Origin: a virus
DNA length: 64,000 bases
Strand: one strand, 5' to 3'
IMG/VR virus record: IMGVR_UViG_3300018426_001942
Coordinates: 64,001-128,000 of that record
Position 1 is the first letter of the stretch. Each line of letters opens with the position of its first letter. Below, piece after piece: positions 1 to 64,000 of the stretch. Position numbers and translations under genes: made by a program. Under the pieces are notes generated by a model. It was not told the DNA's origin. It made no database searches and saw only the letters and a program-made list of their open reading frames with translations.

Positions 1-93
1 CCAGGTGTTTGGTGTCATAGTTTACACGATCTGTTAGATAGAGAAAAATTTACAGATTGGAGCAAATATGGACTTGACAAAGTTATTGAATGA
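1..93 (+). CDS. 3' end of a hypothetical protein (partial, truncated by window start)
   Basis: Frame 1 is open from base 1: PGVWCHSLHDLLDREKFTDWSKYGLDKVIE, stop TGA at 91-93. Confidence 0.7.
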   Translation, partial: PGVWCHSLHDLLDREKFTDWSKYGLDKVIE

Positions 94-102
94 AAGTATT
101 AT
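74..102 (+). promoter_or_regulatory. sigma70-type early promoter
   Basis: TTGACA (74-79), N17, TATTAT (97-102); ATG at 110 lies 7 nt downstream. Confidence 0.75.
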
Positions 103-109
103 ATAAACA

Positions 110-562
110 ATGCAACGAGAATCCTATCACGACTACATGGGTCGTAGATTAAGAGAAGAAAGTATGAATGACAGAATAAAAAATGCAGAACGTAGTATTT
201 GGGTAACCTTTTCAAAAGAAGGTGTACATATGTACCCAGGTGCTGACACTGACCCTAAATTAGCAACTGGCGATTGGGATGATGTAAGTTTCCTCGGTGT
301 TCCACATCGTCATATTTTTCATTTTCGTGTTCGTATTGAAGTATTTCATAACGACCGCGACATTGAATTCATTCAGTTTAAACGCTGGATGCAACGACTC
401 TATGACGTCGAAGGCGTACTAGAGTTAAATCACAAGAGCTGTGAGATGATCGCAGATGACTTGTACCAAGAGATTTCTACAAAGTATCCCGGCCGGTTTG
501 TAGAGATTAGTGTCGCTGAAGACAACGAAAACGGCTGTTCCATTTTTTACCCTAAGAGCTAG
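110..562 (+). CDS. dpdL: QueD/PTPS-family T-fold paralogue, DpdL-like (putative 7-carboxy-7-deazaguanine decarboxylase)
   Basis: FLGVPHRHIF = LxxxHRHxF in place of the QueD CxxxHGH; also SCEMIA and C-terminal V-x-ED-x-EN typical of T-fold PTPS proteins; folE/queE nearby. Start may be 110 or 164. Confidence 0.6.
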   Translation: MQRESYHDYMGRRLREESMNDRIKNAERSIWVTFSKEGVHMYPGADTDPKLATGDWDDVSFLGVPHRHIFHFRVRIEVFHNDRDIEFIQFKRWMQRLYDVEGVLELNHKSCEMIADDLYQEISTKYPGRFVEISVAEDNENGCSIFYPKS

Positions 563-584
563 TGAGACAAAAGGAAAACACACT

Positions 585-815
585 ATGGCTATTCAATTCA
601 ATAAGCCCGCTTATGACAAAATCTTTAGAGATTTGGAAAACTTTAAAGATTTCTGTAGATTTACTGGTGATGCAAAAAATGTTGCATTTGTCTTTGATGA
701 AAAAAATTTATATGACGAAAAGTCATATGCATGGAGAGCTTATCAACGGCACGTGAATCATTTAAAAGCAAAAAGCCGCAAACTTGGTAAGAGTGTTAAC
801 CAAAGGAGAAACTAA
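585..815 (+). CDS. hypothetical protein (basic C-terminus)
   Basis: ORF 510-815; likely start ATG 585 after AAGGA; stop overlaps next ATG (TAATG). Confidence 0.7.
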   Translation: MAIQFNKPAYDKIFRDLENFKDFCRFTGDAKNVAFVFDEKNLYDEKSYAWRAYQRHVNHLKAKSRKLGKSVNQRRN

Positions 816-1861
816 TGACTGTATACATTGTAGACATTGAAGCTGTAGACACACGTTATACTAAACAGTGGAAGGAACATCTTCCTAATCAGCTTCGTCG
901 TGCTACAAATGTAAGTGTCGAAGTTATCAGTGGTGGAGAAACGCCTCAGGCTACAACGCCTGGGGCATTTCTAAACTTTGGCGGTACTAATGTGTATAAG
1001 AGTAAACAACTCGAGCAGATTGGTGAAATGTTTTGCAAAGGTAAAATTAAAAATGGAGATTATTTCTTATATACGGATGCGTGGAATCCAACTGTTATCC
1101 AACTTAAATACATGGCTGAGCTCTTGGGCGTGGACATTAGAGTCGGTGGCTTATGGCATGCTGGTTCTTATGATCCTCACGATTTCTTGGGTAGGTTAAT
1201 TGGTGATAAACCTTGGGTACGTCATGCAGAGCAATCAATGTACGAATGCTTTGATGATAACTTTTATGCAAGTGATTTTCATATAGATCTTTTTGCTGAA
1301 AGTTTAGATATTAATGACAGCAAAACACACCGTGTTGGTTGGCCTATGGAGTATCTAAAGAACAGTTTAGATAGTTATAAAGGTATGGAGAAGCAAAATC
1401 TTATACTTTTCCCGCATCGTATTGCTCCCGAGAAGCAAGTAGAAATTTTCCATGATCTAAAAACCCAACTTCCAGAATACGAATTTGTTGTATGTCAAGA
1501 ACAGACACTTACTAAAAATGATTATCATAATTTGCTAGGTGAAGCAAAAATGGTGTTCAGTGCTAACTTACAAGAAACACTTGGCATTAGTTGGTATGAA
1601 GGTGCTCTTGTAGATGCTATTCCTATGGTGCCTGATAGACTGAGCTACAGTGAAATGGCACTAGGTGAGTTTAAGTATCCAAGTGAATGGACTGAAGATT
1701 ACTTTGCTTATAGAAAGTACAGAGGTTTGCTAGTTGATAAGATTCGTCATTACATGGAAAACTACAACGATTATCTTGTAAGTTTAGAAAAACAAAGAAG
1801 AAAACTTAATAAAGAGTTTTTCTCAGGTGAAGCAATTTATAATAGGATTAAACATGGCTAG
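815..1861 (+). CDS. GT-B fold glycosyltransferase (family 1/4-like)
   Basis: 348 aa; FPHRIAPEK, and ETLGISWYE (E-x7-E) followed by PMVPDRLSYSE typical of GT-B C-terminal domains. Confidence 0.75.
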   Translation: MTVYIVDIEAVDTRYTKQWKEHLPNQLRRATNVSVEVISGGETPQATTPGAFLNFGGTNVYKSKQLEQIGEMFCKGKIKNGDYFLYTDAWNPTVIQLKYMAELLGVDIRVGGLWHAGSYDPHDFLGRLIGDKPWVRHAEQSMYECFDDNFYASDFHIDLFAESLDINDSKTHRVGWPMEYLKNSLDSYKGMEKQNLILFPHRIAPEKQVEIFHDLKTQLPEYEFVVCQEQTLTKNDYHNLLGEAKMVFSANLQETLGISWYEGALVDAIPMVPDRLSYSEMALGEFKYPSEWTEDYFAYRKYRGLLVDKIRHYMENYNDYLVSLEKQRRKLNKEFFSGEAIYNRIKHG

Positions 1862-2192
1862 TAATGATCAATACACTGATAACACATTTAGTTTTACATT
1901 AGATGCAAACAGTTTATTTACTTCTTCAGCTGATTCAACTATAACAATTAACACAACAGCTGATACAACATATACGTATGATACAGACTCAAGCACATAT
2001 TCATTTAATTTAGATAACATTACAACTAGTTGGGATAGTAATAGTATTTCACCTAGTGAAGTTGAAAGAATGTGCATGCAATATCCTGCATTAGAAAAGG
2101 TATGGCGTAACTTCAAAAGTGTTTACGATATGTGTAAGCAGGATTACGAAGGCAAGAAAAAGTCAGGAGAAGTAGATGACCTTCCTTTCTAA
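1854..2192 (+). CDS. hypothetical protein, Thr/Ser-rich N-terminus
   Basis: Probable start ATG 1854 after AGGA; low-complexity T/S/D region, then helical YPALEKVWRNFKSVY segment. Confidence 0.7.
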   Translation: MASNDQYTDNTFSFTLDANSLFTSSADSTITINTTADTTYTYDTDSSTYSFNLDNITTSWDSNSISPSEVERMCMQYPALEKVWRNFKSVYDMCKQDYEGKKKSGEVDDLPF

Positions 2193-2655
2193 GATTATGG
2201 ACAAACTCGGTAGACGTCGAGTAATTACAGATAGAGACAGTAATGAACCTTACTTGATTAGATTTTATTTGTTTCTTAAGGACAGAAAAAACTTTCCTTT
2301 TAATATAACATTACATAAAGTTTTAAAAAGCGATGAAAAAGTTTTACACGATCATCCATGGAACTATGCAACATTTATTATTAAAGGTGGTTATTGGGAG
2401 CATATTCCTATTCGATCTCAAGAAGGTTTTGTAGTAGGTGCAACTCGAGTTTGGAGAGGACCTGGACACTTTCGTTTTAGAAAAGCAGATGATCTACATT
2501 GGCTTGAACTTGAAAAAGATGAGAACGGAAATGAAATACCTTGTTGGAGTTTATTCTACATGGGCAAGAAAGCACAAGATTGGGGCTTTCTTCCTTTTGT
2601 AGCAACACAAGGTTACAGATGGGTAAACCATAAAAAATATTTATATAAGGAGTAA
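2176..2655 (+). CDS. cupin-fold protein
   Basis: LHDHPW...GGYWEH...HWLEL metal-binding cupin pattern. Confidence 0.65.
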   Translation: MTFLSKIMDKLGRRRVITDRDSNEPYLIRFYLFLKDRKNFPFNITLHKVLKSDEKVLHDHPWNYATFIIKGGYWEHIPIRSQEGFVVGATRVWRGPGHFRFRKADDLHWLELEKDENGNEIPCWSLFYMGKKAQDWGFLPFVATQGYRWVNHKKYLYKE

Positions 2656-2656
2656 T

Positions 2657-2929
2657 ATGGGCCAGTATGATGATTTAGTAGAAAGGAGACGTTTACAACT
2701 AGCTGCAGAGGAATGGGCTAACACTGTAAAAGCAATTCATGCACATAGAATAGATTCTATGCATTACGATAATTTTCCTGAAGATACAGAAAACGGAAGT
2801 GTTATTGATATTGAATATAACAGTGGACTAATACATCGTACATGTTCAGATGGAAGAAAAAGAGTTCTTGGAAGCAAGATAAAAACTGAAGAATTACTAC
2901 AAAATTATGAGAGGTCACAGCGTGGTTAA
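2657..2929 (+). CDS. hypothetical protein
   Basis: 90-aa ORF, AAGGAG SD, abuts neighbours. Confidence 0.7.
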   Translation: MGQYDDLVERRRLQLAAEEWANTVKAIHAHRIDSMHYDNFPEDTENGSVIDIEYNSGLIHRTCSDGRKRVLGSKIKTEELLQNYERSQRG

Positions 2930-3479
2930 AAAACAGTATTATGATTGGGCAGATATTGAACGTGCATGTTTAAGTATTGCATTGCAAATGTACAATGACA
3001 ATTGGAAGCCTGATTACATCGTAGGCATTACACGTGGCGGCAATATTCCCGCTACTATATTATCACATATGTTAGGTATACGTTGCGAAGCACTTAAAGT
3101 TAGTTTGCGTGACGATGATAGCGAATGCGAATCTAACTGTTGGATGAGTGAAGATGCATTTGGTTATGTAGATGAAGAAGAACGTAAAATTCTTAAAAGT
3201 CGTTGGGACTTAAACAAACGTAAAAACATTCTTATTGTAGACGACATCAATGACACAGGTGCAACATTAAATTGGATCAAACAAGATTGGATGAGTAGTT
3301 GTCTACCGCAAGAAACAAGTGGATGGGATAGTGTATGGCATCGTAATGTTCGATTTGCGGTTATTACTGATAATCTTTCTAGTGAGTTTAAGGGCACAGT
3401 AGACTACAGTGTACACGAAGTTAATAAAGCAGAAGAAGATGTTTGGCTAGTTTATCCGTGGGAGAATGTAGGACAATGA
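2922..3479 (+). CDS. type I phosphoribosyltransferase (xanthine/guanine PRT-like)
   Basis: IVGITRGG, PRPP-binding ILIVDDINDTGAT, C-terminal WLVYPWE; probable GTG start 2922 after GAGG. Confidence 0.85.
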   Translation: MVKKQYYDWADIERACLSIALQMYNDNWKPDYIVGITRGGNIPATILSHMLGIRCEALKVSLRDDDSECESNCWMSEDAFGYVDEEERKILKSRWDLNKRKNILIVDDINDTGATLNWIKQDWMSSCLPQETSGWDSVWHRNVRFAVITDNLSSEFKGTVDYSVHEVNKAEEDVWLVYPWENVGQ

Positions 3480-3853
3480 AAGTAGATAACTTAGAACTAG
3501 CACAACAAGAAAATAGAGCACCATGGTCTACTGTTTCTTTAAACACAAGAGACTTTGTTGTTTATGAAGATGGGTTTCCTGTTACAGACGGGCATACTCT
3601 TGTTGTACCTAAGGAATCTACAGAAGAAAATTTACTAAAATGTTTTAAGTTTGCACTTGCTATGGGACAACAAAATGTAGAAGCCAGTAATAACATTACA
3701 GGGTTCAACATTGGTCTAAATATAGGTACTAGTGCAGGACAAACATGCATGTATCCACACGTACATTTAATATTCCGTAGAGATGGGGATTGTCCGGACC
3801 CTGTTGGTGGTGTACGTAATGTAATACCGGGCAAAGGCAACTACAAAAAATAA
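3476..3853 (+). CDS. HIT-family nucleotide hydrolase
   Basis: FPVTDGHTLVVPK, GFNIGLN, AGQTCMYPHVHLI (first triad His replaced by Tyr); start ATG 3476 overlaps the previous stop. Confidence 0.85.
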   Translation: MKVDNLELAQQENRAPWSTVSLNTRDFVVYEDGFPVTDGHTLVVPKESTEENLLKCFKFALAMGQQNVEASNNITGFNIGLNIGTSAGQTCMYPHVHLIFRRDGDCPDPVGGVRNVIPGKGNYKK

Positions 3854-3863
3854 GGAAAGGAAA

Positions 3864-4070
3864 ATGGAGTTGAGAGAAAACTTAATTAATGCGGCAAAGA
3901 AACACGCAGAGGCGGAGATTGAATTGCACAAAACTAACATTGAAGTCTATATGCAAAAAGTAGTAGGCATCGGCGAACACTCTGATATTGTTGAAACGAT
4001 ACAGAAAGAACTAGATGCAATGGCTACGGCAAATGACCGTTTAGAAATGTTGGAAAAGTATTTTGGTTAA
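3864..4070 (+). CDS. small helical hypothetical protein
   Basis: 68 aa, AAGGA SD, VGIGEHSDI motif. Confidence 0.75.
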   Translation: MELRENLINAAKKHAEAEIELHKTNIEVYMQKVVGIGEHSDIVETIQKELDAMATANDRLEMLEKYFG

Positions 4071-4087
4071 AACCATAGATAATATAC

Positions 4088-4116
4088 TTGACAAAAACCT
4101 AAATAAAGTATATAAT
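4088..4116 (+). promoter_or_regulatory. consensus sigma70 promoter for folE-queE, with TAAATA in the spacer
   Basis: TTGACA (4088-4093), N17, TATAAT (4111-4116); TAAATA at 4100-4105. Confidence 0.9.
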
Positions 4117-4158
4117 ATACAATTAATAGACATCCTCGTCTATAACTCGGAGAATTAA

Positions 4159-4848
4159 ATGAGCAAAAGTAAAGAATTAACTGTACGTCTTAAAGATGCT
4201 GGTATCCGCTATTGGGCAGGTGACAACATTTCAGAAGTATTTCAGAAAGGCGACAAAGAAGAACTTATTGAAGAAGCAACTGTAGCATTTGAAAATGTTT
4301 TAGATACGTTGCTAATTGATAGACATAACGATCCTAATTCACAAGGTACAGCAAGACGTCTTGCTAAAATGTACTTTAATGAACTAATGGCTGGACGTTA
4401 TGATACTATTCCTAGTGCAACAGCGTTTCCGAACGATAGCGATGAACGCTACGAAGGTATGCTAGTTGTACGTAGCGAACTTAAAAGTGTATGTTCGCAT
4501 CATCATCAACCAGTAAGCGGTGTAGCGTATATTGGTATTATTGCAAGTGCAAAACTTATCGGTCTTTCAAAGTATACACGTATTGCACAGTGGTGTGCTA
4601 GACGTGGTACACTACAAGAAGAACTTGCAAATGAAATTGCAAAACAAATTCAACTTGCAACTAATGCAGATCACTTAGGTGTTTATATTCAAGCAACACA
4701 CGGTTGTTGTGAGAATAGAGGCATAATGGCAACTAGTTCATTGACACAGACTACTGTACTAAAAGGTGCATTTAAGAATGATCCTGGTACAAAGAAAGAG
4801 TTCTTTGACAATATTAAATTACAACAAGAATTTAGTTGTGGAAAGTAG
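4159..4848 (+). CDS. folE: GTP cyclohydrolase I
   Basis: SVCSHHHQP, IGLSKYTR, LQEEL, HGCCENRG Zn-binding and catalytic motifs. Confidence 0.95.
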   Translation: MSKSKELTVRLKDAGIRYWAGDNISEVFQKGDKEELIEEATVAFENVLDTLLIDRHNDPNSQGTARRLAKMYFNELMAGRYDTIPSATAFPNDSDERYEGMLVVRSELKSVCSHHHQPVSGVAYIGIIASAKLIGLSKYTRIAQWCARRGTLQEELANEIAKQIQLATNADHLGVYIQATHGCCENRGIMATSSLTQTTVLKGAFKNDPGTKKEFFDNIKLQQEFSCGK

Positions 4849-4854
4849 GTAGAT

Positions 4855-5739
4855 ATGAAACTACGTTATTCAGAAGCATTTTATAGTGTACAAGGTGAAG
4901 GAAAGTTTGTAGGAGTACCTAGTGTGTTCCTACGTACATTTGGTTGTAACTTTCGTTGTATGAACTTTGGATTAGAACGTGGAACACCTGCAAGAGCAGA
5001 TGGTGTAAAACATAATCCAGAAGTAAAAAAATTACTAGATAGTAATATTATCAACACTGTTGAAAAGTTTGAGGACTTGCCTGTAATACATACAGGTTGT
5101 GATACATATGCAAGTATCTATCCTGAGTTTAAAAAGTTTATGATGGATAGAACTGTAGATGAAGTTGTTGAACATTTATTGTCACTTACTCCAGAAGGCA
5201 AGTGGACAATGGACAATGGACAAGATATCCATTTAATATTTACAGGCGGCGAGCCTTTGTTAGGATGGCAAAGGTTTTATGCTGATTTATTAGAACATCC
5301 ACGTATGCAGGATTTGAAAAATGTTACATTTGAAACAAACACTACACAAAACTTACGAGACGATTTCAAAGAGTATCTCAGCAATCAAGACAGATTTAGA
5401 GTTACTTGGAGTTGTTCCCCAAAACTTTCAGTTAGCGGAGAACGCTGGGAAGATGCTATTAAGCCTGATATTGCTAGTCAGTATATCGATGTTGACGGTA
5501 GTGACCTTTACTTTAAGTTTGTTGTCGCTGACGAAACTGATGTTATTGAAGCTGGCAGGGCTGTGGAGAGTTATAGAAACGCCGGGGTGGAATGTCCGGT
5601 ATATCTTATGCCGCTGGGTGGAAGGAGCGAAGAATACAAGCTCAACATTCAAGAAGTGGCTGAACTCTGTATGGAAAAAGGATGGCGCTTCACTCCAAGA
5701 CTCCACATCGACTTATTCGGAAATGCGTGGGGGACTTGA
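4855..5739 (+). CDS. queE: 7-carboxy-7-deazaguanine synthase (radical SAM)
   Basis: EAFYSVQGEG, FLRTFGCNFRC...GCDT, TGGEP, FETN, SPKL, C-terminal RLH. Confidence 0.92.
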   Translation: MKLRYSEAFYSVQGEGKFVGVPSVFLRTFGCNFRCMNFGLERGTPARADGVKHNPEVKKLLDSNIINTVEKFEDLPVIHTGCDTYASIYPEFKKFMMDRTVDEVVEHLLSLTPEGKWTMDNGQDIHLIFTGGEPLLGWQRFYADLLEHPRMQDLKNVTFETNTTQNLRDDFKEYLSNQDRFRVTWSCSPKLSVSGERWEDAIKPDIASQYIDVDGSDLYFKFVVADETDVIEAGRAVESYRNAGVECPVYLMPLGGRSEEYKLNIQEVAELCMEKGWRFTPRLHIDLFGNAWGT

Positions 5740-5842
5740 GAATGCTTTTGATCCAGATGATTTTATTAAACAAGAACAGCGTGAGCGTAAAGTGGAAAAA
5801 GTAAACGACTTAGAAACTCGTGCTAGGGAGGCAGGACTATAA
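5723..5842 (+). CDS. small hypothetical protein (39 aa; frame is open much further upstream, overlapping queE)
   Basis: MRGGLENAFDPDDFIKQEQRERKVEKVNDLETRAREAGL fills the gap between queE and the next gene; TAATG junction at 5840-5844. Confidence 0.5.
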   Translation: MRGGLENAFDPDDFIKQEQRERKVEKVNDLETRAREAGL

Positions 5843-6237
5843 TGGGATGGTGGAAAAAATTAATACGTGATGCAGGTATACAATCTAAAATTGATACACC
5901 TGTTGAAGAAAAGACCCCTGAAGATATACGTAGGGCGGCACTGGAAGAAGAAAAGGCACAGGCTACAAAAAAAGGAGAGCCTTGGGTAGCGGTACTAGAT
6001 ACGCAAGTTAATCCTGATAACATTCGAAACGGTTTCTTTGAACTTGATTGGAACAATGAGTTTATTGAACAGTTACTTGATGCAGGATACAAAGGAGAAA
6101 CAAATGAGCAAATTGTTGATCAATGGTTTCAATCTTTAGTGCGACAAATGCTAGGCGAAGAAGGCCAAAGCACTGATAGAGATATGGGCTATATTAATGT
6201 AGTTCCTATTGATAAAGGAAAGTCAGAGGTGTCATAA
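5842..6237 (+). CDS. hypothetical protein
   Basis: 131 aa; GEPWVAVL, GFFELDWN; TAATG translational coupling on both sides. Confidence 0.8.
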   Translation: MGWWKKLIRDAGIQSKIDTPVEEKTPEDIRRAALEEEKAQATKKGEPWVAVLDTQVNPDNIRNGFFELDWNNEFIEQLLDAGYKGETNEQIVDQWFQSLVRQMLGEEGQSTDRDMGYINVVPIDKGKSEVS

Positions 6238-6569
6238 TGTTATACAACATAGACGATATTGGTGGAAAATTAGTAAAAGATAATGAGCAATATCAACTAT
6301 TTGATAACACTAGTTTAAAAAATCTTGTAGTAAGTAAAACTAAATTACGAGCAGGTCAGTCTACTAACGGTCATAGACATGCTGGTCAAGAAGAAGTATA
6401 CATCTTTACAAAAGGTCAAGGACAAATGGAACTTGATCATAAAATATTTGATGTAAAAGAGGGAGACGTTGTTTTAATAGAAGACAATGTATTTCATAAA
6501 GTCTATAATACAGATGGACCATTTTGGTTAGAATTTATTTGTGTGTTTGATGGGAAACGCTATGCGTGA
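6237..6569 (+). CDS. cupin-2 domain protein
   Basis: GHRHAGQEEVYIF...GDVVLI...FHKVYN. Confidence 0.85.
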   Translation: MLYNIDDIGGKLVKDNEQYQLFDNTSLKNLVVSKTKLRAGQSTNGHRHAGQEEVYIFTKGQGQMELDHKIFDVKEGDVVLIEDNVFHKVYNTDGPFWLEFICVFDGKRYA

Positions 6570-6969
6570 TGATTTAATGGTGCAACAGCAAGTATCTACT
6601 GTATGGCAACATATGGTAGGTGTTATTTGTTTAAATCAAACAAACCGTAAACAAGTAAAAAGAGTTCTTCCTGCTCTCTTTACAGCATGTCCTACTCCAA
6701 TACATTTACTTAATACTACTTCTGAAACAATAAAAAATATTATTAAACCGTTAGGTATGGTAAATGTTCGTGAAAAAAGACTACGTAAGATGTCAGAAGA
6801 TTACTTGACATGGGACGGAAATGATGCTACAATGTTATATGGAATTGGGAAATACGGTAGTGACAGTTATCGATTGTTTTACAAAAATGAGATACCTGAC
6901 AACATCAGCGACCATGAATTGAAACGTTATGTACAGGAAGAACTAAATGGCAACTTATATACTAGTTGA
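6562..6969 (+). CDS. MBD4-like HhH DNA glycosylase
   Basis: WQHMVGVICLNQT, KPLGM, LYGIGKYGSDSYRLF (HhH plus catalytic Asp), DHELKRY; probable start 6562. Confidence 0.8.
   Translation: MRDDLMVQQQVSTVWQHMVGVICLNQTNRKQVKRVLPALFTACPTPIHLLNTTSETIKNIIKPLGMVNVREKRLRKMSEDYLTWDGNDATMLYGIGKYGSDSYRLFYKNEIPDNISDHELKRYVQEELNGNLYTS
6805..6833 (+). promoter_or_regulatory. internal sigma70 promoter (inside the glycosylase gene) upstream of the exonuclease gene
   Basis: TTGACA (6805-6810), N17, TACAAT (6828-6833) with extended -10 TG at 6825-6826. Confidence 0.6.
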
Positions 6970-7939
6970 TACAGCAAATACTTTCTTTAGAGCTCGTCAT
7001 GTAGTACGTGGCGATGTAGATACTAAAGTCGGTATGGCTTTACACATTACTTTTAATAGTGTTAAGAAAGCGTGGCAAGACTTTGATGCAGATCATGTTG
7101 TATTCTGCTTAGAAGGTCGCAGCTGGCGTAAGGACTTTTACGAGCCTTACAAGCGTAACCGTCAAGAAACTCGCGATGCTATGTCTCCTGTACAAGCAGA
7201 AGAAGATAAAGTGTTTTGGGAAATCTTTGACGAGTTTAAAAACTTTGTTAGTGAAAAGACAAACTGTACTGTTATGCAACATCCGCAACTAGAAGCAGAT
7301 GATCTTATTGCAGGTTGGGTACAGAATCACCCTAACGATAATCATATTATTGTTAGTACAGATGGCGACTTTGCACAACTAATTGCACCTAACGTAAAGC
7401 AATACAATGGTGTAAGCAACACTATTATTACACACGAAGGGTACTTTGATGACAAGAAGCGACAGCCTGTTATAGACAAGAAAACAGGCGAGCCGAAGCC
7501 TGCACCTGATCCTGCATTTATGTTATTTGAAAAGTGTATGCGTGGAGATACAAGTGATAATGTGTTTAGTGCTTATCCAGGTGTACGCAAAAAAGGCACT
7601 AAGAATAAAGTCGGACTTATTGAAGCATTTGAAGATAAGGCTACAAAAGGTTACAACTGGAATAACATGATGTTACAACGTTGGGTAGATCATGAAGGTG
7701 TTGAACATCGTGTGCTAGATGACTATAATCGTAATGTTACATTATGTGACTTGACAGCACAACCTAACGATATAAGAGTAATGATTAATGATGTAATTAA
7801 CAATGCAACAGAAAATCCTAAGAACATATCACAAGTAGGTGTACGTCTTATGAAGTTCTGTGCTAAATGGGATATGCAACGAATAGCTGATCAAGTTAGT
7901 TATTTCGCAGAACCATTACAAGCGAGGTATCCTCAATGA
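6947..7939 (+). CDS. rnh: 5'-3' exonuclease / T4 RNase H-like flap nuclease
   Basis: ILVDTAN, WRKDFYEPYKRNR, LEADDLIA, VSTDGDFAQL, RGDTSDNV. Confidence 0.88.
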   Translation: MATYILVDTANTFFRARHVVRGDVDTKVGMALHITFNSVKKAWQDFDADHVVFCLEGRSWRKDFYEPYKRNRQETRDAMSPVQAEEDKVFWEIFDEFKNFVSEKTNCTVMQHPQLEADDLIAGWVQNHPNDNHIIVSTDGDFAQLIAPNVKQYNGVSNTIITHEGYFDDKKRQPVIDKKTGEPKPAPDPAFMLFEKCMRGDTSDNVFSAYPGVRKKGTKNKVGLIEAFEDKATKGYNWNNMMLQRWVDHEGVEHRVLDDYNRNVTLCDLTAQPNDIRVMINDVINNATENPKNISQVGVRLMKFCAKWDMQRIADQVSYFAEPLQARYPQ

Positions 7940-8406
7940 TAAAAGCAAAAACTATTTTAAAAAATAAATTTTGGATTGTAGAAGAATCCGGCGAAAAAAT
8001 TGGTACACTAAGTTACAACGATGAAAGGTTTATGCTTAGTTCTTCAGGCGGTGTATCTTTTTTTAATACAAAGAAAGCTGTTGAAAAAAAGCTAGGTAGC
8101 ACTATATTTGATAGGGAGCCAACCGCAAAAATAGAAGTTACAAAAGAAATATATGGATATCCTACTAGCACAACTCCTTACAATGTAATTTATGATGTAC
8201 ATCGTAAGTTTGCACTTTTTACTAAAAGTTTAAAAAGCAAGAGCTTGTATTGTGCAGGATATTATATTATTCGTTTTGAAAAGGGTTGGGTTAAAAGTTT
8301 TTGTCCAAAACTAATTACACTAGAACGATATGAATATCATGGTCCTTTTAAAAACGAAATGACAATGCGTCAGGAATTATCTAATGCAAACAAAAAAGAA
8401 TCTTGA
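7936..8406 (+). CDS. hypothetical protein
   Basis: 156 aa, ATGA overlap with rnh; SLYCAGYY, SFCPKL, GPFK. Confidence 0.8.
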   Translation: MIKAKTILKNKFWIVEESGEKIGTLSYNDERFMLSSSGGVSFFNTKKAVEKKLGSTIFDREPTAKIEVTKEIYGYPTSTTPYNVIYDVHRKFALFTKSLKSKSLYCAGYYIIRFEKGWVKSFCPKLITLERYEYHGPFKNEMTMRQELSNANKKES

Positions 8407-8641
8407 TCCAATAAACACTTTTCCAGTGCAACAGTTTATACAAACTGTAAAAAGTGCCGACAATAGTAGAGCAAAAGAAATTCGTTTGGATATAAACGAA
8501 GCAAAAAGATTAGCATTTACTCTAGGCGAAGTAATGGCTCGACTCAACGGTGATATGGAAGCGTTTATTAAAGAACACATGTCTAATATAGAAAATGAGC
8601 CTGTAGAGGTTCAATTAGACGGTGGATCTGACTGGAAATAA
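8384..8641 (+). CDS. hypothetical protein
   Basis: 85 aa, AGGA SD. Confidence 0.75.
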   Translation: MQTKKNLDPINTFPVQQFIQTVKSADNSRAKEIRLDINEAKRLAFTLGEVMARLNGDMEAFIKEHMSNIENEPVEVQLDGGSDWK

Positions 8642-8666
8642 CCACGCACTTAATACAAAAAAGAGA

Positions 8667-8702
8667 TAAATATATACGTAGTTAACTAAGGATTACGTAT
8701 AT
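8667..8702 (+). promoter_or_regulatory. T4-like late promoter overlapping an RBS-occluding hairpin
   Basis: TAAATA 8667-8672; ATATACGTA (8672-8680) pairs with TACGTATAT (8694-8702), enclosing SD AAGGA and covering the start codon. Confidence 0.6.
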
Positions 8703-8988
8703 GAGTAGACCAAAGCCAAGTGTTCTATTAGAACATATTAACAAAAAAAATTATAGATGTGAACAAGTACTAGATGCTGATGCTATCTGGGCTGTCTTCT
8801 ATAAAGAAAAACCTTTCAATCTTAAAAGTTCAAACGCCTTAACAAATTATCCTGGGCCTAAATACAAGAAAACAAGTTTTTCTAATCCAGGACATGCACA
8901 CAATCTAGCACAAAAATTAAATGAACTTTTTGCATGTGACGATTTCAAAGTATATAAATTAGAGACAGGTGAAATTGTTACAGAATGA
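8701..8988 (+). CDS. hypothetical protein
   Basis: 95 aa; MSRPKP, PGPKYKKTSFSNPGHA. Confidence 0.8.
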   Translation: MSRPKPSVLLEHINKKNYRCEQVLDADAIWAVFYKEKPFNLKSSNALTNYPGPKYKKTSFSNPGHAHNLAQKLNELFACDDFKVYKLETGEIVTE

Positions 8989-9377
8989 ACTGGAAAGAAA
9001 CCTATACTAAAATATTCCTTAAAGAGTTAGGTCATAGTTACAATCAAACGGCTATGAAGGAATATATGCCTCTATGGTGGCAAAACACTAGGAATAAAGA
9101 CGAAGGTGGATTGCGACTTACAGAAGCAGGATTAGATATGTTAAGCAAAATAGATATTGCAACTTACGATATTACATATCCTCACGATATGCCAATGACT
9201 ACTCAAATATTGATATTCTTAGACAAATTTATTGACTGTCCCTATTATATTGGACCTAAATCTATCCTTGTAACAAACCAAAAAAAAGCCGTAGAACTTA
9301 GCCTATTTTCAGGTGATATTAGGAAATACGGGATTACTAAAGCGTTATCAAGACAAAATAATTCAGAAAAAGATTAA
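8985..9377 (+). CDS. hypothetical protein
   Basis: 130 aa, ATGA overlap; GGLRLT, DCPYY. Confidence 0.8.
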   Translation: MNWKETYTKIFLKELGHSYNQTAMKEYMPLWWQNTRNKDEGGLRLTEAGLDMLSKIDIATYDITYPHDMPMTTQILIFLDKFIDCPYYIGPKSILVTNQKKAVELSLFSGDIRKYGITKALSRQNNSEKD

Positions 9378-9384
9378 AAAAAGG

Positions 9385-9412
9385 TTGACTTTTATCTTGT
9401 AGATGCTATACT
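9385..9412 (+). promoter_or_regulatory. sigma70-type early promoter
   Basis: TTGACT (9385-9390), N16, TATACT (9407-9412) with extended -10 TG. Confidence 0.75.
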
Positions 9413-9462
9413 ATATGTATAGTTAGAAATTAGCACTGATAACTTACTAAGAGAGGTAATAC

Positions 9463-10548
9463 ATGGAAAACGCTATCACAAGAACAGTTTCGCCTAACAG
9501 CGCAAAAACAAGCATCACACATGCTATCAAGAAACAACGTCCTATCTTTATTTGGGGTCCTCCAGGTATTGGTAAGTCTGATATTGTTCACCAAATTGGT
9601 GAAACACTAGAGGCACATGTCATTGACGTTCGTTTGTCACTTTGGGAACCTACAGACATTAAAGGTATTCCTTATTACTCTGCAAACGACAATGCAATGG
9701 TTTGGGCGGCGCCTGCAGAACTTCCAAACGAAGAACTGGCTGCGAAACATAAACTTATCATTCTATTCTTAGATGAAATGAATTCTGCTGCACCTGCTGT
9801 ACAGGCTGCAGCTTATCAACTTATTCTTAACCGTAAGGTTGGTACTTATGTACTACCTGACAACGTTGTGATTATTGCGGCAGGTAACCGTGAAGCAGAC
9901 AAAGGTGTAACGTACCGTATGCCTGCTCCGCTTGCTAATCGTTTTGTTCACTTAGAGATGGCTGTTTCGTTTGATGATTGGTTCTCATGGGCTGTATCAA
10001 ACAATATCCATAAAGACGTTGTAGGTTACTTAACTTTTGCAAAGAAAGACTTGTATGACTTTGATCCTAAAAGCCCAAGTCGTTCTTTTGCAACACCCCG
10101 TTCTTGGTCGTTTGTATCTGAACTACTAGAAGACGACCTAGATGAAACCACTACAACCGATTTGGTAAGTGGCTCAGTTGGCGAAGGCCTGGCTGTCAAA
10201 TTTATGGCACACCGTAAGGTTGCTTCACAAATGCCTAATCCAACTGATATTCTAGCAGGTAAGGTCACGGAGATGACCAGTAAAGAAATCAGTGCTATGT
10301 ATTCCCTCACTGTGTCATTGTGTTATGAGCTTCAAGAAGCTGATAAGAAACGTGACAAAGACTTCGATAAGAAAGTCAACAACTTCCTGCGCTTTTCGAT
10401 GGATAACTTCGATACTGAACTAGTAGTTATGGGTATTAAGCTCGCACTTACACAGTACGGACTTCCAATCGACCCGGACGCTGTAGAGTGTTTTGATGAG
10501 TTCCATGATCGTTATGGAAAATACATTAAAGCAGCACAGAGTTCTTAA
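9463..10548 (+). CDS. MoxR-type AAA+ ATPase
   Basis: Walker A GPPGIGKS, Walker B LFLDE, AAGN sensor, PLANRF arginine finger, ATPRSW. Confidence 0.92.
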   Translation: MENAITRTVSPNSAKTSITHAIKKQRPIFIWGPPGIGKSDIVHQIGETLEAHVIDVRLSLWEPTDIKGIPYYSANDNAMVWAAPAELPNEELAAKHKLIILFLDEMNSAAPAVQAAAYQLILNRKVGTYVLPDNVVIIAAGNREADKGVTYRMPAPLANRFVHLEMAVSFDDWFSWAVSNNIHKDVVGYLTFAKKDLYDFDPKSPSRSFATPRSWSFVSELLEDDLDETTTTDLVSGSVGEGLAVKFMAHRKVASQMPNPTDILAGKVTEMTSKEISAMYSLTVSLCYELQEADKKRDKDFDKKVNNFLRFSMDNFDTELVVMGIKLALTQYGLPIDPDAVECFDEFHDRYGKYIKAAQSS

Positions 10549-10552
10549 ACTA

Positions 10553-10590
10553 GATAGGGTGGACTTCGTGTTCACCCTATCACCTTTTCT
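10553..10590 (+). terminator. rho-independent terminator-like hairpin
   Basis: GATAGGGTGGAC-TTCGT-GTTCACCCTATC, 12-bp stem with one G-U, followed by ACCTTTTCT. Confidence 0.75.
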
Positions 10591-10592
10591 GG

Positions 10593-10621
10593 TTGACAAA
10601 ACAGTTAAATATTAGTATAAT
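10593..10621 (+). promoter_or_regulatory. consensus sigma70 promoter, with TAAATA in the spacer
   Basis: TTGACA (10593-10598), N17, TATAAT (10616-10621); TAAATA at 10606-10611. Confidence 0.9.
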
Positions 10622-10652
10622 ATACATATAAATTAGAAAGGACATAGCACAC

Positions 10653-11945
10653 ATGAGCGTAGAAGGTAAAAAACACTGGCAACCTAATCCAGACTTAACT
10701 GAACAAGAACTTGCTGTTATGCGTGAAGAAGTACTTGATCGCATTATTGTAGCTCGTGTAGGTTTGCTTCTTAAGCATCCTTTCTTTGGCAACATGGCAA
10801 CACGTTTAAAAATCCAAGCCGCAGATGATTGGATTCCTACAGCGGCCGTAGATGGACGTAATCTTTATTTTAACACTCAGTTCTTTAATGCAATGGATAA
10901 TAAAGAAATTGAGTTTGTTATTGCACACGAAATTTTACACTGTGTATTTGATCACTTAGAACGCCGTACATGGCAGGATCGTAACCTAGATCCTATGATT
11001 AGTAATATTGCACAGGATTATATTGTGAACAATATTTTGGTACGTGACAACATTGGCACAAAACCTAAATTAGTTGACTGTTTTCAAGACTTCAAATATG
11101 AGAGTTGGACTTCTGAAGAAGTTTATGATGACCTTTTTGAAAAGTATGACAACCAAGAGCTAGAAGCTTTAGGTGAATTGCTCGATGAGCATTTAGATTG
11201 GACAGAAGGTGCAGGTGAAGGTCAGGACGGCGACAGCGGTAAAGACGGTAAAGGTAATGGTCGTCCTTCATATTCAAAAGAAGAACTTAAAAAGATACGT
11301 GACGAAATTAAAGAGAATATGATCACTGCCGCACAGAGTGCAGGCGCAGGCAATATTCCAAAAGGTGTAGATCGTTTAATTAAAGATTTAACTGAACCTA
11401 AAATTAACTGGCGTGAATTACTACGTCAGCAAATTCAAAGTACAATTAAAAGTGATTACACATTTATGCGTCCTTCACGTAAAGGCTGGCACACTGGTGC
11501 TGTACTTCCGGGTATGAACTTTGAAAATACTATTGATATTGCAATCGGTATTGATATGAGCGGAAGTATTGGTGATCATCAAGCACAAGACTTTTTAAGT
11601 GAAGTTAAAGGCATTATGGACGAATACAAAGACTATGCAATTAAATTATGGTGCTTTGATACCGCTGTATATAACGAGCAAGACTTTACATCAGATAACG
11701 GTACTGAATTACTAGATTACGAAATCTTAGGCGGCGGCGGCACTGACTTCGATGCTAACTGGACTTACATGCGAGAAAACGATATTCAACCTAAAAAGTT
11801 TATTATGTTCACAGACGGCTATCCTTGGGGTAGTTGGGGCGATGAAGATTACTGTGAAACAGTCTTTATTATTCACAGCAACCATGACAAAAACTTGCAA
11901 GCACCGTTTGGAGTAACAGCACACTATGAAGCTCAAGCAGCCTAA
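10653..11945 (+). CDS. HExxH metallopeptidase-like plus VWA domain protein (DUF2201-like partner of the MoxR ATPase)
   Basis: TAAVDG, AHEILH, Gly/Asp-rich linker, MIDAS DMSGS, GGGTDF, FTDG. Confidence 0.88.
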   Translation: MSVEGKKHWQPNPDLTEQELAVMREEVLDRIIVARVGLLLKHPFFGNMATRLKIQAADDWIPTAAVDGRNLYFNTQFFNAMDNKEIEFVIAHEILHCVFDHLERRTWQDRNLDPMISNIAQDYIVNNILVRDNIGTKPKLVDCFQDFKYESWTSEEVYDDLFEKYDNQELEALGELLDEHLDWTEGAGEGQDGDSGKDGKGNGRPSYSKEELKKIRDEIKENMITAAQSAGAGNIPKGVDRLIKDLTEPKINWRELLRQQIQSTIKSDYTFMRPSRKGWHTGAVLPGMNFENTIDIAIGIDMSGSIGDHQAQDFLSEVKGIMDEYKDYAIKLWCFDTAVYNEQDFTSDNGTELLDYEILGGGGTDFDANWTYMRENDIQPKKFIMFTDGYPWGSWGDEDYCETVFIIHSNHDKNLQAPFGVTAHYEAQAA

Positions 11946-12195
11946 TCCATTAAATTTTTTCAATGTAAGAAAAACTCATTTTTGCCCAAAGCATTTTGAA
12001 GTTATTACCGTTGATCAGACATACAATATGGAGCCTAGTATTACTAGATGGATTTCTGAGAATCTTAAAAAGAGATACTTTATTGCAAAAGATAACTCTT
12101 ATACACATAAGTCTAATTCTTTAAAAGTAGGTTTTGAGGATCCAAAAGAAGCAAGTTATTTCATGTTGGCGTGTCCACATTTGAAGTACAAATAA
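11926..12195 (+). CDS. hypothetical protein
   Basis: 89 aa; VGFEDPKEASYFML. Confidence 0.7.
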   Translation: MKLKQPNPLNFFNVRKTHFCPKHFEVITVDQTYNMEPSITRWISENLKKRYFIAKDNSYTHKSNSLKVGFEDPKEASYFMLACPHLKYK

Positions 12196-12198
12196 ATA
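12193..12198 (+). promoter_or_regulatory. T4-like late promoter core
   Basis: TAAATA overlapping the upstream stop codon, 36 nt before ATG 12234. Confidence 0.5.
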
Positions 12199-12233
12199 AA
12201 GTACGCATATATATTATTATAGGAGATTAAAAT

Positions 12234-12482
12234 ATGAGCGATGAAAATAAAACTGAAGCACAACCTGCTCCTGAGCAAGCACCTGCACCAGATCTTACTG
12301 TGCAAGATCTAACAGCAATGAGAACTATCATTGATGTAGCAAGTAGTAGAGGCGCATTTAAGCCTAACGAAATGACTACTGTAGGTACTGTTTATAGCAA
12401 ATTAGAAGCATTTTTAGGTGCTGTTGCAGCTCAACAAGAAGCTCAACAAGAAGCACAAAAAGAGGCTCCTAAAGGAGAATAA
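12234..12482 (+). CDS. hypothetical protein
   Basis: 82 aa, AGGAG SD; LTVQDL...IIDVASSRGAFK. Confidence 0.8.
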   Translation: MSDENKTEAQPAPEQAPAPDLTVQDLTAMRTIIDVASSRGAFKPNEMTTVGTVYSKLEAFLGAVAAQQEAQQEAQKEAPKGE

Positions 12483-12483
12483 T

Positions 12484-13074
12484 ATGAAACATATTGGAAG
12501 ACAAATTAATCCTAAGAGACGTTGTGCTGTAGCATACCGTGTAATTCCTAATGATCCAGATAACTGTTTAGTTGTTTTTACTGATAGTTTAGAGTCTGAT
12601 GCACACGATTCATTAATGAACTTAATAGAATCAAACGCAGGTCAGACAGCATATGAACTTGCAGAAGCAATGAACAGAGCTGTTTTACCAGATGGAAGAA
12701 ACATGTTGGTAGCATTTAGTGGTACAGGCAAACTTACTAAGATGCCTACAAGCCAGATCGAAATGACACCAGATATGCAAAGCACCGTTGTTCTTAGCGA
12801 GCTTAATAAAATTATTGCCGAACAAAAAGGCGTAACTGTTGCTGATCTTGCTCTGCAACCAGCAAAATCTACAAATAAGCCTGCAGAACAACCTGCTGTA
12901 CAACCCGAAGTTACAGACTTAGGACAAGACACTGGTGTTCTTAGCGATGAAGATTTAGCGGCTCAATATCGTTCTCAAGCAGATGCTATGTTTAAAGAAG
13001 CAAAGCGTTTAAGAGAACAAGCGGAAGAATTGGTTCCTACCAAGCGTAGCAAGAAGTCCGCCCAAAGTGCCTAG
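12484..13074 (+). CDS. hypothetical protein
   Basis: Probable start ATG 12484 (MKHIGR) after AAGGAG; C-terminal coiled coil. Confidence 0.8.
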   Translation: MKHIGRQINPKRRCAVAYRVIPNDPDNCLVVFTDSLESDAHDSLMNLIESNAGQTAYELAEAMNRAVLPDGRNMLVAFSGTGKLTKMPTSQIEMTPDMQSTVVLSELNKIIAEQKGVTVADLALQPAKSTNKPAEQPAVQPEVTDLGQDTGVLSDEDLAAQYRSQADAMFKEAKRLREQAEELVPTKRSKKSAQSA

Positions 13075-13384
13075 AAAGAATAAACTAAGCAAAGAAGTAA
13101 TAGACAAATGGCCTGAAGTACTCGGTAATATCGACATCAAAGTCGTACCTACTGAGTACATTAAGGCTGTTGAAGTAACCTTTACCGACGGAAAAGTGTG
13201 GATTATTGAAAATGATCCTAACCGTAGCATCCAATCAAATGCTGAAGCATTTGAACAAAGTATGGAAGATTTAATGGCGGAATACGAGGATGTTTTGCAG
13301 AGTGTTAACTTTGTAGTAGATATGGAACGGGTAAAAAAGGACATTACCAAGCGTACAAAAATCTTTATGAAGAAAAAGAAATAA
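13067..13384 (+). CDS. hypothetical protein
   Basis: 105 aa, GTG start overlapping the previous stop. Confidence 0.75.
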   Translation: MPRKNKLSKEVIDKWPEVLGNIDIKVVPTEYIKAVEVTFTDGKVWIIENDPNRSIQSNAEAFEQSMEDLMAEYEDVLQSVNFVVDMERVKKDITKRTKIFMKKKK

Positions 13385-13395
13385 CACTTTTATGA

Positions 13396-13401
13396 TAAAT
13401 A
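13396..13401 (+). promoter_or_regulatory. T4-like late promoter core
   Basis: GATAAATA in the intergenic gap before the fibre-like gene 13439. Confidence 0.6.
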
Positions 13402-13438
13402 TATATGTAGACTTAAATCATTAAGGAGTTATAAAAAA

Positions 13439-14524
13439 ATGGCATTGCGATTAAGAAGAGGCACAGATGCACAAAGACAAACACTAGACGGTGTTTCCTT
13501 ACCAGTGCCAGCTGAAGGCGAATTAATATATACAACAGATACTAAAAAACTTTATGTAGGCGATGGTTCTACAGCAGGTGGTATTGCTGTTGACGTTGCT
13601 AACTCCGATTTAAGTATTGATGCATTAAGCGATGTTGATATTACATCTACACCTCCAACAGGTGGCCAGAGCCTAGTATGGAATGCTGTTGACGAAGAAT
13701 TCCAGCCAGGTGATCCTACTGTTCTAGATAATAAATCATTAAATGATTTGCAAGACGTAGACTTAGCATCTAATCCTCCAGGTGTAGGACAAGTTCTTAA
13801 ATGGAACGGAAGTGCATTTGTTCCTAATGACGACGATGCACAAAGTGGTTTAGTAGCAGGTGCAACTTACAACATTAACATTGCAGGCGATGTTTCAGGT
13901 AGTGTATACGCTGATGATTCTACATTAGTTATTGATGGTACTGATGGTAAATTCAAAGGTACTATTGAAACTACACAAAATGCTATATTTGACACAAGAG
14001 CTGATGATTTAATATCTGATATAGGTATAAAGATAATATCTAATGCAAACGTTCCTGGCTTAGAAGTTACTAGTCAGACTGGTGCAAGTGAAGGAACTGG
14101 TGCAAATTTAGGTTTTTACAATCATAACGGAACATACGAAAACCAAACAGCATTACAAGTTGGTGATAGCTTAGGAAGACTTGACTTTGGTGGCTTAATA
14201 ACAATTCCGGGTGGGAGTTCTGTATCACTTGCTCCGTGTGTCATTAGAGCAGAATTAACACAAGAAAGTGATGGTGTAAGTACATTAGCACTTGGTAAAT
14301 TAGTATTTGCTGTTCTTAATGGTCCGAACGTAGCAGATGCTGCAAAAGCAACATTTGATAATGTTGGTGTATTCCAATCTCCAGTATTACAACCAGGTGT
14401 ATATGCAGACGATGCAGCAAGAGATGCAGCTGTTACAGCACCAGCAGCAGGAATGATAATCTTTAACACTACAAACACTAAATTCCAAGGCTACACAGGT
14501 AGTGCTTGGGTAGACTTAAACTAA
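13439..14524 (+). CDS. virion fibre/structural protein with Mtd_N-like N-terminus
   Basis: LRLRRGT...PAEGELIYTTDTKKLYVGDG; two L-x-DVD...P..GQ-x-L-x-WN repeats; C-terminal GMIIFNTT...FQGY...W; Gly/Asp/Thr-rich, only one Cys. Confidence 0.75.
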   Translation: MALRLRRGTDAQRQTLDGVSLPVPAEGELIYTTDTKKLYVGDGSTAGGIAVDVANSDLSIDALSDVDITSTPPTGGQSLVWNAVDEEFQPGDPTVLDNKSLNDLQDVDLASNPPGVGQVLKWNGSAFVPNDDDAQSGLVAGATYNINIAGDVSGSVYADDSTLVIDGTDGKFKGTIETTQNAIFDTRADDLISDIGIKIISNANVPGLEVTSQTGASEGTGANLGFYNHNGTYENQTALQVGDSLGRLDFGGLITIPGGSSVSLAPCVIRAELTQESDGVSTLALGKLVFAVLNGPNVADAAKATFDNVGVFQSPVLQPGVYADDAARDAAVTAPAAGMIIFNTTNTKFQGYTGSAWVDLN

Positions 14525-14536
14525 TCACATTACTTT

Positions 14537-14581
14537 AAAAACTCCTAAATGTAGGTTAAATACTACAGAAGGAGTTTTTTT
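14537..14581 (+). promoter_or_regulatory. hairpin (terminator-like, RBS-sequestering) with a late promoter in its loop
   Basis: AAAAACTCCT (14537-46)/AGGAGTTTTT (14570-79) plus TGTAG/CTACA; loop GTTAAATA; T-run then ATG 14582. Confidence 0.7.
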
Positions 14582-15352
14582 ATGACTAAATTAATTACAG
14601 ATCCCCAAAACTATACTAGAGAAGACTTAAGAAACTTAGACTGGGATATGGTAAAGTTAAATGTTACTGTAGATCCTAAGCCTTTGCTAGAATGGTTTGA
14701 AACTGTAAAAACTACTTCTCCCGAAAGTTTATTTTTATTTTCTCAAAAAGACTTATTTGAATCGCATTTACTCGATCATCCTAGAATGAACGGCATATGT
14801 GTAGGTGATGCAGGATTTTGGGCATTACAGTGGCCTATACAAAGACGTGATGCTATACCTACTCCATTCTTTTGTAATAAAGAAAAATTTCCAGAAATGT
14901 TAGACGAAACATGGGAAAATAAAATGGACAACCATCTTGAACAATATTATTTTGGTGCGTACAAGAGTATGATAGATCAATTAGGAGAAGATGCGTGGAC
15001 ATGGGGTAGAGCTATGAACTGTGCTAAGGAATGTGGCATTGGGCCACATAGAGATCACGACGGTGAAGACATGTCAGAACATATGATTCGATTACACGTT
15101 AACTTGCAAACTAACGAAAATTCATCATGGCATTTCTTTTCACAGTTAGGAGAAACACCTGCTGATACTTGGCAATACGAACGTGCAAGTTATAATCCTA
15201 AGCCTGGTGAAGTTTACCTAGTTAATGTGAGCAATGTACATGCTCCTGTAAATCACGGAGATGAAGAATGGATATTGTTACACTCTGACCCATCAAATGA
15301 CGCTGTAGATAGATTGTTAAAAAGCGAGACTCATATTACATACAATGGCTAA
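14582..15352 (+). CDS. AspH-like Fe(II)/2OG oxygenase
   Basis: PHRD...RLHVNL...VHAPVN facial triad; N-terminal WDMVKLN and WALQWP motifs shared with paralogues. Confidence 0.75.
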   Translation: MTKLITDPQNYTREDLRNLDWDMVKLNVTVDPKPLLEWFETVKTTSPESLFLFSQKDLFESHLLDHPRMNGICVGDAGFWALQWPIQRRDAIPTPFFCNKEKFPEMLDETWENKMDNHLEQYYFGAYKSMIDQLGEDAWTWGRAMNCAKECGIGPHRDHDGEDMSEHMIRLHVNLQTNENSSWHFFSQLGETPADTWQYERASYNPKPGEVYLVNVSNVHAPVNHGDEEWILLHSDPSNDAVDRLLKSETHITYNG

Positions 15353-16160
15353 CATTAAAACAAGATTAAATACTTCTATTCTTTACAAAAAGACTGACTG
15401 GCCATATCAACACGACAGCATGATTCCTAATACAAGTTCTAATTACTACGGACCTGATAACGAAAGACTACACGAGCGTAACAAAAAATATCAAGATAGT
15501 AGTTGGATATACAATAACAAAGAGATTAATTACAACTTCAACAGTTTAGGATTACGTATGTCTAATGAAGTAGATTTAACCAAAGACTTAATTTATTTTA
15601 GTGGCACAAGTTATACTTTAGGTATTGGTGTGGACGAGAAAGATAGATACACTGATATATTGTCTAAAGAACTAGACACACCTATGCTAAGTTATGCTGG
15701 TCCTACATATAGCACTAAACTACAAGTTATATCATTTTTTAATTATGTAAACTTACACGGTGCTCCAAAAAGTGCATGTTTTGAATTTCCGCCTGCACAC
15801 GGATATACATTTTTTACAGATCATTTTGCTTTTACGTTTACTGGCAGTCATAGGCCTAAATGCAATTATGTAGAACCTTATGAATTACTAGAACGTACTG
15901 ACTTCTTACAAAACGAAGCAGAAATATATGTAAACATGTTAGAAGTATTTTGTAAGACTAACAACATACCATTAACTATGTTTAGTTACTTTCCTACTAC
16001 TTTGCCTATTATACGTATTAATATTGATCTACTAGGTATCGAAGATAATAATGAAAAATTTGCTAGAGACATTTGTAAACAAAACGGTACTATATCAGGC
16101 CATCCAGGTATAGGTGTACATAGACATACAGCAGATGTATTAAAGGATAGACTACTATGA
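15345..16160 (+). CDS. SGNH/GDSL-like protein (putative acyl esterase/transferase)
   Basis: YNFNSLGLR, FSGTSYTLGIG (block I-like), C-terminal RD...GHPG..H. Confidence 0.55.
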   Translation: MANIKTRLNTSILYKKTDWPYQHDSMIPNTSSNYYGPDNERLHERNKKYQDSSWIYNNKEINYNFNSLGLRMSNEVDLTKDLIYFSGTSYTLGIGVDEKDRYTDILSKELDTPMLSYAGPTYSTKLQVISFFNYVNLHGAPKSACFEFPPAHGYTFFTDHFAFTFTGSHRPKCNYVEPYELLERTDFLQNEAEIYVNMLEVFCKTNNIPLTMFSYFPTTLPIIRINIDLLGIEDNNEKFARDICKQNGTISGHPGIGVHRHTADVLKDRLL

Positions 16161-16825
16161 GCATAACACTTTATACATCAGGTAGTACAGACGAACCTAA
16201 ACAAATAACACATTCTTGGAAATACATTAATGAATGTGCTAGACGTAGTGCTAAAGAAATACAACTAACCAGCAAGGATGTTGTACTAGATGTGTTTCCT
16301 GCTAATACTATTGCACATTGGACTATAACAGCGTATCCTAGCGTTTTAAGCGGCGCACAGTACGTTTGTAGCAACTTTACGCCATATACATACATACAAG
16401 CATTTAAACGCTTACAACCGTCTTATATTGCGCTTATACCGCGTCATTTAGAGCTTTTACAAAGTACAAAAGGCTTTAAAGACTTAGATATGAGTTGTGT
16501 ACGTTACATGGTAACAGGTAGTAATAAAATAGATCAAGACTTTATAAATGCATTTAAAAATAGAGGTGTACAGTGTGTAGCAAACTGGTATGGTATGACA
16601 GAGTTTCCGCCACCTATTCTTATAGGGTATGACAGTCCTAGTTTTGACTTGTACAATCGACCAACTGATGATCATATAATGTTTCACCCTGTATCTGCTA
16701 CATCTAATTTAGGTGAAGCAATAATAAACGGTAGGTCTACAGGTGATATCTTTGACACACAAACAATGACATTCTCGCATAGAAGAAAAGAAGCAAATGG
16801 AAAAACTTGGAAGACTGACGTTTAG
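16157..16825 (+). CDS. minimal ANL-superfamily adenylating enzyme (AMP-binding core)
   Basis: YTSGSTDEPK (P-loop, A3), WYGMTE (A5), STGD (A7); only 222 aa. Confidence 0.8.
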   Translation: MSITLYTSGSTDEPKQITHSWKYINECARRSAKEIQLTSKDVVLDVFPANTIAHWTITAYPSVLSGAQYVCSNFTPYTYIQAFKRLQPSYIALIPRHLELLQSTKGFKDLDMSCVRYMVTGSNKIDQDFINAFKNRGVQCVANWYGMTEFPPPILIGYDSPSFDLYNRPTDDHIMFHPVSATSNLGEAIINGRSTGDIFDTQTMTFSHRRKEANGKTWKTDV

Positions 16826-17342
16826 AACATTATCTAAAAATGACAGAGATGCTGTTGAGATATTTTGTAATTCTCAGTCTTATAGCAACAACACTTCTTT
16901 AGAAAAAATGAAATGGGACTGGTGCCCGTTTTGGTGTGCAGCATTTGACCAAGAACGTATTGTAAGTATTGCTGGCGCACACGAACTTCCTGAAGTATCA
17001 CCTAATGCCTATAGACTATTATTTAGAGGCGCACAATTACCAGGCTACACGTTAGGCACTGGTAGAAATATATTTAAAACTGGAATACATTTAAGTTATC
17101 TATTGCCTATACAGATTGATTGGGCAACTAAAAATCCTAACGCACAACTTTATATTAGTACTAACATCAACAACGACGGTGGCAAAAGCCAACGTATGAA
17201 TAATACTATTATGCCAATGCTTGCTAAAACAGGAATTTGGACTTTAGATCGTAAGATGGAGTTGTACAATGTTCCGCAGAACTTGTGGCGTATTAATGTT
17301 TCAAAGTATATGGAAGAGCGTAGCCGTTCGCTAAACACCTAA
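16797..17342 (+). CDS. putative GNAT-fold acyltransferase
   Basis: Beta-hairpin FWCAAFDQERIVSIAG, RLLFRGAQLPGY, LYISTN pattern; follows the adenylating enzyme. Confidence 0.45.
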   Translation: MEKLGRLTFRTLSKNDRDAVEIFCNSQSYSNNTSLEKMKWDWCPFWCAAFDQERIVSIAGAHELPEVSPNAYRLLFRGAQLPGYTLGTGRNIFKTGIHLSYLLPIQIDWATKNPNAQLYISTNINNDGGKSQRMNNTIMPMLAKTGIWTLDRKMELYNVPQNLWRINVSKYMEERSRSLNT

Positions 17343-18399
17343 AACTATATTCATCAAAGATAGTAAAAGGTTTCTTTTTAATCTCAATTTCTTTTACTTG
17401 ATTTTGCCAATAGGGCGTATTCTTACTTGTTGCTTCATAATGTAGTGCAAGAAAATCTTCAATATGTTTTACAACCTTAACATATTGTCTATTGTAAACT
17501 TTTTGTTTACCATATAATTTAACTAGCATTTCAATTTGATACTGTATTAACCAAATTGCTTGTGCTTCTAAAGGTTCAATAAATCCAGCACTTAACCCTA
17601 TGTTTAGTATATTATCTTGATATGGTGTTGGACAATATTTACTTTCCCAATGTAATACTCGCATTTTGTCTAATTCAAGAGTATACGGACACTTTTCGAT
17701 AAACTCGCGTTTAGCATCTTCAACTGTTTGATGTTCAGTGCTAAACACGTAACCATTACCAATGCGGTTTTGTAAATAAATGTTCCACATCCAACCATTA
17801 CTCATGGCAGTTGTTTCTGTATAGTACTTTAGCTCTTTATCATAACTAGGTGCTACTACAGCACAATTATTTTTAAGGCGTGTACTAACCATTTCTCTTT
17901 TAGGAAATAATTTATTAAATCCTGTACAATTAATAATTAAGTCAGCTTGTAAATCATCAATAGTATCTAATGTACGTGTTTCTAATTTAACACCATTTGG
18001 CAATGCTACTTTATCACGCAACATAATACCAAATTTATTTGCATCTATATGATATGCATGACGCCATTTTTTATCTGGTAACTCGTAGTTTTCCATCCAA
18101 TGCATTTGCTCGTCGTGTTCTGTTTCATCAAAACAAAAATGATGAAACCAACTTTCGCCGTGCCAATTTTTATGTTTAATTGTATACTTACGAACCGCAT
18201 CACAATTATCAAATAAGTCTTGCTCAGTTAATCCGCAATCATGTATAAAGTCATACATGCTAGGCAGTGTACTTTCACCTACACCTATTATAGGTATATC
18301 TTGACTTTGGATAACTGTAATATCCCAGTCGGTCTTTTTAGAAAGATATGAGGCTGTCATCCAACCTGCTGTTCCGCCGCCTACAATAATTATATTCAT
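17293..18399 (-). CDS. flavin-dependent halogenase (tryptophan halogenase family)
   Basis: GGGTAG, IGVGEST, catalytic-Lys region AVRKYTIK, HAYHIDA, GWMWNI (WxWxI), RIGNGYVF, GFIEPLEA. Confidence 0.88.
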   Translation of the reverse strand: MNIIIVGGGTAGWMTASYLSKKTDWDITVIQSQDIPIIGVGESTLPSMYDFIHDCGLTEQDLFDNCDAVRKYTIKHKNWHGESWFHHFCFDETEHDEQMHWMENYELPDKKWRHAYHIDANKFGIMLRDKVALPNGVKLETRTLDTIDDLQADLIINCTGFNKLFPKREMVSTRLKNNCAVVAPSYDKELKYYTETTAMSNGWMWNIYLQNRIGNGYVFSTEHQTVEDAKREFIEKCPYTLELDKMRVLHWESKYCPTPYQDNILNIGLSAGFIEPLEAQAIWLIQYQIEMLVKLYGKQKVYNRQYVKVVKHIEDFLALHYEATSKNTPYWQNQVKEIEIKKKPFTIFDEYSFRCLANGYALPYTLKH

Positions 18400-19571
18400 A
18401 CGTTTATTTGTGTCCTTAAAAAAATATTTATTTTTCCTATGGGTATTTTAAAATGTAAATGGATTCTATCTGTAGAACCTTTGTTAATCGTAGTGTGTAT
18501 ACGTTTTGTATTTACAATGTAAACATTATTAGGTTCTAATACATACGGGTGTTGATCAATAATAAAATGCGAATCGTTATTAGCATACAACGGAATATGT
18601 ACTCTTACATGCTCGTCTTTATCTGCGTGAGGCGGTATTCCAGAATTTTCAGGATGCCCAGTAATAACTAATTCTTCTATATAAGGAATCTGATCGTATA
18701 GTTTTTTAGCAAAACCTTTGAGCATCTTAGTAGGCTTTATAATAGGATCAAATGCTTTCTTGTCTTTACGCATACCTGGAGGCAATGGACGTTCGTCTAC
18801 ATTTTCGCAATTAGTTAATATAGCGTATCCGTATAATCCTTTTAGATTAGTTCCTGGAACTTCGGGCATTGTCCATTTTAGGTAATCAAAATTATCTACA
18901 AGGTCATTATAGTATTCTTTAAGTTCATCAAAATTAAATTTTACATTTTCTATTTTTTTGCAATCAAAATTTATTTGAGCTGGATCTAATATCCACTCTG
19001 TATTAAGTAATTCATCTACATTGTCTACAGGTATTTTAAATATTAAATGTACTCTGTCTGTGTCGCCTTGATTAATTGTACCATGTTGATTAGTAGTATT
19101 AATAAGATATGCTTTACCTTCTTGCAAATTATACTTTGAATCACCAAATACAAAATAACTTTGATTATTCGTTTGTATAGGTATATGCACTTTTACAAAC
19201 TCAGTATTATCTATATGTTGTTGTATAACTGTATCAGGTGGGTGGGCACTTATAACTGTTTGTCTAATATCAGGTATTGCATCTACAATATACTTGCCAA
19301 ACCCAAATACAAGCTCAGTAGGATTATCAAACGTACCTAATACTTCACTGTCATGTTTAATGTCATATGGCGGACAAGGCTTTGTAGTGTCTTTTAAATT
19401 ACTTTGTATAGCCCAACTGTATACATTGTTTACTTTGTGATCTAATGTATTTGTACTATCTGGTTGCCACTTTAAGTTGTCATACTGAGATACTTTAGCA
19501 TAATAGTCTTTTAGTTCTTGCAACGAAAATTTAAAGTTAGGTAATTCTTTAATATCAAAATCAAACATCAT
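18396..19571 (-). CDS. tandem two-domain AspH-like Fe(II)/2OG oxygenase
   Basis: Domain 1 QHID..KVHIP...HGTIN..DRVHL; domain 2 PHAD..RVHIP...HTTIN..DRIHL. Confidence 0.85.
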   Translation of the reverse strand: MMFDFDIKELPNFKFSLQELKDYYAKVSQYDNLKWQPDSTNTLDHKVNNVYSWAIQSNLKDTTKPCPPYDIKHDSEVLGTFDNPTELVFGFGKYIVDAIPDIRQTVISAHPPDTVIQQHIDNTEFVKVHIPIQTNNQSYFVFGDSKYNLQEGKAYLINTTNQHGTINQGDTDRVHLIFKIPVDNVDELLNTEWILDPAQINFDCKKIENVKFNFDELKEYYNDLVDNFDYLKWTMPEVPGTNLKGLYGYAILTNCENVDERPLPPGMRKDKKAFDPIIKPTKMLKGFAKKLYDQIPYIEELVITGHPENSGIPPHADKDEHVRVHIPLYANNDSHFIIDQHPYVLEPNNVYIVNTKRIHTTINKGSTDRIHLHFKIPIGKINIFLRTQINV

Positions 19572-19986
19572 GATACCTTTCTAATAGACTATAAACATGT
19601 TTGTTATGACCTCTGTCATCTATTGTTTCGTTATTATAATACTTTTTAACATAGTTGGCAACAGCAACACTTCTCGATTGTCCTTTTGCACAATATACAT
19701 GTAATGTAGCACCCTCTGGTATTTTGCGTATAAAACTTATAATTTGTTCTGCTTGTTTATCGCTACATGCTGTGGCATGTATTATTCGTTGTGTGTTATT
19801 GTACCATTGTATTGCTTTTAATCCTGTTTTTTCAACATCTTCAAATTTTAAATTTAAAACATTATCTGCATCTGCCATAACAGGCTCAGAATGTATCCAA
19901 TTACCATTACTGTGTATACCAATAAGATATTCGTTGTTAGGTATAGGGTGCATATCTTTCATTGCATATGTTTTTACATTAACCAT
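19561..19986 (-). CDS. CX5R protein tyrosine/dual-specificity phosphatase
   Basis: HVYCAKGQSRSVAVA P-loop, LKFED acid loop, NKHVY; probable start 19986. Confidence 0.85.
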   Translation of the reverse strand: MVNVKTYAMKDMHPIPNNEYLIGIHSNGNWIHSEPVMADADNVLNLKFEDVEKTGLKAIQWYNNTQRIIHATACSDKQAEQIISFIRKIPEGATLHVYCAKGQSRSVAVANYVKKYYNNETIDDRGHNKHVYSLLERYHDV

Positions 19987-20627
19987 GCTTTTACGTCCTC
20001 GATCCACACTTTACCATAAAGATGTACTCTGTCTGTTGTACCTTTGTTTTCAACACTATGAGGAAGTGTTGTGTTTACAAGATATGCCCAACCTGGTTCC
20101 ATGTGATATTCTTTACCGTTTATAATCCAATTACTATCTTTGTTAGTGTGTATAGGAATATGTACCCTAATTTTATCTGGACTGTCTTGATGTGTAATTA
20201 ATTTAGTTCCAGTTACATGCTCAGTTACTAACCATTTTTTACTACGAAAGGGTAGACTTTTAACAAGCTCTAATCCGTATCCTGTAAAACATTTTCTAGG
20301 ATTTAATTCATCATTATCATTATCCCTATACTCCGGTTTTGCACAACCTTGCTCAAAAGGTTTAGGACCTTCTTCGTCACTATTCCAGCATAACGTATAA
20401 TAACCAGTTTCGTCTGGTATAATATGTCCAGTCTCCCCAGTAGGGTCACTAATTGGAAACTGCCACACATGATGATTTTCTCCTACAACAAATTTCCAAT
20501 CTTTATAATTTTCTTGTAGATCATTATACCAATCCTGTAACTTTTTGACATCAACACAAAATATACGTTTAACGTCAAATCCTAGATCAACTGTTTGATG
20601 CTCTTCTATATATCTCTTCATTTCCAA
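19974..20627 (-). CDS. AspH-like Fe(II)/2OG oxygenase
   Basis: THQD..RVHIP...PHSVEN..DRVHL. Confidence 0.85.
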   Translation of the reverse strand: MEMKRYIEEHQTVDLGFDVKRIFCVDVKKLQDWYNDLQENYKDWKFVVGENHHVWQFPISDPTGETGHIIPDETGYYTLCWNSDEEGPKPFEQGCAKPEYRDNDNDELNPRKCFTGYGLELVKSLPFRSKKWLVTEHVTGTKLITHQDSPDKIRVHIPIHTNKDSNWIINGKEYHMEPGWAYLVNTTLPHSVENKGTTDRVHLYGKVWIEDVKAWLM

Positions 20628-21361
20628 TTAACTAAATCCATAAATTTATCATTGCGTATATCTGAAATAATATTTGCCCTTGCTGTTGGACTAAAGTTTG
20701 TAGTAGAATGTGTAACTCTTGAATTTATAATATAAACATTTCCTGGTTCAAAGTTATATTCTCTATTCCATTTTTCTCCCCAATAAAATTTACTATTGTC
20801 ATATGTCATAGGAATATGTAATCTAGCACAGTATCCGTCTGTATGCGGATGAAGTATATGCTCAGGCATGTGTTGCGTTATTCGTGGATTGTAAATATAG
20901 TTGCCTATTTCTTCTACTATAGATTTCCATTCTCCAAAATTATATTGGGTAAGATATGTATTATCATTATAATCAAAATCTTTTACAACATTACCGTCAT
21001 TATCAAAGTAACTTTTTAATTCTGTAAAAAATTCTACGTCAGCAGCCCAAGGAGGCGGAAGGGGTACATCTCTGTGAGTTGGCCAAGTTAATGTCCACGA
21101 GTTAATTAATGCTTCATATGTTTTGTTACGTTCCCATTCGTAATCATTTGTATCGGTAGTAAATTTATTATTGACAGATTCTTTTATGTACTCAGAACAT
21201 GTTTGAAAATTAAATTTTAAATAATCTAAGTTAGATGTAACAATATTATACCAATATTGTAAATTTTTTATAGCTATTTTTTTATCTAATATAATAATGT
21301 CCCATTCTAAACTTTCTAAAACTGACAGGTCAACTTGAGAAGGTTTTAGAACTTTATCCAT
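20618..21361 (-). CDS. AspH-like Fe(II)/2OG oxygenase
   Basis: PHTD..RLHIP...THSTTN...RANI. Confidence 0.82.
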   Translation of the reverse strand: MDKVLKPSQVDLSVLESLEWDIIILDKKIAIKNLQYWYNIVTSNLDYLKFNFQTCSEYIKESVNNKFTTDTNDYEWERNKTYEALINSWTLTWPTHRDVPLPPPWAADVEFFTELKSYFDNDGNVVKDFDYNDNTYLTQYNFGEWKSIVEEIGNYIYNPRITQHMPEHILHPHTDGYCARLHIPMTYDNSKFYWGEKWNREYNFEPGNVYIINSRVTHSTTNFSPTARANIISDIRNDKFMDLVNWK

Positions 21362-22103
21362 TAGTCATTCCTATTACATTTAAAATATGGTCTTCTGTTA
21401 CCCTTGTAATTATATGAGATCTATAGTCGTCACTTTCGTTAGTAGTTCCATGCCAATCTCCAGTGTTAAGAATATATGCTTTACCTTCTTTCATATGATA
21501 CGAACGTTCTTTATTTTCTCCGAAATGGAAAAAACTGTTTTTGTTGCTTTCTATTGGAATATGTAATTTAAGTACTTTACTATCTATATGTTGACGTATA
21601 TACATACCTGGATGATGTCTAGTAACAATCGCTTGTCTAAATGCATCTGATCCTAATTCTTCTACTAACTGTTTGAAATAGCCAAATTGTAATTTAGGCA
21701 TAATTTTTGCATCGTTAATAAAGTTATCATAATCTACTTCAGGATACATTTCAGCATTACACTGTGCTGGAGGAGGCAGTGCTTCGTAACGTTCTATAGG
21801 CCATGCTAAAGTTACACCATCAATTGGTCCGCAATAGTAACCGCAATACCCTTGCTCTACCATTTCTTTACTTTTTTCTAAATTAAGTTTTTCGGACATC
21901 TTGTTAAAGTTAAACAACATGTAATCAAAATTTTCTTTAACGTCAGTCCACCATGCTTTTAGACTTTCGACATCTACGTTATAATTTAGTTCAATTATAT
22001 CCCAATCGTTACTATTATATAAGAAGTCGTGCGTTAAGCCATGATTATCAGGATCGTAGTTTTTAATTATTCTCGAATCTTGGGTGTGTTGTGCGTTTTC
22101 CAT
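21354..22103 (-). CDS. AspH-like Fe(II)/2OG oxygenase
   Basis: QHID..KLHIP...WHGTTN...RSHI. Confidence 0.82.
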   Translation of the reverse strand: MENAQHTQDSRIIKNYDPDNHGLTHDFLYNSNDWDIIELNYNVDVESLKAWWTDVKENFDYMLFNFNKMSEKLNLEKSKEMVEQGYCGYYCGPIDGVTLAWPIERYEALPPPAQCNAEMYPEVDYDNFINDAKIMPKLQFGYFKQLVEELGSDAFRQAIVTRHHPGMYIRQHIDSKVLKLHIPIESNKNSFFHFGENKERSYHMKEGKAYILNTGDWHGTTNESDDYRSHIITRVTEDHILNVIGMTNG

Positions 22104-23532
22104 TTCTTAACCTTTCTCTCATATCCATTGCGACATAGTCATGCCCATATAGCACTAAGTCTTCCGGAATCATTTCTTCAAATTTAAACCAATGCTGTTC
22201 AAGTTGTTCTGGTTCTACATTCCATTGTAGCATTTCGCTTGACCAAATGTTTGTAGTCCACAGTACTTTTGTTCCTTGTACAGTATTTATTAGCTCAAAT
22301 AACTGGTTAGGTTGGGTCACTATGTCTACTACGTTAAAGGTATGTTTTAGTTGTCTGTATCTATCCCATAACTCTTTAAACGCTTCTCTACCCCCATGTT
22401 CTTTAACTTCTTGTTCCCAAAACTTTTTATAGTTTCCTCTGTAAGTACTACTAAAGTTATAACTGAGATCATGCTCTAATAACCATTTGTCTAAATCATA
22501 TCCATCCCAAGTTTCTAGCAAATGTTTTTTGTAATTTAAACTTGCTTCACACCAATCAAAATAATTTACTGTAGTGTCTTTATGAAAACCGTTCGAGTTT
22601 AGTATAGCAAGTGGCTTAAATCCAGCGGCTGCACTAAACAAATGATCAATTAATTTACCATCTGTTCTTACACCTTCACCTGATAGTGTTTCTGTGTTAA
22701 ATGCGTATACTCTATCCTTTTCTATAAATTCTTGATAGCCAAGTTTGCGTATCCAAGCCGCTTGACTTTGGTTTAGTCCATCATCTTGATCTTTGTTAAG
22801 CCATGCATTTGCAAGTTGCTGTGTATTCTCATATGGATATAAAAATACTTTACAATCACGCATGTCATTTGTTAAATTATCTATTCTTATGCCTGCTCGT
22901 ATAGCAATATCTATCCAGTTGCTTCCATCTGCTGTAATTTCAATATGGCTTTCTTGTGCGTTGTCTGCAGGACCTATCCATTCAGGAGTATAATGACTGT
23001 GTACTGTATTTTCACTAAGTTTGTAATTTTGTAGTAAAGGCTTTCTATCCTTAAATACGCCCATTTCATCAAACTTCGGCTTGCCAAGTTCTACCCATTT
23101 TTGTAAATTAACAAATAGATATTGTCTATGTAACCCAGGATACGAACCTTGAATTCCTGTTTGTGCTTCTTTGTCCATTATATGACCTATTGCAAAGAAG
23201 TCTTTATTGTTATCATAGTAATTTAAACTTTGAGTTATTAAACTAGGGCCTCTAAATAAAAGTAGTCCTTGACATGCAATCATTGCAAATTCTTTATCTT
23301 TTTGAAGACTTTGTTCTAATATTTCTTCAACAGTTTTATGAAATCCTACATAACTACACATGCCCATTTTAATCATACGATTAATATAAAAATAGGTCAT
23401 ATCAAAACATCTTTTTTGTAACCACTTATTATCTATGTCACGATTAATATTGAGTATGCCAATTCCTACTCTGTTATCAATTTTTAGATCTTCGTAATAA
23501 CGATCAATAGTAATACTATTCCAGTCTTTCAT
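22063..23532 (-). CDS. hypothetical enzyme-like protein (two-domain)
   Basis: 489-aa ORF in the oxygenase operon; GHIMD...YPGLHRQYLFVNL in the N-terminal part, SAAAGFKP...NYFD in the C-terminal part; function not recognised. Confidence 0.75.
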   Translation of the reverse strand: MKDWNSITIDRYYEDLKIDNRVGIGILNINRDIDNKWLQKRCFDMTYFYINRMIKMGMCSYVGFHKTVEEILEQSLQKDKEFAMIACQGLLLFRGPSLITQSLNYYDNNKDFFAIGHIMDKEAQTGIQGSYPGLHRQYLFVNLQKWVELGKPKFDEMGVFKDRKPLLQNYKLSENTVHSHYTPEWIGPADNAQESHIEITADGSNWIDIAIRAGIRIDNLTNDMRDCKVFLYPYENTQQLANAWLNKDQDDGLNQSQAAWIRKLGYQEFIEKDRVYAFNTETLSGEGVRTDGKLIDHLFSAAAGFKPLAILNSNGFHKDTTVNYFDWCEASLNYKKHLLETWDGYDLDKWLLEHDLSYNFSSTYRGNYKKFWEQEVKEHGGREAFKELWDRYRQLKHTFNVVDIVTQPNQLFELINTVQGTKVLWTTNIWSSEMLQWNVEPEQLEQHWFKFEEMIPEDLVLYGHDYVAMDMRERLRNGKRTTHPRFENN

Positions 23533-23533
23533 T

Positions 23534-24232
23534 TTACCCTCTATTAGTATAGTAACTTTCTCTTAAGACATAGAAAAAATCTCTAATGCGTCTGCCAAGT
23601 TCATAGTGTATGATCATATGTATTCTTGGCTTATCGCTGTTATTATATACAGCATGTACATTAGATATATCCATTAGGAATGCACTACCATTATTATCAA
23701 ATGGAACTCTGCCATGATCTTTAAAAACAAATCTACAACCTTCAGGATTGTTCAAACTAATATTACAAACACTTAAACGCTTTTCTTCATCTGCTCTATC
23801 TTGGTGTGGAAGAATATATCCACCTGGTTCGAGTAACATAAACCTTACACGATTTAAAAATTCCGCTGGCCATACATCAGTTAAAAACTTTTTTGTTACT
23901 GGACATTCATCTGCTACCCAAGTCCAATCTAACTGTTTAATTGATTCTTGTCTATCACCATAACTATTCAATGTTTGGGTGTCTTCATTTAGTCCGTGTA
24001 GTGTTAGACTTTTCCAGCCTTCGCCGTATTCATCTCTGTGTACATGAAACTTATCTACAAGTGCTTCTGCTTCTGCATACATTTCTTTCCAAGGTTGATT
24101 ATCTAATGCACTTAATCTAAAACACGGCCAGCCGCTTTCCATTACAACCCATTTAGGATCGAATTGTTCTGGATATATTATGTCTATTTGCTTATCATTT
24201 TCGGACAAATATTTCTCTAATTCAGCATTCAT
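23534..24232 (-). CDS. AspH-like Fe(II)/2OG oxygenase
   Basis: WKSLTLHG, RVRFMLLEPGGYILPHQD...HAVYN...PRIHMI. Confidence 0.88.
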   Translation of the reverse strand: MNAELEKYLSENDKQIDIIYPEQFDPKWVVMESGWPCFRLSALDNQPWKEMYAEAEALVDKFHVHRDEYGEGWKSLTLHGLNEDTQTLNSYGDRQESIKQLDWTWVADECPVTKKFLTDVWPAEFLNRVRFMLLEPGGYILPHQDRADEEKRLSVCNISLNNPEGCRFVFKDHGRVPFDNNGSAFLMDISNVHAVYNNSDKPRIHMIIHYELGRRIRDFFYVLRESYYTNRG

Positions 24233-24260
24233 GTTTACTTTTTTCTTTACCCCGTGTTGT

Positions 24261-24266
24261 TAAATA
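24261..24266 (+). promoter_or_regulatory. T4-like late promoter core in the divergent intergenic region
   Basis: GTTAAATA ~35 nt before GTG 24301, with AAGGAG SD. Confidence 0.5.
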
Positions 24267-24300
24267 TACTTATGCTAGTTTTTAAGGAGTATGTTTAGTC

Positions 24301-25335
24301 GTGAGATGCAAATATCTTGATAATCAAATCAATGTTGGCACCAACGGATCATATAGATTATGCTGTATGAGCTTAGAACCCGAAGGCGAATACAATATCA
24401 AAACACATACACCACAAGAATGGCACAACAGTGAATTCCATAGAGGTATCAGAGAGCAAATGGCTAGAGGTGAATGGCCTGATGCTTGTAGACGTTGTAA
24501 AGAAATGGAAGAACACGGATTACAAAGTCAACGTCAAAAAGAAAGAAGATACGGTCCAGGACTTAGCCATTTAGACTTACGTTTAGGCAATAGTTGTAAT
24601 TTAAAATGTATTAGTTGCTGGCACATGAGCTCTAGTTCAATAGCAGAAGAAGCCGTTGCTATGCACCAAGCAGGTGTTACACCATTGCATGGCGTATTAG
24701 ACGTTCCACACTTTAATTGGGCTGACGACAAAGCATTTGATAAATTACTTGATCTACCAATACACGAAGTATATATGACCGGCGGCGAACCTATGATGGT
24801 AAAACATTTGCCACGCTTTTTAGAAAGGTTAAGTCCAGAAACAATTATACGGTTTAATACTAACTGTACAATTTGGAATCCTAAATTAGAAAAATTACTT
24901 AGGAAATTTAATATGGTAATTATGAGTTTTAGTTTAGATGCGACTGACGATCGCATAAACTATATTAGGCACGGCACCAAATGGAAAGAAGCAGAAGAAA
25001 ATGCAAAACGTTGGGCTGATTTTTGTAAGGTTGATATAAGTCCAACTATTAGTATTTTAAATGCATGGTTCTATGATGATATAAAAGAATATGCAGACAA
25101 GCGTAATTGGAGCGTCTTTGAAAATTTACTCATGACACCCGACTGGTTACATGTTAAGAATGCACCCGACGAATTGAAAGCACAATTTCAAGGTGTAGAT
25201 AAATGGATGAATGAACCTGCTAATCTACTTAAACAAGAAGAATTTAAATATAATATTAATAAGTTAGACAGCTGGCGTAAAATGTATATAAAGGATTACC
25301 TACCTCCGGTAGCAAAAGCATATGGACTTAATTAA
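24301..25335 (+). CDS. radical SAM enzyme with N-terminal SPASM/twitch-like Cys cluster
   Basis: N-terminal C...LCC...CRRC; CNLKCISC; TGGEP; FNTN. Confidence 0.88.
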   Translation: MRCKYLDNQINVGTNGSYRLCCMSLEPEGEYNIKTHTPQEWHNSEFHRGIREQMARGEWPDACRRCKEMEEHGLQSQRQKERRYGPGLSHLDLRLGNSCNLKCISCWHMSSSSIAEEAVAMHQAGVTPLHGVLDVPHFNWADDKAFDKLLDLPIHEVYMTGGEPMMVKHLPRFLERLSPETIIRFNTNCTIWNPKLEKLLRKFNMVIMSFSLDATDDRINYIRHGTKWKEAEENAKRWADFCKVDISPTISILNAWFYDDIKEYADKRNWSVFENLLMTPDWLHVKNAPDELKAQFQGVDKWMNEPANLLKQEEFKYNINKLDSWRKMYIKDYLPPVAKAYGLN

Positions 25336-25777
25336 AACAAATAAACAAAAAAAGCGAAGTGTTTACAAAGGCGATGGTTACTATAGAAAACTATGGCATT
25401 TTGTAGATATGATATGGCTAGATGAACATGTAAAAATGCTAAACAGTATTGTTCCTAACTATGTTGTAGACTACGGACATAACGAAGATTCTATGTGGTT
25501 AGACACAAAAGAAATAGATGGAGTTCCAGCAAGTACACTAGAACACACACCTGAATTTATAAAAAGAGTATATAAATTTTGTTTAGAAAATATTGAGCAG
25601 ACTTTACCCTATGTACATGGCGACTGGGTATTAAGTAATATAATTGTTAACGGTGAAAACATGTATATGGTCGATTGGGATAATTGCAATGTATATCCTA
25701 AACATATAGTTATAGAAAAAATGCAAAAAGACTTACGTAGTGCATTTGGAGATAAATTTGACCCCTCAAGCATTTAG
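25322..25777 (+). CDS. small APH/choline-kinase-like phosphotransferase
   Basis: YVHGDWVLSNI (catalytic loop) and MVDWD (DFG-like). Confidence 0.75.
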   Translation: MDLIKTNKQKKRSVYKGDGYYRKLWHFVDMIWLDEHVKMLNSIVPNYVVDYGHNEDSMWLDTKEIDGVPASTLEHTPEFIKRVYKFCLENIEQTLPYVHGDWVLSNIIVNGENMYMVDWDNCNVYPKHIVIEKMQKDLRSAFGDKFDPSSI

Positions 25778-26975
25778 TTACCCGACTGTTGGAAATAACA
25801 ACATGATTTATTGTGCGCCATACGGCCTTACTGAATCTGTTGACTACATGATTAAGTACAATCCAACTAATCATTCAATTACTAAAATACCATTATTAGT
25901 TGACTCAACTACCGAAAAGTGGCAAAAGGGTATTGTACATAGAAACAAAATTTACTTCCTACCATACAATGAAAGCAATATATTGGTATTAGATACTAAT
26001 GACGATAGCATAGAATACTTAAATTTAGAAAAGAAAGGACAAGGAAAATATATTCAAGGTCACATATACGGCAGACACATTATAGCATTACCGTACGGCG
26101 AGCACGAACCATTTAATTATGTACTAGACATTGATATGCGTACTAACAATGTAACTACTAGACACTTAGCGTTGCCTGATGAAACAAAAAGATGGCATAC
26201 TACCCAAATGTTAGATGGTATAATTTACGGTTTACCTCGAGGAGAAAACTTAGGAAATACATTTAATTCAAGGATAGAATACGACTGTTTTAATCGTACT
26301 TATAAATTAATAGATATGTTGCCTATACTATATGATTATAAAGACGTAAGACATGCTAATAAAAAATGGACAACACTTGCAAAAGCAAATGATAAATTGT
26401 ATGCAGCACCGTATTGTGAACATAAAGAATTTGACCTTCTTGCAATTAGAAAAGAAGGTTGGGAATATATACAAACCAAACAAACAGGCACTAGCAGAAA
26501 ATATTTTTCACACACTGTAACAAAAAATGGTAAAATATTTTTTCCGCCAGCAGGCCACGATGAGGACTGGAGCGAAATGCTTGTTATAAACAGTATGACA
26601 GATGAATGGTATGTTAAAGATTTAGGCATTGGAAAAGAAAGTAAAAAATATTTTGCCGGAGTTGAGAACAGTAAAGGAAAGTTATACTATATCCCTAGAG
26701 GAGGATGTGTTTGCGAGCCAGAGGATACATGGAAAAGCCAAGGTGACTTAGCAGAAATATTAGTTATTGACACAAACACAGAAGAGCATTATACCATAGA
26801 CGTAAGTAAATATTTTACAGATAATACTACTATTGAAAAGTATAACCAATGTGTAATTATTAACGATATCATATATGCCTTTCCATACGGAGAAAGTGAG
26901 AGTTTTCAAACTGTACTAGTATTTGATACAAAAGTTGAAAAAGTTATAAGGACAATAGATTTAAATGATGTATAA
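25758..26975 (+). CDS. beta-propeller (kelch-like) repeat protein
   Basis: ~50-aa repeats IYCAPYG / IYFLPYN / IIALPYG / IYGLPRG / LYAAPYC / IFFPPAG / LYYIPRG / IYAFPYG; probable TTG start 25758 after GGAG. Confidence 0.75.
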   Translation: MTPQAFSYPTVGNNNMIYCAPYGLTESVDYMIKYNPTNHSITKIPLLVDSTTEKWQKGIVHRNKIYFLPYNESNILVLDTNDDSIEYLNLEKKGQGKYIQGHIYGRHIIALPYGEHEPFNYVLDIDMRTNNVTTRHLALPDETKRWHTTQMLDGIIYGLPRGENLGNTFNSRIEYDCFNRTYKLIDMLPILYDYKDVRHANKKWTTLAKANDKLYAAPYCEHKEFDLLAIRKEGWEYIQTKQTGTSRKYFSHTVTKNGKIFFPPAGHDEDWSEMLVINSMTDEWYVKDLGIGKESKKYFAGVENSKGKLYYIPRGGCVCEPEDTWKSQGDLAEILVIDTNTEEHYTIDVSKYFTDNTTIEKYNQCVIINDIIYAFPYGESESFQTVLVFDTKVEKVIRTIDLNDV

Positions 26976-28107
26976 AGCATTTGAAGATTTCTACAAAGAA
27001 GAAAACATAAAGCACTTATTACTCCTTGACTGGAATGGTATATTAACAAGTCCGCCATTTGCTACTGAACAATGTAAAGAGTATGCAGATGTTTGGCGTT
27101 TTAAAAAAGATATTATCAAATTAGATCTACCTCCTGCTACTAGTAAAACTAATGCTCCTATTGTTTTAGATAACGATTTATGGCTTATACCATACGGCAT
27201 ATACGACGAACTTAATATTGTAGTACAAATTAAAGACAACGATGTAGTGTATCACAAATTATCGTTTGCAGGCAAAGGGCAATTTTACAGTATTGCATCA
27301 AACGGTACATCTGCGTTTAGTTTTCCTTTAGGATACGAAGATACTAACTACGGACTGTATATTAACGAAGGTAAAGTTAGCGAACACAAACTACCCTACG
27401 AAGGCAAAAAATTACATATGGGTACTGTATATTGCAATGGCAGATATTGGAGTATGCCGAGAGGTGATAATCCCGGGTATAACAAACTACTAAGTTTCGA
27501 CGGTAATAATTTTGAAAGTTTTGAGTTAGACATCAATAGTAATATTACTAGAAAGTTTAGTGATATAATAGTAAAAGACAATACACTTTACAGTTTGCCT
27601 TTCGGCGAAACGCCTGGTATGACAGAAATCGTAGAATTTGATACAACTACTAATAGAGCAATATATCATAATTTAACACTAACTAATGACTTTGCTAAAA
27701 AATATAATTGTGGCGTTTTAGTTAATAATAAAATAATTGCATTACCATATGGTGACGAATATAGCCAAGATAGTAATTGGGGTGTAGTTTTTGATACTGA
27801 CACGAAAGAAAGTAAAGTTTTTGATATTGGTCTTAACTTTGGTGGCAAGTACAGATATCGTTGTGGTGTAGCACTAGACAACAAAGCAATATTTTTTCCA
27901 TCTGGTACACCTAGTTGTCCTATAATGAGTGTAGATGAAAATACAAATATAAAAACATTATATCTTACTGATTATATGTTAGGTCGTCCGTATGTAAAAA
28001 ATAATTTAATATGCTGTATGTCATATAGAAAAGCCGATAGACAACACTTTATGTTAATATTTGATAGCGAATTAAATTTGCTGGGTAGCTATCAACTCTT
28101 TGCGTAG
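26965..28107 (+). CDS. beta-propeller (kelch-like) repeat protein, paralogue of the upstream gene
   Basis: Repeats LWLIPYG / AFSFPLG / YWSMPRG / LYSLPFG / IIALPYG / AIFFPSG. Confidence 0.72.
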   Translation: MMYKAFEDFYKEENIKHLLLLDWNGILTSPPFATEQCKEYADVWRFKKDIIKLDLPPATSKTNAPIVLDNDLWLIPYGIYDELNIVVQIKDNDVVYHKLSFAGKGQFYSIASNGTSAFSFPLGYEDTNYGLYINEGKVSEHKLPYEGKKLHMGTVYCNGRYWSMPRGDNPGYNKLLSFDGNNFESFELDINSNITRKFSDIIVKDNTLYSLPFGETPGMTEIVEFDTTTNRAIYHNLTLTNDFAKKYNCGVLVNNKIIALPYGDEYSQDSNWGVVFDTDTKESKVFDIGLNFGGKYRYRCGVALDNKAIFFPSGTPSCPIMSVDENTNIKTLYLTDYMLGRPYVKNNLICCMSYRKADRQHFMLIFDSELNLLGSYQLFA

Positions 28108-28995
28108 ATATATATCACTCAAACAGTAACATTTATCTTTACCGCATGTAATTGTACTATTAGGTAAAGTATATTTTTCTAAATTACCTATTTTGCCGCC
28201 TTGCTGACACTCGGCACGGTATATGTCTCCCCACATATCAATACTAATCATATCTAATCCTGCCCAGCATTTCCAACCTTTGTGTGCATTAAGCTCATTA
28301 ACTATTAAGTCATTTGCATTAATATCTTTACCATTTAATAGTAGGCCGCCTCTGTGTAACTTTGTATCATCTAATTTACGTGTATAAGGCCAATTAGTAA
28401 TAATGTTTTGCTGTGATGTTGAGTATGCACTAACTTCGTTAGTAGGATATCCTTCAATTTCTTGTTTATCTAAAATTACCTTTGGCCATATCATTACATT
28501 GTCGCTACAATTAAATAAACGTTCTGCAATATCTAATAGTTCATCAAAACTATCAGGTAACATCATAAGATTAACAGCAACAGGACAAGTCATTACTTTT
28601 ATAACTTCTATTATATGATCAATATTAGCAAATTCAGGATGATAACTGATAATCATTCCGTCAGTGTGTTCTGTTATCTCTGCGAAGTATTCTACTTTTT
28701 GACTTGCGTTGGTTAGAAAACTAAAGTATTGGCCTTGTTGTTTTACAAGTTTAGCCATGTCAATAAAATGTTTCCAATAAGTAGGTTCGCCGCCTGAAAT
28801 CCTATAGCAAATTTGTTTGCCATTAGCATCAAAGTTTTCTACAAAATTTTTAACCGTGTCCCATTTTTTATGGCCTGTACTTCCGTCATGAAGTCTGCTT
28901 GGACAATAAGAACAACGGTAATTGCATTTATTAGATAGTGTCCAACTAACTAAAAACCAATCTTCTTTTGCAGGGTCTTTGTAAGAAAGTTTCAT
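28072..28995 (-). CDS. radical SAM enzyme with C-terminal twitch/SPASM-like domain
   Basis: CNYRCSYC, SGGEPT, C-terminal CWAG...EC...C...CYC. Confidence 0.88.
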   Translation of the reverse strand: MKLSYKDPAKEDWFLVSWTLSNKCNYRCSYCPSRLHDGSTGHKKWDTVKNFVENFDANGKQICYRISGGEPTYWKHFIDMAKLVKQQGQYFSFLTNASQKVEYFAEITEHTDGMIISYHPEFANIDHIIEVIKVMTCPVAVNLMMLPDSFDELLDIAERLFNCSDNVMIWPKVILDKQEIEGYPTNEVSAYSTSQQNIITNWPYTRKLDDTKLHRGGLLLNGKDINANDLIVNELNAHKGWKCWAGLDMISIDMWGDIYRAECQQGGKIGNLEKYTLPNSTITCGKDKCYCLSDIYLRKELIATQQI

Positions 28996-29648
28996 TCTGC
29001 CATTGTGTTATTTAAAATTAGTTGTTGTGTACGTTCATTTAATTTTACTGTTAAAATTAATGAATACAGATTATCACTAAAACTAAACACACTGTGATCT
29101 AATTGAAAGTTTGTAAAGTAAACAAATCCAGGTTCTGGGTATAATGGCTTGCCGTCTACCATTTGTACATAATTTTCAGGACTACAACGTCCAAACACTA
29201 CTAGCAATCTAAAATATTCTGGACTTACACCGTGAAAGTCTCTGTGCGGAGGAAAGAAGCCTCCTTGGTCAACACGCAATAAATGTACACGACCAATATC
29301 TGGTGCAAAAACATCTACTAGTTTTGCAAGCTCAGGAATATTATTATACACCTCTGTTGGTGTGTTAAAGTTTTCTTCCTTCATTTCTATGTCATGGTAT
29401 TTCTGCATATGACCAAAACTATTCAAATGGTAATTGTCCATAACATCACCGGTGTGACTTGTTACTGGTAACCCCCAGCGATTATTGTGAGTGTCTTTTT
29501 TAGCATTGTACGGACACCAATTATCTTTAAACTGTTCTAATTGTTGTTCAACTTGGTGATGGTCAATATGCCATTTAAGTTTTACTTGGTTACCTAAGTT
29601 GACTAAACTTTGCCAACGTAGTCCTCTTTCAATTTCTTCAGGTGTCAT
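28992..29648 (-). CDS. AspH-like Fe(II)/2OG oxygenase
   Basis: GRVHLLRVDQGGFFPPHRD...DHSVFS. Confidence 0.75.
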   Translation of the reverse strand: MTPEEIERGLRWQSLVNLGNQVKLKWHIDHHQVEQQLEQFKDNWCPYNAKKDTHNNRWGLPVTSHTGDVMDNYHLNSFGHMQKYHDIEMKEENFNTPTEVYNNIPELAKLVDVFAPDIGRVHLLRVDQGGFFPPHRDFHGVSPEYFRLLVVFGRCSPENYVQMVDGKPLYPEPGFVYFTNFQLDHSVFSFSDNLYSLILTVKLNERTQQLILNNTMAE

Positions 29649-30940
29649 ATATCTCTCAATTCTTTAAACGTATTTCTAAAGTTTAATTCTCTTGTTTTGT
29701 CGCATATTTCTAAGTATTGTACAGCCGCCGGAAGTTTATGTGACCAATCTTCTGAATTCATGTAATCAACTAAACCTAACCAACGCATTTTGCCATAAGC
29801 ATTATTAATAAATTCATGTGTGTTAATACTATTAGCAAACTTACTTATCGTATCTGCGGCTTGGGCTTTTAAGTCTTGAGGTAGTACTCGCACATTTAAG
29901 TAGGACGGTAAGTACACTAAATGTAACCCTATTATACCTCCGCCATATGGCGCACGATTTATTTTTTTAAAGTTTTGATCTAACTTCCATTGTGCAAGTT
30001 CTACTAAACTGTGTACATTAAGAAGTTGTACGGCGCAAGCAAGATTAACAGTTATATGATCTGATGTATTATCAAGTAAATGCATATTCTCTACAATACT
30101 ATCCCACTTACTCGGATGTCTTATGTAATCATTTTTTTCGCCAACACTGTCAACACTAAAGTTAAATTTTACTTCTTTAAAATATTCCCACATATCAAGC
30201 AATCTTTGTGATATGTCTGTAGCATTACTATTATATCTAAGTATACAATCTTTTGCATAACCTTCGTCTATCATAAATTGTAGTATTGCATAATGTTCCG
30301 GTATGAGCAATGGTTCTCCGCCAGCAAAATATAATTCTTTTATATAGTGTGCTTGATTTTTTACAGAGTCTAAGAAACTACTTTTCTTGTACCATACATA
30401 ATCAAAACTAGGATCCCAGCCTTGATCTTGTTTCAAATCTATAAGTTCATATTTTGGATATTGTAATTTCCAATCTTTAATCCACTTTGAGCTATCATGC
30501 GGACTACACATAATGCATTTTAAATTACATAGGTTACCTAATCTTAAATCAAAGTAAGGTATGTTTACAGGCAACGTGCCATCTTCTTGTGTTTGATCAA
30601 CAATTTCTTGTACATTGATCCTTTCATTCCATACCTCGGTTTCCCAATTCCTTTTGCTTTTTATACCTTTTGCCTCTTCTTCAAAACATTTTTTACAACT
30701 TAAAGGAATTTCATCATTAAGCATTTGCAATCTAGTATTACGCATTTGCTCACTATTCCAAACTTCTTCGATAGTATGATCACGTAGATTCATGTTAACA
30801 CCATCTTGTTTAACAAGTCCTACTTCCTTGTTGTCAGTCTTGCCTGCGCCACTAGCGTTTGCTGTACAACAAACTCTTACATCGCCATTTGGTCTAGTTG
30901 CCAAATGTATCCATGGCAAGGGGCAGAATGTTTTACCCAT
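29645..30940 (-). CDS. radical SAM enzyme with N-terminal SPASM/twitch-like domain
   Basis: FCPLPW...VCC...CKKC; CNLKCIMC; FAGGEP. Confidence 0.9.
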   Translation of the reverse strand: MGKTFCPLPWIHLATRPNGDVRVCCTANASGAGKTDNKEVGLVKQDGVNMNLRDHTIEEVWNSEQMRNTRLQMLNDEIPLSCKKCFEEEAKGIKSKRNWETEVWNERINVQEIVDQTQEDGTLPVNIPYFDLRLGNLCNLKCIMCSPHDSSKWIKDWKLQYPKYELIDLKQDQGWDPSFDYVWYKKSSFLDSVKNQAHYIKELYFAGGEPLLIPEHYAILQFMIDEGYAKDCILRYNSNATDISQRLLDMWEYFKEVKFNFSVDSVGEKNDYIRHPSKWDSIVENMHLLDNTSDHITVNLACAVQLLNVHSLVELAQWKLDQNFKKINRAPYGGGIIGLHLVYLPSYLNVRVLPQDLKAQAADTISKFANSINTHEFINNAYGKMRWLGLVDYMNSEDWSHKLPAAVQYLEICDKTRELNFRNTFKELRDI

Positions 30941-31532
30941 TAAATTTATGTCCTATAATCATATATCTTGTGTACTTAGGTGTTTTAAATTCTCCTACAT
31001 ATGCAACATATACTTTTGATTGCTGTACAAAGTCTTCCATACTTTTTGCACATCTTACGTGTTCATCAAGGTCAACATAGTTATTACTTTGTAGTACTAC
31101 CTTTGTACCTGGTTGAATATTACTTAACCATTTGTCATATTGCTCTTGTGTTAAATGCTCGCAACTAGTGTTAATAGCAACATCTGCATCTGTAGTGTAC
31201 TCGCACATATCTGCTGTTGTGGCAGTAAATCTTCCGTCCATGTGATAACGCATGTTAATAGTTTCTGCAATAGTTTTACAAACAGGATCAATATCTATGC
31301 TTTCTATTTCAGGTATTGCAAGATCACTATTAAAGAGTAAACTTGCAAGTACTCCATTCCAGCCACCGTAAATAGCAACATTACCTTGAAGTTTATATTC
31401 TTGCATTTGTTCTATTAACCAAAGTTTACTGTGTACTTGGCCTTTCCAAAAACTTTCTAGTGTACGATATCGATTTTCGCTGTTACGAATTGCGTCCATC
31501 CAAAACAGTACATCTTCAATATCAACTTTCAA
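30933..31532 (-). CDS. class I SAM-dependent methyltransferase-like protein
   Basis: VAIYGGWNG (motif I), IESIDID, TADM, INTSCEH. Confidence 0.7.
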   Translation of the reverse strand: MKVDIEDVLFWMDAIRNSENRYRTLESFWKGQVHSKLWLIEQMQEYKLQGNVAIYGGWNGVLASLLFNSDLAIPEIESIDIDPVCKTIAETINMRYHMDGRFTATTADMCEYTTDADVAINTSCEHLTQEQYDKWLSNIQPGTKVVLQSNNYVDLDEHVRCAKSMEDFVQQSKVYVAYVGEFKTPKYTRYMIIGHKFNG

Positions 31533-32508
31533 ATTGAGCTCCTAGTTTATCAAACTTGCCGCATTGTTTTTGACATTCTTTTAAACAACCGTTTGACCAT
31601 GTGTTTTCGATACTACTAAAAAAGTTACTGTCAAATATTTCTTGCAAAGTATGGTTATTAAGATTAGGAAAATTTCCTATTTTATCCATGTAATCAATTC
31701 TACTTTCACTTACTGGTGGTAGCCATTCTAAATCTAACCAACAACAGGGTGCAATGTTACCGTTAGCAGCAACATATATAGATTGAGAGTTTTGTGCTTT
31801 GCAAGTTATTGTTGGGCTTATTTCTTGTTTTGCTTCTTCTACTATTTTTATAAAACTTTCACTTGTTTCTGTAGGGTACAAAATATCAATTGTTTTTCCA
31901 GTATCATCTAAAACATTAAATTGGCCATTTTTAAATCTACTAGAATTTTTGTACTTAAAATCACTAAAGCCTAATTCACTTGCAAGTTGTCTACATTCAT
32001 CTACTTGATGTTTGTTGTGACGGAACACTAACATATCCCATCTAGCATTGCCGCCTGCATTAATAAACGTTTTTGCATTTTCTAGTATAGTGTGAAAGTC
32101 TGTGTTTATTCTATAGCGAGAATGTGTATCTTCTAGTCCGTCTATTCCAAATACTACAGTTACATCTACACTAGCAAGTTCTTGCCACCATGTACTATTC
32201 CTTGCACTACCATTTGTATGCATTTGTAAATTAATGTTAGGATTTACTTCACGCAAGTATTTGTATATGTCAAGTGTTTCAGTATTAATAATAGGATCAC
32301 CTAAGTTACCACACATATTAAGTTTGTCAAGTTGTTGTATAAAACTAACTGAAAACCATTCTTTGAATGTTTCTAAGGTAATATCATCTAATGTTACATA
32401 TGGCATCATAGGACCGCCTTGCATACGTCTTGGACACATCGGGCAACGTGCTTGACATCGTGAAGTAACTTCTAGATGTATGTCTCTTATTTGATCCAAC
32501 TTATACAT
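31522..32508 (-). CDS. radical SAM/SPASM enzyme
   Basis: CQARCPMC, GNLGDP, HTNG, C-terminal C...PCC...C..QC. Confidence 0.88.
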   Translation of the reverse strand: MYKLDQIRDIHLEVTSRCQARCPMCPRRMQGGPMMPYVTLDDITLETFKEWFSVSFIQQLDKLNMCGNLGDPIINTETLDIYKYLREVNPNINLQMHTNGSARNSTWWQELASVDVTVVFGIDGLEDTHSRYRINTDFHTILENAKTFINAGGNARWDMLVFRHNKHQVDECRQLASELGFSDFKYKNSSRFKNGQFNVLDDTGKTIDILYPTETSESFIKIVEEAKQEISPTITCKAQNSQSIYVAANGNIAPCCWLDLEWLPPVSESRIDYMDKIGNFPNLNNHTLQEIFDSNFFSSIENTWSNGCLKECQKQCGKFDKLGAQFES

Positions 32509-33211
32509 TGCGCCAACCTTTGTTTAGTTCTTTTATCTGCTCAAAAACATTTGAATTTATTTCGTGTGTATTTAATGTAGATATTAAGAAGTCTAAATCT
32601 TTTGGCAAACATTTACCGTCAAATCCTCTAGTACCATCATGCCCTGGTACATCTAAATATGATTGTTTTGGTTGCACAGCAAGAAACATATCTTTTATAT
32701 TATTATAGTCTGCATCAACACTATTTGCTAGATCGTAAAATATATTTGCAAACGCTATACGGATTACAGCAAGATTATTTGAAAACATTTTTACAAGCTC
32801 TGCTTCTGCTGTAGAACATACTATTATGTCTTCATCATATCTAAGCCATGTCGGAATATCACTATCACATCCTACAACCAAAGGACGATTAAGACAGTCT
32901 TTTTTCCAATGTCTTTCACGTAAAAACTCCGGCATGTATATTAAGCATGATTTGTTTATCTTTTTACACGTACCAAGTGGCAATGTACTACGGATTATAA
33001 CCGTGTCTGCTTTGAGTTTTTCTACTTCACTAATTAAAACATCAATGTCATCTTTTGTGTTAGTAGGTATACATACAAACACTGTATCTGCATTGTCTAA
33101 TACACTTCTATCTGTGCCTAATTTAATATCATGTATAACTGTATCGTCAGGTAATCCTAATCCCAATTTGGTTGCTTTGCCAACAAATCCATACCCTAAT
33201 ATGCCAAACAT
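32501..33211 (-). CDS. UDP-glucose/GDP-mannose 6-dehydrogenase family, short form
   Basis: GYGFVG, CIPT, RST, PEFLRE, AELVK..N, GFDGKCLPKD; lacks the C-terminal domain. Confidence 0.85.
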   Translation of the reverse strand: MFGILGYGFVGKATKLGLGLPDDTVIHDIKLGTDRSVLDNADTVFVCIPTNTKDDIDVLISEVEKLKADTVIIRSTLPLGTCKKINKSCLIYMPEFLRERHWKKDCLNRPLVVGCDSDIPTWLRYDEDIIVCSTAEAELVKMFSNNLAVIRIAFANIFYDLANSVDADYNNIKDMFLAVQPKQSYLDVPGHDGTRGFDGKCLPKDLDFLISTLNTHEINSNVFEQIKELNKGWRNV

Positions 33212-34194
33212 TACTTTTTCCTCTTAGGTATTTTGCTATCTGCACTACTTACACAACTATTAGTAACACACTTAGATGGTGTCTTAAACAGCGTAAAACC
33301 GTCTGTAAGCGTGCCTAAGGGTTCTTCATGGCAACTGTATGCCCGCTTTACTTCATTGCTACGTATAATGCAACTTTGATACCCTGCATTACAGGTCCAA
33401 CCTTTAAACTTATTAAAGCCAAAAGCATTAAAACGTTCTGCTTGATCTAATTCGTACTCTATTCCTTTATTGTCTTTGAGTAAGATTTGTGCGACTTGTT
33501 CGCCTTTCCATGTTTGTGGGAATCTTGTTCGCATTCTAGTAATTTGCTCATCTGTGTAACCTCCAACCACGAAGCTGGCGGTAGGGTCGGACTGGGGTTT
33601 GAGAGTGACGTTAATACCTCTGGTGGCAAATCGTTCCAAACGCTCGTAAAGCTCTTCAAACTTTTCTGGAACCATAACTTGATTGATCGTAACATAAACG
33701 CCTCCTTCCATAAGTGCAAGACATTTATCTCCAAAATCTTGTTCGTTAGCAAACTCATCATGGAAACTTGCTGTAATGCTTCTGCGTTGTAATGTACTAG
33801 TGTATTTAATAAATCTGTTCCACCAAGATTGTGCAGGTGATAAATTTGTTGTCATGTGTAGACTTTGATACTCTGCATCAGGATCCTCTGCATAATATTT
33901 TACTACAGTACCAAATTGTTTATACGCTGTAGGTTCTCCTCCACTAAAACTAAAGTGGAAATCTGTAAAGTTATTTGCACGAGCTTGTGTCTTTATACTA
34001 TCTATGGTGTTTAAGTATAATTCTAAATCTTGATGATCAGGGGTACTAGATCTTGCGTATGGCCAGCAATAAGAACAGTTATAATTACAAAATCTAGCCA
34101 ATATCCAAGAAACATTAAAAAGATGGCTCTTTAACATCGTTTGTTGGCCAAACTCTGTTATATCTTGCCAAGGTATTTGGTCGTAATTACTCAT
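33211..34194 (-). CDS. radical SAM enzyme with C-terminal twitch-like domain
   Basis: CNYNCSYC, FSGGEPT, CNAG...SC...C...C. Confidence 0.88.
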   Translation of the reverse strand: MSNYDQIPWQDITEFGQQTMLKSHLFNVSWILARFCNYNCSYCWPYARSSTPDHQDLELYLNTIDSIKTQARANNFTDFHFSFSGGEPTAYKQFGTVVKYYAEDPDAEYQSLHMTTNLSPAQSWWNRFIKYTSTLQRRSITASFHDEFANEQDFGDKCLALMEGGVYVTINQVMVPEKFEELYERLERFATRGINVTLKPQSDPTASFVVGGYTDEQITRMRTRFPQTWKGEQVAQILLKDNKGIEYELDQAERFNAFGFNKFKGWTCNAGYQSCIIRSNEVKRAYSCHEEPLGTLTDGFTLFKTPSKCVTNSCVSSADSKIPKRKK

Positions 34195-35863
34195 AAAATC
34201 TTTCCTCTAACCACTGAAAGTCATTTATAAGTGCTAATACATCTGGCTTGTTTTTATTAGCACTACCAAATTCTCGCCCTTCAATTGCACCTTTAATAGC
34301 ATACTCCCCATACGGACTGTCTTTTCCTACTGTGGTCCAGACTTCTAAACGCTGTTCTGTTTCCTCGTCTTCCTGTCCTTTAATAATTTTACTTGAAAGT
34401 TTTGTACATTCTCTAAATGCACTTTTCCATGTGTTAAATGGATCTGTGTTAAACACTGTATAATTACTTAGTTGATCAACAACCTTAAATTTATCACTAA
34501 TACTAGTTGTCATATCAGAACTATTAACATCTACATTTGCTGTAAGCTCAGTAGGCAATAATTTCACACCACCATACCCGTACTCTAAGTCATTAATTGG
34601 ATTTTTACTTCTCCAAACATGAACTGTAGTTTCCTCCCATACTGGCACTTGATAGTTAAAATTAAAATCATCAACTAATTCGGCATCGCCGTCGACAACA
34701 AAAAACATATTTGTAGAACAAAGTTCAGCAGCTTTTTTGTGTGCATTATGAATTCCTTTTACATCTCTTACCCATCTTAAATTAGTAAAAGGATTGCTTG
34801 TTCTAATTTTATCTTGTATCATTGAAAAATGTTTATCAGCATTTTTTTCTTTATAACTTATAAACACTACATCATACGGTATAGGCTCTGATATAATTTC
34901 TTCATGCTCTTTTCTAGTTACTACATACCTACTGTTAAATTCTCTTTTGCCTAACTTGTGCTTTGTTGTACTTAGAACTACGCCATTGTGATAAGTAGGC
35001 TCACCTCTAAACATGTGTTTGTATACATGATGCATTTCTCTATCAGCATCATAACGACCATCTGTTGGACTATAGTAAAAGTCAAATATTGTTTGATCTG
35101 TAATTTTTACGTTATCCCAAATAATCCAAAAAAGAGGACTTGTTTCTGTTTCAACAATTTTTTCATATTCTTCATATGTACTAATTACATGCCTAGGATA
35201 TCTAAATCTACTTACTGGCTGTTCATTTTCTTTTCTGTTTATTATAAACCTATGTTCTATTTCTTTTTTTGATAACGGCTTATTCACAGAAGCTAACAAC
35301 AGTCCTCCATGATAACTTATAGTATCATTACAAAATGTAGGCCATACATGATTTTCGTTTCTATCATAACTATTATGATGACTAAAGTATGACGAAAGTA
35401 TAACACTTTCTGTAATTTCTACATTCTTCCAAACACACCAAAACATTTCGGTATGACTCTTTTGCAATGCTTCTTCGTAATCTTCATATTTGTCAATATG
35501 AAATATATCATACACAGAAGGCATGCTTGCTACAATATCTATTTCTTTTTTATTAACAAAAAATCTATGTTTAATTTCTTTTTTTGATATATGTTTATCT
35601 TTAGGAACAAGACAAACACCATCAAAATGTTTGTCATTTAGAAATGTATGAACATACTTTTTATCCCATTCGGGAACATCGTAGTCAAAATTAAAATTAT
35701 CTACAATTTCTATATCGTCCCAAACGACATAAAACATATCCGTAAGAGACTTGCGCATTGCCTGTTCAAAACTTGATGCGTACTTAACTGTTGGAAATCG
35801 TTTACACAATTTTTCGTATAGTGCTTTGTTTCCTTTTTGTGATACATAAATGATATCATACAT
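34187..35863 (-). CDS. multi-repeat glycosyltransferase-like protein (GT-A)
   Basis: Three degenerate ~110-aa repeats, then an intact domain FISYKE...AHKKAA...VVDGDA...YGYGGVKL...WKSAFRE. Confidence 0.7.
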   Translation of the reverse strand: MYDIIYVSQKGNKALYEKLCKRFPTVKYASSFEQAMRKSLTDMFYVVWDDIEIVDNFNFDYDVPEWDKKYVHTFLNDKHFDGVCLVPKDKHISKKEIKHRFFVNKKEIDIVASMPSVYDIFHIDKYEDYEEALQKSHTEMFWCVWKNVEITESVILSSYFSHHNSYDRNENHVWPTFCNDTISYHGGLLLASVNKPLSKKEIEHRFIINRKENEQPVSRFRYPRHVISTYEEYEKIVETETSPLFWIIWDNVKITDQTIFDFYYSPTDGRYDADREMHHVYKHMFRGEPTYHNGVVLSTTKHKLGKREFNSRYVVTRKEHEEIISEPIPYDVVFISYKEKNADKHFSMIQDKIRTSNPFTNLRWVRDVKGIHNAHKKAAELCSTNMFFVVDGDAELVDDFNFNYQVPVWEETTVHVWRSKNPINDLEYGYGGVKLLPTELTANVDVNSSDMTTSISDKFKVVDQLSNYTVFNTDPFNTWKSAFRECTKLSSKIIKGQEDEETEQRLEVWTTVGKDSPYGEYAIKGAIEGREFGSANKNKPDVLALINDFQWLEERFYE

Positions 35864-35869
35864 CTTATT

Positions 35870-35898
35870 ATTATACTACTTTTTTAAGAACTAGTCAA
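35870..35898 (-). promoter_or_regulatory. sigma70 promoter (probably leaderless transcript)
   Basis: Minus strand TTGACT (35898-35893), N17, TATAAT (35875-35870); ATG begins 6 nt downstream. Confidence 0.8.
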
Positions 35899-37020
35899 GA
35901 AATATTCTTCTGTAGATTTTACAATATTTCTTGTAATTTCATGCTTAAAATTTATGTTGCTATATACTTGTGCGTTCTTTTTTAAGATAGGTTCCCAACT
36001 TTTTAATAATGGATATCTTTCCTGAGGTGTTAGATGATACCAATATTCTAATGTATCATGGAATTCAGAGAATCTTACATTGTGATCTTTTTTGCTATCA
36101 TAAGTTGTATCTAATCCAGGAAATCTTAAATTGATGCCTATATTATCAAAATAATCTAGTATTCCAGGTTGTCCTAATATTATACACGGGTGTCCAATAG
36201 CAATACATCTAAATGTTTTTTCAGTAATGAACAAACCAGGTTCTTCAAAAAACGTTTCTGTAACAATACTGAGCTGACTTGCATTGTAAATGTCTCTATT
36301 TGTTACATTACCCAAGCCGCCAACTTTATTATCTACATCTACTTTGTATCCATACCCTGATATTAAGTTGTCTTTTACAAAGTTTATAATGTTTTTTTCA
36401 CACCATTCTATGTGTTGCTTTCTGTGAGGTCGATCTGTTCTATTAAGACTATTTAACTTTGCTATGCTACTATGGTTGCGTAGAACTTTTTCTATGCATA
36501 AAGGCTTATCTGAATTGTAGGCTTCTTTAGCGTCCCATTCTATGCCGCCTTGTATTTCTAACTTAGGATAAACATTTGCATTTTTACACCATACTAGATA
36601 TTCGTCATTTAATTTTAAATTACCACTTACAATCAAAACACTTCCATTTGGCAAATTCCTTTGTTCCATATCATGATGTAATGCCTTAAATGAATTCCAA
36701 TTTTTATTAATATACGAATCACCTTCTACAATACTTATAATTGCAATTCTACATTTCCCTTGTTGTACAAGATGTATTACTTCAATAGGAATATTTATTA
36801 GTGTATTAAAGCCATCAATATCTGATACATCGCCAGTCCATTGATGCGATAGTTTAGAAACTTCGATAGGAAAAATACATTCAGTACTTGGCTTGCCGAA
36901 GCCAATTCCTAGTTCAGGTATTTTATATCTTTCAATAAAGTCCTTATACTTTCGTACTTCTTTTATTTGAGGCACATGATCTAGATTCAATCTGTCTGGT
37001 CTTATAAATTGAAACTTCAT
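35884..37020 (-). CDS. putative GT-B glycosyltransferase (ITEK family)
   Basis: SLNR..R.HR; IVTET...FITEKTF..I...HP.II.G. Confidence 0.55.
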   Translation of the reverse strand: MKFQFIRPDRLNLDHVPQIKEVRKYKDFIERYKIPELGIGFGKPSTECIFPIEVSKLSHQWTGDVSDIDGFNTLINIPIEVIHLVQQGKCRIAIISIVEGDSYINKNWNSFKALHHDMEQRNLPNGSVLIVSGNLKLNDEYLVWCKNANVYPKLEIQGGIEWDAKEAYNSDKPLCIEKVLRNHSSIAKLNSLNRTDRPHRKQHIEWCEKNIINFVKDNLISGYGYKVDVDNKVGGLGNVTNRDIYNASQLSIVTETFFEEPGLFITEKTFRCIAIGHPCIILGQPGILDYFDNIGINLRFPGLDTTYDSKKDHNVRFSEFHDTLEYWYHLTPQERYPLLKSWEPILKKNAQVYSNINFKHEITRNIVKSTEEYFLTSS

Positions 37021-37613
37021 TATATACCTCTTGTAAGTATTACACCGTTATTACCACTGTATGCTATGTTATAACCATGTATTACCGCATAAGGTATTAC
37101 AGGCCCATTTTTACCAAAGTATACTCCTGCACTTTTGTTGTATGGTGTATCGTCACATATAATTAAACTTTGATCGTGCATGTATGGCATACAATTAATC
37201 ATCTGTTCAAGATGCTCACGTTGGCAATCAAAATTTGACATCTTAACACCCATAGCATTATATTCGTCTATTAGTTTTTGTTCCGCAGGACGTATATTGT
37301 CCATAGTGCTTATCCAATCATAATTATCAAGATACAAAATCTTAATTTGTTTTTTTAATTTAGGTAATTCCTTTTTTGTCCATTCGGCTCCAGAATTTGT
37401 AATAACAAAAGTAGTGTGTTTTAGATGGCTTAATGTTCTAGATGCAAAATCTGTTACATCGACTGAATAAAAATCTACCCAATGATCGTTTGCTACAGAA
37501 TTAAACCATTCTGTGGACCCTTCGCCTCGCTCGCTTCCTATTTCTAATATAATAGACGAGTTAACTTTTAGTTTATCTACAAAAGGTTTTGCATACAAAT
37601 GAAAATTAGCCAT
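37020..37613 (-). CDS. class I SAM-dependent methyltransferase
   Basis: ILEIGSERGEGST, YSVD, LYLD, IICDD. Confidence 0.72.
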   Translation of the reverse strand: MANFHLYAKPFVDKLKVNSSIILEIGSERGEGSTEWFNSVANDHWVDFYSVDVTDFASRTLSHLKHTTFVITNSGAEWTKKELPKLKKQIKILYLDNYDWISTMDNIRPAEQKLIDEYNAMGVKMSNFDCQREHLEQMINCMPYMHDQSLIICDDTPYNKSAGVYFGKNGPVIPYAVIHGYNIAYSGNNGVILTRGI

Positions 37614-38721
37614 TTTGCTTCTCTATAAGTAGATTATAATTATATTCAGTGCGTTCTTTTAATTCGCTAATGAGCTTTTGATATTCCTCGGATGGTAGAT
37701 TACAAATTCTGCTTATTTCATCAACAATCATACTAAGTCTAACTTTGTTATCAATTTGTGTATTATAACTTTCATCTATTAAAGGGTCAAATGTTTTAAA
37801 CCCTAAAGCACGTAAATCGTTTAACATATATGGTGTACTAAATGCAATAAAAGGTTTCTTACATGCTATTGCCTTGTAAGTTTTTTCAGTTATACTAGTA
37901 GGAGCAAATGATCGGTCGTACTTATCATGATTTGTATAGTAAGTTTGATCGTAATGTGTTTCAATTACAATATGAAAATCTGTAGATAAAATTGTATCAT
38001 AAGTGATGTTAGACCACTTGTTTAAAACGCTTCCACTTTCTTGTAGCTCATGCGGACATTCTTTAAGCCACCTAAACATTGGTTTAGTAATTTCAAATCC
38101 TAACTTTTTAACATCTTCTTCAATTTGATAAACTTTAAATACTTTAGGTGGATTTTGATAGGGCCAAATATTAAAGAAACTGTATTTAAAATGTTCTTGT
38201 AATAAATTAGCATCAAGTAACTGAAGATATAAAGCGGCACGCCAATCTCTATAATTGCGACTAAGACTACTGAATTTGTGTGTTATTTTTGCTTCATGCG
38301 ATTCAGGTATACTAACTTCTTTTAACAAATAGTTATCAACTACAATATTACAATCTCTACCATATTGTGCTAGATAAGCATGCAAAAACCTTTTGTGGTT
38401 TTCATCCATTACGATAACTTTAATATCGTTAAAGCCTAGGCTGTTTTCACAAATAGCATCTTTGAGATCTGTCGCAAACTCTATACTAAATGTTTCACTA
38501 TCATTTTCATGAACTAGATATACATTTTTATTTTCTTTAATATGTTTCCAATTTACATCATTGACAGCGTCTTTTAAAGGTACATTGTGCATCAGCTTAT
38601 CATACGGATGATGATAATAAATTACATTGTCGCTTGTTAAGTCAACTTTTGATAAATCTTCTACATTTGAAAATTCTAGATCATGTGACCACTTTTTACC
38701 CGTTTTGCTGTATATTAGCAT
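37606..38721 (-). CDS. putative GT-B glycosyltransferase (ITEK family)
   Basis: SLSRNYRDWR; IVIET...ITEKTYKAI...PFI...GFKTF...DESY. Confidence 0.55.
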   Translation of the reverse strand: MLIYSKTGKKWSHDLEFSNVEDLSKVDLTSDNVIYYHHPYDKLMHNVPLKDAVNDVNWKHIKENKNVYLVHENDSETFSIEFATDLKDAICENSLGFNDIKVIVMDENHKRFLHAYLAQYGRDCNIVVDNYLLKEVSIPESHEAKITHKFSSLSRNYRDWRAALYLQLLDANLLQEHFKYSFFNIWPYQNPPKVFKVYQIEEDVKKLGFEITKPMFRWLKECPHELQESGSVLNKWSNITYDTILSTDFHIVIETHYDQTYYTNHDKYDRSFAPTSITEKTYKAIACKKPFIAFSTPYMLNDLRALGFKTFDPLIDESYNTQIDNKVRLSMIVDEISRICNLPSEEYQKLISELKERTEYNYNLLIEKQNG

Positions 38722-39673
38722 TTACTTGTTCCTTTATCCAGGCATAGGTATGCTTTAGTCCATACTCTAAGTCTTCATCAGGTCTCCAACCTAAAAGTTC
38801 TTCAATTAATTTATTATGACTAGTTCGACCCATAACACCTACAGGTCCGTCAACATTGTTTATTTCTAATGTATTCTTACCTGCTATTTGTGCAATTAAT
38901 TGGGCTAAGTCGTTTATTGATATCATTCTTTCGCTACCAAGGTTAACTGGTTGATCGATATCACTTGCCATAATTTTTTGAAGTCCTTTGATACACTCTT
39001 CAATATATAAAAAACTACGTGTTTGGTTACCTGGTCCCCATATATCTACTTTTCCGTTACTTTCTGCAACTTTACGACAGAGTGCCGCTGGTGCTTTTTC
39101 TTTGCCGTCATTCCAACTACCGTATGGGCCAAAGACATTGTGTAATCTTACAACCTTTGCATCTATATTGTAATTTTTTCTATGTGTTAAATACAAACGT
39201 TCACTAAACAGTTTTTCCCAGCCATATTCTGTATCTGGTTCTGCAGGATATGCACTTACTTCTTCGCAATAAGGATTATCCGGATCTAATTGATTACGTT
39301 CCGGATACACACATGCACTACTTGTGTACAAAATCTTCTTGATACCTTTTTTAGTTGCTTCGTGTAGTACGTTTAAATTTATTAATGCACTATTATGCAT
39401 TATATCGCTATCATGCTCACCTATTCCAATATATCCTGTGCCGCCCATATCTGCTGCAAGCTGATATATTTCATCTAAATCATTTCTGACAACTCCTGCT
39501 ACAAAATCAGGATTGCGCAAATCTACTTGATAGAATTCTTGTGCCCTTGTAGGTTCAAATGCAGGTTGTTTTATATCTGCACCTATCACATAATTTCCTT
39601 GCTCGACTAGTTCGTTAACTAGATGATGCCCTATGAAGCCGCCGGCTCCGCATACTAATATTTTCTTTTTCAT
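38696..39673 (-). CDS. NAD-dependent nucleotide-sugar epimerase (GDP-mannose 3,5-epimerase-like)
   Basis: GAGGFIG, QLAADMGG, SSACVYPE, YGWEK, EKAPAALCRK; probable start 39673. Confidence 0.88.
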   Translation of the reverse strand: MKKKILVCGAGGFIGHHLVNELVEQGNYVIGADIKQPAFEPTRAQEFYQVDLRNPDFVAGVVRNDLDEIYQLAADMGGTGYIGIGEHDSDIMHNSALINLNVLHEATKKGIKKILYTSSACVYPERNQLDPDNPYCEEVSAYPAEPDTEYGWEKLFSERLYLTHRKNYNIDAKVVRLHNVFGPYGSWNDGKEKAPAALCRKVAESNGKVDIWGPGNQTRSFLYIEECIKGLQKIMASDIDQPVNLGSERMISINDLAQLIAQIAGKNTLEINNVDGPVGVMGRTSHNKLIEELLGWRPDEDLEYGLKHTYAWIKEQVNANIQQNG

Positions 39674-39674
39674 C

Positions 39675-40949
39675 TTAATTCCCATATTTTTCTGTTATTA
39701 AATCTAATTCAACATCAGGTAATGTTTTTAAATGTTGAAAATTATATTCAACAATTCCTGCTACTTCTTCAGTAAATTTTATCTTACGTTCGTCCGACCA
39801 ATTTGATATTGAGTTTACAATATCACAAATTTGTTTTATGCGTTCTACTGGATCAGCAACAGTATCATAATCTTCTGACCACCAGTGATCAAAAGTTTTG
39901 AATCCCATGTCTTTTATATGTTGTAAACTTCCTTTTGCACCCATCATTATAAATGGTTGCTTATAAGCAATAGGCTTATAAGTTTTTTCTGTAATGTGTA
40001 TTTCATCAGTAAAGAAAAAAGTTTCGCTAATAATATTTATTAGGCTATTTTTAAAATAATGCTCTATTGATTCCTCAGTTGACTCCATAGGATAACTGTT
40101 AAAGTTAGGATTATCTAGCACTAACGGAAGTTTATTTTTACTAGGTAAAATATCATCTTTAGTAATATCTAAATTAGGATAACGTTTTATAAGATAATCA
40201 ACATTACTTTCGAATGATCTTCCAGACTCTGGTTGCTTGCTATCCATGCTCATATAAAATTTGTCAAGTAGTTTTAGTTTAAACATTTTAATAAAAAATG
40301 TAAGTCTGTGATCACTATACCTACGCTGAAAACATAAGAAATCTTTCTCTCTTGGTCCAATAATATACGGATCTTGTTTGAGTAGTGTTTGCTCCACGTT
40401 TGTTCTATGTATTTTAAATGTAGGAAAATATTCTACATTAATCTTAGGACCTGGTTTATTTTCTGCCCACTTATTATACAGCTCTTGTCCGTTAGCACAA
40501 TTTGTAAAATAAACAACCTTGTCTAAAGGTATTTCGTAATGATTAAAAAATTGTGTCATTACTTCCCAGTGCCTATGAGTTACCCAACCTTCAAATGGAA
40601 TGGTAACAAGTATGTATCCGTTACCATTCTGTATTTGGTCTCTAATTAACGAACTAGGCGGATTATTAACAAATGGTCCGTCAGTAGTACTAAAAAGTTT
40701 TGTCCAATCTCTATAATAATACGATGTGAAATTTAATTCGTAAAAGTATTTTTTGTCTTGTGGGATTTTAAATGCAGAAATAATTTCTCTATTTTTAAAT
40801 GACTGAAACACTACTGGTGCTTGTACATCATCATCTACGTGTCCTTCATTCATAGCATAATTTATGTCTGCTAGTGTAGGTACTCTATTGTTAGTTATTG
40901 GCCATTTAGGTCCGCACCATTTGTATGCAAAACTTAAAATTTTAGACAT
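39675..40949 (-). CDS. putative GT-B glycosyltransferase (ITEK family)
   Basis: FLCFQRRYSDHR; IISET...ITEKTYKPI...PFI...GFKTF...EDYD. Confidence 0.55.
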   Translation of the reverse strand: MSKILSFAYKWCGPKWPITNNRVPTLADINYAMNEGHVDDDVQAPVVFQSFKNREIISAFKIPQDKKYFYELNFTSYYYRDWTKLFSTTDGPFVNNPPSSLIRDQIQNGNGYILVTIPFEGWVTHRHWEVMTQFFNHYEIPLDKVVYFTNCANGQELYNKWAENKPGPKINVEYFPTFKIHRTNVEQTLLKQDPYIIGPREKDFLCFQRRYSDHRLTFFIKMFKLKLLDKFYMSMDSKQPESGRSFESNVDYLIKRYPNLDITKDDILPSKNKLPLVLDNPNFNSYPMESTEESIEHYFKNSLINIISETFFFTDEIHITEKTYKPIAYKQPFIMMGAKGSLQHIKDMGFKTFDHWWSEDYDTVADPVERIKQICDIVNSISNWSDERKIKFTEEVAGIVEYNFQHLKTLPDVELDLITEKYGN

Positions 40950-42318
40950 TACTACAATCCTTATAAAAGTTTTCTAACTCAGGAAATGTTTCAACTAAGT
41001 TAGTATCTCTACGTTTGTCATATTCAGAAAACCAAGAATAAAAATTACGTTTGCCTTTGATAATTGTTTCTTCATCATAATTTGTATTTCTCATGTAGTC
41101 TACAACCCGTCTAAATCTTTCATATTCTAAAGAACTAAATTTTGTACGGTCTTTGTCATTTACGTTTGACTCTATAAAGTTTAAGTGGTCTTCCATATAT
41201 GGCATAAACTTTTCTTTAGGCAAAATATTCATATCAAATTGTAAAGGTTCTTTTAGATACGGTGTATCAAATCTAACACGTTGCCACTGTGTTTCATTTG
41301 TATCAGTATTGTACTTTTGTCGCCATTCTAAAATCTTTACTAGTAGCAAACTAAAACTAGTAACAGCAAACAAATTAAATGTTACCATAAACGTTACAGG
41401 CCAACCTGTACTACTTAGGTAATAATCTAAATTCTTTTCCCAAAGCTCAATGTCAAGTCCGGTACGAGTATATTCTGCACGTGGTCCCCAGGTGTCAATA
41501 CTAGTATATAACTTAAAACTATTAATACAGTTTTTTGCCTTAAGATCTTTAACACGCTCTACAAGTCTATAAACCATTGCAGGCTTTACGCCCATATTAC
41601 TGTTAAGTTCTATATTAAGATGAGGTTTAGGATTTTCTTCTAATTCGTCAAACAATCGCCATGTACTCTTATGCATGAGCGGCTCACCGCCTGTAACACG
41701 CAATATGTTTAGTGTTTTACTAACTTCAGGCCACCACTTCCACCATGCATCTACATACGGATTAGTTTCTTCTTCATATAATTCAAACCAGTCAATGTCA
41801 TTTCTGTGTTCTGTGCTGTCGCTGTATGGGCCGTAATGTTTTATTTCATTATAGTATCTACTACTAAATTTTGGATGGCAATAACCGCATTTAAAATTAC
41901 ATTCATTACTAAAGTTTACTTCTATATATTCTGGATTAATATCGTAATCCCAAGGATTGCTTTTTATTTCTTCTATCCTTTCAGGAGTATAAATGCTTGT
42001 AGTCTTGATATGTCTGTCACTTACATAGTCCTTGCCCATACATTCTATATTCCAGCAATATTGACAGCCACTGGGCTTGCCTCCATTTAGCATTGCTAAC
42101 CGTTCTTGTTTTTTCTGTGGAGTATTATGTAACTGGCTCGGATTTTCATCTAACCCTTCGAGTGGAATTTTATGAGGTGCAGGATGGTAGCAACTATGTG
42201 TCTCGCCTGTTTGTAAATAAATTGTAACATGATGCCATTTTGCTAGACAAAAAGTAGGCGAGGTTTCTCTTTCTACTTTAGGCATAATTTCTTTAATCCT
42301 GATTAGCTCAGTATTCAT
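40942..42318 (-). CDS. radical SAM enzyme with N-terminal Cys/His cluster domain
   Basis: FCLAKW...HSCYH...CQYC; CNFKCGYC; TGGEP. Confidence 0.88.
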   Translation of the reverse strand: MNTELIRIKEIMPKVERETSPTFCLAKWHHVTIYLQTGETHSCYHPAPHKIPLEGLDENPSQLHNTPQKKQERLAMLNGGKPSGCQYCWNIECMGKDYVSDRHIKTTSIYTPERIEEIKSNPWDYDINPEYIEVNFSNECNFKCGYCHPKFSSRYYNEIKHYGPYSDSTEHRNDIDWFELYEEETNPYVDAWWKWWPEVSKTLNILRVTGGEPLMHKSTWRLFDELEENPKPHLNIELNSNMGVKPAMVYRLVERVKDLKAKNCINSFKLYTSIDTWGPRAEYTRTGLDIELWEKNLDYYLSSTGWPVTFMVTFNLFAVTSFSLLLVKILEWRQKYNTDTNETQWQRVRFDTPYLKEPLQFDMNILPKEKFMPYMEDHLNFIESNVNDKDRTKFSSLEYERFRRVVDYMRNTNYDEETIIKGKRNFYSWFSEYDKRRDTNLVETFPELENFYKDCSNV

Positions 42319-43205
42319 CTTTTCTTAATTATCCTCGGTGTGTTTTGATACACACTTTTAAAAAATCTACTACCTTGTGCATCTAGGTCTGATATTTCTA
42401 AATCTAATTCATTACGCAAATTATTACCGTACTTAAAACTTTCAGATTTAACATCAAGTTCACTTACTTTTTCTTCTTTCCAATAATTTGTTAGGTATTT
42501 AAAATCTCTTACATTAGTATAGTCCCAATCTGTACACATTGTCATGTAACAGCCCATTCTTGCACCAAGTATACTCCAATCTCCATACTCTACATCTGCT
42601 CCAACAGTACACCATATACGCAATCTATCTAAGTTTTGCCACCAAACTTTTTTTATGTCAGTTGCTTTGGCACCTTCGTTAAGGCTCATTTTAACGCCTT
42701 CGCGAAATCCTGCTCTCCAAGCCTGAAATGGAGACCCGTTTGTATAACTTACTGAATAATTATCATTAAATTGATAATATTTTTCGTCAAAACAAAACTC
42801 TACAAGTCCTTTCGTATCGTCTGGATTTGAATTTTCATGTGTTTTCATATTATGGACGAACTTACGAGTCCACATTTTTAATCCACCATTGCCGTACATA
42901 AGTCCGTTAACGTGAACTTTGCCACACCAACTAAAAACATAGTCTTCAGTGACGCCTAACTTTTCTAAATCAATTTCTTGCTGTAAAAATTCAGTGTCTA
43001 TTATGTTGTCACCGTCAACTGTGACAAAATATTCTGTTTCACTTAGATCTGCACATGCCTTGTGTGCGGCATCTGATCCGTCTACACCATGAACACGCTT
43101 TGCCCAAGGCAACTTGTTACACAAGTCTGCATAGTTTTTTTCAGCATTTGGTTCGTCATAAGATAAAAAGATAATATCTTGATCAATGACTTTGATTTTA
43201 CTCAT
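42315..43205 (-). CDS. glycosyltransferase-like protein (GT-A), paralogue of the C-terminal domain of 34187-35863
   Basis: FLSYDEPNA, AHKACA, VTVDGDN, YGNGGLK, AWRAGFREG. Confidence 0.7.
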   Translation of the reverse strand: MSKIKVIDQDIIFLSYDEPNAEKNYADLCNKLPWAKRVHGVDGSDAAHKACADLSETEYFVTVDGDNIIDTEFLQQEIDLEKLGVTEDYVFSWCGKVHVNGLMYGNGGLKMWTRKFVHNMKTHENSNPDDTKGLVEFCFDEKYYQFNDNYSVSYTNGSPFQAWRAGFREGVKMSLNEGAKATDIKKVWWQNLDRLRIWCTVGADVEYGDWSILGARMGCYMTMCTDWDYTNVRDFKYLTNYWKEEKVSELDVKSESFKYGNNLRNELDLEISDLDAQGSRFFKSVYQNTPRIIKKR

Positions 43206-43773
43206 TTACTACCTCGCAAGAATACTTCTGAAACCTTCTATTAGTATATACACTAAAATCTTCAAGATTAAACTGAGTCTGGCTGTTAAACTCGAGTTCA
43301 TTATCGATTAAATGCTCTACTGTAGTGGTAAAATATTCGTGCAAGATATTCGGATTATTCTTCTGCGTAACAGAAAACCTTAAATTTTGATTTATTCTTT
43401 CTTTTTTATCTTCTAGTTCTAGTTTTGCCTCGTCTGATAAAGAAATATTCCACAAATTTTGTTTTGTTTTGTATTTTACTATAACTTGAGCATTATTTGT
43501 TGGAATAATTTTATACACATTATCATTAACATCTGACTCAATTTTCTTATTCTTAGATACAATTACATAAGATGATGTTCCGACATCATAAACAACTTTG
43601 TGCGTTGTTATACTTTTGTTGCCGTCTAGAAAATCACGTATATCTTCAATTTGTGCCGGGAAAGAGCTCTCAAATTCCTGTTCTATGTTAGATATAGATT
43701 TAATATCTCCTGTATCTTTATCAAAATATACCTTATGTTTGATTTCAAATTTAGGTGTCTGTAGTACAATCAT
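43198..43773 (-). CDS. hypothetical protein
   Basis: 191-aa ORF overlapping both neighbours. Confidence 0.7.
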   Translation of the reverse strand: MIVLQTPKFEIKHKVYFDKDTGDIKSISNIEQEFESSFPAQIEDIRDFLDGNKSITTHKVVYDVGTSSYVIVSKNKKIESDVNDNVYKIIPTNNAQVIVKYKTKQNLWNISLSDEAKLELEDKKERINQNLRFSVTQKNNPNILHEYFTTTVEHLIDNELEFNSQTQFNLEDFSVYTNRRFQKYSCEVVNE

Positions 43774-44606
43774 ATATCTAACCTCTTTTCTAGTATACTC
43801 AAAATGTCATCTGTTAAGAAACTATCTTCAGTGTAATGGAAAATACCAGTTTGCTTGTAATTACCAATAAAAAGTTCTGCTTGATTTGTAAAATATGAGC
43901 CAACTTTCGTTTGCCAACTCTCACGAATATCATTCCAGCCTTGTATGTTTGCTTTCATGTGTGTAAATGAAGGATTAGGTAAATTAGGATTAGTAACTTT
44001 TGACTTACAGTCAAGCATATCTACAGTCATTGCTGCCGTTAAATCCATACTTGCAAAATTTTGTATTAATTTATCGCCCTTAACCTTATAAAAATCCTGC
44101 CAATTGTTAGTAATAGTATCTAACCATTTGTAAAATTCAAGTGCAAAATCACTTTTCTTAAAATAATGGAAACCCATGTACACATCAGGTAAATGTAACT
44201 TTTTAAAATTACGTCTATAAAATGTATCTGTAACTCTTTCACCTCTGTAATCATAAACTGTTGACGTTAGAAACATATCATAAGGTTGTAAAATTTCCAT
44301 CCAACTTGTAATATCGTCTAACACTAACATGTCTGTGTCTAACACTATTGCATCATCATAAGGAGATATAAAGTAAGTTTTCCATCTATTGTGTATTTTC
44401 CAATCATACTTGTTTGCTAAGTCGCCCCATGGTATTTCAATAATGTTATCAAACAGGTCTTTGTATTTTTCAGGCACAACATTATCGGTTAGAATACTAA
44501 TTTTAGAATTAGGAGTAGTGTTGTGTATGCTCATAGCAAGAGCACATGCTTGCTGCACGTAATCAACATGTTCAGTATTTTGTGCAACTAGAATAAAATT
44601 AGGCAT
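43770..44606 (-). CDS. GT-A glycosyltransferase (GT8-like)
   Basis: YVQQACALAMSI, SPYDDAIVLDTD (DxD), FTHMK, FHY. Confidence 0.75.
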   Translation of the reverse strand: MPNFILVAQNTEHVDYVQQACALAMSIHNTTPNSKISILTDNVVPEKYKDLFDNIIEIPWGDLANKYDWKIHNRWKTYFISPYDDAIVLDTDMLVLDDITSWMEILQPYDMFLTSTVYDYRGERVTDTFYRRNFKKLHLPDVYMGFHYFKKSDFALEFYKWLDTITNNWQDFYKVKGDKLIQNFASMDLTAAMTVDMLDCKSKVTNPNLPNPSFTHMKANIQGWNDIRESWQTKVGSYFTNQAELFIGNYKQTGIFHYTEDSFLTDDILSILEKRLDI

Positions 44607-45426
44607 CTATTATTTCCTCTAATGCATATTTGTTCATTACATGCACACTATTTCCTAAAAACTTACAAGGAATAAATTGATCAATAGTATTTTCTTTTTG
44701 TAGTAAGAACGTAAATTTATCATCTTGAATACTGTGAACTAAATCTCTATCCGCCGTAAAAAACAATTTACCCGGCATTGACTTTGCAAAATTTCCTTGC
44801 TTAAAATTGTTCATTATATGAATTGCAATACTAAAAGCATAATCGTTTCTATAAGTTGTGGAGACAATATTATAAACATTTCTATAGTGTCTATAATTTT
44901 CCTGTATATGCTTTAATAAATTAAAAAAAGTTCTATTTAATTCTGTTTTTCTAAAAAATACACAAGTAGCCCAATAAAAATCTACACTTGTTTCACTTAT
45001 AAATTTAAATTCACTTGTATCTCTTGATGCTAGATCAATAGCATCTTTGTAAATTAAAAAGTCATAGGCACTATCATAAGCATTTTTTAATATGCTATCT
45101 GCAATAACATAATCACTATCTAGTACTATAGTTTCATCATACGGACTAAGATCAAAAGCAAGTACCCTATCATCATTTTTGAAATCTAAAACTTTGTGTG
45201 TCTTTGCACTATTGTAAAAATATTTCTTGCTGGACTCAACTGTGATATCATTTATAATAATTTTATCAAATACATCTTTATACCTGTCATTAATGCTCTG
45301 TTTATCTGTAACTATAGAAACAGGAATAGACAAATATTGTTCAGCACGTTTTGCAAGAAAAGCTGCTTGCTTTACATAATCAATTTCACTGTTATTATGT
45401 GCAAAAACAAGAATACCTTTACTCAT
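44599..45426 (-). CDS. GT-A glycosyltransferase (GT8-like), paralogue of the downstream gene
   Basis: DYVKQA, SPYDETIVLDSD (DxD), RNDYAFSIA, HVMNK; probable start 45426. Confidence 0.75.
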   Translation of the reverse strand: MSKGILVFAHNNSEIDYVKQAAFLAKRAEQYLSIPVSIVTDKQSINDRYKDVFDKIIINDITVESSKKYFYNSAKTHKVLDFKNDDRVLAFDLSPYDETIVLDSDYVIADSILKNAYDSAYDFLIYKDAIDLASRDTSEFKFISETSVDFYWATCVFFRKTELNRTFFNLLKHIQENYRHYRNVYNIVSTTYRNDYAFSIAIHIMNNFKQGNFAKSMPGKLFFTADRDLVHSIQDDKFTFLLQKENTIDQFIPCKFLGNSVHVMNKYALEEIIDA

Positions 45427-45766
45427 TAAAGATGCCTTCAACTGATCGTTGCTTTTTGATTTTATTGTATTCGGTGAAATACTTGTTAGAGGCTTCTGCG
45501 TATGTTTTTACAAGATTATTTGTAAACCTTGGTAAATCATCTACAAGAATAGGAATGCCATTATCATCTGTAAGTACAATTTGATCTTGTTCTAAACTTA
45601 CTAGACTTTGACAAAAACTAATTAGTTCTTTAGAGGATGTAAACTGACAGCCGCTTTCGTAATGTATTAAGTCTGATTGATATTGTTGCTGTAAAAGATT
45701 CTTTTGTTGATTTATAATGTCAAGTAATTTACTTGCTTCAAGTGCTTTTGCTAATTTTTCGTCCAT
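45419..45766 (-). CDS. hypothetical protein (first gene of the glycosylation operon)
   Basis: 115 aa, GGAGA SD, directly downstream of a consensus promoter. Confidence 0.8.
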   Translation of the reverse strand: MDEKLAKALEASKLLDIINQQKNLLQQQYQSDLIHYESGCQFTSSKELISFCQSLVSLEQDQIVLTDDNGIPILVDDLPRFTNNLVKTYAEASNKYFTEYNKIKKQRSVEGIFNE

Positions 45767-45791
45767 ACAAAGTCTCCATAAGTATACTGTA

Positions 45792-45820
45792 ATTATACAC
45801 TATCAGGCTTTGATTGTCAA
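45792..45820 (-). promoter_or_regulatory. consensus sigma70 promoter
   Basis: Minus strand TTGACA (45820-45815), N17, TATAAT (45797-45792). Confidence 0.9.
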
Positions 45821-46299
45821 GAAAAAGACCAAGTCCAAATTGTTGTTAGATCTGTATCTGTTATAGTAGGCACACGGGGTTCTGCTAAAGGATTTTCTGT
45901 ACAAGCTCTTCTAATCCAGTTGTCATCTCTCCATTTTTTGAGAGTTGTAATTGTCTTACCTGTATACCCTAGTTCAATGAATTTATTATTGCAAATTTCA
46001 AAGTATTCTTTTTGGTATAAGTAATCTCTATTTCCATTATGTGTTATACTGTAAATTCCATGGATATAAAAATGCATAGTTTCCGCATCTAAAATTCCAA
46101 AAATTACAGAAACAGGAATATTATCTATAGTTACAATAAAAATTTCTGAATATGTATTAGAAACATACGATAAGTAACTTTCAAAATTATTAGACAGTCC
46201 GTCTGTGCTGTTAACAAAAACACCTCCAAGTTCTTGAACTAGTCTATCAACAAACTCTTGATCTAATTTATCAACTTTATGTACAAAATATGTTGCCAT
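45817..46299 (-). CDS. hypothetical protein coupled to the tail-fibre gene (possibly GNAT-like or a fibre accessory)
   Basis: 160 aa, TAATG overlap with the fibre gene stop. Confidence 0.65.
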   Translation of the reverse strand: MATYFVHKVDKLDQEFVDRLVQELGGVFVNSTDGLSNNFESYLSYVSNTYSEIFIVTIDNIPVSVIFGILDAETMHFYIHGIYSITHNGNRDYLYQKEYFEICNNKFIELGYTGKTITTLKKWRDDNWIRRACTENPLAEPRVPTITDTDLTTIWTWSFS

Positions 46300-49200
46300 T
46301 ATTCAAGTGTCCTTACTAGTAAATTCCAAGTAGTATTCCATATCAGGGCTGGTCCTGCTGGTCCTGCGCCATCGCCGGCTTGTATTAATGGTGACGTACC
46401 GTCTAGTAATGTATCAAAAATAAATTGTGTTTGATTGGCTCCTGCGCTGTAAGATCTTGATGTTCTCACTGTTCTTACAAAATTAAGTTGATTACCACTA
46501 CTACTCGCTGTTAACGTAACACTGTGTATTCTTTCAGCAGGAACATTACCTGTTAATGCTACTACAATTTGGTATCTATACCCTATCATATTAGTAACAT
46601 TTGTAACAATAGATCTAACAATGGATGTGTTTGCTAAACTATGACTACCTGTGCTTATAGTAAAGTTTTGACTAATACCTGTTATAGAAACACTTTGAAA
46701 ATTTGTACTTATAAAGTTTTGCTGAGATGTCCCATTTGCTGTATATGTTTGAAATTGTCTTGCTGGTCCTGTAGAACTGTACCTTTTAACAGCAACAAGA
46801 CCAGGGTGGCCAGCGCCTCCATATGCAGCAACTTGCTGCATAGCTCGTCCGCCGCCCCCGCAGCCTGGGCCAAATCCATTTGGATATACATCAGCATATT
46901 GGTGTACACTACTTGTGCCGCCTTGATAGACGAACCAATTAATCATGTCATCCCCTGTTGGAGGATTCGCTCTACCACCGTTTTCAAAAGTATTTGCTGA
47001 ACTATGGAATGTACCTGCAAGAGGTCTATTTGTGCCATTAGGAATATTTGGTAATACACCGTTTCCGAAATTTGTAGCTGCTCCTGTACTTGCTGTATGG
47101 CCGTTAAATACCGCTGAGGTAAATAACCCTTGAACTCCATTGTTATTTACATCTCCACCAATAGCAAAACCAGCAGCTCCTCCTGATCCAGCTTCTCCAG
47201 GTGCTAGTGCTATTCCGCCTCCGCCGCCAGATGTATAAAAAATTTCACTTGCTGTTTCTATAGCATAATAAAATGCAACTTCGGGTTCAGTCGGTGTTCC
47301 AGTCTGTACGTTTGCTTTCAGACTACCTCTGTTATATACAACTCCGTTTATAGTTTTTGAGCTGCTAAAGTCATTTAGTCCAGTTGCTATTACTTTGCCT
47401 TGATGCACCCAAACAGATGGGACGTTAGTTCCTTGAAATACAAATGATTGATTACCACTTTGAAAGCTGTAAAATTCTTTGTTAGTAGAACTAAATGATG
47501 ATGTTCCTCCTAGGCCGCCGCCGACGAAGGATGATGCACCTGAAACTCTTTGAGCACCATCTCCGCCACATCCAACTATAATACTAGTTGAATTAGGAAT
47601 GTTGGCTCCTGTATAAGTTTTAAAACTAGTTGCTCCTGAACCTCCTCCTGGACCTGTTCCTTCTCTAGCAGAATCAACACTACTGGCGCCGCCTCCGCCG
47701 CCGCCTCCGATAAGCCAAACATCAATCCTATTATCATTAGGACCTTTAGTCCAAGTATAACCCGTGTCAGTACCTCCATAAAATCTGTTTTGTGAAAGTG
47801 TTTGGACTATTGGCGCACTAGACGAGTTTGCTGATACTATTGTAGTCTTAGAATGCGAGTCACCCCAGGTTTCAAAGTTGTCAATACCGTTAGTTCCTTG
47901 ATCTAAGTCACTTACAGTATAGTATTCTAAAGAATAAAAGTTTTCTGTTACTGGTGGTACTGATGTATCATTTACTGTTGTAACTTTTGAATCTACAACA
48001 GTGCCACCTACACCGCCTATTCTAGCAGAGATTGTTACATCTTCTGTATCACCAAGAACAGCATCACTTAATGCTGTTAAATTAAATGATCCAGCGCCTC
48101 CTGTAACTGAGAAACTTCCACTATCTGAATCCATAACACCTGTTGGTGTTACACTATAGTAGTAAGTGCCATCTGAATCATCTGTAGTAAAATTATATGT
48201 GCCTTGGACTCCTTCATCTAAACTTGATGGGCCTGCAATTTGATATGTATTAGCAGGCGGTGGTGCCGCTACTGACTGACTCGTATCTATTATTTGTATA
48301 GCTGTCTGAATATTAAAAGATGGCACATAGCATATTAAAGTTTCGTCGCCGCCGGTATCAGTAGTCTGATCTTGAGCTATTGTTATAGTTACAGACCCTT
48401 GGCCTCCTTGCATCTCAAAATCACCACCCATTCCTTGACTGTTATCAAAGTCTGAAACATCTATTCCTGTACCGCTTAATGTATATGGAATCAGTGTTCC
48501 ATTAGTACTCGGGCTGACGCTTAGTGTAAATGTAACATCATCACCTTCATTAATTGTACCAGTAGCTGGAGTTCTAGTTAATGATGCAACAGCACCTCCT
48601 TGTACACCGCCGTCTAGCTCTGTAATTTCTGTAAACGAAGGTGCTGGTATGCCTAATACTGTATCATGGTATACTAAACAATTACTTTCGATATTGTTAG
48701 TTACATATTCGTCTGTGCTAGGAAATGGTGATCCTGTACTAAAATCGTTGTCTTGAAATTCTATTCTAAAACGCAAAACGCTAGGAGTACTAGAATTGCC
48801 TGCGCCTGCCTCCCATGCTTGAATAGTATATTTTATATCAGCATATAAGCCAGATCCGTTTTTTGTAAAAATAGTTGCTCTATTACTTGCACTAGTTGAT
48901 CCCCAACTTGCATAGTAGTTACCAATTGCTGTGCCAGTACCTGGATTTGACCCATCTGAATATGTTGAATTTTTTGTGAAATGTATGGTACCCATATTTT
49001 CTAAAATAGTATTCCATACATCGTTTTTACTATTAGCTGTTACAGCGCCTATTAAGTCTGCATTAAATCTTATTTCTCCGCCACTGTTGAAAAAGTAGCG
49101 TCTCTCATCTGCATTAGCCCAAGTAATCTCTATTTCGTGTGTTATTTTTGAGCCAGGATTAGAATAGTCACCTCCGCCCCATTGTGATGTTCTTTCACTT

Positions 49201-49799
49201 GTTGCTTTTGTTGTCGTACTAAAATTAGTTGCATCATGAACATCTTTGTCAGTAACAATTTCAGTAGCTGCAGCTTCGAAGTCTAAGTAACCTTCTGCTA
49301 GATCTTCTTCAGCGTTTGCACTTGTAGGTGCTAGTTTTGCTTGTCCTGATCCTGTTCCAGCCCCAGTTGCAACAAATTTTATACCAACTTCATTTGCTGA
49401 TGCACCTATTAGTGTAAAGTCTGATGGATTATTAGGATCTGGATCTATGGAAAGTATTTGGTATTCTATGCCGTTTGTTAGTGCTGTAATATCAATAGGA
49501 GTTTCGTTGCCTACATCTGCTGCACTAACACCTACATTTTCATCTGAAGATGGTGCCGCTAATCCGTCAGCGTTTGTCCATGTAAGGGGATTAGCTTGGT
49601 GTAACCTTGCTTTTATTAAATCATCGTATAAGGCTTGCATGTCAGATGCTTGTATTAAATCACCTGAACTTTTTTGAGAACTTTGTAATGTTCTGCCGTA
49701 GCCGTTCTGACCGCCATCACCTACTCCAAGAACATCTTGGATTTTTTGTTGAATAGTGTTATAGTTTGCCGCGGTAACATTTGTTCCAACTACAGCCAT
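46299..49799 (-). CDS. large tail fibre/adhesin protein
   Basis: 1166 aa; N-terminal ~400 aa paralogous to 49824-50837; Ig/Calx-beta-like repeats (INEGDDVTFTL, LDEGVQGTYNF); glycine-rich domain (IGGGGGGG). Confidence 0.8.
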   Translation of the reverse strand: MAVVGTNVTAANYNTIQQKIQDVLGVGDGGQNGYGRTLQSSQKSSGDLIQASDMQALYDDLIKARLHQANPLTWTNADGLAAPSSDENVGVSAADVGNETPIDITALTNGIEYQILSIDPDPNNPSDFTLIGASANEVGIKFVATGAGTGSGQAKLAPTSANAEEDLAEGYLDFEAAATEIVTDKDVHDATNFSTTTKATSERTSQWGGGDYSNPGSKITHEIEITWANADERRYFFNSGGEIRFNADLIGAVTANSKNDVWNTILENMGTIHFTKNSTYSDGSNPGTGTAIGNYYASWGSTSASNRATIFTKNGSGLYADIKYTIQAWEAGAGNSSTPSVLRFRIEFQDNDFSTGSPFPSTDEYVTNNIESNCLVYHDTVLGIPAPSFTEITELDGGVQGGAVASLTRTPATGTINEGDDVTFTLSVSPSTNGTLIPYTLSGTGIDVSDFDNSQGMGGDFEMQGGQGSVTITIAQDQTTDTGGDETLICYVPSFNIQTAIQIIDTSQSVAAPPPANTYQIAGPSSLDEGVQGTYNFTTDDSDGTYYYSVTPTGVMDSDSGSFSVTGGAGSFNLTALSDAVLGDTEDVTISARIGGVGGTVVDSKVTTVNDTSVPPVTENFYSLEYYTVSDLDQGTNGIDNFETWGDSHSKTTIVSANSSSAPIVQTLSQNRFYGGTDTGYTWTKGPNDNRIDVWLIGGGGGGGASSVDSAREGTGPGGGSGATSFKTYTGANIPNSTSIIVGCGGDGAQRVSGASSFVGGGLGGTSSFSSTNKEFYSFQSGNQSFVFQGTNVPSVWVHQGKVIATGLNDFSSSKTINGVVYNRGSLKANVQTGTPTEPEVAFYYAIETASEIFYTSGGGGGIALAPGEAGSGGAAGFAIGGDVNNNGVQGLFTSAVFNGHTASTGAATNFGNGVLPNIPNGTNRPLAGTFHSSANTFENGGRANPPTGDDMINWFVYQGGTSSVHQYADVYPNGFGPGCGGGGRAMQQVAAYGGAGHPGLVAVKRYSSTGPARQFQTYTANGTSQQNFISTNFQSVSITGISQNFTISTGSHSLANTSIVRSIVTNVTNMIGYRYQIVVALTGNVPAERIHSVTLTASSSGNQLNFVRTVRTSRSYSAGANQTQFIFDTLLDGTSPLIQAGDGAGPAGPALIWNTTWNLLVRTLE

Positions 49800-49820
49800 T
49801 TATTTTTCCTCTATATTATG

Positions 49821-49826
49821 TATTTA
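49821..49826 (-). promoter_or_regulatory. T4-like late promoter core
   Basis: Minus-strand TAAATA overlapping the upstream stop codon. Confidence 0.55.
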
Positions 49827-50837
49827 CAGATTAGAATTAACTGTTGGACTTGGAACTGATATACCTAATGCTCCTGTTGCTGTTAAGAATGATACGGAAC
49901 TTTCAGTTATGCCTGTTACATCTTCATCCTCAGGTCCTGACGAATTTGGATCTGAAACCTCGTCGCCGATATCGTTATCTACAAATACAATATTAAATCT
50001 TAAACTATTAGATGCTGTTTCCCATGCATCTATATAGTATTCGTTTTCTGCGTAAAGGCCAATTCCGCCTTTTGTAAAAAGTCTTACAGGGCTTGAAGAA
50101 CTAGAACTTGACCAATCATGATAATTACCAATTGCTGTGCCTGTTCCTGGGTTTGATCCATCTGCTGACGTACTATTCTTTCCAAATGTAATTGTACCCA
50201 TTGAATTAAGCATTGTTTGCCAAATTTCATCTTTGGTGCCAGGTGGTGCTGTAATTACCGTACCTGGAACACTAGTTCCGCCTGTAAGATTTGCATCAAA
50301 TTTTATTAGTCCGCCTGTATTAAAAAAGTAACGTCTTTCATCTGCATTTTCCCACGTTACTGTTATTGTATGATTAATACTTCCATTCCAACTTGACTGT
50401 CTTGTATTAGTATCTGCAATTGAAGTTGAAAATTGTGTGCTATCAAACACATCTCTATCGTCTAGAATGTTTTGTGCAGCAGCTTCAAAATCTGCAAATC
50501 CTTCTGCTTGATCTTCTGTTGCATCAGCTGATGTTCCTCCCGGACCTATATCAGCTGCATATACACCAACTATTTCTCCTATTGACGGAGCTGCGAGACC
50601 ATCTGGATTTGTCCAAGTAGGCGGATTTCCTGTTTGGTGTGTTCTTGCTTTTACTAGATCATTAAAAAGTAATTGCATGTCATTAGCATATATGATATCA
50701 TTATCTGCTTTTGACTTGCTTTCTAATGTTCTACCATAACCATTTTGTGCGCCATCACCAGGTCCAAGAACATTACTTATTGTACTTCGTATTGAGTTAT
50801 ATACTGATGAGTTAACTAAATCTGTGACCGCTGGCAT
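49824..50837 (-). CDS. virion structural protein (fibre/baseplate-associated)
   Basis: GYGRTL, ERRYFFNTGG; Gly/Thr/Asp/Ser-rich; lies in the structural operon. Confidence 0.75.
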   Translation of the reverse strand: MPAVTDLVNSSVYNSIRSTISNVLGPGDGAQNGYGRTLESKSKADNDIIYANDMQLLFNDLVKARTHQTGNPPTWTNPDGLAAPSIGEIVGVYAADIGPGGTSADATEDQAEGFADFEAAAQNILDDRDVFDSTQFSTSIADTNTRQSSWNGSINHTITVTWENADERRYFFNTGGLIKFDANLTGGTSVPGTVITAPPGTKDEIWQTMLNSMGTITFGKNSTSADGSNPGTGTAIGNYHDWSSSSSSSPVRLFTKGGIGLYAENEYYIDAWETASNSLRFNIVFVDNDIGDEVSDPNSSGPEDEDVTGITESSVSFLTATGALGISVPSPTVNSNL

Positions 50838-50847
50838 TCATATTCTC

Positions 50848-52347
50848 CTAAAGTTTTAATATACACTCTACTAGTTTTTCGTCTTCACTTAAATTTGTTT
50901 CTAGAGCTATACCAACTAAAGGATTGCCATTAAAGTGTGTACTTGCGCAACCTTCTGCATCTACATAAACTTTGTCACCCTTTGCTACAGCGCCTATGCA
51001 TCTTACAGGAACACGACCTTCAAGTGCTATTGCTTGACCTTTTGCTTCTGCATTCATTAGATATGCAGGCTTTTCAGATATAACACCTACTGGAAAACTG
51101 TCTAGCACACATGGTGCAATTTCATATTCACCTGCTGTACATACATACATAACTGTTCCTACAGGATGATCTTTTTCTACAGTGTATTTTTCTGCTAAGT
51201 CAGCAAACTGTGCTTGAGTAGCTGTACCTTGGAAAATATCTGCAACAATTTTTGTATTATCACCGTCTTGCTCTCTAACAGCAATAGTACCACCAGTATT
51301 AGCTGCTGTTGCATAAGAGTAAGAAGATCCTGAATTTCCTATTCTAATTTGATTTGCTTGATCTGCTGTACCTTTAAAACTTGTAGCATGGATTTCATTG
51401 AATTCCTCACCAGTGCCGCCTATGTTGAAACTACCATCACTGGCACCGGGGACAATTCCTGCAGCGGTAATTGATATCGAATGTGTTAACTCTCCTGTAC
51501 TAGCCGCTTTAAGTTCAAAATCTATTTGGTTGGCATCCGCACTTGTATTCTTAATCAAACCGGTGACATTATCTTCGCGCATAGTAAAGTAAAAATTACT
51601 ATGTGTTACTAATCCTGCTGATAAATTTAGCTGTGTTGAAAATGTTGGTGTTCCAGCTTGAACAAAATTTTCAGCTGATAATCCATTTAACGATTCTGCG
51701 TTTGTTGCTGTACCATGGAACCTAAATCCGGTTGATGTAACACCAGAAGCCGGTGTATCACGTAAAGTAATACCTTGTTGAATATCACTAAATCCTTGTA
51801 TTTCGTTATCAGCACCCGAACCTAATGTAAATGCTACTGGCGATATAACAAATACAACATTGTCGTTAACTGTTGCTGTAATAATACTTCTGGAGACACC
51901 ATTTGGTGACGTGTTATCAAGTACTGTTCTACTAACCATTTGTGTTTGGCCTTCACCAGCATCTTGTGGTCCAATTAGGACAAAGTTTGAACCATTAAAC
52001 ACATAAAGTTGTTCGTTAGCACTATCCCACCAAAAATCACCGTTTGCTAATCCTGCTGGCTGAGCACCACTTACTTCAGCACCTCCAACTGTTCTCCAGT
52101 TTTGGTTGCCATCTCTAAATTTCATTCTATCTGATGCAGAATCAAACCATAATTGACCGCTTAACGGTTTAGGTGGTTGATTTGCACCTGCAAAATTTTC
52201 TAGCAAGAATAAGAAGTTTTCATTATGAATTTCTCCATATCCTGCATAATTCTTTCCTACAAATTTGATGTCTGTAGTTTCGTCAAGAGTACCATCTTCC
52301 ACTGTTGTGAGCGGACTCTTATTAAATCTGTCTATTTGATACGCCAT
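50848..52347 (-). CDS. tail fibre with C-terminal intramolecular chaperone (peptidase G2/IMC-like)
   Basis: Shared N-terminal GKNYAGYGE..NENF..LLENFA module; C-terminal ADLAEKY...GVISEKPAYLMN...IALEGRVPV...KGD. Confidence 0.8.
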   Translation of the reverse strand: MAYQIDRFNKSPLTTVEDGTLDETTDIKFVGKNYAGYGEIHNENFLFLLENFAGANQPPKPLSGQLWFDSASDRMKFRDGNQNWRTVGGAEVSGAQPAGLANGDFWWDSANEQLYVFNGSNFVLIGPQDAGEGQTQMVSRTVLDNTSPNGVSRSIITATVNDNVVFVISPVAFTLGSGADNEIQGFSDIQQGITLRDTPASGVTSTGFRFHGTATNAESLNGLSAENFVQAGTPTFSTQLNLSAGLVTHSNFYFTMREDNVTGLIKNTSADANQIDFELKAASTGELTHSISITAAGIVPGASDGSFNIGGTGEEFNEIHATSFKGTADQANQIRIGNSGSSYSYATAANTGGTIAVREQDGDNTKIVADIFQGTATQAQFADLAEKYTVEKDHPVGTVMYVCTAGEYEIAPCVLDSFPVGVISEKPAYLMNAEAKGQAIALEGRVPVRCIGAVAKGDKVYVDAEGCASTHFNGNPLVGIALETNLSEDEKLVECILKL

Positions 52348-52362
52348 TTTGTTTGTCCTATA

Positions 52363-52391
52363 TATTTACGTGTCTACACGTTGTATTTATA
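52363..52391 (-). promoter_or_regulatory. T4-type late promoters (tandem)
   Basis: Minus-strand TATAAATA (52391-52384, exact T4 late consensus) and TAAATA (52368-52363). Confidence 0.7.
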
Positions 52392-54206
52392 CTAATTTGC
52401 TACCCATGCTCCATTAGTAATAATAAAGTTTCTTTGCCCTCTTGTAACACTCAAAGTAAATGTTGGCGTTAAAGAGTTAGGTAAATTTACACCTTGTATA
52501 ACACTAACAACACCGCCTGCTGCTGCGTTTACATCTACTTCGGTAAATGTAGTTGGAGTAGCAATGTCAATTGCGTCAGTTGATTGTCCTGATGCGTAAA
52601 AGAATGTTGCTATACGTGCTTCTTTTCCATTAGCAAAACTAGATGCTGGATAAAGACTGTTCAGTATTGTAATTAGTTCATCGTTTACACTAATCATTCC
52701 TGTAATATCCATAGAAAACACAATTGGTTCTGTTTGGATAGTTTGATCTGTGTAGTTTTTATTAGATGCATCAGCTGGATTTGTAGGACTATCAAGACCT
52801 GTAATTTTGCTGTTGTTAACTTCAATATCTCCAGCAACATTAAATTCAAATCCAGTTGCTCCGCCTGTCCTTGTAAGTGTTCCTGTTCCATTTAAATTTG
52901 TATTGCCAACTGAAAGTTGTGTTAGAATACCGACATTTTGTAAACTACTGTTTACAACTCCTGACCCTAGTGTAGTTGAAGAAAGTACATCTACTTCGTT
53001 TATTTTATAAGTCTTAGTAGATGCTAAATCAAAGTTTTCGCTACTAGTCCAACTTGCTGTAGATAATTGCCAATTAATTGTTTTATCTACTTGGGCTTTT
53101 AAAGTAATACCGCCGCCTGTTGCTGTTGCATCAGTTGGACTGTCTACAACACCTAATTCAATATTTTTATCAGCAATTTGTAGTGTTTCTGCTTCAGTAA
53201 CAAAACTGTCACCTTCTACAGTAAGATTGCCTGTTATTCTAGCATCACCTGTTACATCTAAATTGTATGCAGGATTAGAATTAAAAATACCTACACGTTT
53301 TGAGTTAGGCTTAATTTTAATTGCACTAGTTGCATCAAGTACATCTTGTGCGCCACGTACAACAATATTAAAGTCAGCACCCGACTTATAATTTCTAATT
53401 GTAAAACCATTGTCTATAAACATTTGGGTATCGTCGTCAACACCAACTGTAACACCGCCTGACGATCTTATGTTTAATTTACCGTATAAAACTGAATCTT
53501 CATCATTTTTCATTAATCTTGATTCAGGAACAATATCTCCTAATGCACTAATTAAGTTTTCTGATTTTTCTGCTATACCATGATACTTAAATTCGTTAAT
53601 GTCTATTAAGTTAATACCCTTCTTAATAATACCTTGTGGGTTCTCTGTTGTAACTAATCCAGCAACAAGATTATTAGGTAACGGATTAGGTGTAAATGTT
53701 TCTCCTGATATTACAGAATATAATATTTCATTGACAAAAAGTTTTAGTACAGTTTTAGGATTTAAATCTGTATCAAAAATTGTATCGGTAACAAATCCAC
53801 TTTTTCCTTGTAGCCTACTATATGCAGGACCAATCAGTGTCCATTCTGAACCGTCATACAAGTAAAATTGTTTTTCCGCTGTACTAAACCAAGTATCTCC
53901 TGGCACTGGTCCGCTTGGAAATGTTTCACTAATAAAACTACCAGCTGCTGACTGAAAATCAGTACCATCAAAAACTTTTAATTTGTTTTCGCTAGTGTCA
54001 TACCAAAGCTGGCCGCGTAACGGTGCTACAGGCTGATTTGGATTAGCAAAATTTTCTAAAATTTTAATAAAGTTTTCATTTAAAAATTCGCCATATCCTG
54101 TATAGTTCCTGCCTACTAATGCAAGATCAGTTGTATCTGTATCTAGTATCCCGTCAACTAGTTCTGTAAGCAATGTTCCGTCTGTTTTATTTAAATTATA
54201 ACTCAT
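52392..54206 (-). CDS. tail fibre/baseplate structural protein
   Basis: Shared N-terminal GRNYTGYGE...ENFA...GQLWYD module; fibre-type repeats (DKNIELG, GGGITLK). Confidence 0.78.
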   Translation of the reverse strand: MSYNLNKTDGTLLTELVDGILDTDTTDLALVGRNYTGYGEFLNENFIKILENFANPNQPVAPLRGQLWYDTSENKLKVFDGTDFQSAAGSFISETFPSGPVPGDTWFSTAEKQFYLYDGSEWTLIGPAYSRLQGKSGFVTDTIFDTDLNPKTVLKLFVNEILYSVISGETFTPNPLPNNLVAGLVTTENPQGIIKKGINLIDINEFKYHGIAEKSENLISALGDIVPESRLMKNDEDSVLYGKLNIRSSGGVTVGVDDDTQMFIDNGFTIRNYKSGADFNIVVRGAQDVLDATSAIKIKPNSKRVGIFNSNPAYNLDVTGDARITGNLTVEGDSFVTEAETLQIADKNIELGVVDSPTDATATGGGITLKAQVDKTINWQLSTASWTSSENFDLASTKTYKINEVDVLSSTTLGSGVVNSSLQNVGILTQLSVGNTNLNGTGTLTRTGGATGFEFNVAGDIEVNNSKITGLDSPTNPADASNKNYTDQTIQTEPIVFSMDITGMISVNDELITILNSLYPASSFANGKEARIATFFYASGQSTDAIDIATPTTFTEVDVNAAAGGVVSVIQGVNLPNSLTPTFTLSVTRGQRNFIITNGAWVAN

Positions 54207-54214
54207 GTTGTTTC

Positions 54215-56290
54215 CTAAGCATTGTCAGCAAATATAATATAGTTTACTGTAGCGAAAGGAGGCATAATATCTAGCTCTAAGCCCAATCCACCACTTCTAT
54301 AATTACCTTGTCCATCTGTACCGCCCTCGTCAATAGGACCACTACTTGGAATACCACTTGTAGTTTGGGCTCCTTGTGCAATATTCAACGGTTGGTTAAT
54401 ACTGTTTTGTTCTGATACTGTATTATCTAGTATCGCATAGTGTTGTGTACCACCTGGTGATTTAAGATCGTGTTCGTGATCTGGTAAGTGTTCTTTTGTA
54501 ATGTCTTTAAATTCACTACCTGACGATTTACCTACTTCGTCAGCATTTGAATTTGTTGTAACATCTGCAGGTACTCCGCCCATACTATCCATACCGAGTA
54601 GGAATCTGCCTCTAAAATCTGGTAGGGCAAAGTGTGTAGTACTCGGATTTTGGAATGTTGGATCTGAAGGACTTTTAAACTTAAATCCAATTACATCAAA
54701 TAAATTGGATGCCTCTGTTTTTTTAATTTCTCTACCGTCACATAAGTACCAACCAGGAGGTGCTACATCACCGCCAAACGGTGCAATCATTCCAATTGGA
54801 TTTTTTGGCACACCTTTTAATAGGTTTGATTGAGAAATTTTAAATAAACCTTGATCACCTTGTGTTCTGTTTATAAGTAACTCATCTCCAGTTTGTGTTG
54901 TTACTACAACTTGTTTAGAAGCAATAAACTGGTTACTAAGTTCCGTAGTAAATGTTTGATTTAATGAGCCTGCACCATCAAAGGTAATTTCATTTGAACT
55001 GACGTCACCTTCCATTTTGAATACAGTTTTATTATTTAATTTTGCTGCACTCGATGCTGTACCAGTAATTGTGCCTGAAACACTACCTTTAAAAAATCCT
55101 TCAAACGTGTCTGCTTTAACAGTGCCGAAACCTTCTATGTTAGGCTTGGTAAGTGCATCAGGATCTGCAACAATATTATTGCCTATATTTGTTTGTCCTT
55201 TTACAGTTAAATCTGCTCCTACTTTAGTATTTTTTGCAATACTAGCACCACCTGAAGTAATTATTGCACCTTCTGTTAATACATCATTAAATGAATTATC
55301 TGCATCTTCAGTGCCTGCTACTTCTAAATTACCTGAAAATTTGCCGCTACCTGTTACATCTAATGGTACTTGAGGATTGGTATTATTAATACCTACATTA
55401 GTATCTGATTTTATCTGTACTACAGTTTGCTCGCCTTGATCATTTTTTACTTTCAATGCAAGACTAGCACCATTAAAATTACTCTTTACAACGCCGCCTT
55501 CGCCTGATGCTTCAAGTGCTAATTGCGCATTTGCACCAACTTGTACACCTTGATTGTTTTTTACATAAAGTGTACCATTTGCGGTTGTGTTAACATCTGC
55601 ACGTAAAAAATTAGAAGAACTAATATCATTGTTACCTATTCTCAATGCATCTGAAGACTGTGCTACTCCGTTATATTTGGCGTTGGTACCTGCTAAAGTT
55701 AAACTTGTTAAATTCATACCAGGCTTAATTTCTGAAAACCCTCTAATATTAACTTTAGGAATAAATTGGTCTTTTGACAGTATGATTACAGGAACAGCGT
55801 CAATTTCTATTTTTAATACGGTATAAGTTTTATCATCAGTACCTACTATTGTGTCTGGTCTAGTGCCCGATGTTAATCCGTCACTAAATTCAGGACCTAC
55901 TAAAATCCAACTTGCTCCATTGTTTAAATAAAGTTGTTGGTTACTAGTATCTACCCATAAATCTCCAATAACACTATTTCCAACTTCAGGTTGTGCGGCA
56001 CCTTTTTTAACACCGCCTGACTCAACCCAGTTAGTTCCGTCATAAACTTTTAATGTATCAACACCTACTGATGTATCATACCATGTTTGTCCTTCTACTG
56101 GGTTAGAAGGAGGATTATTATTTGCAAAATTTTCTAAAATATGTAGGAAGTTACTTGCTATTGCTTCGCCATACCCAGTTGTATTTCTTCCAGGTATAGC
56201 TAAACTTGTGTCAGAAGTATTAATTTCTCTATCTTCGACAATTATAGCACCTTTGTTTATGCTATCTGTAAACTGGATTTGGTAAGCCAT
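54215..56290 (-). CDS. short tail fibre-like protein with phage tail-collar domain
   Basis: Shared N-terminal module; PIGMIAPFGG..APPGWYLCDG...LFDVIG...FALPDFRGRF collar; HEH; VNYII C-terminus. Confidence 0.85.
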   Translation of the reverse strand: MAYQIQFTDSINKGAIIVEDREINTSDTSLAIPGRNTTGYGEAIASNFLHILENFANNNPPSNPVEGQTWYDTSVGVDTLKVYDGTNWVESGGVKKGAAQPEVGNSVIGDLWVDTSNQQLYLNNGASWILVGPEFSDGLTSGTRPDTIVGTDDKTYTVLKIEIDAVPVIILSKDQFIPKVNIRGFSEIKPGMNLTSLTLAGTNAKYNGVAQSSDALRIGNNDISSSNFLRADVNTTANGTLYVKNNQGVQVGANAQLALEASGEGGVVKSNFNGASLALKVKNDQGEQTVVQIKSDTNVGINNTNPQVPLDVTGSGKFSGNLEVAGTEDADNSFNDVLTEGAIITSGGASIAKNTKVGADLTVKGQTNIGNNIVADPDALTKPNIEGFGTVKADTFEGFFKGSVSGTITGTASSAAKLNNKTVFKMEGDVSSNEITFDGAGSLNQTFTTELSNQFIASKQVVVTTQTGDELLINRTQGDQGLFKISQSNLLKGVPKNPIGMIAPFGGDVAPPGWYLCDGREIKKTEASNLFDVIGFKFKSPSDPTFQNPSTTHFALPDFRGRFLLGMDSMGGVPADVTTNSNADEVGKSSGSEFKDITKEHLPDHEHDLKSPGGTQHYAILDNTVSEQNSINQPLNIAQGAQTTSGIPSSGPIDEGGTDGQGNYRSGGLGLELDIMPPFATVNYIIFADNA

Positions 56291-56910
56291 TAGCTATTTC
56301 CTCCGCTAAGACTTTGTACTCTTACAGTATAATCTACTTGTATAAGTCTGTTTAAACTCTTTTGTACAGGATGAAATATAACATGTGTTAATAGTCTTCC
56401 ATTTCCTAATACTCCGTCTGAACTTGCACTACGTAATCCTAATTCGTCAAATACAAAAGCATTATCAGCATCTGATGCTGTATCAAATGCATCTTGTCCG
56501 TTAGGCTCACCATAATCTAGCAAGCAGGAAATAACTATATCTGTATAGTTTGTACCATTTAAATGTCTTGTTTCAATTCTGTTTCTTGTAGGATCGTTAT
56601 TATCAGTATTTCTATCATCTACAATTTTACTAAATGTTTGGTTATATAGTCCTGCATTAGTTCCTGTACTATTAGGTGTAAGATACGTAATAACACCTGT
56701 ACTATCAATATTAGTACCGCCATTTCCAAAGCTCATAACCGCAATAGGACCTTGTCCAGCATTACCTAAACTTTCTGCAAGAGCAATACTCATGTTCTCA
56801 TAGTGTATAGCATTCTTTTTGTTTACAAAAATTTCGCCTGACTTTGGATCATGTATCTTGATATGACCTTGTACATATACACCGCTATTTTCATTAATTT
56901 TGTTTGTCAT
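56290..56910 (-). CDS. baseplate/structural protein
   Basis: 206 aa in the structural operon; FGNGG, FDELGL, LTHVIFHPVQKS. Confidence 0.7.
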   Translation of the reverse strand: MTNKINENSGVYVQGHIKIHDPKSGEIFVNKKNAIHYENMSIALAESLGNAGQGPIAVMSFGNGGTNIDSTGVITYLTPNSTGTNAGLYNQTFSKIVDDRNTDNNDPTRNRIETRHLNGTNYTDIVISCLLDYGEPNGQDAFDTASDADNAFVFDELGLRSASSDGVLGNGRLLTHVIFHPVQKSLNRLIQVDYTVRVQSLSGGNS

Positions 56911-56928
56911 TTTTTATTCCTACATGTG

Positions 56929-56934
56929 TATTTA
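56929..56934 (-). promoter_or_regulatory. T4-like late promoter core
   Basis: Minus-strand ATAAATA overlapping the upstream stop codon. Confidence 0.55.
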
Positions 56935-59900
56935 TTCGGGTAATTCACTTATTGCTCCGCGCAAGAAATTACCAATGTCATTTTGAACATCTTTAAGTGG
57001 AGTTCCTGGGTCAGTCCACAATTTACCTACTTTCCTAATAACAATTAGCTTCTGATTTTCTTTCATAGGTTCAGTAAGTGTTAAAATATTACCGTTTACA
57101 CTAAACTCTGCTGGTGTATTTACGTCACCTTGTGGCGAATCAATAGCCAATGTTGGATCAAACTTTTGTATAGCATTTTTGTTTAATCGTTTGCCAGCGG
57201 CAAACACTTCAAATTCATTAACGCTTCCAGGTACAAAGTCAAGTGTAAATTCAGTTTGTCCTTCAGTTACAGGGTCTACTGGTGACCAAACAATAGTTTC
57301 GTCTTTGTAAGGGATATTTTTATCTATAGAGCCACCGTAAATTTTAGTTCCTACTGGATAAACTGGCTTTGCTCCTGTCCCTAAAGTTCCCCTTCTTAGT
57401 TGTCTAAGTTCGTTATTAGTTTTAGCAAAATATTCTATACGTTCGCCGTCAATCCATATTACGCCTGGCCTGTTAGCACGTTTGTCTGGGTTAGGTAAAA
57501 GCTCTGCGTTTTCTACTATAACTACTTTTAAGTCATCATATTTTAGATCTTGTGCTAATTCTATTCCTTGATTATTATCAACCCTCTTATAGTGTGTTCT
57601 ATTCAATATGTCCTTGAATTGCTTCCATGCTATAGTCGGTGTACTAATAGGTGCTGTAAAATGTATTACATCAACAACATCATTTTCACTTGGTTCGTTT
57701 ACAAGATGTATTATTCTTCCGTTTGGATCTAGTTTATAATCAACTGTAGGTGTAAGCATATTACCATTCAACATAACCCAAACATATTCTACGCCTAATG
57801 CAGGTTGTTGTAATAAAATTCTTCCTGCTGTTAGAGCATGATATTTAGAATAATTTTCAGATCCAGGTGTAAGAGTACTTCTATTAATAACATCATAACT
57901 TATTCTATGAATATCCAAAACGTCATGATTTGTAAATGTATACACATTCATTACAGCGTCTTCAGCTGGGGCTGTTTCAAATACAACTTGATCACCAATT
58001 ATATTGTATCCGCTGTTCCTTAAATATATGCTTAAAACATCTCCGTTACTTACTAGATTATTTTCTAATATAATTGAACTTGTACCAATGTTAATTAGGT
58101 AGTCTTCAACTTGGGTAAGTTTAGATCCGTTTAAGTAAACTTCTAACTGAGCTGCAACAATACTCGAAGGTGGTACTTGGAATGTGTCTAGAGTATACTC
58201 ACGAATTCTATCATTTGTGATTGTTAATACTTTAGAATAACCTGGCTTTTGTATAACTCCATCAATTTCTACAATACTAAAGAACTCTGCTGGTGTTGCA
58301 TACTGAGATGCAATAGAAAGATTATAAACTGTACTCGAGCCGTCAGCAACTATAGAATCTTTATTAACTTTACTGTAATTAATTTGTGTATTATTAGAAT
58401 ATATTTCATAATCAAGTCTTGTACCAGCTACTGGTGCAATTGGTGAAAACTTAAATTCTATAAATCCGTTGTCACTTTTTCTTGCAATTAACTCTGGACC
58501 GTCTGGTATAATACCATCTCGTCTTAAAAAGATACTGTATCTATCATTCCACATAATTTGTGTTTCGTAAATATCTTTACCATCTTCTGTAAGAATAGTT
58601 CCTATATCGATAATATTTTGCCCGTTAACTCCTATAGTTAATATAGTCAATATTTGATCTTGAGCCAGCGCATTGTTAAATGTTATTTTTAAATTTTTAT
58701 AATCTACAGTATATTCTGATTTATCAACTATTGTATTACCTAATTTTACAATAACAGCATCTTCAGAATTAGGAAGTAAACCTAAAGGATATTCTGTAGT
58801 ACTTCCGTCTGTTAGATAATTTTGATTATAAACTTGACCTTGACCTTCACCTGTTCTTTCATAAACAGTAATATCAACACTATCTAAAACCTGTCCTGCT
58901 ACTAATTCTTCAGGACCTTGGCTAGTAAGCGGAGTAACAAATAGATCACCGTCTAGTATTATGTCATCTGCATTTACGCCAGCAGCATTTCCATAATCTA
59001 TAGTGCCTCCATCTAATTGTGTATCATATGAATCAGGATCAGGTAAGAAACTACCATCTGATGTAATCTTTCTTATAGTAAACACATCACCGTCATTTAA
59101 TTCAATGTCGTTATCTGCTAAATTAATAATTGTAGTAACACCGTCGCCTGTTATTGTTTGTATTAGTGCATTTTGATTGTTACCATTTGGATATAACGGA
59201 TCGTCAATTCTAATTGCTTGCGCTTGGCCAGCACGTTTTAAATAGACATTGTATACTATTTCATCTTCAAGTGGCTTAGATAACTCTACAGCAACAGTTG
59301 TACCATCAGCAATGAATACTTCATCTTCAAAAGTATTATCATAACTATCCCAAGTATCTGTACCATAATCGTCTACCATCCAACCTGATGTGCCTTCGAA
59401 ACCAAAACTTTTAACTTCAACGCCGCCGTAGTCAACACCTGTCATAAGCTGGCCTAAATTTTTGCCAAGCATTCCAGTAGTTGGACTATAAAGTTGATTA
59501 ATTCTATCTTGTGCATTAAGCATCAAAGGATTCTTTTCATATTCAACTACAATAATGCTGTTTAATTCAGGTGCTGTTGTGAATTGAATTTGACCAAACT
59601 GTCTATTGTATGTGTAAGTTTTATCTTCTATATTTGAAAAAGTATATTGACTACGTAATAGTAATTCACCGTTGACAGTAACCTTAACTTTATTTCTCTT
59701 TAAGTTCATAGGATACTTTAGTTGGAAAGTATCATTGATTGCTGTTCCTGTAAATGTTTCTGTTTCTGGCAATGACAGTATAAAGTACTCGCCTGAAACT
59801 CTATCAAATTTCATTTGAACATTTAGTGTTCTAACAACAGTTTCACCAATTTGTGCAGACGCAACGGCTGTTGTAGAATCATCTGCACCCGAACCTGATA

Positions 59901-62900
59901 TTGTTACAGTTGGTGCGCTTAAATATCCAGATCCTGGATTAGTTACTATAATTTTAACTACTTTTCCGGCGCCTAAATACGCTCTTGCTGTAGCGCCGGT
60001 TCCGCCGCCGCCGGTAATTGTAACAGTTGGAGGAAATGTATATTTGCTACCTCCATCATAAATGTTAATACCTACAACTTTAAATCCATTATTATCTTTC
60101 CAATTTTTTGCAGGATACTCGTCAAAGAATGCATCAACACCGATAATTTCATTATCAATAACTTTAACAGGTTTTGTCTTAATTGCATTTTCACTAAAGT
60201 CATAGAATGGTGGTAAATCAAAATCTGCTGTAACTGTATTAGTATTTTCTAACTTATCATAAGAGCTTACATATTCTCTAATATTAGTTTTGTAAGGTTT
60301 AACTTCTCTAATATAATCATTGTAACTACTTAAATTATCATTTTGATAATTAATTTTTTCAGTTAAGCCGCCAACATTATGTTTTGCTTTAACAAAACTA
60401 GTTTTGTAAACCCAGTCAACATTTTGCTGTTCAGATAGTACATATCTTATACTTGCAAAGAATAGTTCTTGCCATTTAATTTTTAAGTCATCAACAAAAA
60501 TGTCATTCTTCAAAGCTTCTAATATTTTTCTTGCTTCTGTAACAGGCTCTGTATCAAAGAATCTATTATCAAAACCTAATAAATCATAACCAACTGTATT
60601 TTCTACAACATCGTAAAGTTTGCTACTGATTTCTATAGTGCCGTTTTGTCTACCTATAGTTTCATAATCAATTGTATAATCAGCACTGTTAGTATTCTTA
60701 ATACGTTTAAGTAAGAGCCAACCGCCTGTTCCGATATTTGCAATTTTAACAATTTGTCCGATTTTTGCGTTTGCCGATAAAAGCTGATAACTTTCATCAA
60801 CACGATGATCAATTCTAGTAAACTGATTAGTGTTAGGTGCATACCAATCAATATATTTCCAATATGCTGTTGTATCAAAACTTGAAGACAATTTTCTGTC
60901 CCATAAGCCCGAAGTTGCATTCCAACTGTAAATAGCCCACTTATTATCAACAGTAATGTCATTTTCTACATAGATTGATACAGGTCTAACGGTAATAACA
61001 GTGTTTTCATCGTACCCTGTGCCGCCATTAATTATGTTTACTTTGTTAATTTGTCCTAGTGGATTAATTTCTAAATTAAAATCTAAACCAGTACCTTTAC
61101 CTACAACAGTAAAACTAGGTCCGTGTCTAACTGTTGAAGTTTCTATATTATAAGTAGGATCTGCATATCCTCTACCTGTATTGATAATTCTGATATCAGT
61201 TACTACGCCGTTATGTACTGACGGTATTAAAGTTGCTTGTGCAATTTTGTTTGTACCAATAAATTGTACTTCGTCCAAAGTGTCTACTTTGTAATCATAA
61301 AGTCTTTCAGTAACAAATGGAGGTTGATCAACGCTATTTAATGTGTCAAAACTAAAGTCATCAACAATAATAGTTTCTTGCAAGGCAATATTAGCTCTTT
61401 CAATTACTTGCTTAAATGCTTCTTGTCTATTTACAAACCAACTTTGTCTAGGACTATTTAAATTGCCGTATTTGTCTGCAGGACTAAGTTCAGGATCAGG
61501 TACTGTACGACCCCTATCATCATAACCAATTAAACTATCAATCCATTTTCTTTCCAAATCTGCTCTAGGAACACTTGTTTCTAAACCTTCAGTGACCAAT
61601 TGATATTCTAAATGTCTATTTTGCTCTTGTGTATCTTGCGTATAATAACTTACGTGCAGAGCTACTTCTTTATCTTTTATCAAACTTTCACCGTTGTAAA
61701 TAACAAATCTGTTATCACTAAGTAGAGCAACAAACTGATATCCTTGTCCTCTTGGGTCTCCAATTAGTTTTGCAACTTCTGATGCCGGTAAACTTCTATC
61801 TTCTGTTGCGGGTATTGTTAATTTATTTTTTACCCAGAAGTAATATTTTGTATTAAAAGTTTTTGTTGCTGAATTATATGAAAGTTTTTGGCTATATGCA
61901 TCTACACCATACTTAGATTGTCCGCTTATGCCTTGAGCGAAACCTCTAGCTGTATCTGCTAGTGTATCCCACTCATCTGGAGGAATAGAACTTTCTACCC
62001 ACTCATAGACATCAACAGAATAGTTAGGAATTAATTTGCTCCAGTAGTTTGCTTGAGTGGCTACATCTTCTTGATATGCATTAAAGAATTTTGCGGTTGA
62101 TAAATCCCACCACAATTTGCCCACATACTTTTCTTCCCAGTTGTCAGTTTCACTAAAGAAGTTTGGCAAACTTGTGACATTATATCTAGCTAAATCAATA
62201 TTAGATTTAAATGTTAATTCTTGTTCAGCAGGTCCTGCTATCTTACCTTGCACAGGATCGATGTAATCAATGTATGATACTAATTTATCTGTAACAGTAT
62301 TGTACAAGTAAACTGACTTAATTGCATTAACGTCTACAACATTGTTTGGTGTTCTAATAGTTGTCCAGGGTTTTTGATCAGCAGCAACCTTATAATCAAC
62401 CCAACTACCAGGATTGATTCCTACTTCGTCTACATTAGGATCTCCAGGTATACCAACATATATGTGGTTTTTATTTGCTAACACTTGGTCGCCAAACCTA
62501 CCTGCTTGTAATACTGTAGAATCACCGCCGTAGTCTAATTCTTCTCCAAGAATATATGCGTCTTTTATAAACTGATAAAGTCTTACACTTCCGCTGTCTA
62601 TTTTCTTATCCGGGAATGTTGTAAATGTTTCATCAAAGGATGTTTCGCCGCTATCAAAGGTTGTATTGGTTATTATATCTCCGGCGCCGCTACTTACAGC
62701 AATCAAGTCATTTGTTGCGGTAACTTTAATACCAAATCTTTCAGCAGGTGTTTTCGTACCTGACAATGTTTGGTGTAATTCATACTGTAATCCGTCTTTA
62801 GCATAAACGTAAACTTTACCTGCATGATATGCATCTTCACTGTTTTCAGGATCTCCAATAACAATAATGTTTCCATTTTCAGATATATCTAAACTACTAC

Positions 62901-63999
62901 CCCAACCAGTATTAGAAACTGGTGCAACAATAGTTTGACTTAAAACATATCTGTCATCTAGTATTCTATAAATTAAAACTTTGTTATCTTGGTCAACTGA
63001 TTCATCTGTAATAATACTCGTTACAAGAATTTGTCCATTTTCGCTAACTTTAACTTGCTTTGAAAAATCAATGACTTGCTCGTTTAAATCGTCAAACACA
63101 GGATCATTGTAAATATTAACATCATTTGGAAGTGTTGGTAGATAATTTACTTGGTTGCCTAATATTTCCCATTTTAATAAATTTGTAGGAATAACATTTT
63201 TGTTAAAAGTCAATGCACTATACAACTGATTATCATATAATACAATTTCTCCAGTTTTGTAAATTGCATCCGGAGTGTATGGTCCTCTATAATGAGGATT
63301 TATGTCAAGAGCAAATCTATATGTTTTTCCGTATTTGTCAGTACCGTGTTTAATTACGGTAAGATTTTCTTTAGACCCTACATAGAATCTATATAAATCT
63401 CCATCTTGGCTTACAGCAACTTGTTTACCTACATTGCTACCTGTTGAACTTCCAGGAATAGTATATGTTCCTTGATTTGTCCAAACGCTTCCTACACTAC
63501 TAAAGATACTATAAACACCTTGATTAGTAGGTTTGCTATCTGTTGATCCTGATGTATCTACAGGAAGATTGTAAACAAGTCTCCAGTCACTATTAGATGT
63601 GCTAGGTATGCTTGCTTGGGCTTCTGCTCCTGCTTCTGTTAAATTTTCTTTGTATATCCAAAACTCTTTGTTTACATATGCAAAAGTATTTAGATCAGCA
63701 AACTGTTCCAATCCACCATATGATTCAGGATGTGCAGGAAACGGTGTTCCCCTTTCCATTACAGCAATTTTTCCTGTATTTGATCCTGTTAAAGAAATTT
63801 TATTAATAGGTCCCATAATACGCAAGTTTGCTTGCGGTGGATTTCCTTCTTGTGTTTCTAATAGCAATCTATTACCTTGTGTAAAGTTTCCTGTAACTTC
63901 TTTAAGATATACTCTACCTTGGTTAATATTACGTCTTATATAATATGCTACTCGACCTCTTGCACCGGTGATCTCATCTCTAATAAAATCACCATCAGC
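56932..63999 (-). CDS. very large baseplate wedge-like structural protein (5' end outside the window)
   Basis: Frame stays open from 63999 (ADGDFIRDE...), >2350 aa; FG-GAP-like propeller segment, GxGY repeats, EVKPYKT motif, repeated V.VNG beta modules. Confidence 0.8.
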   Translation of the reverse strand, partial: ADGDFIRDEITGARGRVAYYIRRNINQGRVYLKEVTGNFTQGNRLLLETQEGNPPQANLRIMGPINKISLTGSNTGKIAVMERGTPFPAHPESYGGLEQFADLNTFAYVNKEFWIYKENLTEAGAEAQASIPSTSNSDWRLVYNLPVDTSGSTDSKPTNQGVYSIFSSVGSVWTNQGTYTIPGSSTGSNVGKQVAVSQDGDLYRFYVGSKENLTVIKHGTDKYGKTYRFALDINPHYRGPYTPDAIYKTGEIVLYDNQLYSALTFNKNVIPTNLLKWEILGNQVNYLPTLPNDVNIYNDPVFDDLNEQVIDFSKQVKVSENGQILVTSIITDESVDQDNKVLIYRILDDRYVLSQTIVAPVSNTGWGSSLDISENGNIIVIGDPENSEDAYHAGKVYVYAKDGLQYELHQTLSGTKTPAERFGIKVTATNDLIAVSSGAGDIITNTTFDSGETSFDETFTTFPDKKIDSGSVRLYQFIKDAYILGEELDYGGDSTVLQAGRFGDQVLANKNHIYVGIPGDPNVDEVGINPGSWVDYKVAADQKPWTTIRTPNNVVDVNAIKSVYLYNTVTDKLVSYIDYIDPVQGKIAGPAEQELTFKSNIDLARYNVTSLPNFFSETDNWEEKYVGKLWWDLSTAKFFNAYQEDVATQANYWSKLIPNYSVDVYEWVESSIPPDEWDTLADTARGFAQGISGQSKYGVDAYSQKLSYNSATKTFNTKYYFWVKNKLTIPATEDRSLPASEVAKLIGDPRGQGYQFVALLSDNRFVIYNGESLIKDKEVALHVSYYTQDTQEQNRHLEYQLVTEGLETSVPRADLERKWIDSLIGYDDRGRTVPDPELSPADKYGNLNSPRQSWFVNRQEAFKQVIERANIALQETIIVDDFSFDTLNSVDQPPFVTERLYDYKVDTLDEVQFIGTNKIAQATLIPSVHNGVVTDIRIINTGRGYADPTYNIETSTVRHGPSFTVVGKGTGLDFNLEINPLGQINKVNIINGGTGYDENTVITVRPVSIYVENDITVDNKWAIYSWNATSGLWDRKLSSSFDTTAYWKYIDWYAPNTNQFTRIDHRVDESYQLLSANAKIGQIVKIANIGTGGWLLLKRIKNTNSADYTIDYETIGRQNGTIEISSKLYDVVENTVGYDLLGFDNRFFDTEPVTEARKILEALKNDIFVDDLKIKWQELFFASIRYVLSEQQNVDWVYKTSFVKAKHNVGGLTEKINYQNDNLSSYNDYIREVKPYKTNIREYVSSYDKLENTNTVTADFDLPPFYDFSENAIKTKPVKVIDNEIIGVDAFFDEYPAKNWKDNNGFKVVGINIYDGGSKYTFPPTVTITGGGGTGATARAYLGAGKVVKIIVTNPGSGYLSAPTVTISGSGADDSTTAVASAQIGETVVRTLNVQMKFDRVSGEYFILSLPETETFTGTAINDTFQLKYPMNLKRNKVKVTVNGELLLRSQYTFSNIEDKTYTYNRQFGQIQFTTAPELNSIIVVEYEKNPLMLNAQDRINQLYSPTTGMLGKNLGQLMTGVDYGGVEVKSFGFEGTSGWMVDDYGTDTWDSYDNTFEDEVFIADGTTVAVELSKPLEDEIVYNVYLKRAGQAQAIRIDDPLYPNGNNQNALIQTITGDGVTTIINLADNDIELNDGDVFTIRKITSDGSFLPDPDSYDTQLDGGTIDYGNAAGVNADDIILDGDLFVTPLTSQGPEELVAGQVLDSVDITVYERTGEGQGQVYNQNYLTDGSTTEYPLGLLPNSEDAVIVKLGNTIVDKSEYTVDYKNLKITFNNALAQDQILTILTIGVNGQNIIDIGTILTEDGKDIYETQIMWNDRYSIFLRRDGIIPDGPELIARKSDNGFIEFKFSPIAPVAGTRLDYEIYSNNTQINYSKVNKDSIVADGSSTVYNLSIASQYATPAEFFSIVEIDGVIQKPGYSKVLTITNDRIREYTLDTFQVPPSSIVAAQLEVYLNGSKLTQVEDYLINIGTSSIILENNLVSNGDVLSIYLRNSGYNIIGDQVVFETAPAEDAVMNVYTFTNHDVLDIHRISYDVINRSTLTPGSENYSKYHALTAGRILLQQPALGVEYVWVMLNGNMLTPTVDYKLDPNGRIIHLVNEPSENDVVDVIHFTAPISTPTIAWKQFKDILNRTHYKRVDNNQGIELAQDLKYDDLKVVIVENAELLPNPDKRANRPGVIWIDGERIEYFAKTNNELRQLRRGTLGTGAKPVYPVGTKIYGGSIDKNIPYKDETIVWSPVDPVTEGQTEFTLDFVPGSVNEFEVFAAGKRLNKNAIQKFDPTLAIDSPQGDVNTPAEFSVNGNILTLTEPMKENQKLIVIRKVGKLWTDPGTPLKDVQNDIGNFLRGAISELPE

Positions 64000-64000
64000 T

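Follow-up and report, generated by a model that had tools for sequence, protein, structure and literature searches.

What do the enzymes of a long tailoring-gene block beside the tail genes of a phage act on, the virion or the infected host? Annotations of such islands go back years, and most of them invoke modification of host LPS, without test. The window analyzed here, 64,000 nucleotides of an IMG/VR virus record, lies on a contig classed as a jumbo myovirus (43% complete). A sequence-only reading had described about 33 contiguous genes, nearly all enzymes, as a candidate 31-kb decoration system that could hydroxylate and then glycosylate the phage's own fibers. We find that the block is two things, an invariant right-hand core and a swappable island, and that the most likely acceptor is a protein family encoded just outside it.

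A packed block of enzymes beside the tail operon

The block (14582-45766) holds 35 ORFs, named here by their first coordinate, and is tightly packed: neighbors overlap at 31 of 34 junctions, and the biggest gap is 68 nt. GC content is 0.33, compared to 0.37 and 0.36 in the flanks. The strand switches three times within it, and there are several promoters besides. As had been proposed, structural genes bracket the block, with an Mtd_N fiber-like gene on the left (13439..14524, plus strand; Pfam PF18454, E 3e-11) and the tail operon, beginning at 46299, on the right. The left boundary gene is kept in island alleles and empty alleles alike.

The contiguous block therefore stands, with its count raised to 35, and its enzymatic character divides into grades. 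Pfam, NCBIfam, PDB, structure or paralogy supports an enzyme assignment for 20 ORFs. For 10 more the call comes from motifs or weak matches alone (28992, the kinase, the phosphatase, two methyltransferases, SGNH, GNAT and the paralogues 35884, 37606 and 39675). Five (22063, 25740, 26965, 43198 and 45419) yielded no enzyme evidence. PHROGs, Pfam and PDB searches gave no assignment for 22063, 43198, 45419, 45817, 15345 and 16797. The block enzymes look soluble: hydropathy revealed no convincing transmembrane or signal segment, and of three 19-residue windows reaching 1.8-1.9, two fall within radical SAM cores. Among locus ORFs of at least 70 aa, with gaps no longer than 68 nt, there was no precursor peptide, carrier or scaffold synthase, and profile searches of the block ORFs found no flippase, polymerase or ligase. 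A QueD/FolE/QueE-like cluster, recognized by motif, lies separately at 110-5739.

An invariant core

The core consists of 45419, two GT8-like genes, 43198, the GT-A gene 42315 and the twitch radical SAM gene 40942; a second GT-A gene (34187) and a methyltransferase gene (30933) probably also belong to it, making eight genes. All lie on the minus strand. The first, 45419..45766, encodes 115 aa, occurs in 77/77 loci as well as in distant loci, and may specify an adaptor. The GT8-like proteins are paralogues with a DxD motif (43770..45441; 76/76 loci; hhalign 99.7%). The 43770 profile matches glycogenin (E 1.6e-6), and glycogenins, which glycosylate protein, are its sole PDB sequence matches; profiles of 44599, 42315, 30933 and the three ITEK-motif paralogues described below returned no PDB sequence match. 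The protein encoded at 43198..43773 (69/69 loci) is the core member without enzyme evidence beside 45419. At 42315..43205 (55/55 loci), the predicted structure is a GT-A fold with DxD (AF2 pLDDT 81.5; Foldseek probability 1.0; VIA Z 10.2), for which Foldseek ties peptide glycosyltransferases, the teichoic-acid glycosyltransferase TarP and PBCV-1 A64R, and VIA ties nucleotidyltransferases. The product of 40942..42318 is an N-twitch radical SAM protein (NF033640, 315 bits against a cut-off of 170). The second GT-A protein (34187..35863) is a paralogue of 42315 with N-terminal repeats (BLAST E 2e-21), and 30933 is called a methyltransferase by motif and weak match.

This arrangement is not peculiar to one genome, since the core order is repeated in three distant phages whose glycosyltransferases are 28-32% identical. 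In one of the three (L376) the neighboring genes are small ORFs and the tail operon lies elsewhere. A tblastn search of 50,697 phage records found core glycosyltransferases or the 49824 domain discussed below only in RsoM2USA, a cultured Ralstonia phage from soil; the core is also conserved in phages of marine origin. RsoM2USA has a 40942 counterpart (37% identity), 30933 and the catalytic part of 34187. A GTDB scan gave three matches only, two of them plainly phage contigs. A bacterial 43770 homologue (L377) is part of a tailoring cluster that also encodes an ABC transporter. In relatives, GT-A/GT-A/methyltransferase fusions of 1000-1200 aa also occur. Homologues of 43770 form 221 clusters at 50% identity (E up to 1e-30), and those of 30933 number at least 3,940.

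A structural-type gene beside the core

A gene of the 49824/46299 family precedes the core in 60/60 loci, and in the three distant phages as well, which extends the fiber adjacency seen in this window to the whole lineage. The two members here, both on the minus strand, are candidate acceptors. The protein at 49824..50837 has N-terminal helices and a beta-sandwich; that at 46299..49799 joins a 49824-family domain (42% to 49824) to a variable Ser/Thr/Gly-rich extension of ~770 aa, and is 52-67% identical among close kin. In RsoM2USA, ORF355 fuses a tail-fiber-type N-domain to a full 49824 domain (E 1e-28) and stands directly before the core, the unit comprising ORFs 347-355. The complete relatives XacN1, Xoo-sp13, CM1, RAS14, PA5oct, Atu_ph07 and Phosso gave matches to the N-domain only. 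ORF355 is absent from the ten major RsoM2USA bands identified (PMC8504454). Because the fold has no named match (best VIA Z 6.0 for the predicted model, none convincing, and unnamed viral clusters only in an Atlas search), we label the family a virion appendage from its context and one fusion.

The proposal that the phage's fibers are the substrate is partly supported. Comparative genomics supports a virion protein family as partner, one that the sequence-only reading had placed outside the locus, and these proteins are rich in Ser/Thr (21.5% in 46299 and 21.7% in 49824, against 13.6% for the genome). Enrichment in Asp/Asn was ruled out, with 12.8-16.3% in the fibers and 14.4% in the genome. 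The RsoM2USA core has no AspH match and the fibers are not Asp/Asn-rich, so the order of hydroxylation followed by glycosylation is unsupported; the oxygenases, moreover, occupy the far end of the block, its most exchanged part.

Relatives with an empty site lack the core, the distal genes and the 49824 family at the locus; their contigs are 8-15% complete and represent one or two events on the tree, and no complete empty-site genome was found. The fiber-type gene at 50848..52347 (minus strand) encodes 486-506 aa in island phages and 856-885 aa in empty-site phages (14 distinct sequences). Fiber Ser/Thr contents in island versus empty phages (17.3 vs 15.9, 18.3 vs 15.7 and 19.2 vs 18.0%) were not used because the differences are small, overlapping and phylogenetically non-independent.

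Promoters of the core and the cassettes

The core has its own promoter, TTGACA-17-TATAAT (45792..45820, minus strand), and a sigma70 consensus precedes it in 46 of 55 distinct upstream regions, which rules out co-transcription with the late fiber operon for most loci. Another sigma70-consensus promoter lies before 34187 (35870..35898, minus strand), and promoters of this class also precede clamp-like and FolE-like genes in this genome. TAAATA, a late-type motif (PMC5259590), is found upstream of 13439 in 37/37 relatives, 25 nt upstream of the 14582 cassette and 40 nt upstream of the 24301 cassette. In RsoM2USA and one marine clade, the core itself is behind TAAATA.

A swappable island

The island is a set of swappable radical SAMs, oxygenases and assorted genes. 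Whole blocks in relatives span 18-53 kb and exchange distal content among close kin, bearing out the suspected hypervariability. Two loci with near-identical flanks (L092 and L093) differ wholly in distal content, and at L107, conversely, an island with 93-99% identity lies behind a 61% flank. The order glycosyltransferase, radical SAM, oxygenase recurs in 5/5 long relatives. Islands of relatives also carry fatty-acid desaturases, TctA, a porin and IMPDH.

From the left, a distal cassette exchanged among close kin (14582..17342, plus strand) encodes an AspH-like protein, an SGNH-like protein called by motif, a partial AMP-binding enzyme and a putative GNAT-like protein. It is followed by a minus-strand cassette (17293..24232) with the flavin halogenase, five AspH-like genes containing six domains, a CX5R phosphatase-like gene and 22063, for which an Atlas search gave unnamed viral clusters and one lead (0.84) pointing to a fusion with AspH. 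The plus-strand stretch 24301..28107 carries an N-twitch radical SAM, a weakly kinase-like gene and two paralogous propeller-like proteins (25740 and 26965, weakly Kelch-like). On the minus strand, 28072..34194 encodes four radical SAMs, the oxygenase-like 28992, the methyltransferase-like 30933 and the NDP-sugar dehydrogenase 32501, and 35884..40949 is a variable sugar cassette with the methyltransferase-like 37020, the GDP-mannose 3,5-epimerase-like 38696 (E 2e-87) and three paralogues with a conserved ITEK motif (35884, 37606 and 39675), which may be GT10-like.

Much of the original inventory holds. Six radical SAMs each carry CxxxCxxC and extra Cys, and three exceed the cut-off of 170 for the N-terminal-twitch family NF033640 (24301, 225 bits; 29645, 408; 40942, 315), with an N-terminal Cys cluster ahead of CxxxCxxC. 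The flavin halogenase (PF04820, E 3.6e-72; GxGxxG and WxWxI present), epimerase and dehydrogenase are likewise sound. Six of the seven AspH-like genes are supported: four pass the Pfam PF05118 cut-off and have the HxD...H triad, 20618 matches Pfam weakly and is also placed by paralogy, 14582 is placed by paralogy (E 3.5e-22), and the seventh candidate, 28992, has the motif only; their closest PDB match is weak (E 0.01). The adenylation enzyme is a 222-aa AMP-binding protein spanning part of the family model. Four of the roughly seven glycosyltransferases are GT-A-type proteins with DxD by profile, hhalign, structure or paralogy, and the other three, the ITEK paralogues, have no Pfam, PHROG or PDB match. 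The SGNH, GNAT, kinase, phosphatase and two methyltransferase calls stay at the level of motifs or weak matches.

What the block may modify

On balance, we favor the core as a phage-encoded cytoplasmic glycosylation unit for the 49824/46299-family appendage protein, a reading that genome comparison makes somewhat probable. The unit would be expressed from its own promoter. Its glycogenin-like GT8 pair would prime Ser/Thr/Tyr on the appendage, and the two 42315-type GT-As would lengthen the chain; a sugar could be epimerized, oxidized or deoxygenated by the twitch radical SAM and methylated by 30933. Cassettes further left may diversify the coat through GDP-L-sugar supply, radical SAMs, oxygenases, the halogenase and acyl/phospho enzymes, and some exchangeable cassettes are probably unrelated passengers. 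Phages without the unit have longer protein fibers instead. The longer fibers of empty-site phages suggest a bolder version, which we hold only tentatively: in a widespread jumbo-phage lineage, glycans or polysaccharide hairs on the appendage, remodeled by up to about 12 radical SAMs, oxygenases and a halogenase, would form an exchangeable coat that replaces fiber length in host recognition.

GT8 families also include LPS-core glycosyltransferases, and AspH families include LpxO. Core and island might accordingly remodel the envelope of the infected host (O-antigen, lipid A, glycolipid or capsule) and exclude competing phages. The conserved sigma70 promoter and the desaturases, porin and TctA of relatives keep this idea alive, and it is the published view of analogous clusters (PMC7029224, PMC7824862). 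We nevertheless judge it unlikely: the block has no transmembrane segments, flippase, polymerase or ligase, and its core stays the same in phages from unrelated habitats, goes with a phage gene of structural type and is lost together with that 49824-family gene. Rather less probable is that the core alone is a pathway and the distal 20 kb a recombination hotspot gathering unrelated auxiliary cassettes, as the strand switches, the several promoters, the L092/L093 and L107 comparisons and the non-tailoring passengers of relatives could indicate. The empty allele, however, drops distal genes together with the core, and the repeated gene order in long relatives also speaks against a random collection. 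Such a hotspot would be compatible with the reading of the core favored above.

Oxygenase and glycosyltransferase logic is known from 5hmC glycosylation, and the core shares sigma70 timing with replication genes, yet hypermodification of phage DNA or tRNA is highly improbable. The oxygenases are AspH-type rather than TET/JBP, the RsoM2USA core has none, the QueD/FolE/QueE-like cluster is separate, and some lineages use a late-type promoter. A diffusible halogenated or hydroxylated metabolite, as proposed for cyanophage arrays (PMC2938197, PMC7824862), would suit the halogenase, adenylation-type protein and oxygenases, as well as the bacterial cluster at L377. It is nonetheless very unlikely, for neither a scaffold synthase nor an exporter was found among the block's ORFs, the AMP-binding protein matches only part of its family model, and a metabolite would leave the association with the 49824 family unexplained.

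Because the system comes down to eight core genes and one named candidate acceptor, both present in a phage that can be cultured, the virion-versus-host question becomes answerable by mass spectrometry. If the glycosylation reading is true, it would provide a first role for N-twitch radical SAMs and for the very large, unannotated glycosyltransferase (43770) and methyltransferase (30933) families.

Comparison with known systems

The closest parallel in layout is the host-recognition cluster (HRC) of pelagi- and cyanomyophages, likewise a hypervariable island (~34-45 kb) adjoining tail fibers. It contains GT8-type glycosyltransferases along with radical SAM cassettes acquired step by step, and was interpreted as modifying the host O-chain (Zaragoza-Solas 2020, PMC7029224). 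It appears to belong to another phage lineage with other glycosyltransferase families, and no pelagi- or cyanomyophage matched among the 50,697 records. Unlike the HRC, the present block has an invariant core linked to a single structural-type gene, and it also has an empty allele. Virion glycosylation by phage glycosyltransferases has been proposed, as here, for mycobacteriophages such as Che8 (Freeman 2023, as relayed in PMC11256854 and PMC12619734); by those accounts, the systems have two or few glycosyltransferases, capsid and tail tube targets and a demonstrated glycan. Ours is a candidate system that would differ in its radical SAM and methyltransferase tailoring, large variable island and candidate acceptor. 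The moraphage paper (PMC12619734) appears to treat another lineage.

Chloroviruses and Mimivirus, in the portions of PMC9614988 that describe their clusters, similarly encode cytoplasmic glycosyltransferases, nucleotide-sugar enzymes and a GT-GT-MT fusion in clade-specific clusters. The architecture of PBCV-1 A064R resembles the GT-A/GT-A/methyltransferase fusions of our relatives, and A64R is one of the equally good fold matches of 42315. Those viruses have eukaryotic hosts and chemically determined glycans, and the same portions report no twitch radical SAM expansion. The cyanophages Syn9 and S-SSM6a also have tandem 2OG-Fe oxygenases and tryptophan halogenases (PMC2938197, PMC7824862), whereas the present array is AspH-type, optional and joined to a glycosyltransferase core. 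Finally, with three block ORFs above its cut-off, the NCBIfam family NF033640 gains a genomic context from these loci.

Composition of the block

The linear parent record (151,964 bp, estimated completeness 43%) implies a jumbo myovirus with a genome of some 350 kb. Among cultured phages, the core genes match only Ralstonia phage RsoM2USA (343,806 bp), which has been grouped with XacN1 (PMC8504454). The block (14582-45766; genes are named by start position) holds 35 ORFs, nearly all overlapping, with GC below both flanks. Enzyme assignments have real support for 20 ORFs and draw on motifs or weak matches for ten; five gave no enzyme evidence. Among the supported ORFs are single halogenase and NDP-sugar dehydrogenase genes. 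They also include six AspH-like genes, a partial AMP-binding protein, a GDP-mannose 3,5-epimerase relative (E 2e-87) and six radical SAMs, three of which are N-twitch proteins scoring over the cut-off. The sequence-only reading counted about seven glycosyltransferases (GTs). Four are supported as GT-A-type proteins: 43770 (profile match to glycogenin, E 1.6e-6), its paralogue 44599, 42315 (predicted GT-A fold) and 34187, whose C-terminal part is a paralogue of 42315. The other three, the ITEK proteins 35884, 37606 and 39675, were assigned on motifs or weak matches. No convincing membrane segments were found among the block ORFs. The AMP-binding protein (16157-16825, 222 aa) is partial, covering Pfam positions 168-329 of 384, but comparably short lengths recur in relatives, so it is not a pseudogene.

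A conserved core beside a variable island

We compared 80 viral loci anchored on 44599, which are kin rather than independent samples, counting for each gene the loci long enough to score. Gene order is fixed: the tail operon is followed by a single 49824-family gene or a pair of them, then by 45419, 44599, 43770, 43198, 42315 and the radical SAMs. Every scored locus has the 49824 family (60/60), 45419 (77/77), 43770 (76/76), 43198 (69/69), 42315 (55/55) and a radical SAM (48/48), while the ITEK proteins (34/48), the epimerase (20/48) and 37020 (7/48) are optional. Three distant phage loci keep this order at a GT identity of 28-32%, and RsoM2USA retains eight genes (45419, both GT8s, 43198, 42315, 40942, the catalytic part of 34187, and 30933). 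In some relatives the last GT-As and a methyltransferase-like domain are fused into a single protein of 1000-1200 aa. Two contigs inside a Neomarinimicrobiota MAG, PBPT01000082.1 (153 kb) and PBPT01000016.1 (335 kb), carry the tail operon and core; they are probably jumbo-phage genomes binned there, the larger perhaps near-complete. The only bacterial-context homologue of 43770 (GCA_042264125.1, L377:1-10140) lies in a cluster with radical SAM, aminotransferase, 2OG-oxygenase, phosphatase and ABC-transporter genes.

In five long records the block spans 18, 28, 31, 50 and 53 kb, with GTs by the tail operon, radical SAMs central and oxygenases by the Mtd_N gene (13439). The distal end is swapped among near-identical phages and in relatives also holds B12 radical SAMs, TauD and DegT aminotransferases. 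Relatives' islands (G006-G010, L088-L167) include fatty-acid desaturases (9/208 scanned ORFs) and TctA transporter, porin, OMP barrel, IMPDH-like, subtilase and alginate-lyase-like genes. Two loci (L107, L108) are mosaic relative to the window, with 61% identity in the flank, 88-99% in most island genes and 40-42% in the SGNH-like gene and halogenase, indicating cassette transfer plus replacement of single genes. At one of the three distant loci (L376), the 49824-family gene and the core are surrounded by small ORFs and separated from the tail operon. The tightest linkage is therefore between the core and the 49824-family gene. We conclude that core and island are a real, conserved system with a putative chemistry.

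In one set of relatives the Mtd_N gene directly abuts the 50848 homologue, and island, core and 49824 family are absent at the locus. Compared with island carriers, these phages have longer 50848 (856-885 vs 486-506 aa) and 52392 (719-767 vs 599-636) proteins, and usually a longer Mtd_N protein. A short-marker tree nests them among island carriers, with two changes needed; the empty allele may have arisen once and spread via recombination. Since none of their contigs exceeds 15% completeness, the core could have relocated elsewhere. At tblastn sensitivity, the core GTs had no match in complete XacN1, Xoo-sp13, CM1, RAS14, PA5oct-like phages, Atu_ph07 and Phosso, where the match to RsoM2USA ORF355 is limited to a shared fibre N-domain. 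These complete cultured relatives are a complementary control to the empty allele.

Candidate acceptor and expression

The confidently predicted fold of 49824 (pLDDT 84) is a beta-sandwich with N-terminal helices, for which we found no named structural match; its Ser/Thr content is 21.7%. 46299 adds a variable extension to this domain. ORF355 joins the domain to an N-terminal module annotated as tail fibre in PA5oct, which suggests that the family is a virion appendage. We infer that the glycan is attached to this family, as opposed to the family holding the product in a lectin-like manner. A 160-aa ORF coupled to 46299 (45817-46299) occurs in some close kin, with 46-49% identity against about 80% for its neighbours, but not in others.

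TAAATA, which has been described for phage CBB as a probable late promoter (PMC5259590), lies upstream of the structural genes 50848 (47/47), 56290 (33/33) and Mtd_N (37/37) and, in the window, also of 14582 and 24301. The first core gene instead has a sigma70 consensus in 46 of 55 distinct upstream regions and TAAATA alone in seven, RsoM2USA included, marking the core as its own transcription unit.

Proposed role and alternatives

We slightly favor a model in which the core GTs would place a glycan on the 49824-family appendage in the cytoplasm. A radical SAM would tailor the sugar, as do BtrN, NeoN and AprD4 (PMC13707489), and a methylation step would resemble that of PBCV-1 A064R (PMC9614988). 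Judging from its family, the epimerase may feed GDP-L-galactose or GDP-L-gulose to optional transferases. The hydroxylation-first scheme on Asp/Asn-rich fibres is unsupported, and the model can do without it: RsoM2USA gave no match to the AspH query, and fibre Asp/Asn content is at background.

Earlier core expression fits enzymes stocked before assembly and enzymes remodelling the host envelope alike, but the late-type promoter in some lineages favors a virion role; we consider envelope remodelling unlikely. Somewhat less probable is that the distal part, swapped as it is, represents accumulated passenger genes, a reading confined to that end and not to the fixed core. Synthesis of a metabolite by the block is improbable, and action on nucleic acid still more so; a probable 7-deazaguanine pathway (110-5739 and L005:3653-5194), with QueD-, FolE- and QueE-like genes recognized by motif, is separate from the block.

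That region also has, by motif, a glycosyltransferase-like gene (815-1861) and a possible TGT-like gene, whose 513-aa product had no NCBIfam match. Elsewhere, a MoxR-like AAA+ ATPase gene precedes a VWA/metallopeptidase-like gene (9463-11945, by motif), with a sigma70 consensus between them. By eye, a 76-aa acyl-carrier-like ORF (G000:C1:42530-42760; L004:2530-2760) adjoins IscU-, ferredoxin-, DnaJ-, deformylase- and ClpA-like genes, its phosphopantetheine Ser apparently replaced (DEID instead of DSLD). Giant structural-type ORFs encode 5,005 aa (window 56932 to G000:C1:135949) and 2,983 aa (G000:C1:3423-12374).

Relation to known systems

Neither the core nor its 49824-family partner gene nor the empty allele turned up in our literature searches. 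Islands of GT and radical SAM genes beside fibres (PMC7029224), dioxygenase-halogenase arrays (PMC2938197, PMC7824862) and tailed-phage virion glycosylation (as cited in PMC11256854) have already been published; the chemistry proposed for the core is now open to direct test.
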